From the NCBI RefSeq assembly GCF_041956535.1, contig NW_027192193.1:1231192-1295191 (forward strand): DNA of 64,000 bases. The letters are read 5' to 3'. Positions 1-64,000 of the stretch are shown here, one piece after another. The notes under the pieces are model-generated. The model had not been told where the DNA came from, searched no databases, and saw only the letters and a list, made by a program, of their open reading frames with translations. The first letter of the stretch is position 1; each line of letters begins with the position of its first letter. The position numbers and the translations under genes were made by a program. Source of the stretch: Calcarisporiella thermophila CBS 279.70 (lineage: Eukaryota > Fungi > Calcarisporiellomycota).

Positions 1-425
1 CTGCTCAGAATTCAAATTCCCGAAGATGGCGCTGGTTTCATTAGGGTGAGCATATAAGAAGCGTTCGATGAGGAGAAGCGCAACATGGCGGATTAATGGC
101 TCAGTGCTGAAGCTGCGCATTTCATTCTTCAGTTGGAGATAGTAAACTATATCAGGGAGAGGGCCAAAACAGGCCAAACAAATTTCTTACTATTATCAAA
201 CACACAATGTCATTGGGTCGACCAAGATTACATGCACGAAGCAGCTCGAGGTCGTGCGTTAGAAGAGAATAAGAGCGTCCGTCAATGTCGGGCTGGATAA
301 GATTTGGGAAGCTTAGAGGAATGAGGCGCGAAGCAGGATTTGGGAATGGCTACCTTGGTCAAGGCATCTCGAACATATTCGATAGCAGCGCACAGCTCTC
401 CGGCCTCCTTATTAATATCAGCCAT
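1..425 (-). CDS. 5' part of a spliced hypothetical protein gene (runs off window start)
   Basis: ATG at 425. Two GT..AG introns join an open frame MADINKEAGELCAAIEYVRDALTK/PDIDGRSYSLLTHDLELLRA/FYYLQLKNEMRSFSTEPLIRHVALLLIERF... No family recognised. Confidence 0.55.
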
Positions 426-1007
426 TTGCTTGCCAGGTTGCGAAAATGGCTTGAGTTTCGCGACTGCTGATTGATAAATGAGACACAGAAAAATTTTCGA
501 ACTTTAGTGCTCTTCAAAAAATCGTTTCATATTTTTTCAAGATCGTCAGATATCAAGCTTCTCCTCTTTATTTTCAGATTCTCCAATTCCTAACATTAAG
601 TCGGCTAATACCATTCCGTGATATTAATTAGCTCGGAATCATCCCTTTTCTACCAATTAAGCCTGCCGTGGCCGCTTTGTTATCATTTTCCCTCCATTTT
701 CCTGTTATAGTGCTTTTTCCTCTACTGCCTCTATTACCTTCTTGTTGACTTTTGCCTCCATCTAATTTGGTGCTATTTTCTTTCATTTTATGAGCACGCT
801 CGAGCATTTCTCCTTCATGCCCAAGTAGTTCGTTGGATTATTAATTTCCAAACTCGTAGCGTCATTATAAATTTTGATCTCATCGAACCAGAACAAGGAA
901 ACAGCTTATATTGTTTAAAGTATGTCCTCCTTGGCCACTGCTTTTACTTGCCGTCTACGGCCGCGATCCTCATGAGATTGTTTTTATTTTGATTAGGGAT
1001 TCACTCT

Positions 1008-2966
1008 ATGGCAGTTGCAATGAATGCCTCAACGACCCATCCCTTGTCCGTTGACACTGCCTCCATGCATGCCTCTTCCCAACGTCAATCCTTAGTCATC
1101 GCAGCACCTTGCACAGCACCTGACATGATTCCTCCACATGCTACCAATGATTCCACTGCATCTCATAAACCAGAATCGAAAAATCAATCTTCATGTTTCT
1201 CCAACGTCATTAAAAAATCCGAGCCCACTGTCACAGCAACGATCTGTGCCAATTGTGGCACTTCCACCACGCCTCTCTGGCGGCGTGCACCGGGTGGAGA
1301 AACTATTTGCAACGCCTGCGGACTCTACCTCAAAGCGCGAAACAAGACACGCCCACCGTGGCTAAAGCGAAGCGTGGTTAAAAAGTCCCCTTCAACCGCA
1401 CCGCCGGCCACGCCCGCATCCAAATCGGTGAACGGGTCTTGCCCTGGAGACGGACACTGCAATGGCACGGGTGGAAGCAAATCTTGCGAGGGGTGCCCAG
1501 CTTATAATCAGGCGAATCGACAGGCTCAGCTCTCCTGTGCTAATTGTCGGACGACGACAACTCCACTGTGGCGGCGCGACGAGGCCGGCAATACGATATG
1601 CAACGCATGCGGGTTGTATTACAAGTTGCACAAATCCCATCGCCCCATCAGCATGAAGCGATCGGTCATCAAACGTCGCAAACGAGTTGTGACCGGGAGT
1701 ATGAATGCGGCCAATGCGGCGGACGCAATGGTCGAGGATATTGGGGATGAGATCGCGGGTGCGGAGGGCGAGGATGATGAGCACAGTGCTGGCGAGGACA
1801 TGAGAAGTGCCTCGGAAGAAGCTGATGCAGTCGATGTGGAGACGGCGGAGGTAAGCAGTGGGTCGGAGGGGAACGCTGCGCAGGAGCTCAGAATGCCACG
1901 GAAGCGCATCAGTGGAAATGCCCAAATTGCAGCCAAGCGCAAAGCGATCCATACCGCCGAGCACGGGTCGGTGCCTGCCATTGAAGACTATATTATACCG
2001 AGGCGCAGTGCCCATGCTCACACATGGGGCCAGCCTCTCACGGCAGGAAACTCTGGCCACCAAGCTCAGCAGAAGTCGTCACTTTCTCCACAGCTCCCTG
2101 CTAATGGCTCACCAAGTTCCTCGCAAACGCATATGGACGTCGAGACTGCGGCCCTGTCCAATCCCCAGCAGCATTCTCCAACCCCTGCAAAAGCCGTTCA
2201 TGGCGAATATCCCAAGTCACCCCTTTCGCAGCCCGCTGCCCCCAACACCCATGCTTCATGGAGTGAGCAACAGCGAAGTGGCAGCAACATTTCACAGCTA
2301 CTCAACCCATCCTCTACTGCGACAGCTTCTAATGCTGCTCCGCATTTCCCTCGTCTGCCCCCTCTCGCTTCGCCCAATGCTATACCTCAGAGACAACCCC
2401 ATAGCTCCCTGCTCTCGGGGTATGCTTCTGCCCCGAAGCAAATGGAGTTTAGTCAGCTGACACCGCAGGATCTCTACGCTCACCGCCAGGAGCTGCAGCA
2501 GGAGCTCACTCATTTGACGGATTTATTGAGCAGAACTGCAAATATGCTCAGTCAGCTCGACCATGCCATCGCCAACCAGGGAGGGGGCGTCCCACCCTTG
2601 CACACCTCGCAGCACTCCTTTACGGGCCCCAAAAACGCCTTGAGCTCGCCGAATTCTGCCCCCATGACATTACCCTCGTCCCCTCCTCCTCCTCCGCTTT
2701 CACAACCGCCGTTCTCAACTCGCCTTACTTCTCCTTCCCATCCAAACTCCAACCTCGCCTCCATATTAAGTGCTGATCCCAACACTGCAAGTGCTCTTGA
2801 CTCATTGATATCTCTGAGCAAATCGGGTAGACAGCCGCCCACTTCCAAACCTGGCGACGAGGATGAGAGACATACACAACGGGAGCAACAATCCTATCCG
2901 CACCCTCAAGCGCCAATACGATCTGAGATTGGAGAAGAAGGTGGAATATTCCGTGCGAAAACATAG
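1008..2966 (+). CDS. sreA: SreA/URBS1/Fep1-type iron-responsive GATA transcription factor
   Basis: Two GATA fingers (CANCGTSTTPLWRR...ICNACGLY; CANCRTTTTPLWRR...ICNACGLYYKLH) separated by the Cys-rich CPGDGHCNGTGGSKSCEGC motif; coiled coil near C-terminus. Probable 5'UTR intron at ~920-996. Confidence 0.92.
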   Translation: MAVAMNASTTHPLSVDTASMHASSQRQSLVIAAPCTAPDMIPPHATNDSTASHKPESKNQSSCFSNVIKKSEPTVTATICANCGTSTTPLWRRAPGGETICNACGLYLKARNKTRPPWLKRSVVKKSPSTAPPATPASKSVNGSCPGDGHCNGTGGSKSCEGCPAYNQANRQAQLSCANCRTTTTPLWRRDEAGNTICNACGLYYKLHKSHRPISMKRSVIKRRKRVVTGSMNAANAADAMVEDIGDEIAGAEGEDDEHSAGEDMRSASEEADAVDVETAEVSSGSEGNAAQELRMPRKRISGNAQIAAKRKAIHTAEHGSVPAIEDYIIPRRSAHAHTWGQPLTAGNSGHQAQQKSSLSPQLPANGSPSSSQTHMDVETAALSNPQQHSPTPAKAVHGEYPKSPLSQPAAPNTHASWSEQQRSGSNISQLLNPSSTATASNAAPHFPRLPPLASPNAIPQRQPHSSLLSGYASAPKQMEFSQLTPQDLYAHRQELQQELTHLTDLLSRTANMLSQLDHAIANQGGGVPPLHTSQHSFTGPKNALSSPNSAPMTLPSSPPPPPLSQPPFSTRLTSPSHPNSNLASILSADPNTASALDSLISLSKSGRQPPTSKPGDEDERHTQREQQSYPHPQAPIRSEIGEEGGIFRAKT

Positions 2967-3163
2967 CTCTTTTTTTTTTCCTTTTGCTTTTAATGTGTTT
3001 TTTTTTCCTTTTACATAATGCGATAAGTGTGAAGAGATAATCCCATTTTCCTTTTATATATATAAATATAGATATACATTTATATATTTTTATGTAGCTT
3101 GTGTATATTTCCATTATTTTTTTTATAAAACACACTATATTTGCTAAACTCAGGATATCCTAT

Positions 3164-3818
3164 TTACAAGTCTGGCAACTCGGCCATAAGCTTTTTCACT
3201 CTCGAGACGACAATTTCGTTGTCGCCGTAGACAGACGCTGTGACGTAGGGCGGCTCGATGCGTGTGTTATCCGCGGCAATATAAATGATAGAATCTGCCT
3301 CTGATTGAATTGGGATGCGATTGCGATTAAGGAAATTGATTACATTGGATTTGCGCGCCGCAATGATGGGGGAATCAAGGGATGTGAAAGGGAGAGGAGT
3401 AAAGAGAGATTCAACTGGTATCCTCGGCGAGTCGTGGACTATGAAGTGCATGAGAACAGGGATTGAATAAAAAATAGAAACTGTCTTTTAGCATGGCACT
3501 AATTAACGTTACTTTTCATTGATTTTACGGCACTTTCAAAAAGTACACGAAATGCATACTCGTTCCGCTTTTCATTTTCGCTCTGACTCTCGGGCCTCTA
3601 TTGAAAAAAGGCGTTAAAGACCGCTTTATAAATCCTGTAATAAAACTCAAGACTACCTTGCTCTCTGCACCGCTCGGTAGGGCAAGGTAAATAGCATAGG
3701 TTACCGGATCTACAGTTATCAGATAACCATGGCATTCCTCCAGTCCATGAAGCTGGACCGTGATGGAGCATCCTAGTTTGGCCGCAATCTCATCAATTGT
3801 ATATGCGTATGGCCACAT
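3164..3818 (-). CDS. GEMIN6: Gemin6-like SMN-complex subunit (Sm-like fold plus AD domain), about 3 exons
   Basis: N-terminal GYLITVDPVT and C-terminal RKSNVINFLNRNRIPI...IEPPY...NEIVVSRVKKL match the Gemin6 pattern; a small middle exon lies at ~3512-3596. Confidence 0.75.
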
Positions 3819-4493
3819 TTAAATAAAGCAAAAACCGATAGACATGTTCTGCTAATGTGACTGCATATAGTAATGTTAAATTTGGTGAGCGAAAAATTAG
3901 GGCGTTGTAAGTTTTATCCAACTCCCTTTGCCTCACACCTATCTTTGTGCTCTTCGATATTCCCAACTTAACTAATCATCTTATTTTACTCTTTCCCATT
4001 CCTAAAATTCATTTTTGCTTTTCTCTTTTTCTACTGCTACTTGCCCCCCATTTTATTTATACAATCAAGTGGTGAATCTCTTCCCGAATTTTCTCTTTGC
4101 ACACGATTTTTTTTTTTTCAGCTCTATTTTCAGAGTCTACTCTTAGTTTTACTTCCCAATTATTCCGCTAAAAGAAAAAGAAAGTAAACTTAGGAGAAAA
4201 TTTAGTAAAATTAACTTCGTCAAGGTGGGATAATAACTACCCCCTCTCCTCTGATGAACGCTATAATCTTGATATATTAATTCTTAGAGAAGCTTATTTT
4301 CCGTTTTTTGAAAGCGTAACGGTTGGTGAATCTCGTCGACGAGAGAAGCGACATTGTAGCTGTTCATGTCCAAAATACGCGACTAAAACTCCAATCCGAT
4401 ACTTTTTTTCTCCACTGAGTCGCCTGAGCGTTCTATTTAAGCTTTATCATTCTTTGTTGTTTCCTACTATCATCTCACCAATCCATTCGCACC

Positions 4494-7400
4494 ATGCATC
4501 CGACCAATGATGCCGCCTTCAAATCCCTTGGTGAAAACGGTAAACTTAATGGAAACATGGCAACATTGGGGGATGAAGAATCTGAGCAACCACGGTGGAA
4601 TGGAAAAACCACGGTCAACGAAAAGAAGCCGATAGCTTCCAAAACTAGTAGAGACCACTCACTCGCAGACTCAGCCGCATCTAACGGTCTTGAGAATCTT
4701 GAGAATGACAACCCAATCACTGCATGGACAGAAGAGGTAGCTGATTCATCTCCATTGTGTGAGGCAAATGGCCCTTCTAAACGGCATTCTTCCCCATCAA
4801 CCCATCTCAACCATCCATCCCAGCAACAAGAGCAGCAGCAGAGACAGCAACCATCTCAGAACTTGTCCAAATCACCCGGGATGAGTCAACAGCAACCGCA
4901 TCGACTACACTCTTACATGGCCGATGGCCCCCCTGAGCACCTTTCGCGGGCTGCCGAGGACACGCTTTGCGTGGATATGCTTCGGCTCTTTGAGACGCTT
5001 TTGCCAACCGCGGAGAGCCATGCGCGCCGACACAAGTTTGTGAGCAAGATAGACAGAATATTAAATACCGAATGGCCTGGAAAGGATATCAAGGTGCATA
5101 TGTTTGGGTTAGTATATTTTTAGCTTAAATACCGGGCTGATATTTTTAAGAGTTATGACCTCATCTTGTAAATCTATGCTCCCTCCCCTCTCTCCTATAT
5201 TAGATCTTCCGTGAATAACTTGGGCACCTCGACATCCGATGTGGATATTTGCGTGACGACCCCGTGGGATGGATTGAATAACGTACATACACTAGCGAAA
5301 GTGTTGCGTAAACGTAGGTTATTTTTTTTTTCAACGTTCCGCTTGGTGGGTGCTTATCCTTCCCCATTGTCATAGACGGGATGAAGCATATATACTGTGT
5401 CACCAACGCCAAAGTTCCCATCGTAAAACTTTGGGATCCGGAGTAGTGAGTATCAGGGATCTTGATTCCCCCTTTCTGCCCAGTTTAACTAATAGTTTCC
5501 CAATAGTAAATTCGCTTGTGATATCAACGTGAATAACACACTTGCCCTTCACAACACTCGAATGATTGCCACCTACGTGGCGATTGATCCGCGTGTGCGG
5601 CCCTTGGCAATGATCATAAAACATTGGGCCCGCCGGAGAGAACTGAATGACGCAGCTGAAGGGGGCACCCTCTCCACCTACACGTGGACGTGTATGATCA
5701 TCAACTTTTTACAGATGCGGGATCCTCCCATTCTCCCGTCTCTACATAAAATTGCACGGGAGCGGGGCATCACCAGTGGTGTTATGGCTCAGGGTGTGGA
5801 CTGTACATTTTTTGACGACATTTCAGAGCTGCAACGATTTGGAGAGAAGAACACCGAGAGTTTAGGCGGATTATTATACGCGTTTTTCCGAAGGTACTGT
5901 CTATTTTGAATGTAGAAGCGGTTCCGTGGCGATAATTTTTACTAATTTTTTTTTCCATTGTTTGATTTAGATTTGCCTTTGAGTTCGATTATGAGCGTGA
6001 GGTTGTATCGGTGCGTGAAGGCCGATATATGACCAAAGATGAGAAGAGCTGGCATATCGGTAAAAATGCCCGCCTGCTTTGCGTTGAGGAGCCCTTTAGT
6101 ACGTCACGCAACTTGGGAAATTCCGCAGATGAAGTATGCAAAACAATCACATCTGTATTCTTATTGAGTTTTTCATCGTGTAAAATTTTGTTAATAGGTA
6201 AGCGTCATAGGGCTTCGGCAAGAATTCCGCCGTGCCATCAATATCCTCCACGACAAGGTTAACCTTGCGCTCTGCTGCCGGCAGTACATCTTTCCAAATC
6301 AAAACCAGAATCAGCAAGGCAGCTACAATAACCATAGTGGCGGTGGCAATAGCAATCGGTACAATTATCAACCAGAATGGACGCCGAACTATCGCACATA
6401 TCGGCCGGCGCGATCGGATGACCATCCCCATCCGCGCCGAGATTCGAATCGCGACTATGGTAATCATGTTGACTACCAGCAACAGAGCAAGAGGGTGAGA
6501 GAGCGAGCGAGCAGCAGCACTGGCTATTATCCCTCGATGACAAGAGCGTCGTCCTCAGGTGGAGACCTGGACAGAACAGGATATGTAAGCTCAAGTGGCC
6601 GAGGAGGAGTGGGTGGCGGAAGCGGCCGGAGCCCTTACACAAGACCCCTAGTGAATAGACACATTCACCCGCAGCAACCTCCCTATCCACTCAACTACAT
6701 CACTGCCATGGTCGGTGGTGACAACCCCTATCAGCAGTCGTCGCAACCACACCAGCAGGGTGAATCTCACCACCAACGGGATCACTCTTCCGCCTCCCCC
6801 TCCCCCACTACTGCCTTCCCGCCCTATTCGCATTTTCTGTTTGCCCCCGGAACACTCGAATACTTTGCCTTGTTGACACAAGCCGCGGCTGCTAGCTATG
6901 GACACCTTCAGTCAAGACCTGCAGACACGACATTGAACGGAGCAATAGCGGAGGAGGAGAAAGATGTCCACGCAGAATGGAACAATGATTCGAATCAGGA
7001 GTCAAGTAAAAATGAATATAGTAATGAAGAAGAAGCTGAGGAAAACGAAAAGAAGCCCAATGACGCGACAAGTGGGGGTGAAAAGGTTCTTATCGCTTCT
7101 CTCGCAACTTGGCTTCCAAACCTTGGCTAACGGTTTAATTTAACTTCCGCTATTTTATAGAATGAGTCTATTTCAAACAGCAATCCGAGCCCCAGCTATG
7201 CCGTTAGCCCCGGGCAACCGTTCCTCCCTCCGCCTTGGTATTTCGACTATACCCAGCTTTATTACCACCCAGCCTATCAATACTACTGCTACTATTACAG
7301 CAACGGCCTTTTGGGCTCCCTCCCCAACTCTGTTCCCCCCTCCTCAAGCACCACCGCCACCGCCACTGCCACTCCGTCCACATCGGATGACGGGGTGTCC

Positions 7401-7871
7401 AACCAGCGGCAGGAACAGCAAAAGGAAGACGAATCCTCTGCTGTCTCGACCAGCTCCGATTCAACCACCCCAGCCTCTCTCTCACCCGGCCCATCCTCAC
7501 CGGTGCCACACAATGTCTCCTCCATGAACTCGTCCCGGCCCACCATGCGGCAGCGACAACAACGAACCCCCTTAGGTGTGCCTGCCCCTCCGGCCCCACC
7601 CTCTTCGCAAGCACTGGCCTCCAACGATACGCAGCAGCACCATACTTATCGTGCCTCAAACACTGCTCAAGAGCGCTCGCGCTCGGCCCCCCCTCCGCGA
7701 AGCAGAAGTCCCCGGCCCTGTATCTCGTGGAGCGCCATTGCGGCTGGAACTTCAGAGAATCGGTGCAAACCAAATGAGCCCAGGGAAAGACCCCTATCGC
7801 CCCCGCCCAGCCCGCCCACGAATGTGAGCTCGACTGTATTTCCGATCACAGGTGACAAAGGAAATGCATAG
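4494..7871 (+). CDS. Cid1/Cid13-family non-canonical poly(A)/poly(U) polymerase with long low-complexity C-terminus, multi-exon
   Basis: Spliced motifs VHMFG/SSVNNLGTSTSDVDIC, NAKVPIVK, CDINVNNTLALHNT, IKHWARRRELN...GGTLSTY, ESLGGLL..FF, LCVEEPF...NLG. Confidence 0.88.
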
Positions 7872-8352
7872 TCTTTTCTAAAGCTATTTTATTTTATTTT
7901 TATTTTTATTTTTTTTACTCCTTTTTACCCAATATGCATTCATTTATTGTTGTTTCCTTGTAAGGAATTTGTTTCTATTTTCCTCCTCTTCTCTTCCTAC
8001 TTGGTGACTGGCTTCATACATTTAATCCTTCCTCTCTTTATTTTTTCTCTTTTCAATTATCTTGTTCGTTGCAATCTTTTCTTTTTCCTTTAATCCAGGA
8101 AGTCTCTTTTTTTATTATTTTTACTCTAAAGAAGGATATATTTTTCAAGCTTTTTTTTTACTTTGTATTTTATTTTATTTTTTTTTCCCTAAAATTATAA
8201 CTTTCAGTTGCTGCAATCAATAAATATACAAATATATATTTGTAATTAGGGTGTTTCCGTCATCCCTGAAGGATAAATCCGCCCCATACAATGAATACTA
8301 GTACATATATATATATTTATCAATCATAACTCACGGCGAAGTGAAGGGGGTT

Positions 8353-10113
8353 TTAGAGGAAAGACACCACGACCACCTCCGACTGCATCCCCGCGGGCTC
8401 CCGCGTCTGCCCCGTCTCGGCATTGATGAGCAATTCTTCGTAGTTCCCCATCGTGCATACCATGTACTCACGTGCCGCGCCACACAACTCCCATTTGTAG
8501 TCAAGCGGCTCGTTAAGAAAGAGACGATAACCCCGATACACATACTCGTCACTGACACTGTTGCCAGAGTCGACGGAGTTGAGGAAGAGGGGGGCAGAGG
8601 GGGCCACGGCCCCAGGGCTGAGGCTGCGCGCAATTCCCCAGTAGTAGTTGGCCTCCCGAGGGTTCACGCGGGTAAACTCACCCCCATTGTACCCCTCGGT
8701 GGGATCCTCCTCCTCCACGTAGGATTCGCCGCGGATGCTTCGCTGCTGCATCCTGCCCTCATCTCGTTCGCAGTCAATCCGCAGTCCAGCCGAGGGCTCC
8801 ACCGCACTTGCCGCCACGTCGTAACTCGCCATCACCATCCCACGGTACCGCCACAGCACTTGCGCGACAAGCCGCCCCTCTTGCAGCAGCACCACCTCGC
8901 TGACGTCTCTTCGCTCTGAGTTGATCGCCCGCCGCTTCCCCATTTCTGTCCGCCTCCTTGCCTGCACTTTCCGGGAGTCGCGCCACACCTCGACACAGAT
9001 CCCGCCGGTCGGGTATGCGTCCGACGCAATCATCAGGGTGAGCGCTCGCCCAGAATGGTGCACGTTGATGCGGATCTCATAATCGTAGGGCTGCTCATTG
9101 CTCTCACCCAGATTGCTACCATATAGCTGCCATATGTTGTCGCCATTTCCATAGGTGTCGCTGTAGATTTTTTGGATGCACGTGAAGCACTCGCTCAGGT
9201 CGGCAAGCTCCTGGTGCGCGGCCTCGCCCGTGCGAGCCAGGTCGAGACACATCCAATGCCACGTGTTGGAGAGATAGTGCAGCTCACCGCCGGACAGTTC
9301 GACCAGGGTTCCCCCGCCCCCATCTAGTCTGGTCCCGAGTTCGAAGCGGTGGGTTGCGATATGGCGCCCCTTCTCAGGCACGCTATACACTGCAACTTCA
9401 CACACACCGCTGATATCGGGGTCCACGAACCCCAGGACCAGATATTCGGAGTTGACCGAGATGCAGTCTATGTTCTGAAAGTTGGGAGGCACCTCAGCAA
9501 CCTGCTGTGCTTCACTGCCGTCAAGGTAAAGCCGCCGCATAGTGGCCTCGAGAGAGGCGGGCTCGATGCAAAAGAGTTGTCGGCCGTCCAGGATAGAATG
9601 GACGCCCGCGCGCTTTCCACTACACCAGGCAAGCAAGCCGGAATCAATATCGAGTTTCAATCTCCTATCCGCATTAGCTTCATCATCTTCACTCTCAACG
9701 CTGGAGCTTAGCAACGCAGTACGACACAGTAGGCTCTGTGTCGAAATGCACCAAGATTGCATCACCATGCCCTCCGAGACAGCCACCAACATGTCTCCAG
9801 CTGCGCCTGCAAATCGAGTGATACCTTCGGCCACGAATTTCTTCATCCCACTTGCTTTTCCTTTTCGCCACCGGTGATCACATTGCACCCCGCGGCGATA
9901 CACCTCCTGCCATGACATGCCCTCATCGCGCGGCAAGCAGCGACGGTATTGCGCATGCTCGCATAATCGGCGCCACATTATAGAATCCTGTGTGAATTCA
10001 TTCCAGCGTTTTGATACAAGGCGACAAGTGAGCAATGAGTCAAGGTCATGATGAGGGAGAGTAAGGAGCAAAAGGATAGAAGTGGCGATCTCAGGGGGTA
10101 AATTTTGCAGCAT
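8353..10113 (-). CDS. F-box protein with divergent beta-propeller-like C-terminus, intronless
   Basis: MLQNLPPEIATSILLLL...LLTCRLVSKRWNEFTQDSIMWRRLC is an F-box; long open frame follows. Confidence 0.8.
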   Translation of the reverse strand: MLQNLPPEIATSILLLLTLPHHDLDSLLTCRLVSKRWNEFTQDSIMWRRLCEHAQYRRCLPRDEGMSWQEVYRRGVQCDHRWRKGKASGMKKFVAEGITRFAGAAGDMLVAVSEGMVMQSWCISTQSLLCRTALLSSSVESEDDEANADRRLKLDIDSGLLAWCSGKRAGVHSILDGRQLFCIEPASLEATMRRLYLDGSEAQQVAEVPPNFQNIDCISVNSEYLVLGFVDPDISGVCEVAVYSVPEKGRHIATHRFELGTRLDGGGGTLVELSGGELHYLSNTWHWMCLDLARTGEAAHQELADLSECFTCIQKIYSDTYGNGDNIWQLYGSNLGESNEQPYDYEIRINVHHSGRALTLMIASDAYPTGGICVEVWRDSRKVQARRRTEMGKRRAINSERRDVSEVVLLQEGRLVAQVLWRYRGMVMASYDVAASAVEPSAGLRIDCERDEGRMQQRSIRGESYVEEEDPTEGYNGGEFTRVNPREANYYWGIARSLSPGAVAPSAPLFLNSVDSGNSVSDEYVYRGYRLFLNEPLDYKWELCGAAREYMVCTMGNYEELLINAETGQTREPAGMQSEVVVVSFL

Positions 10114-10871
10114 TAGTTGAAGAAAGAGAGAGAACTTTTTTACGTTTAATTGCCACACGTTGGCTTAAGAGCGGTGTTTTGAGCCACCAAAATCCCATTG
10201 TTGCCACCCGAGAACGCAGAAATGCAAAAGTGTGCAGAATTTGCATTTGGCAAAAACCGACTTAGATCCTTTGGAATTTTTAGGGTTCAGGGCAGTCAAA
10301 ATCTGTTAATAGGTAGATGGTTCGTTATGAATTTCTTTCCGCCGGTATTCCAAGGTAGGAGGAGAGGTAGTGGGATTTCAAGACCTATTTTTCAATGCGA
10401 GTCTAACTGAAAGCCGATTCTTCACTTAGAATAAATGAAGCGTTCATTGACTTAAAAGCCCCCTCCGTTCCTATCATTGGCCTAGGGCTGTGAGGCTTTA
10501 TCTCAAGGAGATTTGGATTTTGTTGTTGGAGGCGGTTTTCAGAGATTAAGCTGCCGGAAACTCCTCGCTCGGACGTACTGAAAGTAACGTAGAAAATAAT
10601 ATGACCATTGTCGGCCGGTGATACGTTGCATGAGAAAGTAAAACAATATAACAAACAGCGCTGGATTTTTTGTTCATAGAGAAAACGAGGAGGGGAAGAT
10701 TACACTTCAAAATATCAAAACGATGTAGATTAGCCGAGAAAGACGACTCTCAATAATAACATGATGAAATAAAGATTTAAATAGAATATATACATGGAGG
10801 ATAGTGTACGAAAAAAAATACACGCTGACATACAAACGTGGGAAAGGAGAGCAGCTACTGGCTGAAGATTG

Positions 10872-11738
10872 TCAGTATTTGTCCCAATTATCCATCAACT
10901 CTAGCAATACGCCTTGATCCCTTTCTCGCGCCTGCTTTCGAACGCTCTCCAACCCAACGTTTTCCGAATTCACCTCCATCCAGTTCACTTTTTTGTTCAA
11001 GTTATCCTTGGAGCGCATTCCCTCCTCGAGCTGCCTTAGAGTTCGCTCTACGCCTTGCTTCACGTTCCGCCACATTTCCGGGACAATCTTGCTTATCTTT
11101 TGAAGCTCGTGGTCGATCTGTGTCTCATACATGCTGTCGAGTTTGTCCAATATTGTCTGGGAGTGTGTGCGGAAGCATTGCTCCAGCAAGCTTGGGTTGG
11201 GGCAAGTGGACTGGAGCACGTCCGAGACTGCGCTGGCATCGGTTGGGACGGAGAAAGTTGGGGCAGGGGCAAACGAAAAGACGTGATGAATATAATCTTT
11301 TACGTATGCTTATCATAGTAGAGGTCAACGTGTTAATACTCGATCCAATTGAAAACGATAGAGGATTCAAAAATGTAAATAATTACCATCGGCAGCACCA
11401 TCAAATTGCAATTTCAACACAACCCAGTCAGGTTCTTTCTCTACGCCAAACACCTGCTGATCATGCCCTTTCTCAGGCTCATTGGCATCCTTTTCTACCT
11501 GCATTGCATTGCGAAAGCTTTCGCATACTTTTGCAGTAGCATTGTGAATCATCTCTGAACGTGAATCTTGATAATGGGTGGCTAGCCTTAAGGCAAGGCG
11601 ATCAGCGCCGATGTGTGCCTGCACCAGAGGTCCGGAATCGAGATCACGGACAAGCGAATCATGCACGAAAGGGATTGCCTGGATCGGGAGAAATATTAGG
11701 AGGAGAACCGATAGTATCCTCATTGAAAATAATGCCAT
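10872..11738 (-). CDS. Hypothetical secreted protein, spliced
   Basis: Signal peptide MALFSMRILSVLLLIFLPIQA. ORFs 11367-11894 and 10872-11219 are joinable across GT-AG intron(s). Confidence 0.6.
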
Positions 11739-13147
11739 AATATAGTCTTTAATATAGTATATATGGTGTACAACAATAAAGTAACGAAACTGGAGAGGGT
11801 AAGAGGGGAGAAGGAGGGGAAAGCTATCCTTGCAGGAAACTCTCGTGAAAAAAAAAGTTCCTTGAAGTTGGAAAAATTCACCGCCATTGAGCACAGGAGT
11901 TTCAAAAAGCAGTCAATCAACGGTCTGTTCCAATGAGAAATTCTATGATGCTTGCATTCCATATCTGGAATATTAAATCAATCATGGATAGATTAGAAGG
12001 GCAAAAATCCCCATGCCCAAAGGTTTCAAATGAAAAGACCATGAATCGTAAGCCAATCTCAGAGCAAGCTCCAGCTCGAACTTCAACGCGAACTCTCATA
12101 ATTATCGTTTACCCGGAATCCACCAAGGAGCGCATCGATTATATTTATTAGAGCAAGCTTTCTTGTAGAGGAGAAGGGAGCGGAGCTCGCTCACCGGGGT
12201 AGGATGCCCAAGTCATTTGATCCAGAGCCAGCGTAACTAGTGAAAGAGACATGCTCTTCCCCCGCCTGTCAACCTGAGCACTCAGAGTTTGTTCTGAAGA
12301 AGAACATGGTTGGCGCATGTGATCTCCTAGTATATGCAGTCTTTCCCATCAAGCTGCTACGGCTGGCTGCGCTTGTTCAGGGAAAAGGAGTAGAACTCTT
12401 GTCCCAAGAGCGTGGACGTCACTAATCCATAGGAAGTAATGAGTTTTTGTTGGGAGATTATCTTAGGGACACAGTCTATCCAGGCCGGGGGTGGCTCAGT
12501 GGACATCCACTCTAAAAAGAATGTTTATTACTCCACAACTCAAACTCCCCACAGAGAGCAGAGCCAATTAACTTTAGAGATCTGTGAAGTATTCAGCCCG
12601 TCTAAAAGGCTAAAGTATTTGGATAAGAAGCCCGTAGTAAATAGAGTTTTGATTATCTAAACACGGAGGTCACAAATTGATTGCCAATGCAGGATCATGG
12701 CAGTTAGATAGAAAGAGAAGAAGCAAGTTGCTGCCGGTGATCCTGGAGCGACGTAAACAAAGCGACCTAGCGTGAACTCAAGAGAGCAAGCGCCTACTGC
12801 TCTGGTTGTTTTCAGTGTCATGGGGACGGGTCAGCCTTCCTGCACCTCAACCGTCTCCCCCATTTTTCAGGAGCAATATATAATATATTGAATTTCCGTC
12901 GAATGCTTACGGGATGACACATAGAATAGCACATTTTATTACACCAATATATTTTTCAAGGTCTCTTATCGCCCTGCTGACAAACTACAACGATCTCCGA
13001 GCGGATTTCTTCAACGGGATATCTCAATATAATCTAAGGTTTTCCTTCCCCCTTTAGTCGCGGTGAGGTTGGAGTATTTAATACCATTTATCACCAGGCC
13101 TGGCTTCATTCACACTTCTCTTCTCTCCCTAACCCCTACCGAGCACA

Positions 13148-14803
13148 ATGACCCATTGCCCTTCTCGATCCTTTGCACTTTTTTTTGCCCCCCTCCTTCT
13201 CCTTGCCACGGTTGCCTCATGCTTCAATGTGAACTGCAACAGTAACCTCGTCAACTACTGGGGCCAGAATTCGTATGGCGCGGCGAATCCAGGCGATAAA
13301 CCGGGCTGGCAAAAGCCTCTAGAGGAATACTGCAAAGATACAAGTCTTGATCTGATCACAGTTGCGTTCTTGCATGTGTTTAACGCTGGCACCGGTCGGC
13401 TTCCCGAAATCGACCTGTCAAATCAGTGCTCAGATTACTTGTAAGTACGACGCACAACATTGCGGTTACGAAAAAAAAAATATCCTATTATAAGTGCTTA
13501 AAGCCTAAATTTTATTTTAATTTAGCAACGGGACCTCACTCCACCACTGTCCAGAGACCGGAAAAGGCATCAAAGCTTGCCAAGCTAAAGGAAAGGCGGT
13601 CCTGCTTTCTCTAGGCGGAGCAGCAGGGTCGTATGGCTTCGCGAACGACAACCAGGGCAGAGAATTTGCGAACACCATTTGGAACTTGTTTTTGGGTGGA
13701 AAGAGCAACACTCGTCCGTTTGACGACGCCGTCCTTGACGGAATCGACTTGGAGTAAGTCAATTCTCCGTCTCGCCATGGTAGAGAGGATCCTGATCCAT
13801 AGCATTCTTTCATCATTAGCATTGAGGGTGGATCGAGTGTCGGGTATACTGCCTTCGTTAATGAACTCCGTAGGCTTTTCGCGCAGGATGCCTCCAGAAA
13901 GTATTATATTGCGGGTGCTCCCCAATGCCCCTACCCAGACGGCTACATGGGCCCGGTCTTGGATTCCGCATGGTTCGACATGGTATATGTTCAATTCTAC
14001 AACAACTACTGCTCCCTCAAGGGCTCCTTCAACTACGCAGAGTGGGACAACTGGGCTAAGACCAAGGCGGTGAACAAGAACGTCAAGCTTTATATTGGCG
14101 TGCCCGCATCAACCACTGCTGCTGGCAGCGGATATGTAAGGCTGAGTGACCTGCAAAACACGGTGAATAGCGTAAGGAGCAAATACGCGTCGTTTGGAGG
14201 TAACCCATTCTAGCCGATCTCCTATGATGCCACTGCTTAATCATTTATTCCGCGAGATTAGGAGTGATGATGTGGGATGCAAGCCAGTCCTACAACAACA
14301 AAGATGGCTCGCCCAATTATGCGGCCGCAACCTCCCAATTCCTTAAGCAGGGCGGTAGCTGCAGTAAGGCAACCACCCCGTTGGATACGCTGGATAGCCC
14401 CGGTAGCTCGACCGATTCTCTCAAAGCCCCTGGACCACTTAACCCCACCAAGGACCATTCGGGCCCCGAGTCCTACCCTCTCCCCAAAACCCAGATCGAA
14501 TTTGTCCACCTCGGTTCGACCGGCGCCAAAACTCGTTTGCTAGCGCGAGTGCGTAGCAAAGATTACCCCATTCGAGCGAATTGGCACCTCCAGTTCTCCG
14601 TCGGTGCCGGTGCAAAGGTGGAGAGCGTTTCGCGTGGAACCTTTGAACAGCAGGGAACCCAGGTGGTGGTGAAGAGTATTCCCGCAAAGGAGCCCAAGTA
14701 TCAGATGGCCCTGTGGTTTGAAATTGTCATTCAAGAGGCTAAAGGTCTGAAGCCGAATGCGACCCCCGATGTAAGTGCTGCCAAGTTTGACACCAGCGGT
14801 TAG
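13148..14803 (+). CDS. Secreted GH18 class III (Cts1-like) endochitinase with C-terminal beta-rich domain, 4 exons
   Basis: Signal peptide; [33 protein letters not shown](D)IE catalytic motif split by an intron, [25 protein letters not shown]. Confidence 0.92.
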
Positions 14804-15792
14804 TCGGGGAAGCATCTACCGCTTGGATATTGGCTACATCCTTATCAGTCCGTGCGACTTTATTTAAAGAATATATATATCGATATATGAAGTATATATA
14901 CAGTCCTGGTTGTGCTGTATTTCTCAATATTGGCCATTATCTGAATTTGATCAGTGTTTCTTTTGTGCTGTATCCATTAGTAAATTTTTGATTATTGTGA
15001 AGAGGTCTTAACCATAAACTTTAACTTTCATGGATGTAATTCAGCCTACAATAAAGTGAACGTTTTCATTTCCCAGGTTGCGTAGAACCGCACTCCATTA
15101 TTATTAATGCGGACGTCAGGCAGCCGAGAATATCAGCATATCTACCTGCATTTAGCCGTGTTGAAGTCATCAAGTTCGGAATAGGAAAATTCAAAAATAG
15201 TCATGATGGGTTGATTGGATTCTTTATCACATTTGGTAACGAAATTAACTCCAGTGGATCCGGCCCGAGTCACGCCGACTGAAGGCTATATTTATGTTGC
15301 TTAGCCTCCTCGTCTGACAGGTATTGCTGTCTGCGCTAGCGAGGCCAATATGGGGATGCTGAAGCGTAGTACACGAACATGAATAAAAAACACCTCAAAA
15401 ATGTCATTCGGAAACTCCTCTTGAAATAATGAAATGCCAATATAGTGACAAGGGGGCATACCCGAAGGACAAAATCCACCAACACTAACAATGTTCCCAG
15501 TGAAACGTCTCGGCGAACGTCATATCGAGAAGGAATCATGCCCCTCGCGGTGAAAAAATGAATCGGAACTCTTGGTACCCAAAAATACCATGTTAACAAA
15601 ATATTTTAATATTTGCACTTTGCTTGGTACACTTCACTATGGAGAAAGGGGGAACGGCAATTCATATAAAGGTATTAGATAGTCTATCTAAATTTATTTT
15701 ATGGTGAAATAAACTCAAACAAGGTTGAAACAAAGAGTATCCAATGTCATTTTCAACTATGATTAAAGTAATGTGGAAATGAGATGATGGGA

Positions 15793-16625
15793 TTAGAACA
15801 CGCAAACAAGTGCAAAAACAAATGCAATGAATGCAAAGCTGGCTTGAGAGGTGGCGGCACTTGACTTAGGCTGAACGGAGGTAGAAGGACGCAACGCGTT
15901 GGAAGCAGTTGCGGAAGCAGCAGACGAGGGAAGTGCAGAGGCCGAGGAAGCAGCCGACGGAAGCGAAACTGAAGCAGAGCTTGCGGACGTTGCGGCAGAT
16001 GAGATTCCGCTAGCAGAGGCCGCGGGGAGGGAGGTCGCGCCAGAGGACGCGCCGGAGGCAGAAGGCAATGCGGCAGTCCCGGAGGCACCGGAAGCACTTG
16101 CGGCACCTGAAGAGGCGGCAGCGCCGTTGTTGTCGATGGTGAAATAATGGCTATAGCAGACATTGGGGGCTTGACCAATTTCAATTGCATAGTCAGAGCC
16201 AGGAGTCAAGCCTAAAAATAAAAAATTGCCCATAAGTTTATGTAGATTAGGGAGCATCCACTAGCACAAAGATTAATTACCTGCTGGGACATTGTATGTG
16301 AAGGTTCCTGCGTTCTGATCAACATTGCTGGCAATCGTCGCCACCTGCTGCATAGCGGAAGCGGGGCCCTTGCGAAGATTAATATTAACCTTGGGGCTGT
16401 TGCCGCCAGGGGTCCTAAAGAGAGGATGAAAATTAGGAGATTGGAATTACTAAGAGAGCAGATGATTATAACGAGATTTTACCAGTTGATAACGGCCTTG
16501 TCACCCAGTTTCCAAGCTGTGCCGTCCACAGGGTTGGTGATAGAGGGGCATTGTCCAGCAGGAGCTTGAGCAATAGCAAACTGCGCGACGGCAATGAGAG
16601 CAAAGACAGCCTTGAGGTTGAACAT
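15793..16625 (-). CDS. Ser/Ala-rich GPI-anchored cell-surface protein with Kre9/Knh1-like N-terminal domain, 3 exons
   Basis: Signal peptide MFNLKAVFALIAVAQFAIA; SITNPVDGTAW..G....INW; YAIEIG...YSHYFTI; Ser/Ala stalk; hydrophobic GPI signal at C-terminus. Confidence 0.8.
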
Positions 16626-18077
16626 TATGTAATGTAAATGAATGAGAAAAAGAGGAATTAGAAAGATGGAAAAGAGATAGTAAGAAAGCAAGGACCTAAG
16701 AATAGGGATCGAGCAAAGCTCTTTTATAATCGAGTTTTTGTTAAATTTAGAACGAACCAATGGAATTTATTGCGTGCCAATTAATCGGTTTAATATGGCC
16801 AGTTTATGTTTGTTGGCTCGGGGAGGGCTCGCACACAACCCATCTCTTCCACAATCTATGACTAAACCCTGGCCATTGCCATCATCTGCCAGCACATGAG
16901 CACTGCAATTGCTCATCATTCCGTCGCCCACTGGGGATTGTGGATGTGGATCGAGCATCCTCTCTCCATTGACGAGTTTTCCTGGAAAATTCCGGCGAAA
17001 CAAGGTGAAAATTTAGGGGCAGCCAATAAAGCCCACAATGTTCTAAATTAGTTTCCGAAGAGAAACTGACCAAACAGCTTTGTCAAAACAAACAACATTG
17101 TTGCTGATTAAATTTCCCTTAACAGAACAAAAATCCTCAGCTTAAAGTTCATCAGAGCTGCTGGGCGATAATCCCAGTTGTTTTCCAAAGGGCCGATTCC
17201 AGTATTTCCATCTGCCTTCCAAAAAAGGCAGTGATAAGGAAAGGTCCATATCTCTGCGCTCATCTTTTTTTCGAGGGCTGGCATTTTGGGATAGGATCGG
17301 CTTGCACAGTGCTAACACGGGAGAGTTTGGATATGGTGTAGGAAAAATGCCAGTATATACTACGCCACTTAAAGATTTCAAATTTTCCTCAGGGTTGTTT
17401 AACAAAACCAGATTGCAACAGGTGCGAAAATTTGGATCCTTACACTCACAAGACATATACATTAAGATGGAAACAACACTAAGACGTTGACCACAACAAG
17501 CTCCAGGACGGCTCCTAGATAAAATGGATTTGCCATCGGAAATTCATAACTAATAGATCGAGCTAGGATCGGCTTGCACAAAGACTATTTGGATATAGTT
17601 GCAGAAGATATCTTACAAGTCGAGTCGGGGCCCGAGCAAATAGGTTGAGTATGGCTATTTGGAAGCTTGCGAATGTAACCTACCAAATGTACAGTAAGAA
17701 TGATAACTGTTTCACACACTAGTCCGAAAAAAGGCCCCAGAAATAAGAGGAGAGTTTATTGCCCCCTTAATACTGGAAATAGATGCAAAAATTTAAGATA
17801 GTATCATTTTGGAAGTGCAGAGCAATTGAGAGTTTCAACTAGAATATGGCAAAGCATGCCCGAATCTATTATTTTCCTCCATTAACTTCCCCTGGCAGAA
17901 GTAGTCATGGAAACTTATAAGACAGGGCGAGCAGGATGATCTAAGATATCTCTTAGCGTAAATAAAGGCACATCAATCAATAGTTTTATTGATGAAGGGT
18001 TTTATATCCAATTACGATGAAAAAGTCAAGCGAAGTCTGACAAAAATGAAAAAAGTGTAAAAAAAAAATACAAATAT

Positions 18078-20040
<1,963 letters not shown>

Positions 20041-20239
20041 TTCAGATCGATAAATTGCGCCTTGTTCGAAATAACAAGAATTACCGACTATCTCGAGACT
20101 ACTATATGAAATTAAGCCACTTGAATAAACATAAGGAGCATTTCAGATAGTCTTCAGAAGAAGACGTAAGAGCAGTCACTTATTTAAAAGCTCGACGCGA
20201 CAAGATCTTGATCTCGACGATCTTTGTTCAAGATTCAAA

Positions 20240-23200
20240 ATGAGGGACGGTCGCCAGGATTGTTATTATTTTATGAATCGCATCTGTAGCAAGGTAGGTC
20301 TTCCCATTCTTTTTAGAACCTCACATCAGTCGCCTTAGTTAAATCTAATTGATCCAGGGCGATACCTGTCAATTTCGACATTCTGAGCCTGCGAAGAACT
20401 CGCTGATCGTGTGTCAAGAGTGGCAAACCACCGGCGATTGCTCCAAAGAAGAATGTACAGAAAGGCATTCGTTCTATAATGCGCCATCTGAGGTTCCTAT
20501 ACCATATATTTTGCATGATTTTGCGATTTTGCTAACCTTTAACTCTGATCTATCAATTAGCAACCCGATCGTTCACAAACCCAGTGCTACTGGGAGTTAA
20601 ACGGAGGTTGCAAAAAGCCAAACTGTCCATTTAAACACACTCTTAAAGCACCGGCAGATATTGAATTGCAACCAAATCCAATTACAGCAATTGTTGAGAA
20701 TCCAACGCCAGCACCCGTGGCAGAACCTGTACAACCGGAGACGCAGCAACTTCCCCAATCCCTACCGCAACCCACTATAGCTGTTGAGCCTATATCTCGC
20801 ATGGGATCCAGCCCCGAGTTAGAAACTGGCCCTTCTCCTCAAGCAGCCACAAATGTTCCCGCAGCAAAAGCTAGATCAGTGTCTCCCCCTGCTGCCTCTG
20901 CCCCCACGACTATCAGTAACGGCTTCTCTCCTCAGATCTCTTCTACTGCAACACAAAACCCCAACAATAATTCGGCGAATGCCGCTTCACCTTCCCCAGC
21001 CTCTGCCCCAGGCCCTGGTGGAAATGTGGTGAATACCCCCAATAAATCGTTCGGAATAAAGAGCTTCGAGGAAATCATGGCGGAGAAACGAGCAAAAAAA
21101 TTGGCTGCACAGCAGCAGCAGAAAACTGAGCCGAGCACGGCGGTGAAGGTCTCCAGCCCTCCAATTCCGGAAGCAGTTTCTACCTCGTCTCCTCGGATCC
21201 CCCCTTCCAATGTAGCTCCTGTCAGCAATATTCCCGCTGTGGAATCTTCAAATTCTGCTCCAGCGCCATCCCAGCCAACATCTCAATCTATACAATCTGC
21301 ACCACCACCTGCAGCTGGGACCCATAGAATAGTTTCAGAACCTGTCGCCGCGGTTACTAATCCCGAAAACACAGCATCATCAACTTCGGTAGGCACAGAG
21401 CTGCACGTCAAACTTGACAACAAGGATACTAATGCAATACCCGCTGACATTTCTTCTAAAACTATCACCCTTACCTCTTCATTCACCCCTTCAATCACGC
21501 CTCCACCTCAGCAGAAGCCCGTACCTGTTATCGGAAAATTATCAGAGAACGAAGCACAAAAGGCTCAGGAACCAATTTCTTCAGCCGCCACTACTTCAGT
21601 TGTATCCACTGGAGCGACAGCCAAGCCTATTAACTTGCCACCGCAGATTACAGCCGCAAACCCCTCTTCTGATACTGGTTCAGGCAAGAGTGCAACAAAA
21701 ATTGCTACGGATGATAAATCTACATCCTTGGCAACATCAACACCACAAAAGATGCCACTATTTGGTTCGCATTTCATGCGAAGTGCTGCTGCAGTATTAC
21801 AGCAGAGGCTTCAGAAACCCACGCCCAGCCAACCCACTGCAAATGAACAGGTAAACAGCTCTCAAAATAGCCACAATTCGAAGGCTCTCGTAGTAATCTC
21901 TTCTTTCACGAACTGTAGGAGACAGCGAAGCTCGCAGAGTCAGAACAAACTAACAATCTCATATCTGATACCAAGGAGTCCGTCACGCCCTCGTCCAATA
22001 CTTTGAATAATAATCAATTTGCTAACCCTGCACGACGAATGTTCCAGCGGGTGTTTGGGCAGCGAACTAACCCTGAGCAAGATCAAAGTGGGGACCAAAA
22101 CAAGACACAAAATATGGTTTCTGGAACCACTATCGCCTCGACTCTCACTCCTACTTCCACAGAGACTCCCTCTGCTGCCTTGCCCCAGCCAATGGAATCC
22201 TCGTCTGTAGAGACCAAGGAGACCCCCGCTTTTATACAGGAGTCAAAGCAGGCTGAAGAAAAATCGGTCGAGCCCACCCATGCTGAGCCCAAATCTGTTG
22301 TGAATACTCCTATATCGGCCTCGATTCAGGATATTAAGTCACCAACCAAGCGAACATTTGAAAGTGCAGGATCGCCTCCAACAATAGACGCGCAAGTTCA
22401 GCCTAACAAGCGCACTAAACCAAACGAGAAAAACGAAACTGCTGCTGAAAGTGAGGATACCGCAATGACAGATTCTATTGGTACACTGGACAACACCCCA
22501 TCTTCTGCTTTTGCTCCAGCTTCGACGATTCCGAGCTCGTTCGGCGGTGGATTTGGCGCAGGCTTATTTAGCTCTGATTCTGCCGTTCGCTCGAATTCTT
22601 TTACTACCCCCCCATCAAAGCCATTTGGTGCTCCGACTGCGCCATTTGGTATGGCAGCCGCAACCTCCCCGACTTCTCCGTTTGGAAGTAGTGCTGGGCT
22701 ATTCTCTGGCAAAGGAGCGTTTGGGGCTCTTGCGCAACCACAACAGCCACAACCACAGGCGAAAATTCCTCAAGTTAAAGCTGCATTCTCATTTGGGAGT
22801 TTTGGCAAAGCAACCTCGGGAAGTGAAAGTAAGCAGCCAGTTGTAACGTCCTTAACGAACTTGGAATCGGATAAAAGCCAGGCTAGTGAGACCACAGGCG
22901 CAACCAAGCCGGTAGTCCCTACGTTTGGTCAAGTGTTTGCATTACCTGCGGCCGATAATGGCCAACCAGCAAAGGAAACGCCCTCGAAGCCAGCCGAGTC
23001 TGCAATGATAAATACGTCTGGGCCACCTGCCTCGGTCTCCACACCAGCAGAAGCAGCTCTGACCGCGGCCCAGGCTGAGAGCGAGGCGCCTCCTTTGAAA
23101 CCTCCTTCGGCGCTGAGCGAACCAGTCACCACTACGACCGCCCATACAACAGGGGATCTTGTCCCCTCTAATCCAGAGGCTGAGGCATCCAAACCACTGC

Positions 23201-23796
23201 AATCTGCCTTGGCTCCAATCGCAGATGTTAAAAAAGAAACTACGCCTCCAATCGCTACACCTACTCCGGAGCTAGGAACTTCTACTACTATTCCTTCGCC
23301 GCCCCCAGCCATTTCTCCGCCTCCAGTGAGATCCCCACCTGCTCCAATCGTTACCCCAGCGCCCTTGTTTTCATCGTCCGCAGCAGCCACTGCTCTGCCA
23401 GCCATTGCACCAGTAGAGAAGTTGCCTCTTCCCGATGTTGGAGCAGCCTTGGCAACAGGCACTACGTCCTCAAATGCCCCCCCAAGTGTTGGCTTAACTC
23501 GATCTGCTGCTCCTACTGGAAGTTCCTCTCCACCCAATTCAGTGCTAGCGTCGAAACCCGCGCCCACGCCAGCCCCGGCAACCAACCCACCCGTGCGCAC
23601 CAGAAAACCCAACCAATTCGTACTTCGCGTGCGTAACCGTGTCATTCGGTTCGAGATCCCTGGCGTTTCACCAGAAGACTTGAAAGGCCTTGACGAAGCT
23701 CTAACCGGAGAGGACGGCGATGTAGAAATGGGAGAAGCCAACGGCGGCGACAAGTGGTGGGAGGATGTGACGGATGATTTCGAAGTGATCAGTTAA
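20240..23796 (+). CDS. CCCH zinc-finger protein (ZC3H11-like N-terminus) with long Pro/Ser-rich and FG-containing disordered region
   Basis: Spliced DCYYFMNRICSK/GDTCQFRH, VCQEWQTTGDCSKEECTERH, CYWELNGGCKKPNCPFKH; IKSFEEIMAEKR motif. An intron at ~21851-21918 joins the two long ORFs. Confidence 0.75.
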
Positions 23797-24268
23797 ATAT
23801 TCAGCATCCTTTATCTTATTCCATGCCTTTTTGTTTTATTAGATATTTTTTTTCTCTTTGTTTTATTTTTTCACTTTATGTCTCGCTTCTTTTCCCTCAA
23901 TGACATCCTTTGGTGTTAATAAACTCATGTATAGTATGCTTTTTCGTTCAATCCTGATTCGGACATTTTACTAGAGGCTACCATGCGCTCTTGTATTGCA
24001 TGAATTCAACTTTCCACCTCACTACCTGTTAACAGGAGATCCTATTTATCGTGAGGGGTGAATGCGTGTGGAATAGCTATCGATATGCTACGCATTCATT
24101 TCATCGAGCCCGTTTACTGTATGCTCTCTGAATTTCGCCAATCCAATTTCAATACGTAAAAAAAGCAGTCCGGGGCATCCATGTGGCTTTCATGATCCAC
24201 TTGGCTCTTCACGGTCGACTCTTCTACTCGAACAAGTAGATTGTTGGAAGGAAAATAATCCCACATCT

Positions 24269-24487
24269 ATGCTTGGCCTCTTTAGTTTCCAGAGCCTGCG
24301 TCTCATCCTGCTCCTTTTTATCTGCACATGTACATATTTGCGTGCACAGGTGCCGTCGCTGCTGGATCGCAATAAAACTGGTTTTCTGGGAGTGTTCTGG
24401 AAGGCCGCTCGGATCGGTGAACGATTGAGTCCATATGTGTCACTAGCCTGTGTGTTGATGGGGGTTAGCCTTCTGATGTCGAGTTAG
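24269..24487 (+). CDS. KSH1: Protein Kish (KSH1/TMEM167), intronless copy
   Basis: 72 aa [56 protein letters not shown] matches the Kish family. Confidence 0.85.
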
Positions 24488-25886
24488 GAAGAATCGTACC
24501 ATCGTGTCTGCGCACGTAGATAGGTGTTTATATTTAACGAGATTATTTATGAATCCTACATCCTCGCGTTAATCCCAAAAACAGTGATGTGCTCACTACT
24601 CTTTTTTTTTTCTGTATCATTGTTATATATTCTCTTCCCTTTTCCTAAAATTTCTTTGCGGTTTTTTAACATTCTCATCTAATAAGAGATTTATTTTTTT
24701 CCTGCAATACTTGGCCCATCGTTCTCTTTGAATATTAGTACGAGTGATAATGAGAAATTTTTTTACGCCAAATTCTGTCCTTGCTGTAGTGACACGAGGG
24801 GATGGAATTGGAAGCAGATGGAATAGCTAGCAAGCAAGAGTATTGCTTTTAGGCCGCATTGAAGGGATGGGAGAGCTGGGAATTTTTTTCCTTAGAAAGC
24901 CTGAAAATAAATTATAATACGATGGAAAATAGATGAAATGAAGAAATCCATATCGATAAACTAATAGATGCTATTACACGTTCCAATAGAAAGGGCATAA
25001 AAAATAAACATGCTTCAATATAACAAACTAGACAAGACCCAGTTTGACTGTTTTTTTTTCTATAAATACATATCAATAAACTCTGTGGAAACTGGTACAG
25101 GAAAGGGAATAAACGATTCATAAGGCTTTATTGTGATATGAGACAAATGAAGTGAGGATAATTGTAGCCACCTCCATTAGTGTACGGGCTAACTAAACAA
25201 CTGAGTGTCCGTTTACTAGAGCACAATAGGATGTCGCAAGGGATAAAAATGAAAACACGAAAACGCACTATTTAGGCGATCTGAGTGCATGATTTCATTC
25301 ATATTTACTCATTCAACTGCACTATCCTGTTCAAACCTTCCGGTACAATGAACCTCTCGTATCAATCATCATATTCATTGATATTAAATGATTTATTGCT
25401 CCATTCAACACTGAATAAATCCCTCATTCATTCTAGAACAGGTCAACTAAAACAGATCCCCAGAGGTGAATAAACTTAAAAAACAACGAAAATATCCGCA
25501 TGGTGTGACCATTGACAAGGTGTATTCTTGCAAACAGGATTTCAAGACTATTTCCTTTTCAATTTTCATAGATTGACACCACATTATCAGCTTAACCTGT
25601 TCACTAAGCCTCCACTTTGAAGGCTCTACCTGGGCGCCGGAATTCTACCTTTGCCTAGAGTATACATTAGTGGCTCTGTACTATATTTAGATGGCTGCCT
25701 CATGCTAGAGGCTGATGCTTGAGAAACTTGTGTTTTATTACAATAAAATTATCCAGCCTGGTTGACGAAAATACTTCAATAAATCTTGAATAGTACAATA
25801 TACTACGTAACACTACTAAAAATTAAACTTGTAAAAAATTTTAGTAGAAACAAGGGGATTGTAATATTATTTAACTCAATTGAATG

Positions 25887-26221
25887 TTTTTTTTGATCAA
25901 TCAATGGAAACTTTTATTTAATTTCCATATATTACATGAAGTTAATGTCAATGGACTTAACATAACAAGATATAGGTCCTTGGTAGATAGGCGTTCAATC
26001 GATATGCGTGTATCGTAGTTGTCGTGAATAGCATGTACGTGAAACCGATGTAATCTTTGTACTTATCGTAGGAGGGATCCTTTCAATAATGTAGACTCAA
26101 TTTCTGATCAAGTGGACAGCAGTCACAAACTAAGAGTAAGTGCTGGTGGGGGAAGTGGGATTTGAACCCACGCCGTTCTCATCGGCATACCAGGGATAGT
26201 CCACTACACTAACCCTCCCCC
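25887..26221 (-). mobile_element. tRNA-derived SINE, copy 1
   Basis: Minus strand: tRNA-like head (A box TTAGTGTAGTGG, B box GGTTCAAATCC, ends ..CCCCCACCA), ~250-nt body, TTGATC(A)8 tail. Flanked by direct repeat TAACTCAATTGAATG at 25872-25886 and 26222-26236. Confidence 0.92.
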
Positions 26222-26308
26222 TAACTCAATTGAATGTTTTTATGGTGAGAATTAAAAAAAAATTAAGCAATAAATATCAGCCACTAAAATCCATTTCAAG
26301 CGAAAGGA

Positions 26309-26381
26309 GCTCTGATGGCTCAGCTGGCAGAGCGTCTGCCTAGTAAGCAGAAGGTCCTGAGTTCGATTCTCAGTCAGAGCA
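26309..26381 (+). tRNA. tRNA-Thr(AGT)
   Basis: Acceptor stem GCTCTGA/TCAGAGC; anticodon arm TCTGC-CTAGTAA-GCAGA; T-loop GTTCGATTC; oligo-T terminator follows. Confidence 0.95.
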
Positions 26382-27979
26382 CATTTTTTGTTTTATATAT
26401 TTAATATATAAATGTCTTGTTTTGTATCTTGAATATCATTCATGTAATGTCAGAGTTACCAAAAAAAGTGAAAACAGGAAACACATTCTGCCAAATATTC
26501 CATTCTATTCAAGGCAGTGTAGTATTTTCGTCGATAAGCAATTTTGTAAGTCATCTGCTTTTTCCCCTGTGAAATTTTCTTTTTAATTGGGGTGGGAACA
26601 CGTTGATGGACGATACCGTAGGAGAGGCTGCTACGGGCAAAGAGACGAAATTCCGCGGTGGGGGAGGGGTAGCATCGTTTATTAAAACTAAACCAGGTTA
26701 GTGGCAACCGGTAGTAACAGAGAACAAGTGTAGGTGATCGCGATTTCAATACAAAGCTTGTGTACTCCGTTGTCCTGCATCACACTAATTAGCTTCCTGC
26801 TAAGTGTTTTTATTCTCCTAGGCGGGCATTCGGCCTATACCTGATCTTTGTTCACGTTCTCGCCTTGCTCTAACTATTCTCATGATCACTTAGCCACATT
26901 ATTTTTTGGGGGAGGAGGATGACTCTGCTATAGCTAAGCATACTTGGCATCGAGCAGAATGCAGCTGCACTTGTTAATGTGGTACTAGAAGGTAAACAAA
27001 TAGGCGGGCCACGGTCCAACCAGCATTATTGGTGTGCCGGCATTCCGAAACCACTCGATAGCAGCATCAGACTCCATCGATGGCTTGGTAACACCTAACC
27101 GCTTTCGCCCCTTTCCTGCTCCTCATTTGCAGCAGGTCTTGGGAGCAAGAAGGGCGCGGTACGAAACTCTCCGGCATTGTGCATCCTGACGCGGTCAATC
27201 TCGTTCAAAAATGGGTGGGCATACATTAAAAAAAAAAAAAAGCCAAGAGACTTGCACCGACGGCAAGAGTACTGGACTACAAGGATCATGGTTTGGAAAA
27301 GGGATGTGCCCTCATAAGTTAGAAAGGAGAGCTCCCGTGAAACCAAAAATCCAGTATAGTTTGCGGTAAAAAAAAAGTCGGCGATATGTGCTCCATCTCT
27401 CGATGGATCGGTGTGTTTTCAGCCTCTGCTGCAGCTACTACAATGGCACCGCGATTGACGATACGCGACCGATTTCAGAGGGGCAATAGTGCGAGTGGAA
27501 GAGAGAGGAATTCACGGGACTCGGTGGCTTAATGCATGGCTTCTATTGCCAGGACGAGGGGAAGGGCAGCCAATCCTACCATTTCCAGCCTGTGGCTCTT
27601 ATTATTTTTTCATGGTGATTAAATTTCGAGGAGCGATCACTTATTTTCCTTCACCACCTCATTTGGCACTAGTTTGTTATTCATGGTACGCCGCTCTCAT
27701 CCCGCTACAGATGTAATACAGGTAACATGCATGCGCTCCTCTCGAAACAATGAGCGGAGGAGGCCGGTTGAGCAAGGCCCAAAAATAGAAGAATGGCAAT
27801 TAGTCCATTTGTAGCAAGATTTGGCTTAATTGGGAAGACCCGTTTGTTAAAGAGGAACAGCCCGAAGAAACAGTATTTAAGAGGGGCCGTTTTCCTTCCA
27901 TCCCCCACCACCAACACACAGCTTCTCTTCTCAGCTTTCTCTAGCAATCCCAATTAATATCATCATCATCTTCATCAAC

Positions 27980-28288
27980 ATGCGCGCTCAATTCTCCATT
28001 GTTGCCTTGGCTGCCCTCATTGCCTCCGTTGTCGCCACCGGTGTCAACAACAGCTGCAACAGCAACCAGGAGGTCTACTGCTGCAACACCAAGAACACCA
28101 ACAAGGGTATCGGTGTCTTCACCGGGTGCTCTCTTGTGGACAACGCCGCGATTGCCGCCCTCGGTCTCGCTGCCGCTGTCAACCAGAAGTGCCAGAACAA
28201 GCAGGCCACCGTGTGCTGCAATCGCAACTCGCAAACCGGCGTCGTCAATGTTAGTGCCGCCAACTGCAATTCTCTCAATGTCGCTTAA
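27980..28288 (+). CDS. Hydrophobin-like secreted protein (8 Cys)
   Basis: Signal peptide plus C-X7-CC-X14-C-X20-C-X7-CC-X15-C pattern, 102 aa; strong codon bias; TATA-like TATTTAA upstream. Confidence 0.82.
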   Translation: MRAQFSIVALAALIASVVATGVNNSCNSNQEVYCCNTKNTNKGIGVFTGCSLVDNAAIAALGLAAAVNQKCQNKQATVCCNRNSQTGVVNVSAANCNSLNVA

Positions 28289-29036
28289 ATGTCTGCTTAA
28301 TTCCATGGAAATTCGCGCCAACATTTTCCTTGCTGCATCTTTACTGTCTGATATTTTTTGAACATTTAATGGATGAAGTTGCCTTGTTTGGTTTAATTTA
28401 ACAATAAAGAAATTCTAATATTAAAAACAGACTCGACACGGCCAACGTGGTCAAGCTAGCGGAAATCCAAGCTTCCATTTTGATCCCCTTACAATGTCCC
28501 CGCGGCCCAGTCGAAATGGAGAATGGCTCCAAACCGGTTGAAAGCAATCACCGGGGTCCATTGGGCTGTTCTGTTCAGCTTGGTGGGATGAGTGGCGGTG
28601 GCCCTTTGGCCTGCTTGACCCTCAAAGGGTGGAACCTGATATCCATGTTTGTCTGCACTTTGTGCCCTAAACTTTGAAGAATCACAGGCATGAAGCCGGT
28701 CTAGAATGCCTCTCTTTATTCTATGCCTATTCAAGGGATCCCGAATAGAGAAGAGAATAAAATGAAATGGACGCAAAAAGGAAAACGCGAAAGCAATTGT
28801 ACAACAACTCGTGGTATGTACAAAATATAGAAAAGTATATATGTAGAACAAGGCAAGTAAGTATTGTGTCAGAAAAGGATATAAAGGAAATTAAATAAAG
28901 AGAAGTCAAGGGGGGGGGGGAGGAGGAGAATAAGAAAACGATTCAGTTCTATAAACAAACAAATTAAATGCCGGGGAATAAAATAAGGTAAGTCAAGTAA
29001 ACTAAGAGAAAAGAAAGGCCCGAGGGGCAGAGGAGG

Positions 29037-30954
29037 CTAAAGGTTGTTGGGAGCTATTTGGCTCATTTCAACGCAGACTCCTTCGACCCCCTGGATTTGT
29101 AGACCCGCAAATGCAAAACAAGGTTGAAGTCCGTCAAAGTAGAATGAATTGGGAGTTAGTGTGGCACTAGTGGGAACGGGGTCGCCGAGGGCCGGAAGTG
29201 TGGTGGCAATAGGGGTGGAGTGGTGCGAAGGGGCGGCGGTGCTGGCGGCAGCGGGGGTGGTGATGGCGGAGGTAACGGGGGCGGCCGTAAGAGGCGGAAT
29301 ACTCCAGTCGGAAGTGACTGGGGAGGTGGTTGCGGTGGTAGGCGGCGTGCTGAGCGAAGGATCCACGGTCGTGGAGGGAAGAGGGGCGTCATTCGACTTG
29401 AAGAACGTTTCCGTCTTAGACTTGCCGTGTTTCTGCCTCGAAGGGAAGTTGTTCGGGGTAGCCATGGCTCCTAGCTCGTTCAACTTCAGGCCCACCCATG
29501 CTCCTTGATTGTTCCCGCTCCACAAGGCTGCATCCAATTCCCATCCCACGGCGGTGGTGCCCGAGGGCATGTACCACACGGGATGCTCGGACACCTGTGA
29601 GCCAGGTGAACCGATGGAGTGAGGCGAGCACGTGCCTCCGACTGCCTCCCTGAAGGAGGCCTCTTGAGCAGCTAGCGCGTATGGAATGGAGGGGCTAGCT
29701 GGTTCGAGCTTGGCTGGGTGGTCATTGGCACCGTGCTCGTCATCGCTCTCCCCGGGATAGCACTGTCGTCCATCCGCTTGCGTCATACGGCGCTTAAATG
29801 GGCGACCGATTTCCGCCAACTCAGGTCTCACTGCGAAATGGTAGTGTGAAGAAGGGTGAGATAGGTCCATGGGAGTTGGAGGGAGAGGAGGGGCAAAGAC
29901 GGATTGGGGCTTACCTTCCGGACACGTTTGGGAAATGATGTTGGCAAGCTTGGCCATATGCTCCTGCTGCATGTGGACCTGCCTTGTGAGGCCATAGATC
30001 TCAGGGAGTAGCCTCTGAGATATCAGGGCACTCATATCTTCCACGTTGCGCTGTAGGCCGTAGGCGAGCTGGGTCAACTCACCGAGTGATTTCCTCTTTA
30101 AATTCCCACCACCACTATCGGCGGCGACGGCGGCATCCTCTTCATCGCCCTCTTCGTCCACGCTGGTAGCGCAGACACTAACTGGTCCACTCACCGCCTC
30201 GTCCAATTCATGGTCTTCGTCTGCTTCTTCCGCCTCTTCCTCAGCCTCCGGTGGCGTCTCCTCTTCACCATCCTCTCCTTCATCCGAGGGGCTTTGCTGC
30301 CGCGACACCGGGGCCGCAGTCTTTCGGCGCTTACGAGAAGTTTTGTTCACACGGCGCCGGATCTGCCGCAGGAGATCGTGTCTTCCTCTCCGGAAGCTGG
30401 GATGTGAGAACACGCATGCGTTTTTGTTCTGAGCGTGACGAGATTTGCGGGCGTCGGAGACGCGGTAGAATCCGTATATCTAAGAGAGAGGGGAGATTAA
30501 GTGCCCAGGGTGAGATAGGCCAACTTAGCGGCCCAGGCAGGCTTGCGCAGAGAGGACTTACATTAAGTTGCCGCACAAAGGATGCGAACTTGCAGTGTTT
30601 GAAGAATTTGGGCAAGACATTGGCCGCGAATGCTATCCATCCATGAGCCGATTAGTCAACAGGTCGAGGTTCGACGGGCGAGGAAGAGGGGGCTTCACTT
30701 ACCATCCATCCGCTCGATGATAAAAACAGTCCCGGTGTCGTCCCACCGCAAGTACTCGGCGTACTCTTCATTTTCCAGCAGCCTACCGGCACATGGGATG
30801 GTTAGCATTCCATGCTCCTCACACCTCATCCAACAGGGATGCATGCTTACTGGTATAGCTTGGCCACGAACACCGACACGGTGTCCAAATCAAAGATGCC
30901 AAAGTCGTGGTCGTAGCGGTCGGAGCGAAGGTGACGCGCAATGACCGTCGTCAT
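29037..30954 (-). CDS. HSF-type DNA-binding transcription factor, multi-exon
   Basis: Spliced VFVAKLY/LLENEEYAEYLRWDDTGTVFII/FAANVLPKFFKHCKFASFVRQLN/IYGFYRV...FSHPSFRRGRHDLLRQIRRR, followed by a coiled coil. Confidence 0.88.
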
Positions 30955-31806
30955 GTTCGAGCTTCTTCAGGGGTGAGATGGGGCGATGCGCAATGGGGGG
31001 GCGGTCAGGCTGGGGCGGGTATTTCCTCATACAAAACGACAAGACTTGGGATGAGGCAAAAGAAAAATTTTTCAATCCTGTTTATGAGCTGAGTAACTAT
31101 TTATATTATATTGTGATAAGTTCCAAACTCCCGGCCCACTCAGTGTGTGTTCCCGGCGAACAGAGCATAAAAATATAGGAAGCTGAAGGAGCTGTATCGA
31201 TGAATCCACATGCGGAACCGTGGCCTTGACAGATTTTCGTGCAGATATGGCGTGATAGGCCAATTGGCCTGAGAGCGGCGGTAGCAAGCGAACACTATGA
31301 AAACACGGATAATGAAGCTTATTTTGGGCCTTCATTTAAACTTTTTTGCACGTGAAAATAAGGGGCTTGCTGAGAAGGGCCGCTTGCGGTTAGGCCGCCT
31401 CCGATTTCCGGGTGACGTCTGCGGTTGGCTGCTGCGCTCTTTCAAGCCCCTCCGGCCCCTCCAGCCGCGGCGCCCGCTGCTAATAGCCTAGGGGGCGCCG
31501 CTCTGCGAATGGCGCCGCCGCGAATGGATTAATCCTAACAAGAGGGGCGGCGCGCGCAAGGGTGGCATTGGCCATTTATAATACGAAATCACAGGCGAAT
31601 GGCAGGCGGGGCCAGCCATTCTGCCTAGGTTTAGCCCCTGTGGTGCAGGCCCAACCTAAAAACGTAAACAAAAACTCCCTCGCCAGGCCCTTGGCCCTAG
31701 CACACCCCTTCAAATGGGAGGCCTGCTTTCACATGTTTGAAGGAGGAGGTTAGGGCGAGCGGTGTACCACGCTGGGTTGATATGTCAAAGCATCCAACTG
31801 TCATAA

Positions 31807-31871
31807 TGCGATATTCGAACTGCGATATGCGATATGCGATATGCGTATCTATTTGCCTGTATCGCATATCG
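31807..31871. repeat. Tandem TGCGATA heptamer array with an inverted copy
   Basis: TGCGATA at 31807, three tandem copies plus one degenerate from 31821, and inverted TATCGCATATCG at 31860-31871. Confidence 0.7.
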
Positions 31872-32430
31872 GCTTTTGCCTATCATCGCTTTCCTTTGTC
31901 CCACCTTCCTTTCCTCTGGTCCAACCTCCGGCCCCGGCCAATCGAGCCCTTGCTCGTCGGCAAGCTGCTTGCTCGGCCGGCTGGCCCCCCCCCTCCCCTT
32001 AACTCCTTCTTAACCCCCAAGCGGCAAGCGCCGCTCTCCAAATTTCCCACACTAGCTCCGGCTGGCCCGCCCTTCCCCAGCCGCCCCTCCGCCGGAGCAA
32101 ACGCCCTAGCCAGGTTTCTAGCTTTCCAACCTTCTCAATTTTTCTCGGCCAGCTTGAAACCAGAAGGTGCCACGAATTGAGGTAAATAAAAAAAGAAAGT
32201 ATATTCCCTAACACGGCCAACCTTAAGGTGTGCCAACTCCCTCGGGGGCAAGGGAAAGATGGGGCTATTTGAGTCAAGCCGCATGGCGAGTCTCATGCGG
32301 CCGCAAAATTCCGCAATCTTTATTTCTCTAGCTGGATTAGCTCTGTACATAAAAAACAAGAAACTATACGCTCCCCGTTTGGAAGGAGGGGCGGCGCAGC
32401 CGGGGCTGCTTGGGCCTCGGAAGGGGACAT

Positions 32431-33086
32431 TCAGGCGCGCTGGGCATGCTTCTCTACAAACTCACGCACGAATTTTACGCCCTGCGCTCCCACAAATTTG
32501 TCCACCGGCTCGCCCTTGTGAAAAGCAATCTACCATGGATGCATGAAATCATAATTAAAGTAGGTTAGAACCACGCGCTTTGTTTAATTGAATTTTTTTC
32601 GTTCACGTCGACGTACCACCGTAGGAAGCGCAGTCACCTGCAGGAATGCCGCAACAAAGTAGAGACGGGCTGGTTAGGTCGGCTCCGAGGAGAGGGCCGC
32701 TTGGGCAGAGGGGAAGAATACGAGAGAGCTTACCTTGTACTTCATGGCGAGATCAGCAGCCTCATCGGTGTCAAGCTTCACCATGGTCACCTTCTTGTTT
32801 GCCTCCACTTCCTTAGCCAGCGCGGGTCCGAGGACTCGGCACGGGCCGCACCAGCTGGACATGGAATGAAGAATGAGGTCAGCTAATCTGGAACTTTCTG
32901 TGGACCTGAACAACCTTATGCTTACTCGGCATGGAAGTCAACAATCACGGGCTCCTTGGCTTTGAGCACCAAATCATCAAACGTTTCGTTGGTGGCCACG
33001 TGCACCTTGCCCGTCAATGCTGCACGGGTGGTGTGGAACAGGGCAACATTACGGGCACCGACGACTATACGCAGACAGTAATGCAT
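32431..33086 (-). CDS. Mitochondrial thioredoxin, 4 exons
   Basis: Presequence-like N-terminus (RNVALFHTTRAAL); VIVDFHAD/WCGPC; VTALPTV/IAFHKGEPVDKFVGA. Confidence 0.9.
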
Positions 33087-33706
33087 GGTTAACGATATTG
33101 GAACTAAAACCTAGGAAAAAGAGGCAAAAGCGGATCCGAAAGATCTTTACCGGAAAGCGTTCGAGACAATAAGCGCAATGACATGTTTATGAATATCTTT
33201 CCTACTAGTGTAAGATGGTACCGAATGATCTAGAGTCGAATGTCGAAAGTGGAAAAGTATCAATAATTGGAAAAATCTCGCGTAATTATGTGACTGCGCT
33301 TTTGTCAAGCAGAGCCCACAAATGCGAAGTAGCTTCGGCACGGTAGGGCCGTGCGAGAAAACGAACATAGGAGGAGTAGATTCGAAGACAAACGAACAAG
33401 AAAGCAGCGAACAGAAGGTGGACTTGGAGAGGGGTGTGGCCCGGTGCATTCCCTCTATCATGAAGGGAAAAGAAATATTCCTCCAATTTTTATTTTTATG
33501 AACGGAGATTTCATATAATTAGATCTCTTGTTAATAAAGACAAGGTGCAAAGAGGGGAAAGCAGAGAAGGACACAATCAGTCTATCATTTCTATTGAAGA
33601 CAGCGGCATCCTCGAGGATGAAGGGGGCGATATCATTACCTAATAGACATGGAGAAGGGGGAGGGGATGGAGGGCACTCAAAAAGGGTAGCTAACAGCCA
33701 CTTTAT

Positions 33707-33979
33707 TCATGCCCTCGCCTTCCGCTTTTCAACCACCAATCGCCCCGCACTGTACTCTTGGCTCAGATGCGTCTGGCGCTGTAGACTCTGCAGCTCCTTT
33801 TCCGCCTCTCGTACCAATGCCTCGATCTTCAAAGGATCGGTCTCGTTCCGATGGGCGCGGAATAGCTCCTTGGTCCGGCGGAGGGCGTGATCTCGGAAAT
33901 TATAAGAAGTAAAGCCGGAGGCAGTCCGAAGAAGATGGCGGTAGAGGTGTAGTATTTGCGTGGAGGTAGGGGGAGGCAT
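33707..33979 (-). CDS. ISD11: LYR-motif protein ISD11/LYRM4 (Fe-S cluster biogenesis)
   Basis: ILHLYRHLLR...FTSYNFRDHALRRTKELFR...LQRQTHLSQEY...LVVE. Confidence 0.88.
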   Translation of the reverse strand: MPPPTSTQILHLYRHLLRTASGFTSYNFRDHALRRTKELFRAHRNETDPLKIEALVREAEKELQSLQRQTHLSQEYSAGRLVVEKRKARA

Positions 33980-34296
33980 CCTCACAAGAAAATACAAAGA
34001 GTGCCTAAAGTAGAGATGAACGGAGCTACGACTATCCTAATATGCTTGTCCAAGAGCCTCAAAATAGTAGAGCTTGACACGGCCAAGATGGAGTGACAAT
34101 ACAAACCAAGGTAATGGGATTCAGCGCAGTGGCAAAAAGTCAACTGCAATAAGGTGTTAAAATAATTCGATCGCTTTCGTTTGGCCGCTTGCGAAAACTT
34201 CGTCGAATCAGTGGCTTGTGAAATGGTGTATCTTCTCTATCCCAGTGGCCTCGAGATTATCCTTTCAACGGGAAACAAAACATCACACCCATCGCC

Positions 34297-34897
34297 ATGG
34301 CAGAACACGTTGCAAGCGAGAATATCCTCAATGAGAAGGTGGGTTTTGCATTCCTTTTCCTTTTCTCCCTCCTTTCTCCTCTTTTTGGTAGCCATTAATG
34401 CTGATGGAATTCATGTTGTGTCTAGTGGGATCGCTGCCTCTCGAATATGTTGGTCACCAGCGGAATCGGACTAAGCGTAGGCATCGTCGCGTCTGCACTG
34501 CTTTTCAAAAGTAATTTTCATCCCTTTCCAAACGGCTCCATTCCCCCTTCATGCTCTCTCCATCTTATTCTTAAATTTGTTATGATTTTTACAAACATTT
34601 CTCAGAATTTTATTCATTAACCCCCCCCCCCCTACTCTCTCCCTCTCCCCTTCTCTGATCCCAATTAATGGAGAATTGCACTATTAGGAAAAACCTGGCC
34701 GATTGCCCTCTCCACTGGTTTTGGCGTTGGTTCTGCATACGCTGACTGCCAGGTAGGGTCCATTTCTAGAATTCTTTTCCCTCCCCTACTTCTGGGTCTT
34801 ATCTCAATTCTCATGCCTCTAGCGTCGCTTCAATCCGTACCTTGTCCCCGGTGTGAAGGTCGTCAAGAGCCCACCCCAGGGAGGCTCGGCTCAGTGA
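34297..34897 (+). CDS. MIC10: MICOS subunit Mic10, 4 exons (not in ORF track)
   Basis: Spliced MAEHVASENILNEK/WDRCLSNMLVTSGIGLSVGIVASALLFK/RKTWPIALSTGFGVGSAYADCQ/RRFNP, with GxGxGxG-type TM motifs. Confidence 0.9.
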
Positions 34898-35139
34898 TCT
34901 CCCTTGCTTTCAATAAAAGCATGGCTTTCTTGTGTATAGAGAATTTTAATAGAATAGCTGCTCTTTTCTTCTTTTTCTTCTCTCAAGCTGTCGATTTTCA
35001 ACAAGCAAAATCCACTCCCAAACAGTGGAGACACTTCCGCATGGCCAGTTCGGAGAAAAGCTAATGGTTACATTGACGCAAATAAAAGAGAAAAAAAAAT
35101 TAAAAAAACATAAAATAAAATAAAATATTGCATCCTATG

Positions 35140-38100
35140 TCACAAAATCGCCTCGTTTCCCTCCTCACTCTCCTCCCCCTCTTCATCCGACAGCTCGGCA
35201 TAGCTCTTGTGAAACAGCTTGGCCACCCGTGATGCGTTTTTTCTAACCGATTCGGACGGAGCATGCGATCTCTGGCGCTTAGTCGCCCGTGGAGAATACG
35301 TCTTTGAGCGTTTCTTGGAGGGGGTGGTGGGTGGAGCGGGAGCAGCGGTATATCTGGACATCTAAATGAGAGCATGAATTAGATTGGAGCGCTCAAGACA
35401 TAAGATAAGTGAGGAGTGTTACCCGCTCGCCTTTGGCCTTATCACCCAGTGTCGGATAGATGTCCACCCCGCTGGGGAGGAAGGTCGTCTCTACCAGCTA
35501 ATGCAAAGAGGAAAGAAAATGTGAATACTAGACCGTGATCCCAGCCCTGCGGGGGATTATTTTTATACGATTGGATATGTAAAAGAGCATCCTCCATACC
35601 TTTCTCACGCGCTCTTCGTCTTGGATGGGAACAAAGAAGTCTTTCGGGAGCTCAATATGGCCAATGTACGAGGTCAAGCTCCATGAGTTCAAGCGACACC
35701 GATGCTTGATGATAATTTGCGCAAGCTCGCTCAGTGCATAGACATTCTAAACAGAAAGAGGTATTAATTCATTTAAGGTTGAGAAGCTTTTTGAAGAGGG
35801 GCAAATGGACGTCAGCGTCTTCTCCTTTCTTCCTTCCTTCTCCCGCCCTCCGTCCCCCTCTCTTCCTCTCTCCATTCATTTTACCTTGCTCCCTTCAATC
35901 CCTTCACCCCCTCTGATATCGCGAGTCGTTTTGATTCTTGCGGCTATTTCAAACAGACAGGAGACGTTGTCGCCGTTGGCGAAGCAGTCGAGATAGAACT
36001 CGATACACTTTGCGAACTGGTGGAGCACGTCCTCGGTTGTGGAAAAGTCGGGGTGGTGGGCCAACAGGTGCAGGGTCCGTGCAAGCGTGATCTCGTAGGG
36101 CAGGTGACTAGTGGTGGATTCATGGGAGGCGTGGGTTTTGGATTCTCGCTGCAGAAACTTCTTGACCTATGGGGATGGAAAATAGAGACCAGTCTTAGCG
36201 GGCCGAATCGGGCCAGAGTAAAGCGTTAGCCTACGTGTTCTCTGAGCTCCTTGTCGGGGTCTACGGCAATCAAGGGCAAAATGGCCATCCATCTTGTGCG
36301 CAATAATCTGGCCCCTAGATACTTGATCAGCCGGTTTACGAAGCTTGAGCGCACCTCGTGCCGCACATCGTGGATGGTCAGGGCCAAGAGCTCGAATTGC
36401 TCAACGTTGATCATCCGGTCGTATAATCCCACCCGGGCCAATTTCAGCAGCGACCGCGCTGCTCTGAGCCGCAGGTGCGCACGATGTAGCGGAGGCGTGC
36501 TACCCTGCGACCCACTCTTCGGCACCAATTCCCCTTGCTTATTGACTAGCTGCCAGAGCCACTCCATCATCCGCCTTGCCACTTTGGGCGCTGCCTTTGA
36601 GCCGCTATAAGCAAGACACAAATTGACGAGGATCTTGAGAGCGAGGCACTTGGCCAGCCCAATGGGATCAAGTTCGGCCTCGCTCACCCACGTAAAGTCG
36701 TCCTCATCTCCCTCTCCATTCTCCTTCTCCCCCTCCCCCCTGGCCTCTCCGTTGGGTGGACCCGTGTCTTCGGCTGACCCCTTTGTCAAGGGTGGATTCG
36801 ATGGCCGCAGCAGATGGTGGACCAGGAATTCGAGAACCTGCTCGTTGCGCTTCTCGTAAACTTCAGGGGCGTGGAGTACAAGCTGTGCGATCACGGTCAA
36901 GTGGACAAGCATATGCTCTGATTCGAGCGAGAGTTTCGGGACAATTTCCTGTGAGTGGAATGCAATAGAAGTTAGGCGATCAGACCGTAAATCAATTCGG
37001 CTTATTGTTTTCTTTGGCTGCTTGGCACTTACGTCCAAAAGATTATTGCAGACGGACTCTTTGTCCGGCAAATTGGCCAATATGACGGCTGCGTGTTTTG
37101 CATGCTCCGGAGGCCCATCCAAGGCTATCTCGACTAACCGCGAGCGCGACGCTTCGTCTTGCGGGGTTTCGTGGGGGAATGCCTTGACGAAATGAGACAT
37201 GGCCTCGAGACTTCCTAGCAGGACCTCGTTCTTTTCTTCCCGCAAAAGTTTGACGAGTTCCTCCTTATGGCTCCGGTAAACTTCGGGGAACACTAAAGAT
37301 ATGTCCTAGAGAAACGAAATGCAAACGTGTGAGGGGCTTTTTGTGGCGTGCTCATACCAATGGGGGGGACCCAACACGAACCTTCAAGAGCTCATGGGCC
37401 ACCTCGGCCAGCTTTTCTCGTCTGGTCTCCTCCTCTGATACTCGCTCGCCTTCGCTAAACGCCGTCCTCCTTGTCACCTTGACCAAGCAGGGAATAATGC
37501 TTTTGTTGATGGTAAGATAGCTGGCACGCCTCAGGAGAACACCCACGGTATCGGAGATGGAGGGCTCGTGCTCCTCGACACTCCGCAATACCTCTTTCTG
37601 CGAAGAGGTCAAAAAAGATCAGTCTCCTATCTCCCCTGCAAACCATATTGCATCCATCTACACTTACTCCAGCCTTGCGAACGGTCCTATAATCCGCCTC
37701 GGGATTCATGCATTCTCGCATCAACCGAAACACGCGTTTGTCTTTGAACGCGGAGAGTTTGGCCAAGTGGCTAGCCGCCTTGAGGCGATCCGGGAGTTTA
37801 TCTGTGGTTCGTTGGAGCCAAAGAATGGGGATGCCATTTGCTTAGGGCAGGTGTTAGAATTCCAGTGTGTATTGACCTACCGGAAATATGCTTGATGACT
37901 AAATCTAACATGTGCTCCAGCTTCTCTTCCTTTTCGACCATTCGCAGTTGCTCGCTCGTCTGAATAAGCGCCTTCACTTCTTTAATAGCACTACGAGCAC
38001 CGGTATTGGAATAGGAAACAAAGTCAGTAGATGACGCGAGAGTCTACCATCGGCACATGAGAACTTACACCCTTTGCTTGTTTAACAGTCCGGTGAATCC

Positions 38101-40281
38101 TTTGCGCGACTTCGGATCGAGAAGAGAGAGCCCCACCAGCAACCGCTCAGTGCGCATATCGTCGTTGTTGTCGAGAGGGAAGACGCTCTCCTGCAACGAC
38201 TTTTCCAAGCATGCACTAACCTCCAAAATTATCAGTAGCTCTACAAGGATTTCCAGATAAAACTACGTACATTGCTTCCGCGTCATTAGTGTACACAACA
38301 TCCATCAGTGCAGACAGTATCCAGTCGAACTTTTTCATCACCGACCGGTTACCTGCAGCTCTATCATAGGGTCAAGCAAGAGGGGAGAGCGGGGGCAAGG
38401 ATAAATTCAATATGATCGATGAAAAGCATTGGAGAAGCAAACTCACAATTCAGTATAGGCCAAATTATAAAGTCGCCCACATGCTTTGATGGCTTCTTGT
38501 TGTACAGGATGCTATATTGGATCCGCCAACCGAGAATTCGTAAGCAAGTTACAGGTCAAGTGAAATGTGTAAAACATAAGTAGCGAGGGAGATTTACCCG
38601 TCTGTCTTTACATCTTTTTCCTACCGCTTGGAGCAGCAGCTCATCCACATTTTGCAATACCACCATATACTCGAGCTGCCCCACCAGCTTGCACACGGTA
38701 GCTCGGATTTTTTCGTCAGGATCGAGCACTTTATCAAGTAAAGCATCTAAAGTTGACACATCCAACGTCAATAAGAAGTCCGTTGAGAGAAAAAACCCAA
38801 TGGCGAATTGGGTGGGCACCCCTACCACATATATCTTTGGAGAGATTCGGATGGTTTTTCAAAATCGGTATGCAAAGCTCACACCATAGCTGTCGTATGG
38901 CCGAATTCTTATCTTGTTTTCTAAACGTAAAGAAAAGATGAAGGGGAACGTCGCTTTGAGGGAGAAAAAAAAAAGCACCCCTAACCTCTGCAGCCAGGTT
39001 TTCCAGGTGGTTGGATAGTTGAAGGCAAGCATAGAGCCCGGTTCGCCAAACATTCCCCCAAGGACCCGAGTTGAAAGGCCGCGCAGATTCATGTCGTCGA
39101 CGCGCATTTCTTCCTCCAGCTGCGGGATTACATTGAGGAGCAATCCGGGGGCAACCCGATTTAGCTCGAGGATGAGATCGTGTGCCACTCGAAACTCTCG
39201 CAGATCATCTTCACTGATTTCGCCGTCGATAGCATTTAGAATGACTTCGGAAAAATACTATACGTAGGACGGGAAAAATGCGTTAATGGATGCAGTAAGT
39301 GGATAGCCCGCAGCTAAGACGACTTGCCTGCCCTATATATCGCTGTAATCGATCGGTGCATGCCCTACATAGCCCTGCCGCCAACTGATAGGCAACCGGG
39401 TTTTCTTGCTAAGATCCAACCAAATGGGTTCAGCGTCTACCACCCCCATCCCGAACTGTTCCACACCCAGGCTTACCTGTCGTTTTTTCAAGAACTGTGC
39501 TAGAATAATGACCACTGCGTCTTGAGGTAGAGGGGCGCACTCCTCTATCAAAAGCTCTAGAATATCGGACATGTACTTCCTGACTTCCTCAGGTAGTTGT
39601 GGGCTAAAGAGAAAAGCTCGGTCAGAGGGCATACTTCACCTCCATGAACATTCGACTTGCCTCATGATATCGAAAAAATCTCGGAAGACTTCCACGATCA
39701 TTTGATCGGCGTCGTCCAGATCGGCAATGAGGACAACGCTTTTCACTGTCGATAAACTCTCGAGCAAGTAAAGCTGATTCTCGTAGTTGGGATTCGAAGG
39801 ATTACGAATGTCGCGTAGAATTTCGAAGAAAAACTCGAAAATACGCTATAAGGGGAGGGGGGGGGATAGAAGAGTTGAGCTGCAACAGGGCATAAGCCGG
39901 AAAGAGATCCATCCTTAATCAACCTTGAGGGTCGTTTCTTTGTACGGGGCCTCAGGGGCATATAACCGAAGCAAATCCGCGAGCGAGCACGCCACAAGGG
40001 ACCGCACTCGCTTGTCCTTGTGCGAGATCAGCGATCGATGCACGAGATCATTTGTGATGCGTTTCAGGGATCCTATGTTTATCTCTCCCTGCTCTATGCT
40101 GGAGAGCTCCTCGTTCAATCGCTACCATTAAGGCCAAGAATTAATTAAAGCCCAAGTTTGAGAGTGAAACGTTAGGGGAATTTACTTTCAGGCGCGAAAT
40201 AAGCTCCGTGGTGGAGATAGAGCTCGACGAGACCAGTGGCAAGCTAAACTTGAGCTTTTTCAATGATCCCGACCGACTCAT
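35140..40281 (-). CDS. PDS5: Sister chromatid cohesion protein Pds5, many exons
   Basis: HKDKRVRSLVACSLADLLRLYAPEAPY, LLLNVIPQLEEE, LDPDEKIRATVC, HLRLRAARSLLKLA, LHLLAHHPDF. Confidence 0.92.
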
Positions 40282-40763
40282 GGTTGCTTTTGCTGACAAT
40301 GACCCGCCTAAATGGGTTAAAGGGAGGGGGGTGGGGTGGGGAGGAGTGGAAACGCGATTTTTTTTTCAAAGTCGCGTTGAAACACGAATGAGCTGTGCCT
40401 CATCACCATCATTTAACATAAAAAGAGCCGAGGGTGTCGCAGTGAAATAGCGAAGGATTCTATAGTGAAGTCAAATAGGGGGAACCCCCCGTTGAAACAT
40501 GATTTGTCAAAGTGGCGGATACAGTCCACCTTCCTACTACATAACAACTTCAATAATAGCCATTTCCTCGGTCTGGCAATACAAAAAAGATCAAGGAAAA
40601 TACAACATTGAAAAAAACACAACCAATATATATATATATCGTGAATAGAATGGGAGGTGAAAAGTGGGAATAGCCTTCAAGCTCCATACATAATACCATA
40701 CCGCGAAAATAAGGATAAACAACAATGATACTTCATAACATTAAGTGTCTTCTAGTAGCACGT

Positions 40764-42739
40764 CTACTGCTTCTCCTCCTCCTCCACCCCCTTCTCCATC
40801 TGTGCCTTTCTCCTCCGCAGCTTCCTGATAAGGCCGATTTCCTCCTCTCGTTCCTGCTCAAAGTAGTCCAAGCTCTTCCCTTTGGTTTCGGGTATAAGGG
40901 GAGTGAACAGACCACCCACGAACATCACCGCGGCAAAGATCCCCAGTGTCTGGGGTAGGAAGGCATGCTGGCCAGGCTCTCCTCCGACCTCCACCAATAA
41001 GTTAAATCCGAACGTGGCCAGGATGGCGCCAAGCTTGCCGGCCGCTGCACTGATGCCGTGGGAGGTGGCACGGTAACGGGTGGGGAACACCTCAGCCGCC
41101 AAGACAAAGGTCGTGGTGTTGGGTCCGAACTGGAAGAAGAACTGGGTAACGGCGAAGAGCACGATAAAGGCCGCGATGGAATTCTGCTGGATTTGGTGGA
41201 AGAAGATGGCCAGAATGGCAAAGAGGATCGCGGTCATGAAAAAGCCGATGTATTGGATGGGCTTGCGACCACTTGAAAGGGCAGAAAGGTAGGTTAGCAT
41301 TAGCGGAAGGGCCGAAAACGATGGAGGGGAGGGAAAAATACTCACAGTCTCTCGATCAAGAACACGGAGGCGTAGTAACCAGGCAGTGCGCCCAGAACGG
41401 ATATAATCAGGTTGCCCGTCGCCTGTTTGAAGAGGGTGTCCCAAGGATTCGAGCCGCCGGCGAACCCGATTGCTTGCAGCACATAGGCCTGGTTGAGGGC
41501 GATCCCGTAGAAGGCAATATCAAGGAGGAACCAAGTGATCGAGGTGCCGAGCAAAACTCGAAGATTGCGCCACTGGCTGTAGTAGTGGCGGAAATCGCGC
41601 CACTGCTCAGCGGCCCTATTTTCTGCCTGGGGTGCGGGGGAGTTGGCGGGCTGAGTCGCAGTATCCTTTACCTCGCTAGTGGTTTGAGGCTTGATGTCTT
41701 CCTCGGAGGCCGAGTCGTTGTTCTTAGCGCTTTCATTTGGCCCGATGGCGTCCATGGCCCTCTCCTCATCCTTCAGGACGTCCTTGGTGTATCGGGGGGA
41801 TTCTGGGAGGGAGAGGCGACTGTAAACAGCTGGAGAAAGAGAAAGAAAACAAACGTCGTCAGCCTCTTGAGGACCCCGAGAAGAGAGGTCAAAGGATATT
41901 TACTGAGGAAGGAGGGAATGGCCCCAAGGCCGATGCACAGTCTCCAAACATAGTCGATATTCAGTTGGTCGGCCTCGATGGCGCCCCGGAAAATAAGCAA
42001 GAGGATGGTGGTGACGACGCAGGCGGTGAAGTTGCCCAGACCCTGCATCGAGAACACAAGGGACATCATCTGGCCACGGCGGCCGCGCACAGCCCTAGCA
42101 TTGGAAAACGAGAACAGAAGCGCAAGGGTTAATGACGCAGGGGGGGGGGAGGGGTTAAGAAAGGCCGAGCACGCGCTGCCTACCATTCAGAGGTGATAGT
42201 GGCGGACATGGGGTAGTCTCCACCGATGCCGATCCCGAGGATGAACCGCCAGAAGAACAGATAGCCTATTGCGCTCACGCCGCGGACGGCCGACGAGGCC
42301 GTGGCACAGAAGATAGTGGCGACCACGATGATGATCAGCTCGAATCCATAAATGGCCTTGCGTCCATAGGCTACAGGTAAGTAACAACAAAGCGGCGACG
42401 GCCGCCGTTAGTAGCCAGGAACGGGAGCGGCCAGGGGCGAGGGGCCTACTTACTATCGCCGATGTAACCGAACAACAGCTGCCCAACAAAGGTTCCGAAG
42501 GTGACCATTCCCTTTAGCGGACCCTCCACCGCCGGCGGCATGTGGTTGCCCATGCCCGCATAGTACACAAAGCCAAGCATGGGCGAGACGAGATTCATAA
42601 TGAAGATGTCATAAGCGTCCGTAAAGAAGCCCACGCTGGAAATGAGCACGGTGCGAATCTGCCGCCAGGTGAGCTTGTCGGCCCGCTCGAGCTCGGAGAG
42701 AGAGACTCTGCGAGCCATGTCCTGTTGCTGATGGGGCAT
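40764..42739 (-). CDS. PHO84: Pho84-like MFS inorganic phosphate:H+ symporter
   Basis: GFFTDAYDIF, GIGIGGDYPMSATITSE, SMQGLG, WFLLDIAFYG, QFFFQFGPNTTTF, FPTRYRATSHGISAAAGKLGA. Confidence 0.93.
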
Positions 42740-43903
42740 TTGGATGAGTTGGTGGGAGAGAGTTCAGTCTAGCAGCAGCAGAGAACAGGGGTCAATAAGG
42801 GGCTCAGCGGAGCGAATCAGGGGCAGGAGACGGGCAGAAATGGGGCGGCCAAGAGCAGCTGCAAAATGCCAAAGATCTTACCGGTGATGAGTGGACAACC
42901 TTGCGACGCACTTGTCTATTTTTGTTTTCTGTTGTTGTGGTAGAGTTCGGTGCCCAGAAGAAAAGTGCTTAGAAGGGAGCCGGAGGGTTTATATGCACCA
43001 AGTCACAGCTCCATCAACAAACCCTCGGGCAAATCCAGGCCGGGCGCAGATCGAGTTTAACGCAAAAAAGGTTCGCTCGCCTTGAATCCCTTTTTCCGTT
43101 TTCACGCTCCGACCAAACCAGTCTGGCCCGGAGAAAGCTTTCAACAGCGCCGCGAACCAATGGCGCCCGGAGCGCTCGGCCCTACGCGCTTATCATAGAG
43201 AGCCGTGCGTTTTTTCCCAGCCGCCAGCCTTCGGTGCAATTTCCCAGAACGCCCAACGCTCAAAGAGGTCGGGTTGCGCGAGAGCTTGCATCCAGGCGCC
43301 AAGCCACCCACGCACTCAATACCGCCCGCTCCTCCGCGGCTGTATGCAAGCATCAATGCCATGCAGCGTGCGGGCCCTGGCCAGCTCCAAAGGAGGCTCG
43401 GTCCGGGCCGGAACTGGTAGAGTCTCGTGTCGGCTGGGAGAGACGGCCCAAGTATTTCAAAGGGCCGAAAGGGGCGTGCACCAATTCCACAAGTATTTGG
43501 GCAGGTGATAAATCTAAGTTTACTTAACGGATATTTATACCCGCGATTACAGAAATTGGAATGAACGTTTCAGTGGACCTCGCTCGGATACTGAAATTCT
43601 AAGCCAGCCCCCTCGCAAATCCAGGATCCATAGCTGTGCTAGCGTGTAGAGGCGTCGGCTGAAAATTTCTGCTCAACACCAAGGAAAAAATAAAAGATCA
43701 TAATAGTGAACATGACTCGGAATAACTTATTGCTTTATTGAATATGGCAAGTAAATGTCAGTGTTTTTTTTTGGAGGCCTCTGTACATGGGTCAAAGGAA
43801 AGAAAATAGAAGGCTCAAGAGAATGCTTAAAAACAGGTTACTCTAACTTTGATTTAGCTACACAGCCAAAAAAAAAAAAAAATGAAAATGCTACTCAGAA
43901 TGA

Positions 43904-44191
43904 CTATGCTACAAATCTCCCCATCACGGGATCCCAGTTTTCTTTCCCTCTCGTAATTTCCTGCCTGTGTTTGTGCATTATGAACATATTTCCTTTGGTG
44001 CTCTTCACCTGGAGTGGAGAGCGGGTGGTTCGCCTTCTCATGGCCCTACGGTGGAAACTTCGATTCCGAGAAAAGCGAACAGGAGAATCATGGCTATAGC
44101 CCGAAGGGTATCGAAGCAGGAGATCAGGGAAGGGTGATGAAGGGTCAAGGAGAAGAGCAATGGAAGAAATGCTAACTAAACTACTCTCCAT
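43904..44191 (-). CDS. Possible small basic hypothetical protein
   Basis: Open 95-codon frame from ATG 44191 with T-rich flanks; no family recognised. Confidence 0.3.
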   Translation of the reverse strand: MESSLVSISSIALLLDPSSPFPDLLLRYPSGYSHDSPVRFSRNRSFHRRAMRRRTTRSPLQVKSTKGNMFIMHKHRQEITRGKENWDPVMGRFVA

Positions 44192-44711
44192 GGGCGAAAT
44201 TGCTTTTAAATTAAACGACGACGATGGCAAAAAAAAAAGAATGGAAGCAACTGTGTGCGTGTGAACTAACAAAGGGGCTAGAAAGATAAACAAGTTGAAG
44301 AGAAAAGAGGAAAAAAAAAGAGGCGAGGGACAGCGTGGTGAAACTCTATATGTCGATCAGAAGAGGATACATTGCGATTACCAATTGTGCTTATATTAAA
44401 CTCATGAAAACACGTCTTCGAATTAAAATTGGGTGCTTCCAACAGGCCGATTGCACGCCAAAGGCAATGGGCTGTGTTTTATATTCAACCTCGCCTCGAT
44501 AATAGAATCAGGATAAGAGCAACTAGGCTTTTCTTTTTTTTTTGTTTGGTACAGGATGCAATGATAGTTTCTTGTAAATTAAACAAAAAAAAAGTTGGTC
44601 AAATTGGCAATATTTCTCGAATTCAACGGTACCAATGACCAGCAAAATAAACAGTACCCGCAAATCAATAGCCAAGCTATTACGATGAAGACGAAAGATA
44701 AAAGGAAAAAA

Positions 44712-44785
44712 TGTTTTCGTCCGGGTTCGAACCGGAGACCTTACGCGTGTGAGGCGTACGTGATAACCAACTACACCACGAAAAC
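44712..44785 (-). tRNA. tRNA-Val(CAC)
   Basis: Reverse complement GTTTTCG...TACGC-CTCACAC-GCGTA...CCGGTTCGAACCCGGA-CGAAAAC-A; T-run terminator. Confidence 0.95.
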
Positions 44786-44869
44786 TCCTTCGACCACGAA
44801 AGTTGAATTTGGAAAATCTATATAATTGCATCTTTTTTATACTGGCAGTCACGGCGACCTCGCATAAGA

Positions 44870-45035
44870 ATTTGGAAGGCACAGTTGTTAAGAGCCCCGG
44901 AGCTTAACCATTGTGTGCTGGGTTCGATTCCCAGAAACGGCACCCGTCCATGAGAGTTTGCCGGGTTTTTCTCAGGACTTAACCGCTATCAATAGTATAG
45001 CAACAAGCAAGTAATATCAAGCGGCTACAAAAATA
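44870..45035 (+). mobile_element. Degenerate tRNA-like head, putative second SINE family or tRNA pseudogene
   Basis: A-box-like GGCACAGTTGTTAAGAGC; perfect T-arm CTGGG-TTCGATT-CCCAG (44918-44934), then AAACGGCACC. No matching 5' acceptor strand; 3' boundary and TSD uncertain. Confidence 0.5.
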
Positions 45036-45237
45036 GGTAGCAAAAATTTTTAGGAGAAATCCGACTACAGAGATGGGAGGCCAGGGGCAGTACCTGGGTG
45101 ATTTTGACGTAGAAGTCTACCCTTCCATTCCCTTCAGATAAAAATCATCAAGTGGATGTAAAAAACACATCCCAAGGGGAAAAAAACCTTGCATAACAAT
45201 ACTCTTTAATAAAGAGCCAAATGGACGGCAACCCGTG

Positions 45238-45345
45238 CAAGTGGACAGCATTCACAACTAGATGTTAGTGCTGGTGGGGGAAGCGAGATTCGAATCTTCG
45301 CCGTTACCTTTGGAATCCCTAGGATAAATAGGAGAACACTAGTCA
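45238..45345 (-). mobile_element. Degenerate partial copy of the tRNA-derived SINE (head plus start of body)
   Basis: CAAGTGGACAGCA..AGTGCTGGTGGGGGAAGCGAGATTCGAATCTTCGCCGTT aligns to both full SINE copies. Confidence 0.8.
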
Positions 45346-46159
45346 TTGAAACCAGGATAAGAGAATTGATGGTAATGATATTCGGTGTAGATGCGTTGAA
45401 GTTAGATGTTTTAGGTGAAGAAGATCCCGTCAGCTTGTATTTGTGTCCATTCTCCCCTGTACAACGCTCTTTGAGCTCTTTTTCTATCCAAAAAGAATTA
45501 CCGTGGCTCAAAACCGCGAATTCGCTAAGGCGCTGGTCCGCTGCTTTTTCAATCTAGCTGGTCCGGCATATCTTGTGGACTCTTCTGGAGAGTATGCCAA
45601 ACTTTAGGCATTTTGTCAACTCTTTGCTGGTAGTGTGCAAGGGCTGGGCGGTCAAATAATGCGTGGGCAATGGATTCAGAAATCCCTGGAGAACATCTTT
45701 TATAGGTGTTTGTTTCTTCATTTATTTGCTAGAAATAGTACCGGCGATAGTTACGATTTTATACTTCAGAAGTCTTTAATAAACGTTGCTACGCTTGGAC
45801 TCTGATGAACATGGAAAGAAAATTAGAAGGGGAGGGCCGAATCCATCTAAATTATCATTAAGACTTTCCCTATTGATTCTAATTTGGCTCCAGTTTTTAT
45901 ATCCTGTCGTAGAAGGTTCTACATGTCCTCCTCTGGGCTTTTTAAGGTTGTAGAGAGGATACAAGTTCAAGTTGGCGGAAATAACGGGACGAAAATAAAG
46001 GAGAGATTTTACTAATACCAAGCTTGGCTTATACATGCTCTTTGTATGCAATAGAAATGGTAGACGCATTTAATTTTCATTTTAGCCTCTCGGTTGCAAA
46101 TATTGTATTCACTGTTTATACAGTAAATCACGAGTAATTCTGCATTTTTTCAAAGAAGT

Positions 46160-47149
46160 TCATCGTGGTTTCATATCTGTATTATACTCGATGTCATATT
46201 GATCCCATGAGCCCTCCTCTACCTCCTCCTTCACGTCCAAAATGACAGCATCTTCTGTTATTTTGGCGGCAATCACTTTAACATAAGTATCGCCGATGTT
46301 GACATCACACCCGACGAGTTGAGCTGCCTTGCAAAGCAAGGAGATAGCCTCCTGCAAAAGTATCAAAATGATACTCAGCCTGGTCATCAAATCGACCTTA
46401 AATGCACAATACTTACACTCTTCGATTGTTTTCCACTGTGCTTTTGAACTCTCTTTGGAATAATGCGTTGAGCTGCACTGGAAACCGACGAAATAAGTTT
46501 CTACAAGAACTAAATATGGGAGTAGGTAGTCATATCTCTCTAAACCATGCTTGAATTTCTTACGCCTTTCGTTCGCTTTTCAATCCGCTGATGAGTCTGT
46601 TTCGGAATATAGGGGGCTTCTGAAGACCGTCCGCTTTGCTTTTTCTTACTATTCTCTGGCCTTAAGAGGAAAGATGACTTTCACTTCACCTCCCGTATAT
46701 CAATCGTATTTGAAATATCGCCTACTTACAAGAGTGATGATAGCAATTTGCGTGCTTCATGCTGATCGCACATGCTGCTAATATCAGTGCAATACTTCAC
46801 TAATAGTCTAAGCCTCTTATCTTCCTCATTACAGGCTCTATTGAATACGTTAGCTGTATCTCAGCTGGAGTATAATACCAACCCACTCACTTTATCGGAT
46901 CATAATTGTTAGCCTCACATTTAGCAGGGTCGAGATACCTTTGTCCATATTTATCGGTAATCTTGTACGATTGATATTCTCGAGCTGCCTCTTCACTATC
47001 TCTAAGAATGTTCTTGCATTCTGTTTATCAAAGTATATCAAAAGATATTCAGTAGAAGATGAAAATGAAAAAAAAGCAAAGATTTGGGTTATCTAATGCC
47101 TACGATTTATTAAATACTCGATGTCCAGGGGAGTATTTCCTTCCGACAT
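46160..47149 (-). pseudogene. Cryptic 6-exon gene of unknown family; 3' continuation (to ~45400) looks decayed
   Basis: Five GT-AG introns splice into MSEGNTPLDIEYLINQCKNILRDSEEAAREY...EAISLLCKAAQLVGCDV...DMKPR*. Downstream frames contain protein-like stretches broken by stops. Confidence 0.5.
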
Positions 47150-47706
47150 TGGGATAGCTAGGGAATGATTTTGGGAATTACTTTGGTTGGCTTTTCGAGA
47201 AAACTTATTCTTTACTTATATATCAGTTTTTTTTCATATTCTGAATCCTAATCTAATTGAGTGGGTTCATAAAAACTCAATTGCGATCAGATAGGAAACA
47301 GAGGAAAAATACATAACTATAACTTAACTGATTAAATTTCATTACAACACAAAGCTAGGATAAAAATATTAGACAAATCGTTTTGTGACCATTAGAGAGC
47401 TACGTACTGACCCACTATTGCTCTTATCTCTCTTAAGATAAAGGCACATCACTTGGATGTTAAGACAAGATATATCACACCCCATCCTGAGTCATTATGG
47501 TCATGAACCTAGAATAATCTCTTTGTTTGGTTTATGCACGCTCTTTGTATGCGATAGAAATTCATTCATTCTTTGTTCATGCTTTAACCTAGTGATAACG
47601 AATATTGTATTCGCTGTATATAAACCAAGAGAAAAATCCGCAATGCTTCAACCTCAACATGGTTTCATTTTAGTATCATTTTTTACATATACATAGAAAT
47701 AACAAA

Positions 47707-48071
47707 ATGCAGGCAGTTAGAGAAAGTCCTGATAGATTTGGTCATTGGATAATCCAATATGACCTAGGACGGAAGGCTTTAACTGAATCCTACGGCTCAC
47801 ATAACGGCATTATAGGGAAATTGCCGTCATCCTCAACGAGTATGGCTATATACGGGTTCAGCAGAGCATATACCGGCATCGAGATGGATGCCTGCTTGCA
47901 CAAGTGCTGATTTACCTTGCCATTATTCGTACTTTACTATGGATAAACGGCGTGTCTCCAAACGGAGACCCTCACCTTATAAGCATTCGTGTTTCTGTTC
48001 AGGACGCTGATTATATGGGCTTTACTCCATTTGTTCGTGGAGGAGACATGCCCGTTATTCCTCTTACTTGA
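47707..48071 (+). pseudogene. VapD/Cas2-like endoribonuclease with one frameshift near 47803
   Basis: Frame 1 WIIQYDLGRKALTESYG joins, after a 1-nt frameshift, RHYREIAVILNEYGYIRVQQSIYRH...IRTLLWI...ISIRV...MGFTPFVR. This is colinear with the VapD pattern (hhhFDL...Y.DI..hL..aGF...QGShY...W....hR....DFT.Fh). Confidence 0.68.
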
Positions 48072-48220
48072 GCATGTGAGGAGAGAGAATTTGCCTTTAT
48101 TGATGTACCAATTGCTCTTGGTTCTTTAGTAAAATCGTCAAGAAAAACTAAGCAAAACAATAGAGAGAGTCTAATGTAAGCTGGTTTTTACAGAATTGCT
48201 TCTTCTTGTCGAAATCCATG

Positions 48221-48466
48221 TTTTTATTTATCATTAATGAGTCTTTATTGTTTGAGGAGACTCTCAATAAAACACAGTAGCTACGTTAGTGAAAGGAATA
48301 AAATGAAAGAAAAACTAAGAATTAAGACACATCATTACACTTCGCTGAGTATCAGATAAGTCTGCTAGTATTAGATTATGAGCATTCAGCACATGAGTAT
48401 TCTGGGAGCCCGCGATGGTGCTGATACACCTCTCCGTCCACTTGCCACTGTTGTAAGTTTGGGACA
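48221..48466 (-). mobile_element. Older degenerate 3' fragment of an L1/Tx1-like LINE
   Basis: Aligns to 48680-48958 (TCTTTATTG tail; TTCTGGG..GATGGTG.TGATACACCTCTCCG.CCA..TTGCCAC..GTTT.GGACA); eroded poly(A). Confidence 0.7.
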
Positions 48467-48679
48467 ACCTTATTTTATTATAACTTTATTATATCGAAAT
48501 GATGCCATTTTATTACTTTTATTATTATTTTTCCCTATGTGATACTATAACAATAGTATAAAAGACTGATATTTCATTTACAATAAAGATGTGCTTTAGT
48601 GATTATCCGATTACACAATCATCCTTTGCATCATCTAAGGCTTCTGAAGTGGTGGATATAGAGCGATAGAGGGAGCTTC

Positions 48680-49159
48680 TTTTTTTGATCAATAAAGAAT
48701 CTTTATTGTTAAAGAGATTCTAAAGTACAAAAGTCACATTATTGAAGGTATTAAAATGAATGGGAAACTAAACATAAACGCGACTATATAGCTTGAGGCA
48801 TGTTGATCATAACGATTTTCAGTTCAAATAGATAGATGAATTTGGGTTACATCTCCTAGAATGAGGTTGCGAGCGGTCAGCACCTGTATATTCTGGGGGC
48901 CTGTGATGGTGATGATACACCTCTCCGCCCATTGCCACACTGGTGTGAGTTTAGGACATTCGAAGAAGGTATGGCGAATTGTCTCTTGAAGCGTTACATT
49001 GGGTGCACTTCTGGTCGTGTCCAGGAAAGGTCGAGTTGGTAATTACACGCTCTACGAGGATTCGCCAGCGTAGTATGCGATGTTTTGGGAGAGTTGGTCG
49101 TTTTTGGATGGAGGCCCAGACTTTTTCCCACTCCTTTGCCGTGGGGGTGGGTCGCGAAA
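48680..49159 (-). mobile_element. 5'-truncated L1/Tx1-like non-LTR retrotransposon 3' end (zf-RVT region plus tail)
   Basis: Minus translation EWEKVWASIQKRPTLPKHRILRWRIL...CTQC.../ETIRHTFFECPKLTPVWQW (one frameshift); terminal hairpin CAATAAAGATTCTTTATTG then ATC(A)7. Confidence 0.82.
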
Positions 49160-49499
49160 TTTTTTTTTTTTGATCAATTAATGGAAACTTTTATTTAATT
49201 TCCATATATTACATGAAGTTAATGTCAATGGACTTAACATGACGAGATATAGGTCCTTGATCGATAGACGTTCAATCGATATGCGTGTATCGTAGTTGTC
49301 GTGAATAGCCTGTACGTGAAACCAATGTAATCTTTTGTACTTATCGTAAGGGCGATCTTTTCAATAATCAAGACACAGCTTCTGATCAAGTGGATAGCAG
49401 TCACTAAATAAGAGTAAGTGCTGGTGGGAGAAGCGGGATTCGAACCCACGCCGTTCTCATCGGCATCCCAGGGATAGTCCAATACACTAACCCTCCCCC
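49160..49499 (-). mobile_element. tRNA-derived SINE, copy 2
   Basis: Roughly 92% identical to copy 1 by manual count. Intact B box GGTTCGAATCC; (A)12 tail; perfect 15-bp TSD GGGTGGGTCGCGAAA at 49145-49159 and 49500-49514. Confidence 0.93.
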
Positions 49500-49581
49500 G
49501 GGTGGGTCGCGAAAAGCTTGGGAAATAATTTTTGAAATTTTGTGTATTAAATAGGTTTCCAAAAACCCAGAATTAACAAAT

Positions 49582-49666
49582 CCGGCTATAGCTCAGCTGG
49601 TAGAGCGGAAGACTGTAGTGATCCATAGCAATCTTTAGGTCCCTGGTTCGAATCCGGGTGGCCGGA
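49582..49666 (+). tRNA. tRNA-Tyr(GTA) with ~12-nt intron (~49619-49630)
   Basis: Acceptor CCGGCTA/TGGCCGG; D-arm GCTCAGCTGGTAGAGC; GAAGA-CTGTAG[intron]A-TCTTT; T-loop GGTTCGAATCC; T-run terminator. Confidence 0.94.
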
Positions 49667-50634
49667 CATTTTTCATGAGTAATGCAATACATTTTATTTT
49701 TTTGTGAATGCTTTCTTTTATTATTATAAATGCTGCGTTTCGGTTCAACTTTTGCAAGTAGGCTTCATTTATACCACAACGCTATTGTTTATGTAAATAC
49801 AATTTGTAGTCTAACCAGATATGCACATGATCATGGGAGAAATCTGCCCGTAAACATATATGCAAAAAAATTGTAAATACAATACCAACAAATGCATTAT
49901 AAGTTCTTTTCCACCGCAATTTCGTCTTTTGCTAGTGCCATAGGCTCTGGGCCCACGAAGAATCTATCAAAGTGGCCCTTGAATCGAATGAAAGCGCATT
50001 GTAGAGCGCACCATTGCTACAGCAGTTTTTTATGCGCATTAAACTAGGAGAATTCAGTGTGATCTTTTTCATCTCTTCCCCACTAGCGTATGACCACACC
50101 ATTTGTCATATGCATGGATTTTACACACATCTGCACTCTAATCGCGTGGTAAACCACAAGCCTCTACGTCAGCTAACAGAATAGTTCTAGGCAACCATAT
50201 TTCCTTTATACATCGAAACTGGTCATCATCAGTGCCGGTTAATTGATGTTGCCATTACAGAAGAGGGGAGGGGAGAATAAGAGCCACTGGCAGCTCTTTG
50301 TGAGCATTTGGCGATATGGTTGGGCCACCCAAGTTAAGTACACTTCGCCAAGTCAAGCTGAGAATCCAATAGTTTGTTTCGTGGACTAAACTCGGTGATA
50401 CCATCATCCATGCTGTGCGCAAACGAAGTGAGGGAGGTTAGGGCGAACTCTGAGCAAGGATCTCGATCTTTTATCTGTCACACCACTTTTCAAGCTTCAG
50501 CAGTGGGGAATGAATATTATAATATTATTATTAGGGTAGTAAGCCAAAAGGAGCCAAGAAAAAAGACAAGGAAAAAGACAACCAAAGAAGTTTTAAAGAA
50601 TACACATAAAGACCCAAACCATTTCCCCTGTCCA

Positions 50635-50886
50635 TTATTCTGCAAGTACCCCCGCCATGACATCTCTTCTCTCTTCCACGGCTCGATGAACCCCTTCCAC
50701 TAGCGCCTGTAGGTCGCTTGGTGTCAGTCCGTAGAGTTCCTCATCCTCAAGCACACGTCGCAACAGTGCCAGTTCGTTATTGTGATTAAAATTGAGGTAA
50801 TAGTCAAAGATGTCCTGGGGTAAAGGAGCAGAATATACAAAAGTAAAAAGGGAGAACACGAGAAAGAAGACTAGATTGTATCGCAT
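50635..50886 (-). CDS. Small secreted acidic/helical protein
   Basis: MRYNLVFFLVFSLFTFVYSAPLPQ is a classic fungal signal plus APxP cleavage site; 83 aa. Confidence 0.6.
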   Translation of the reverse strand: MRYNLVFFLVFSLFTFVYSAPLPQDIFDYYLNFNHNNELALLRRVLEDEELYGLTPSDLQALVEGVHRAVEERRDVMAGVLAE

Positions 50887-52084
50887 TTTAGAATCTAATA
50901 TTATATATCTCGCAGAATGGCGGTCACAGACAGTATCTAGACTATAGGTATATGCAAACGGAATGAATGAAAAGTAATTGGAAGAGGATGGAGATATTGG
51001 TGAATAAAAAAAAAGATGAGGAATAATCAGAGGAAAGAACAGAGGAAAAAGGAAAAAAAAATAGAGTGGGCGTGAAGATACATGGAGAAAAAAAAGAAAA
51101 AGAAAATAAAATTGTCCGGCAGACAATATATCTTAAATGGGAAGAGATGATATTGCAGGATGTGCAAATCCTGTTCTCTGCTTCTATCCTTTTTCAAATC
51201 GATGAAATCATTAAGAAACAGTTTTAATGAGCAGGCAAGGGGAGTGTTCCTATCGAAAACACATATCGACAAGAAAGGAATGATGGTTGTTTTTGCCTTT
51301 TCCATTCATGACATGAGTCTAGCTGCTACACGGGATGAACTGTGACCACAATTAAGCTTTCTCTATATTTGTTTGCTTATCAGTGGGTTTAGACTATATT
51401 CGGATATTAAATCCTCCAAATAAGGCTGGCTCTGATGGGCTATCAACGCTAGACTACTGCCATAACTTGCCCATCTATTCTTCCAAGATGGTAGTAGGTT
51501 TCTATAGCCGTGGCTCACAATTCTATCCATTTTGTGTCAAAATTATTCTCGGGTACGATCCTCATCAATTTATCTTAATTCACTCTATAGTGCTCGAAGT
51601 GAACATCTTCCTAACCTAAATCCCTTTTTAATGCGAGAAAACTCGAATTCTTTGCCCATTCTTTAGCATGATTTTGGAGAATGGATGAAGCAAAATGACG
51701 GAGTGAGAGAACATGCGTCAAATGATTTTCATCAGCTTAATACGCAAGAGGAGGATCGGGCATAAATCGGACAACTCTTCTCCAAAACGGACAAGCAGTG
51801 TTGTGTCAGGAATAACAGTACGATAGCGGGGTTAAAGGGTAAAATGCTTTTTACTCCCATTCTAACATAATGAAAAACGAATCGAGCACAATAATTGCCA
51901 TAGCTCCAATAGTGGCTACATTTCAGTATTGGGCATATTAAAAGAGGCATTACTTTTGAAAAAGCTATATAATGATGACATGCCGTCCAACAGGCCTGTA
52001 ATCTCTTGATCCAATTACAGCTTAAGGATATAAGGTTTGCTGCTTTTGACGCGAAAGACGACCGTGTAATGGAAATAGGTAGAG

Positions 52085-52133
52085 TAGCTTCTGTAGCTTC
52101 GAGCACATTTTGTGCTCGAAGCTACAGAAGCTA
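52085..52133. repeat. Perfect 23-bp inverted repeat with 3-nt loop
   Basis: TAGCTTCTGTAGCTTCGAGCACA-TTT-TGTGCTCGAAGCTACAGAAGCTA. Confidence 0.95.
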
Positions 52134-53220
52134 GTTTAAATGGTGATACATAAGATCTCCATTTCTATTGTAGAAAGTTGTACGTAAGAAAATGAATAAA
52201 CTGGTTTGATGATTTCGAGGCTAGATTCTATTGAGACACCAGCACTTGGAGCAGACTTTTTGTTTAGCAGATGAGTGATTAACAGTTCACCTTTCGTTTT
52301 AAAGAAAGGAAAATTCATCAAAAGCTTAAGGAGTCCAAACACACCTTTAAAATAGAGGTTCTCCTGTCCCCTGGGATTAGATTGTATATTTATTAAGTGA
52401 TATATTGTTTGTCCAATGTTATGCTTTCATGTTACATGCGCAATTTATAAGTGTGCTCAGTTTTCTCGGGCTCCCAATATGAATTTACATGATGGTGCTT
52501 GTTTTTCAGAATGGAATATTCTCGAGACTAAGTTTCAAGTTAGAAATGAAATGAAATTTGATATTCCAACTGGAAATTAGTACCTGTTCGCTTAATATGC
52601 AATGCCCCCCCAAATAGGAAGTGGCTTACACCCAGCTAACCAAAAGGAGACTCGATAAAGTCAGTCGGAAACTTTTCCGTCAGAATTTTTGGACCCTACT
52701 AAATTATATTTGGCGGAAGAGCTCGAGTTAATGTTCAAGCATAGACGGCCTCATTTGCATTCCTATATGTATATGTATCCATCAAGTATCTTTTTACAGA
52801 TACCATTCTTACGATACCTGTCCACAATATATGTCGAGTCTGAAATTTAAAGCCAATATGTTTAATGAAAACGCTGCATAAACCACTGCCTCACAACCTC
52901 GATCAGGATGGCGGAGAAAACTTTCCGGTTATCAGCATGGTAGAGGGCCCTTCTCTCTCCTGTTCTTTCAGAGGTAATATACTTAGGCTTTTGATTTTTT
53001 GGGATCCTCTTTATTATGGCCCCAGAAGAGACGAGCAAAAAGCAAATATCATCGAAACTTGTGCAAAAAATAAATCATTTAATGTTTCAAGCAAAATGTA
53101 AAATATAGATTGTATACATATACGAATTAAATGAGCAGGATTAATGCCGAGGATAGAGGCTAATTAGTAGTCTTAATAAGAAAGGACAAATGAGCTGAAG
53201 AGACGTGCACCCAGAAGTCA

Positions 53221-53955
53221 TTACTTTGGCCACTATTATATCGATTCAAAAAGAATGGTGAGTGGCCTGTCGATCCAAACTTAATCAAAAGGGGGGACCA
53301 TATTTACCCTGCCGTTCTTCGGGCACTTAGTCAGTGCCCTCCAGGTGATTTCAATAACTCCGGTATCGAGCGGTGCCAGTCGTTTGAACGCAGCCTTTGT
53401 CAGGTCGATATCCTCATTCTACATCAAATGGGGTTAGCAGAGAGATCCAAGGGCGTTGGGTTAAAGCTGCTTACTTTGTAACATCCTGCACATTTGTCTA
53501 CAAGTTTCACGACGATTTTCTTCTTGTTTGTTCCCTTTCCGCCCTTGATCTCAATGCACTTGAAACATAGTGCAAAATCACCTTTGAAAGCAGCAATCAT
53601 ATCTTGGTCATGCATATCAAGAGCTTTACGTCTGTGATCGGAACGAGGTTGTTAGCTACAACACATAGAGTCAAATGAAATAAATGTTCTACCCATTGCG
53701 TCCATAGCACGCGGCGTTCTTCAGGTCTTGTCCGGTGTACCAAGTGGTGCGGTGAGTGTCAAGAATCTCTTCCAGAAAGCGGCCGGGCGACAGTTTGTTC
53801 TTGCCATTTTTCAGCAAACGAGCGGGCGTCAGGTCGTTCTTGTTATTTCGCTTGGCAAGCGACTGCAGGGTAGCAGTCGCAGTCCCCGAGCGCCATCCAT
53901 CGGCGAGGGCAAGAGTCACGAAGGCAAGAATGCTCAGCACAAAAAGAAACTTCAT
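53221..53955 (-). CDS. Secreted RlpA-like double-psi beta-barrel (expansin/loosenin-like) protein, spliced
   Basis: Signal peptide; TWYTGQDLKNAACYG, DMIAA...CFKCIEI...IVVKLVDKCAGC, DIDLTKAAFKRLAPLDTGVIEITW. 3' end inferred from a terminal micro-exon. Confidence 0.85.
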
Positions 53956-54762
53956 TTTTCCAACTATCTTCGAAGGATAAAAATAAGAGCAAATAAAAAA
54001 ACAGGCAGTTGCTATTTTTCAGGCGCGTAAGGCAACAGGGGGTTACAAAGGGGAGGAGGAGGAAAAGGAATTAAAGAAAAGGAAAAGGGGGGGAAGATAG
54101 AAGGGGGAGGGGAAAAAAAAACGATGATGAGAAGGAATGGTAAAGGGGGGGGGAGGTTCTGTATAATTAGAATGAAATAGTAGAGAAGAAAAAGAGGGAG
54201 AGGTTCTGGAGCACGGCCAATATATATATAGCAGCCAAAGATGCAATACTGCAAACACACGTTTGCTATTCAGGCCATATAACATATATTAATCTGCCTA
54301 ATAAGCGTGTTCTTTTATCAAAATGGGTGGAAGACAAATCAATTGAGGGGAACTTTGTGGGCACATTAACATAGCCCCATTGTTCCTAGAAGAATGAAGC
54401 CTGCAGGAAAGCTTTCTTCCCCCCCTTAATTGCCTCGAGCATCTTTTTTGTTTTGTCATTAAGCGGAGCCAATAAGCCGGGGTGGAACGGTTGTGTGCTC
54501 ATGCGCTCTGATATCGGTTTTTAGCTTTTTAATCGAAATTGAACAGGAGTACTTGGAAAACAACACCCTCCGCCAGTTTACTTAAGAAAAAGGACATATC
54601 GAGTGGCTTGTGCCGATCCCTCCGCCAATAGGGCCTGGATGGAACAGATCTTAGAGGGGGGGGAGGAGAGAGAGGGTCCTTTATTTGGATCCTAACAAAC
54701 TAATCAACAATACAGAGATAGATGGATTGACACACGGGCCATTATCAGAGCACCTCGGGCGG

Positions 54763-56084
54763 TCATCTCTTCTTTTTCCCCTCTTCGCGGATGCCTTTGC
54801 GAACCCAAACCCGTCGCCTCGTTGGCCAGACTTCGAGGCCGCCCATGGCGCTCTCTTCCCTTGGCTTCTGCCAGGTGCGGTCGAAGTAGACCCAGCCATC
54901 GGAGTCCGGTCTCACTCCTCCGCCGTATTTGTTTTGAGCCCATTCCTGGGTCGCCATGTGCCACTTCTCCTCACTCCACGCATATCCTCGGGGGGGTTCG
55001 ATGTCGTCCTTGGGCGGACGCCGCTTGCCCATCTCATCCGTCCATGCGCCATCCATTCCCTTCCCTAGAAGTTGGGACGTAAACCCGACTTCCGCCCACC
55101 ATCTCTGATTCTCGAACACCTCTACACTTATACGAGCGCCCTCCTCGAGATACTTCACACCCGTCTCCATCTTTGTTTTTCCGAGCCACAGGTTCAGCCA
55201 TTTGAGCACTATCGGCTGCAGCTCTTTAGCGACTGCGCGGGCATATGGGGTGTTCGCGAGGAAAAAGAGGATGCCTCCTGCAAGAAACACATACCGCCAT
55301 GGAACGAACCACATCACGCTGGTCATCGCCACTAGAGAGGCTATCAGGACGAGGGATATATTTCGCGTGACCTCGGGATTTTCCCACGCTAGCGGCCACA
55401 GGGCATCCACGACCCGATCATAAGCGTCGGAAAATTCACCCATCATGTTCTGGATTCCCGCCATATTGTTCAGATACAGTTGACGCTTCTTCTCTACGTT
55501 TGCGAGGAAGCCCTCGTCTGCTTCCGCTTCTTCCTTAAGAAGTTCTCTTTCATTAAATACGGAGGGGGGAAGCGGTTCAGCCACATCTTTTGGCTGATTG
55601 ACTTTCTTGGCATGAAAATTGTAAATAACGATGGCGAGAAGCGCGAGTTGGGGAACCAGTAGTAGCAGTTTAGGATAGAGACCTGATCGTTCGAGAGAGA
55701 GAGAAAATAAAAATTAATGTTATCTCTCGAATCCCTTGCAAAAGTTCTAGGTCAAACCGACTTACAAACAAAAATATATGCGGCCATAGCCACTAATGTG
55801 TCTGTAGTACGATACCAGCTAATCAATCTATACACTCGTCGCCTGGCTCGAAAAACGACGCCAATTCGACTTGAAAATCGATAAAAATTCACAGTGGTAA
55901 GTTGAGGATTGAGGCCGGGAGGGGCGGGAACCACCGCGGACGTAGAAGCCAATGCAGCAGCATTGAGATTAAGCGTCGTGGATATGATGAGATCGCGTAA
56001 TGTTGACTTTGGGTGAGGGTCGGAACTGGAAGTAGAGGCAGTGGTCGAGGAAGAGGAAGATTCTTCCGGTTTTGTGTTTGTCAT
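54763..56084 (-). CDS. Pex23/Pex24-family integral peroxisomal membrane protein with dysferlin (DysF) domain
   Basis: NFYRFSSRIG, LYLNNMAGIQNMMG, VEVFENQRWW, WTDEMG...PPRGYAW, DGWVY, TRRRVWVR. Confidence 0.88.
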
Positions 56085-58153
56085 GTTAATTACTCAATCC
56101 ACTGATTTTGCTGTTGAATCCAGTTGTCTCTATTCCCAATGCATTAATCCTATATTTCTTGTCGGTAATTGCAACGTTCGTCAAATAACTCTAAAAAATG
56201 GGACTTTGTGCAAGAATAAAAAACTAACGTATTGAATTTTCATGTGTTGATTCTTCTTTCCTAATGAATTATCCTTTTCCATCTCAGCAGAGTGCTACGC
56301 CACCCCACGTTCCAGAAAAATTAAAATTTCGCCGAGAGGTATTTGAACGAGTAAAATGGGTATAGGCAACACAACGATATTTTCGATAGATCCCACTTTG
56401 AACGTTGCTTGGAGTACAAAATTGAAAAACACGAGTTGGCAACTTATCTCTCTCTTTTACATATAATGGACTCTCGAAGTAATAATCCTGAGCAGGCACA
56501 GATAATTAAAATAGTTCAATCATAAAATTCACCCAAAATGACAATGGTTTATATAGCTTAGAGTATAAACCTTCGAGAGATGCCGATTATAGGAGAGGGA
56601 TTATTTATCATGACCGATTTATCTTTTGAAGCTTACACGAGGAGAACAATAATAAAACTTACCGTGAGTAAAAGGGGGACTCAATGGACATCAGAGCAAT
56701 ACAACAATGAAAAATCCTAGGGACTGAAATTCCACCGCCAAATTTCCAACGTAAAAAAAGTACATTCATCCCAAATTCTTATGTAAAGTTTTTTAATTTA
56801 GTATATCATTCACTTTTGATATATTTGCATAGTTTTATATAGACTTTTGTTTTGCTATCTCAATAAGCATTTATCTAAATTCCTAAAATTTATGATTTAA
56901 TTTATAATATCTATTATATCTAAGGTCATAAAAATGAATCATTCTTTGCATAGAAAATCGATTTTGTCAAGCAACTGCACCCATACAAATAGGGACGATA
57001 GCATGTAGTTTTGATGTCTAGAACATCTTTGATTCATACAAGTTCGAGGTAAATTTTCGGGAATCAAATGCATTCTAGAAGGTAACAGAAATAAAAATGT
57101 CGAAGATAGACATGTAGACGATGGCTTTACTTGAGTGAGTAATTAAGCTACTGAAGAGTATTGGTTCACAGCATACAGCTTAAATACTGGTGCTTCCTCT
57201 TGTAGGCTAAATTAGTATAGTTCAGTAACAAATTCTTGTCAATTATCGGGTTAATTAAGATGTTTTCGTGCTTATGACCGGTATAACCATTGCTTGAGAT
57301 TTCTTTCTAGCCTTCAAGAAGGTGGTAAACTCCGAAGAATCTTAGGAAAAATTTCTACATTTTTGTACACAAGAATAATTCAATCTATAGTAAAAAGGGA
57401 GGCTAGCAAGCTTAGCTTGCATTTGATAGTCCTTTTTACTATTTAACGTGGCATAATACTGTTTGACGTGGGTCATTTGGGACGAGAATTCTACGGACTT
57501 ACGATGTAGTATATATTTATTTGTTCCGATAGTTTGACAAATAAAAAAGTATGAAGCGAGTTGTGGAAATATACATCTCAGCCAATTTGGAAGTTCACCT
57601 AACTGTATTGGGGTAGAATTCCTTATCAAGATATAATAGGGAAACTACTAGCCCCGTTGTTCCCTATATATAGAGTCTAACGAATGAATCCCTTGTCCCA
57701 TCTTATACCCTATAGACAGAGACAAATTTCCATAGGATCAAGTCTTGGAGGAGAAGTTGTATACCGTGCATTTCTATCTCCCCATCATCCTCTCTCCCGT
57801 ATTAACTTAGCTGGGAGCACAGTGTCCTCTTCGACTGCAACTATCCGCCGTAGTAAACACTCGCTTCTACCGCAATGTGACAGGGTCCATGCTCTCAGAT
57901 TCAAGTCCGTGAACCTCGGCATCCTGGTGCCTCCTACTTTATGAAAGAACTTTAAGTTCGCTGTTTCGCAAATTAGCGCTTCATTTTATTGTGCTTTAAT
58001 CATTTTTTCATAAATAAATAAACAGATAAAGAATCAACAGCAACAGTAAAGAAGTCTCATAGGTTGACGGATAACATTAACAGTAAAAAAAAAACAATAA
58101 AAACATATATGTATATATAAATAGCCTAGCGTTCCAAGCTCTATCCTGTCCAT

Positions 58154-59257
58154 TTATTCACGAGGGATCTGGAATTGCTTTACGTTGCCTTTGACCCCAC
58201 CCTGCAGGTCCACGTTCTCTTCCCCAATGAGCTCGTGGTGTACGCGTTCAATGCTCTTGAAGTATTTCACCGTCTTTACGTGCAACTCGAGCGTGGCGTC
58301 TTCGTCGCACACAATCATGCCCTTGGGGTGCTGCTGGATGGCAGAGACGGTCCACATGTGGTTCACTCCTTCCTCAATGCACTTGGCGAGCGCGAGGGCC
58401 TTGTGCGCGCCAGTGATGATCACCGCAACCTCGCGTGCATCCATCACCGTACTAGAAAGAGAGGGCGGGAAAGAGATGTCAATACAAACGCCGCTCCGAG
58501 TCCTAGCAACGCGAGGTAGGACTTACCCAACTCCAACAGTCAGAGCAAGAGGAGGCACCTTTGTAATATCATTGTCGAAGAAGCGTGCATTCGCAATGAT
58601 GGTCTCATACGCCAGTGTCTTCACGCGGGTACGGGAGGAGAGGGAGCTCCCGGGCTCGTTGAAGGCAATGTGGCCATCAGGGCCAATACCGCCAAGGAAG
58701 AGCTCGATGCCACCCACTTCCTTGATCTTGTCCTCATATTTTTGGCATTCGGCGTCCAGATCGGGGGCGTTGCCATCGAGGATGTGCACATTCTCAGGCT
58801 TGATGTCAACATGCTTGAAGAGGTTGTTCCACATGAACGAGTGGTAGGATTCGGGATGATCGCTGTTGGATAGCAAGAGAGAGATAAGTGAGTGGGAGCA
58901 ACAAGTAGCCAAATGCGCGCTAGATGCCTACCGGGGGAGTCCGACGTACTCGTCCATGTTGAACGTGATGACATTTTCAAATGACAATTCACCGCGTTTG
59001 TGCAGCTCGACAAGCTTGCGGTAGGTCAGCACCGGGGAGGAGCCGGTGGGCAGGCCGAGGACGAAGGGCCTCTCGGGGGTGGGATTGAATTGGACAATGC
59101 GGTTTTTGATGTAGTTAGCTAATGGCGGCAGAAGCGATGACACAAGTAACGAAAAACGAGGGTGAGTGTGGAGAGGAGGTTAGTACAAAAGAAGAAAGGG
59201 GTGCGTACCCATATAGGCTGCGACATCGTCGGCATTCTGGCGAATAATGAGGCGCAT
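58154..59257 (-). CDS. NAG1: Glucosamine-6-phosphate deaminase, 4 exons
   Basis: MRLIIR; [11 protein letters not shown]; [22 protein letters not shown]; [18 protein letters not shown]; [11 protein letters not shown]. Confidence 0.96.
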
Positions 59258-59630
59258 GGCGGTGGTGATGGGGATCGGGCAGGGGGGGAGGATGGGAAGC
59301 TTGAAGGGGAAAAGGGCGTGAAGAAGAGGGCGTCTCGCTCGTTCTCGGGAACAATCGAACAAGAGAGAAGGAGCTGGATTTCACGGTGTTTATTTAGCAA
59401 TCGGGACTGTATGATTCACTGACGAAATCTAATCTAATCTACACCAATCAGCGGGATCAAGGCCGAGGAGGAAGGCCTTCTCGATCAAGAAGCGATATCC
59501 ACGTTTTCTTTCTCCTCCTCCCGCTCCCCCAACCTTTTTGTTTACGCCCGCCCCCTCTGCCTACTCCTTCCCATCCCCCCCTCGCCGCCCCAATTACTCT
59601 CATCCCCCTCTTACCAATCACCGCCGCACC
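59258..59630. promoter_or_regulatory. Bidirectional promoter shared by NAG1 and DAC1
   Basis: 373 bp between divergent ATGs; central AATCT x3 (59426-59440) and CCAAT. Confidence 0.65.
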
Positions 59631-60937
59631 ATGCCCCAAGGCAAAATCATCAAGATCAAAAACTGCCGCCTGCTCCGCAATCACCAGATAGTCGATAACG
59701 ACTATCTATGGATCCAGGATGGCCGCATCGTGGACCCGCAGGAGCAATTCTTTACACATCGCCACCCCCCCGACGAGACCATCGATGCAGGGGGCATGCT
59801 GGTCTGTCCCGGATTCATCGATGTGCAGATCAATGGCGCCTTCGGAGTCGATTTCTCGGACATTACGCAGTTCGATCAGGACAAGGCCAAGCAGGATCTG
59901 GATCGGGTCGCAAAGGGGCTGCTCCAGTATGGCTGCACGGCATTTGCGCCCACCATAGTCAGCTCCTCCCCGGAGGTCTATCGGAAGGTAAGCGGGCGAA
60001 TGCATTGGTGTAGGTAAACAAATGTCCGAATGGCTCCTTATTTCCTTTTCAGGTTCTTCCGCTGTTGAAGCCCCGCCAGGGAACCGCGACCGCTGGTGCC
60101 ACTATCCTCGGGGCCCACGTCGAAGGCCCGTTCATCTCGCAGGACAAAAACGGCGCCCACAATCTCGAGGTCCTCCAGGTGCCCCGAGAGGGGATGGCGG
60201 ACTTCGCCCGGGTCTACGGCACCGAGAACATAGGGCCGGAGGATGCCGCTCGTGGCAGCGAGCGCACCGAGAGCATCCGGCTGATCACCGTCGCCCCCGA
60301 TCTCGAGGGCTCGCAGCGCGGCATCCGCGAGCTGGCCAAGCGGGGCGTGGTGGTCTCGATCGGCCACTCGCCTGCCTCGGTGCAGGAGGCCGAGGAGGCG
60401 GTTGAAAACGGGGCCACCTTCATCACCCATCTCTTCAATGCCATGCAGCAGTTCCACCATCGAGACCCCGGGATCATCGGGCTTCTGGGGTCGAACCTCC
60501 AACGGCCGTACTACGGCTTGATCTGCGACGGCGTGCACTGCCACCCCAACTCCGTCAAGATCGCGTACTACTCGCACCCGGGCGGCGCGGTGCTCGTGAC
60601 CGATGCCATGAGCGCCATGGGATTGCCGCCGGGCAAGTACACCCTCGGCGACATGAAGGTGGAGAAGGAGGAGGACCGCGTGTACGTCGAGGGCACGCGC
60701 ACCCTGGCCGGCAGTGTCATCACCCTCGATGCGTGCGTGCGCAACTTCAAAGAGTTCACCGGGTGCTCCACGATCGAGGCGCTGGAGGCCGTCACCCTGC
60801 ACCCCGCCGTGTTGCTCGGGATTCAGGACCGCAAGGGCCAGTTGGTCACGGGAGCTGACGCGGATCTGGTGTTCTTGGACGATGACTTGCGGGTCAAGCG
60901 GGTGTTTGTTGCCGGGGAGGAGGTGCAGCTGGAGTAG
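59631..60937 (+). CDS. DAC1: N-acetylglucosamine-6-phosphate deacetylase, 2 exons
   Basis: PGFIDVQINGAFGVDF, GAHVEGPFI, SIGHS, ITHLFNAM, DGVHCHP, LVTDAM, TLAGS, GADADLV; intron ~59988-60052. Confidence 0.96.
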
Positions 60938-61487
60938 GGGAGAAGAGGGCCGAAGCCCCGCCCGTGTTGTATAATGTTATTTGCTTTTTATCTTTACGTT
61001 TTTTTTTTTTTCGCTTAACATATAGACGGTTTATCTCCTTTCGAATCATGATTTGTAATTCTTTCTATGATGTTTCCCTGTTCCTTCTCCACTAAGTTTA
61101 TCCGATCCATCTATTGTCTATTCTTCTATTTATATTGGAGACGGCTGCTTCCCTATTTATTCGCTTATATCTTGCATATTTACTGTAGAAAAGGAAAAAA
61201 AAAGTTTTGCCCAAATACGCACGAGCAAATTCTCGCACCCTTTTGCGCCAATCCTCCCCCACTCAAGAGAGGGGGACCCCATTCTGGAGCCGCTTTATTC
61301 ACCTGTTGTTATATTACAATGGGTCGTGGCCGGCCCGAGTTTCCTCTCAGCCTCCCTCTCCCTTACCCAGCCACCCTACATTCTGGTCGCGTGGGAAGCT
61401 CTCCCATGCTCAACCGATCACGGCGGAGGGCCAGCGGGTCCGGCTTGGTTTGGGGGACCTAAGTCGGCCCTCCGCCCTGCCTCCTCT

Positions 61488-63397
61488 TCAAATTATCCCA
61501 CCGCCCCCCCACTTTTTCACCAGCGTCGGGCACTCCTTATACTTCAACACGGCCTCGGTGACTTGCACCGGTTCAAGCATCACCTTTGTCATGCGGTATT
61601 CTTTCGGACAGCGCGAGAAGCCCTCGGTCGGGTACACTAGCTCCAGGGCGATCAAGTGCTCGAATGCCTTGAGCGCCACGGGCTTTTTGTACAGCTTTAG
61701 CCCCACCCCTCCGCCGCGAATGGCAGCCTTATCCATGAAGTCCTTGTACTCGTCGTAGACCATCTCAAAGTTGAAGGTCGTGATGTCCCGGGAAAGGAGG
61801 TGTTTCATGGCAATGATCAGGCAAAGCTCAAGTAGCGACACGCCTGGATTTGAGGTTTGACAAAGAATAAAGTGAATATCTTAAGCGTAAGAGGGGATAG
61901 ATGTCCCACAGTTCTCCTACCCTTGAGAAGCTCTGTCTTTGCATCCACTCGCTGCTGCAGGCTGGCCACCTGGAAGTCGATTGGCTTGAGAAAAGGCTGG
62001 GCACTAGAGAGTCGACTAATCGGCTCGAACTGCAGTGAAATAAGAAAAAAAAAAGGGAGAGAGAGGGCATGAGATTTCACATTAGTGATGGACGAGTAAG
62101 GCTGCGCATGGACGTACACTAATTTTGAAAAAGAGCCGGATGTCCTTGGATAAATCATAGATTCGCTGGACTACCTTCTTGAATACGGAGTCTTCGAATA
62201 GTCCCTAAGGAAGTCGATTAGCAATTCCTGATCGCTTCCAACTGTGCCAATGGGGGTGACTCACTTCGATAGAACGGTTAAATGCCAACCGGTATTCTGA
62301 GTGGGCGACTTGCTCGTCCACCTCAAGCGTATTCTTTATTATTTTAGAAAACTCCTCTAGAGTTTCGGGGGGGAATAGATAAATTTGTCGGTGTGAAAAC
62401 CTAGATTTGACCCGCTTTTCCAAGAGTTCCAAGGCGTCCTGTCACGAACAGAAATCAAATCTAATACTCGGAACCACTCCAACCAAACCGCCACGCAATG
62501 CTTACCAGGCGACAGGTCAGCCCAATGATGGCGACGGGATTTTGGCTACTCTGGGCGACGTCAAAGAGGTTGTAAAGCAGAGCTTGCTTCGGATGTTGCG
62601 CAAAAAGGTCGAATTCATCCAGCACAAAGATAATGGGGATAGTTTGGTGAGAGCCTTGTTTGAGAACGGAGAGCAAGTAGCTCATCGATTCAGCAAACGA
62701 CATCTATATACGGTTTTAGGATCAACACAATAATGATAAAGAGAATTCCCATTGAAAATTACCGAAGTATGCGTCTCCATTTGTTGTTCGACGCGCAGCT
62801 GCCTTATAATCTCACGCAACGCCAAGCGATCGTCAGTGAGAACCATGCCGTTCAAATAGACCACGAAAAAGTCCCTTTGAGATGATCGGGGATCGACGTA
62901 TTTGCCCTCGATGTCCGCAACGACCCTATTAATGAGCTGCATTCATGGTTAATGCAATAGTTTTCGTACAAAGGCTGAAGGCGCTAAACCATGTTACCGA
63001 TGTCTTTCCAGTGCCTCGATTTCCAATTAGCAAGCAAGAATTACTCTCGCCATTCAAAACGGTCTGCTCGATTAAATCATATAGCTTTCTAATCAAGACG
63101 AAAACACGCGTCAAGAAAAAGATCCCAGGCATTGCTAAAATAATTAACGCGTCACCTATACTGTGCATCCAAATTAATCAGTTGCCGAGGTGTCTCTCTT
63201 TCAGCTAGCCGTCTTAGGATGAGCGAGCGTGCCTGAGCCACGTCTTTTGCACTCCAATTAGCAGCTGTAGTGTTAACATTGGGACCGGGCTCATCTTTGT
63301 CTATAGTATCGTTAGAAGAAGGAGAGGGAGAATCATCTTGGAGGCGAAATCGTTTAGGGGAGAGAGAAATGTCGTCGTCTATTGATCGTTTTGACAT
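61488..63397 (-). CDS. ORC4: Origin recognition complex subunit 4, multi-exon
   Basis: [66 protein letters not shown]. Confidence 0.95.
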
Positions 63398-63902
63398 GGC
63401 ATTCAAGTCTTTTCATCAAAAGAAGGGGGGTTTCGTGTTTTTTATAGAGTTTATTAAGGCAACTTTCTCGAAGGATGGCGCAGGTCTATTCAAGACCAAC
63501 AATTTGCTCAACCGACTCCCTGGGCTTTCCAAAATTTGGAGAAGTGGGCTGCGTGACCAGTGGTTTGGTCGAGTGAATTGCGTGGAGAAATAAAGTTGAG
63601 GAAATTTTCTTGGGAGAGCCATTTGTAATGATTTTTCTCTCTTTCTGTTTTTCCGGCCAGTAAATGCCATTGGATCCCCCATTTCTCTAGCACTCTCTCT
63701 CGCCCCTCTTGCTCTCCGCCCCCTTCTTGATCCTCCGTTCCTCGCTGCATTGGCTGTGATTTTGCCTCTCCCTTTGCCTCTCCCCTCCTCGCGCCATTTC
63801 GTATACCATTTGAATTAGCTCCTATATCACGGTTGTATCCGCGCCCCTCTGCGTAATCCCCTAATCTCCGTCCACCTGCTTTAATCTCTGTCTTCTCTGG
63901 CA

Positions 63903-64000
63903 ATGGTGTACGCTCCCAGCTACATTTGTTCCGATTGCGGCATGTATGTCCCTATCCATGACTGGACTGCTCATGTCGCGTCGGTCCACAGCATGTTCCA
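63903..64000 (+). CDS. 5' start of a possible C2H2 zinc-finger protein (runs off window end)
   Basis: MVYAPSYICSDCGMYVPIHDWTAHVASVHSMF gives C-x2-C...H-x4-H; divergent from ORC4. Confidence 0.45.
   Translation, partial: MVYAPSYICSDCGMYVPIHDWTAHVASVHSMF

Follow-up and report, generated by a model that had tools for sequence, protein, structure and literature searches.

The window analysed here, a 64,000-nt stretch of DNA, comes from the 28 Mb genome of Calcarisporiella thermophila, an early-diverging thermophilic fungus of the Calcarisporiellomycota. Its tRNA-Thr, tRNA-Val and tRNA-Tyr genes each stand head-to-head with a SINE, and LINE remnants are found in the same window (Table 1). Two copies belong to one family, SINE-A; they are 90-95% identical to each other, each is flanked by a TSD of 15 bp, and copy 2 was inserted at the 5' end of the truncated LINE of the A/C lineage. 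An earlier note, made from sequence alone, had described these two copies with their different TSDs and their head-to-head offsets of 87 and 82 bp, and its coordinates proved exact. It had also pointed to a tRNA-like head near tRNA-Val at a similar offset, which was confirmed as the 5' end of a different SINE, named SINE-B. For the SINE-A-like head fragment beyond SINE-B no partner tRNA was found. One of the two copies of a repeat designated D4 (48346-48440) was observed inside the older LINE fragment.

Table 1 Elements and tRNA genes of the window (positions are those of the 64,000-nt stretch)
Feature	Position	Strand	Remarks
TSD of SINE-A copy 1, distal copy	25872..25886	no strand	TAACTCAATTGAATG
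SINE-A copy 1	25887..26221	minus	tRNA-derived head (A box, B box, acceptor stem + ACCA), body, 3' hairpin, ATTGATTGATC, poly(A)
TSD of SINE-A copy 1, tRNA-proximal copy	26222..26236	no strand	TAACTCAATTGAATG
tRNA-Thr(AGT)	26309..26382	plus	divergent from SINE-A copy 1; 87 nt to its 5' end
tRNA-Val(CAC)	44712..44785	minus	
SINE-B (second SINE family)	44872..45186	plus	divergent from tRNA-Val; 87 nt to tRNA 5' end
Head fragment, SINE-A-like	45256..45326	minus	75% to SINE-A head; faces away from tRNA-Val
ORF2 remnant, LINE-B-like	45485..45716	minus	tblastx
Older LINE 3' fragment	48215..48450	minus	5'-truncated, decayed tail
5'-truncated LINE, A/C lineage	48679..49144	minus	ORF2 C-terminal part + 3' UTR; end = hairpin, TTATTGATC, poly(A)
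TSD of SINE-A copy 2, distal copy	49145..49159	no strand	GGGTGGGTCGCGAAA
SINE-A copy 2	49160..49499	minus	poly(A) included
TSD of SINE-A copy 2, tRNA-proximal copy	49500..49514	no strand	GGGTGGGTCGCGAAA
tRNA-Tyr(GTA)	49582..49667	plus	with intron; divergent from SINE-A copy 2; 82 nt to its 5' end

Both families meet the description of tRNA-derived SINEs, namely a Pol III head with A and B boxes, a 3' end shared with a LINE, absence of coding capacity, flanking TSDs and an A-rich tail. The SINE-A head is built of an acceptor stem and a T-arm, with an A-box-like TAGTGTAGTGG and a B box, GGTTCAAATCC; the B box of SINE-B is GGTTCGATTCC. SINE-B is 315 nt long, with 218 candidates in the genome. Over its last 60 nt, SINE-A matches the tail of a LINE lineage named LINE-C at 84% identity, and 55 nt are common to SINE-B and the 3' UTR of LINE-B (89% identity). 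The 3' hairpins alone were not thermodynamically significant (z -1.2 to -1.9).

For the genome-wide analysis, 30 SINE-A loci were picked without regard to tRNAs; many stretches in the retrieved loci were masked as N, and the element listings obtained from the genome search were partial. A divergent tRNA was found 77-112 bp from the SINE-A 5' end in 20 of the 30 loci (median 85, SD 8), and the partners covered about a dozen specificities, including Thr, Gly, Pro, Asp, Ile, Phe, Ser, Val, Leu, Cys and Tyr. The outliers were mostly element stacks or copies displaced by solo LTRs; one (L018) was a SINE inserted into a SINE, and two (L005 and L025) had no tRNA within the visible flank. TSDs of 12-23 bp were identified in 22/30 copies and nearly all differ; the few repeated ones represent independent insertions at the same position of a common upstream repeat. 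Across the genome, the reverse complement of the tRNA B-box core, TCGAAC, occurred 128-158 nt upstream of 45 of the 96 exact SINE-A heads (chance expectation ~0.7), whereas the same-orientation control gave 0/96. Starting from the tRNAs, 12 of the 63 best-scoring genes, matched by hand to the list of exact SINE-A heads, had a divergent head 80-90 bp upstream. The association of SINE-A with tRNA genes is thus far above chance, and insertion of SINEs and LINEs upstream of tRNA genes, with the element pointing away from the gene, holds across the genome. The check proposed in the earlier note, plotting how far from tRNA 5' ends the genomic copies lie and which way they face, returned a sharp divergent peak at ~80-100 bp, which supports its claim.

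Two explanations that require no targeting were considered. Duplication or gene conversion of composite tRNA + SINE modules could be imagined, since tRNA genes are clustered on some contigs. However, the partners differ in tRNA identity, the spacers are unrelated, and every SINE lies within a TSD of its own that leaves the tRNA outside; TSD and spacer data refute this explanation and leave almost no room for it. Alternatively, integration might be random, with only those copies persisting that lie in harmless space upstream of tRNA genes. In its favor are the compact genome and the classic role of tRNA flanks as safe havens. However, selection cannot yield a ~20 bp window, a single orientation or a repeated nick site, and young copies, with pairwise identity up to 99.4%, already fit the pattern, so this explanation is most improbable. 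Integration itself is in all likelihood actively position-specific.

The insertion distance is kept regardless of the underlying sequence. SINE-A was found at the same distance from the tRNA within an LTR named LTR_y at position 63 (L017, L029), within a reversed LTR_x at position 176 (L010), within LTR_x at position 68 (L013), within the U1 LTR (L002, L006, L012) and in unique DNA. Elsewhere these LTRs also occur as intact copies, which provide paralogous empty sites. The distance was alike for tRNAs of 71-76 nt and of 82-86 nt (88.1 vs 86.7), and therefore the reference point for it lies on the 5' side. A sequence-specific endonuclease recognizing a motif in repeated tRNA-upstream DNA, such as LTR termini or GCAGTCAC-containing blocks, could also set a distance, which would then merely reflect the fixed location of the repeats. 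In its favor, conserved blocks (U1-U4) are common to several tRNA upstream regions, and identical SINE-A positions within blocks were seen for L014 and L027, L017 and L029, and L002 and L006. However, the same distance was observed in unrelated unique DNA (copies 1 and 2 of the window; L003, L011, L022-L024, L030), different LTR families were entered at different positions and in different orientations, and the TSDs have no common motif except a tendency to begin with A. This explanation is largely refuted and very hard to sustain. The suggestion in the earlier note that the targets are unrelated and chosen by distance was borne out by the unrelated sequences and the different positions in two LTR families.

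L1-clade LINEs of three lineages, LINE-A, LINE-B and LINE-C, occur in the same stacks as the SINEs and have 3' tails in common with them. Truncated at the 5' end, such LINEs adjoin the same tRNA-upstream sites at L046 (84 bp), at L048 and in the window (48679-49144), which supports the LINE partner proposed earlier for the SINE. The poly(A) tail, variable 5' truncation and TSDs (~7-20 bp) that mark the L1 clade were all present (L046, L024 and the same window LINE). The lineages are ~40% identical in ORF2 and cluster together against 38 database relatives (SH-like support 96). ORF2 carries RVT_1 and zf-RVT domains, and its best PDB match is human L1 ORF2p (E 1e-78, query residues 10-762), with an alignment spanning the C-terminal part of APE, the linker and the RT. 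The APE endonuclease was weak in L041, while PF03372 was present in the annotated paralogue P0002. A probable full-length LINE-A is located at ~C3:773.6-778.5 kb, with an open frame of 1372 codons that is possibly inflated by masking. Candidates for ORF1 beside LINE-A ORF2 (C3:778301 and C22:588317) showed only weak matches, to ORF1 of the sister element L053, which itself has weak RRM/CCHC matches. The closest relatives outside the genome (P0003, P0005, P0006 and P0014; 30-34% identity; L053-L056) had no tRNA in the flanks available, an absence that carries no weight because their contigs are barely longer than the element or are LINE arrays.

Separately, the ORF1 on contig C78 (L050; VTP21DRAFT_11346) was considered as the ORF1 of the targeting lineages and rejected, as it belongs to an unrelated LINE with 23-26% ORF2 identity. 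VTP21DRAFT_11346 is an orphan for which no homologues were found.

An identical TSD was present three times at L046, three times at L024 and twice at L004. Nick positions are thus reused, up to three times, in serial insertions, which produces oriented stacks. The geometry of the TSDs suggests that the first, priming nick would fall on the tRNA-sense strand ~67-71 bp upstream of the gene and the second ~15 bp further out. We consider it likely that an L1-type LINE clade with SINE riders integrates upstream of tRNA genes and does so at a fixed position. In the proposed mechanism, LINE-A, LINE-C and LINE-B, each with an APE endonuclease, a reverse transcriptase and a C-terminal zinc-binding domain, would integrate there by target-primed reverse transcription (TPRT). 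At least two tRNA-derived SINE families with Pol III promoters would be mobilised by this machinery and take on its targeting, SINE-A being paired with the LINE-C/A tail and SINE-B with the LINE-B 3' UTR. The specificity acts in trans, because the SINE riders show the same targeting. To judge from the analogous TRE5-A and Ty3, the ruler may be a contact that a LINE protein makes with TFIIIB and/or TFIIIC in the Pol III pre-initiation complex on the tRNA gene. That TFIIIB/TFIIIC as such is the tether has no protein-protein or functional evidence behind it, and the case for and against it is evenly balanced. Therefore, of the Pol III-tethered LINE plus SINE family inferred in the earlier note, the LINE/SINE targeting is supported and the tether remains an inference.

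Chromatin might guide integration instead: without contacting a Pol III factor, the endonuclease would cut a structural feature that tRNA genes impose on the DNA upstream, such as the edge of a nucleosome-free region or the first positioned nucleosome. Ty1 reads nucleosomal DNA upstream of tRNA genes in a comparable way. The site, ~70-85 bp upstream, lies outside the usual TFIIIB footprint, and the distances spread over 77-112 bp with an SD of 8, both of which favor this view. However, there is one sharp zone rather than the periodic ~1-kb window of Ty1, the orientation is strict (45 vs 0), the nick is reused to the nucleotide, and Ty1 itself requires contact with a Pol III subunit (PMC5911963). 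Chromatin guidance is thus considered unlikely.

Other Pol III genes lent no support: in the partial element lists, none fell near the single U6 gene (C30:253305) or near the two tandem 5S genes of C31, and one weak 5S-like match had a SINE-A head at 9 bp, not 85. This genome also has solo LTRs of Ty3-like appearance, which lie 9-22 bp upstream of tRNAs.

A bolder reading is that an L1-clade ruler was gained independently of the TREs, early enough to give rise to three targeting lineages, and spawned SINEs of the same specificity. The balance tips slightly in its favor, with no phylogeny that includes the TREs; the "convergent" origin relative to Dictyostelium TRE5 put forward earlier remains an inference for lack of such a phylogeny. 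If the bolder reading is true, the Ty3-like LTRs at -9 to -22 and the LINE/SINE elements would form two concentric landing zones per tRNA gene, and the DGLT-A/TRE5 arrangement of Dictyostelium would have arisen independently a second time. The inner LTR zone and outer LINE/SINE zone are in any case a striking parallel to Dictyostelium. A second, probably independent, non-LTR system would make it possible to test, by comparison, how the Pol III pre-initiation complex is read by a TPRT machine, with a ruler that differs in length (about 70/85 bp vs about 48 bp for TRE5). Furthermore, the oriented and chronologically ordered stacks are a natural record of retrotransposition at each tRNA gene. Proteins of the thermophile C. 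thermophila, such as Hsp104, have already been used for cryo-EM, and therefore its LINE proteins and TFIIIB/TFIIIC may be unusually tractable structurally.

A published description of a tRNA-targeted LINE/SINE system in fungi was not found in the literature searched, so the earlier statement that none was known in early-diverging fungi held to that extent; a 2018 review listed non-LTR tRNA targeters only in dictyostelids (PMC5911963). Eel UnaL2 and UnaSINE1 are a stringent LINE-SINE pair with a common 3' tail. As in the SINEs described here, the Pol III head of UnaSINE1 is tRNA-derived and its 3' end is homologous to the LINE tail, hairpin included; the pair reported here is in addition position-specific for tRNA genes, and the SINE-A/LINE-C homology covers only ~60 nt. 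R2, the Tx1-clade elements Keno/Mutsu/Dewa and Utopia are likewise non-LTR elements confined to RNA-gene loci, but what they cut is a specific sequence within the target gene or repeat, whereas here arbitrary sequence outside the gene is entered at a measured distance. Fungal targeters of tRNA genes that are LTR elements include Saccharomyces Ty3 and Ty1 as well as Tj1, Tca8, Tyl3/6 and Ylt1, and the solo LTRs of this genome look Ty3-like. Unlike the LINE/SINE system, these LTR targeters use an integrase instead of TPRT, and their orientation is not fixed. Ty3 inserts at the transcription start site and Ty1 in a broad nucleosomal window, also unlike the Calcarisporiella elements. The closest resemblance is to TRE5 (TRE5-A/B/C) of Dictyostelium discoideum and NLTR-B of P. 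pallidum, which are also L1-clade elements with APE, RT and a zinc-binding domain, and which insert by TPRT upstream of tRNA genes, in opposite orientation and at a defined distance, with TSDs and many 5'-truncated copies (PMC5911963, PMC5006619). The TRE5 host also has a compact genome in which a Ty3-like LTR targeter, DGLT-A, inserts nearer the tRNA gene (PMC5911963, PMC5006619). However, TRE5 inserts at ~44-54 bp, counted from the 5' end of the mature tRNA, whereas here the 5' junction lies at ~85 bp and the inferred first nick at ~70, and binding of ORF1 to TFIIIB (TBP, Brf1, Bdp1) is documented for TRE5-A and not for the Calcarisporiella LINEs. Moreover, the host of TRE5 is an amoebozoan and no SINE partners are listed for it, whereas this fungus has tRNA-derived SINEs with the same targeting, and its LINEs involved in the system belong to at least three diverged lineages.

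Three tRNA genes were called in the window by ARAGORN and Rfam, and each has a tRNA-derived SINE upstream in divergent orientation, with the 5' end of the SINE facing the 5' end of the tRNA and the element pointing away from the gene. The two copies of the first SINE family, SINE-A, are about 335 nt each, with a mutual identity of 90-95% according to the repeat finder, and their 5' ends lie 87 nt from that of tRNA-Thr and 82 nt from that of tRNA-Tyr. In both copies the G-rich tRNA-like 5' end is toward the tRNA gene and the poly(A) tail is distal, and each is enclosed by a perfect 15-bp target-site duplication (TSD) whose sequence differs between the two. This head-to-head arrangement had been described in the earlier note and held exactly. 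The tRNA-like head noted at a similar offset from tRNA-Val was also confirmed, and is the start of another family, SINE-B, for which 218 candidate copies were obtained by genome search. The assignment to an early-diverging fungus held as well, as NCBI taxonomy places Calcarisporiella thermophila (assembly of 28.2 Mb in 116 contigs) in Calcarisporiellomycota.

SINE-A copy 2 sits in the 5' end of a 5'-truncated LINE that was there before it, and behind this LINE lies a LINE fragment of still greater age. Near tRNA-Val, a SINE-A-like head fragment and a LINE-B-like ORF2 remnant point away from the gene, and no tRNA partner was detectable to the right of these pieces. They could be what is left of a stack that has lost its tRNA gene, or could have arisen off target.

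Features of the tRNA-associated elements and their locations (C, contigs of the C. thermophila assembly G000; L, fetched loci)
Feature	Location	Strand	Basis or remark
tRNA-Thr(AGT)	window 26309-26382	plus	ARAGORN, Rfam
tRNA-Val(CAC)	window 44712-44785	minus	ARAGORN, Rfam
tRNA-Tyr, intron-containing	window 49582-49667	plus	ARAGORN, Rfam
SINE-A copy 1	window 25887-26221	minus	repeat finder and sequence reading
SINE-A head, tRNA-like part	window 26144-26221		closes with acceptor 3' strand, then ACCA
SINE-A copy 2	window 49164-49499 (repeat finder)	minus	repeat finder and sequence reading
SINE-B	window 44872-45186	plus	315 nt; divergent, 87 nt from tRNA-Val 5' end
Older truncated LINE	window 48679-49159	minus	
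SINE-A-like head and LINE-B-like remnant	window 45256-45716	minus	
U2/U4 upstream block	window 44786-44871		
SINE-A locus L004	C8:1144428-1147761		
Element nest L018/L044	C3:45589-48925		upstream of tRNA-Glu
LINE-A, probable full-length	G000:C3:773688-778498	minus	
LINE-A, probable full-length	C10:209600-214300		
LINE-A, probable full-length	C22:587500-593400		
Solo LTR site	L009:1820-2175		
Solo LTR site	L020:1820-2420		
Solo LTR site	L044:5400-5900		
Solo LTR site	L052:1850-2300		
5S-rRNA-like match	G000:C5:1186711-1186848	plus	47.8 bits

The check proposed in the earlier note, in which genome copies are placed by distance and orientation relative to tRNA genes, was run for SINE-A and gave a divergent arrangement with a median of 85 nt in 20 of 30 loci. 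The whole-genome search returned 183 candidates, of which the best 30, ranked solely by query similarity, were taken with 1.5-kb flanks. At those 20 loci the first tRNA upstream is encoded on the other strand, and the two 5' ends are 77-112 nt apart (median 85, mean 87.6, SD 8.4 for the 19 copies with a script-placed 5' end), and the partners include Thr, Gly, Pro, Asp, Ile, Phe, Ser, Val, Leu, Cys and Tyr genes. Many stretches of the fetched loci are masked as N, and the element lists from the genome searches are partial.

The association could in principle reflect duplication of tRNA plus SINE modules. However, TSDs of 12-23 bp were found at 22 of the 30 copies and nearly all differ, which contradicts this explanation and indicates independent insertions; the few repeated TSDs (L014/L027 and L017/L029) mark separate insertions at an identical position of a common upstream repeat. 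Pairwise identity among 31 copies (the 30 loci and the second copy of the window) was 90.4-99.4% with a median of 95.2%, so the family has been active for a long time and until recently.

The exact 15-nt head of SINE-A occurs 96 times in the genome (reversed-pattern control, 0). The reverse-complement B-box core TCGAAC was present 128-158 nt upstream of 45 of these heads, where about 0.7 was expected by chance, and the matching stretches can be recognised as tRNA genes in reverse complement; in the control for the same orientation (GTTCGA at equivalent spacing) none of the 96 matched. Starting from the tRNA genes, the 63 best-scoring ones were cross-matched by hand with the head list. A divergent head was found 80-90 bp upstream in at least 12, a head at about 390-400 bp at two further genes, and an opposite-strand SINE-B or LINE fragment upstream at 10 or more others, these counts being lower bounds because the element lists are partial.

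Most distance outliers among the SINE-A loci resolve as stacks or displacements. A 253-bp solo LTR separates tRNA and SINE-A at L009 (332 bp), and two solo LTRs inserted at a single GTTA site do so at L020 (579 bp). L012, L016 and L028 are divergent at 215-499 bp with repeats in between, while L007, L013 and L021 have upstream LINE, SINE or LTR pieces in the same orientation and then masked N. At L018 the outlying SINE sits within another SINE. Only L005 and L025 among the 30 loci have no tRNA in the visible flank. At L004, SINE-A lies 110-112 bp (two measurements) from tRNA-Pro, and the space between them holds a 14-nt micro-insertion made up of the five terminal bases of the element tail (TGATC) and A9; the 17-bp TSD on either side of it is also that of the adjoining SINE-A. 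The micro-insertion is an extreme 5' truncation and records a separate event of target-primed reverse transcription (TPRT) at the same nick.

A dense element nest lies upstream of a tRNA-Glu gene (L018/L044). It includes a 5'-truncated SINE-A at 85 bp, a second SINE-A inside it that is oppositely oriented and has SINE sequence as its TSD, other SINE-A pieces, the LTR families LTR_y and U1, and a LINE-B remnant.

The earlier note had also suggested that the target is chosen by distance and not by sequence, and this held. The tRNA-proximal 80 nt at SINE-A loci is sometimes unique DNA and often the first part of an LTR beginning 9-22 nt from the tRNA. SINE-A was inserted at position 63 of LTR_y (L017, L029), position 176 of a reversed LTR_x (L010), position 68 of LTR_x (L013) and about position 70 of the U1 LTR (L002, L006, L012), at the same tRNA distance and flanked each time by a 16-bp duplication of LTR sequence. 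Intact copies of those LTRs in L020, L003, L018, L044 and L052 provide paralogous empty sites. Sequence-specific target choice is contradicted by this single distance in unique DNA and in several LTR positions and orientations, and selection alone is likewise contradicted by the data. The distance was equal for short (71-76 nt) and long (82-86 nt) tRNAs (88.1 vs 86.7); since tRNA length makes no difference, the reference point is the 5' side of the gene and not the B box. Integration is oriented, distance-specific and independent of target sequence, with TPRT hallmarks, for LINEs and SINEs alike.

Furthermore, the same nicks were used again in successive insertions. Upstream of a tRNA-Leu gene (L046), one T-rich TSD occurs three times, between a truncated LINE and a longer one and on the outer side of each. 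At L024 a single TSD is common to a SINE-A and to two tail fragments, one of SINE-A and one of LINE-C.

RT searches and an ORF2 query of the genome gave about 290 candidate LINE fragments. ORF2 carries RVT_1 and zf-RVT domains, with an APE domain in an annotated paralogue, and its closest solved structure is human L1 ORF2p (E 1e-78). Three lineages were distinguished, LINE-A (L046, L040), LINE-C (L041, L047; about 62-79% amino-acid identity to LINE-A) and LINE-B (L043; about 40% identity to LINE-A), and all are present in tRNA-upstream stacks. They clustered with an SH-like support of 96 in a quick, long-branched FastTree analysis with 38 of the nearest database proteins, with three metagenomic elements as sisters. 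Three probable full-length LINE-A copies were located; the one on C3 has a reported open frame of 1372 codons, possibly inflated by masked N, and a weak ORF1-like match upstream. Contig C78 (2976 nt, L050) carries an unrelated LINE far outside this cluster, with 23-26% ORF2 identity to the targeting lineages; for its 277-aa ORF1 (VTP21DRAFT_11346) there was no homologue in 5.8 billion proteins and no Pfam match. A 14.9-kb ENA metagenome contig (L054) holds three L1-type LINEs of a distant lineage, head-to-tail in one orientation and with no tRNA found inside, an array that recalls serial insertion at a single site.

The SINEs share 3' ends with these LINEs. Over its final 60 nt, SINE-A matches the LINE-C tail at 84% identity, and the common tail has a hairpin with one compensatory pair, terminal GATTGATC and poly(A). 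The LINE-A tail likewise closes with a hairpin, then CATTGATC and poly(A), and SINE-B has 55 nt (89%) in common with the LINE-B 3' UTR. The tail hairpins reached no significance in a shuffling test. SINE-A has a good A box and a good B box, and its acceptor stem is followed by ACCA; a mature tRNA with its CCA tail, rather than a tRNA gene, may have been the source of the head.

Many tRNA genes have a solo LTR that begins 9-22 bp upstream; these LTRs belong to several families and face either way (besides the sites in the table, at L017, L010 and L012), and some are stacked at one GTTA site. The families are LTR_x, about 253 bp long (TGTCATA...TATGACA), LTR_y, 242 bp long (TGTTGG...TAACA), and U1, which exceeds 400 bp and has TATA and AATAAA signals. 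Their placement looks like Ty3-type targeting of the tRNA start site. With the LINEs and SINEs farther out, there are therefore two zones upstream of tRNA genes in this genome, an inner one of LTRs and an outer one of LINEs and SINEs. Two conserved upstream blocks, U2 and U4, are common to tRNA genes of different identity (L014, L027, L004, L019, L048, L009, L020), start with TGTTAC or TGTTGT, and carry GCAGTCAC about 17-25 nt ahead of the SINE junction. They are likely further LTR termini cut by LINE/SINE insertions, although this was not shown. A weak 5S-rRNA-like match on C5 has a divergent SINE-A head just 9 bp upstream, which is inconsistent with the 85-bp rule; it might be a 5S gene that has been disrupted, or a SINE head of 5S origin.

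By analogy with TRE5-A and Ty3 (PMC5911963), a mechanism is proposed in which a LINE protein would dock at the tRNA gene on TFIIIB and/or TFIIIC. From TSD geometry, the priming nick is inferred to lie about 67-71 nt upstream in the tRNA-sense strand, at the TSD edge nearer the tRNA, and the second nick about 15 nt farther out. About three-quarters of clean TSDs begin with A, suggesting that primers able to pair with the poly(A) tail are mildly favoured. The shared 3' end would let SINE RNAs borrow the LINE machinery, again by analogy. The main rival is a chromatin-based ruler, in which chromatin would set the distance.

In a 2018 review, the non-LTR tRNA targeters were confined to dictyostelids (TRE5, TRE3, NLTR-A, NLTR-B) and the fungal tRNA targeters to LTR elements (PMC5911963; see also PMC5006619). 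No report of Calcarisporiella transposons or of fungal non-LTR tRNA targeters was found in the full-text literature searched, consistent with the statement in the earlier note that no description in early-diverging fungi was known. The inner LTR and outer LINE/SINE zones resemble those of DGLT-A and TRE5 in Dictyostelium. The C. thermophila system works like TRE5, which inserts at 44-54 bp in opposite orientation (PMC5911963), but its elements fail the TRE5 distance criterion and it differs in having SINE partners, so that the likeness is one of insertion behaviour.
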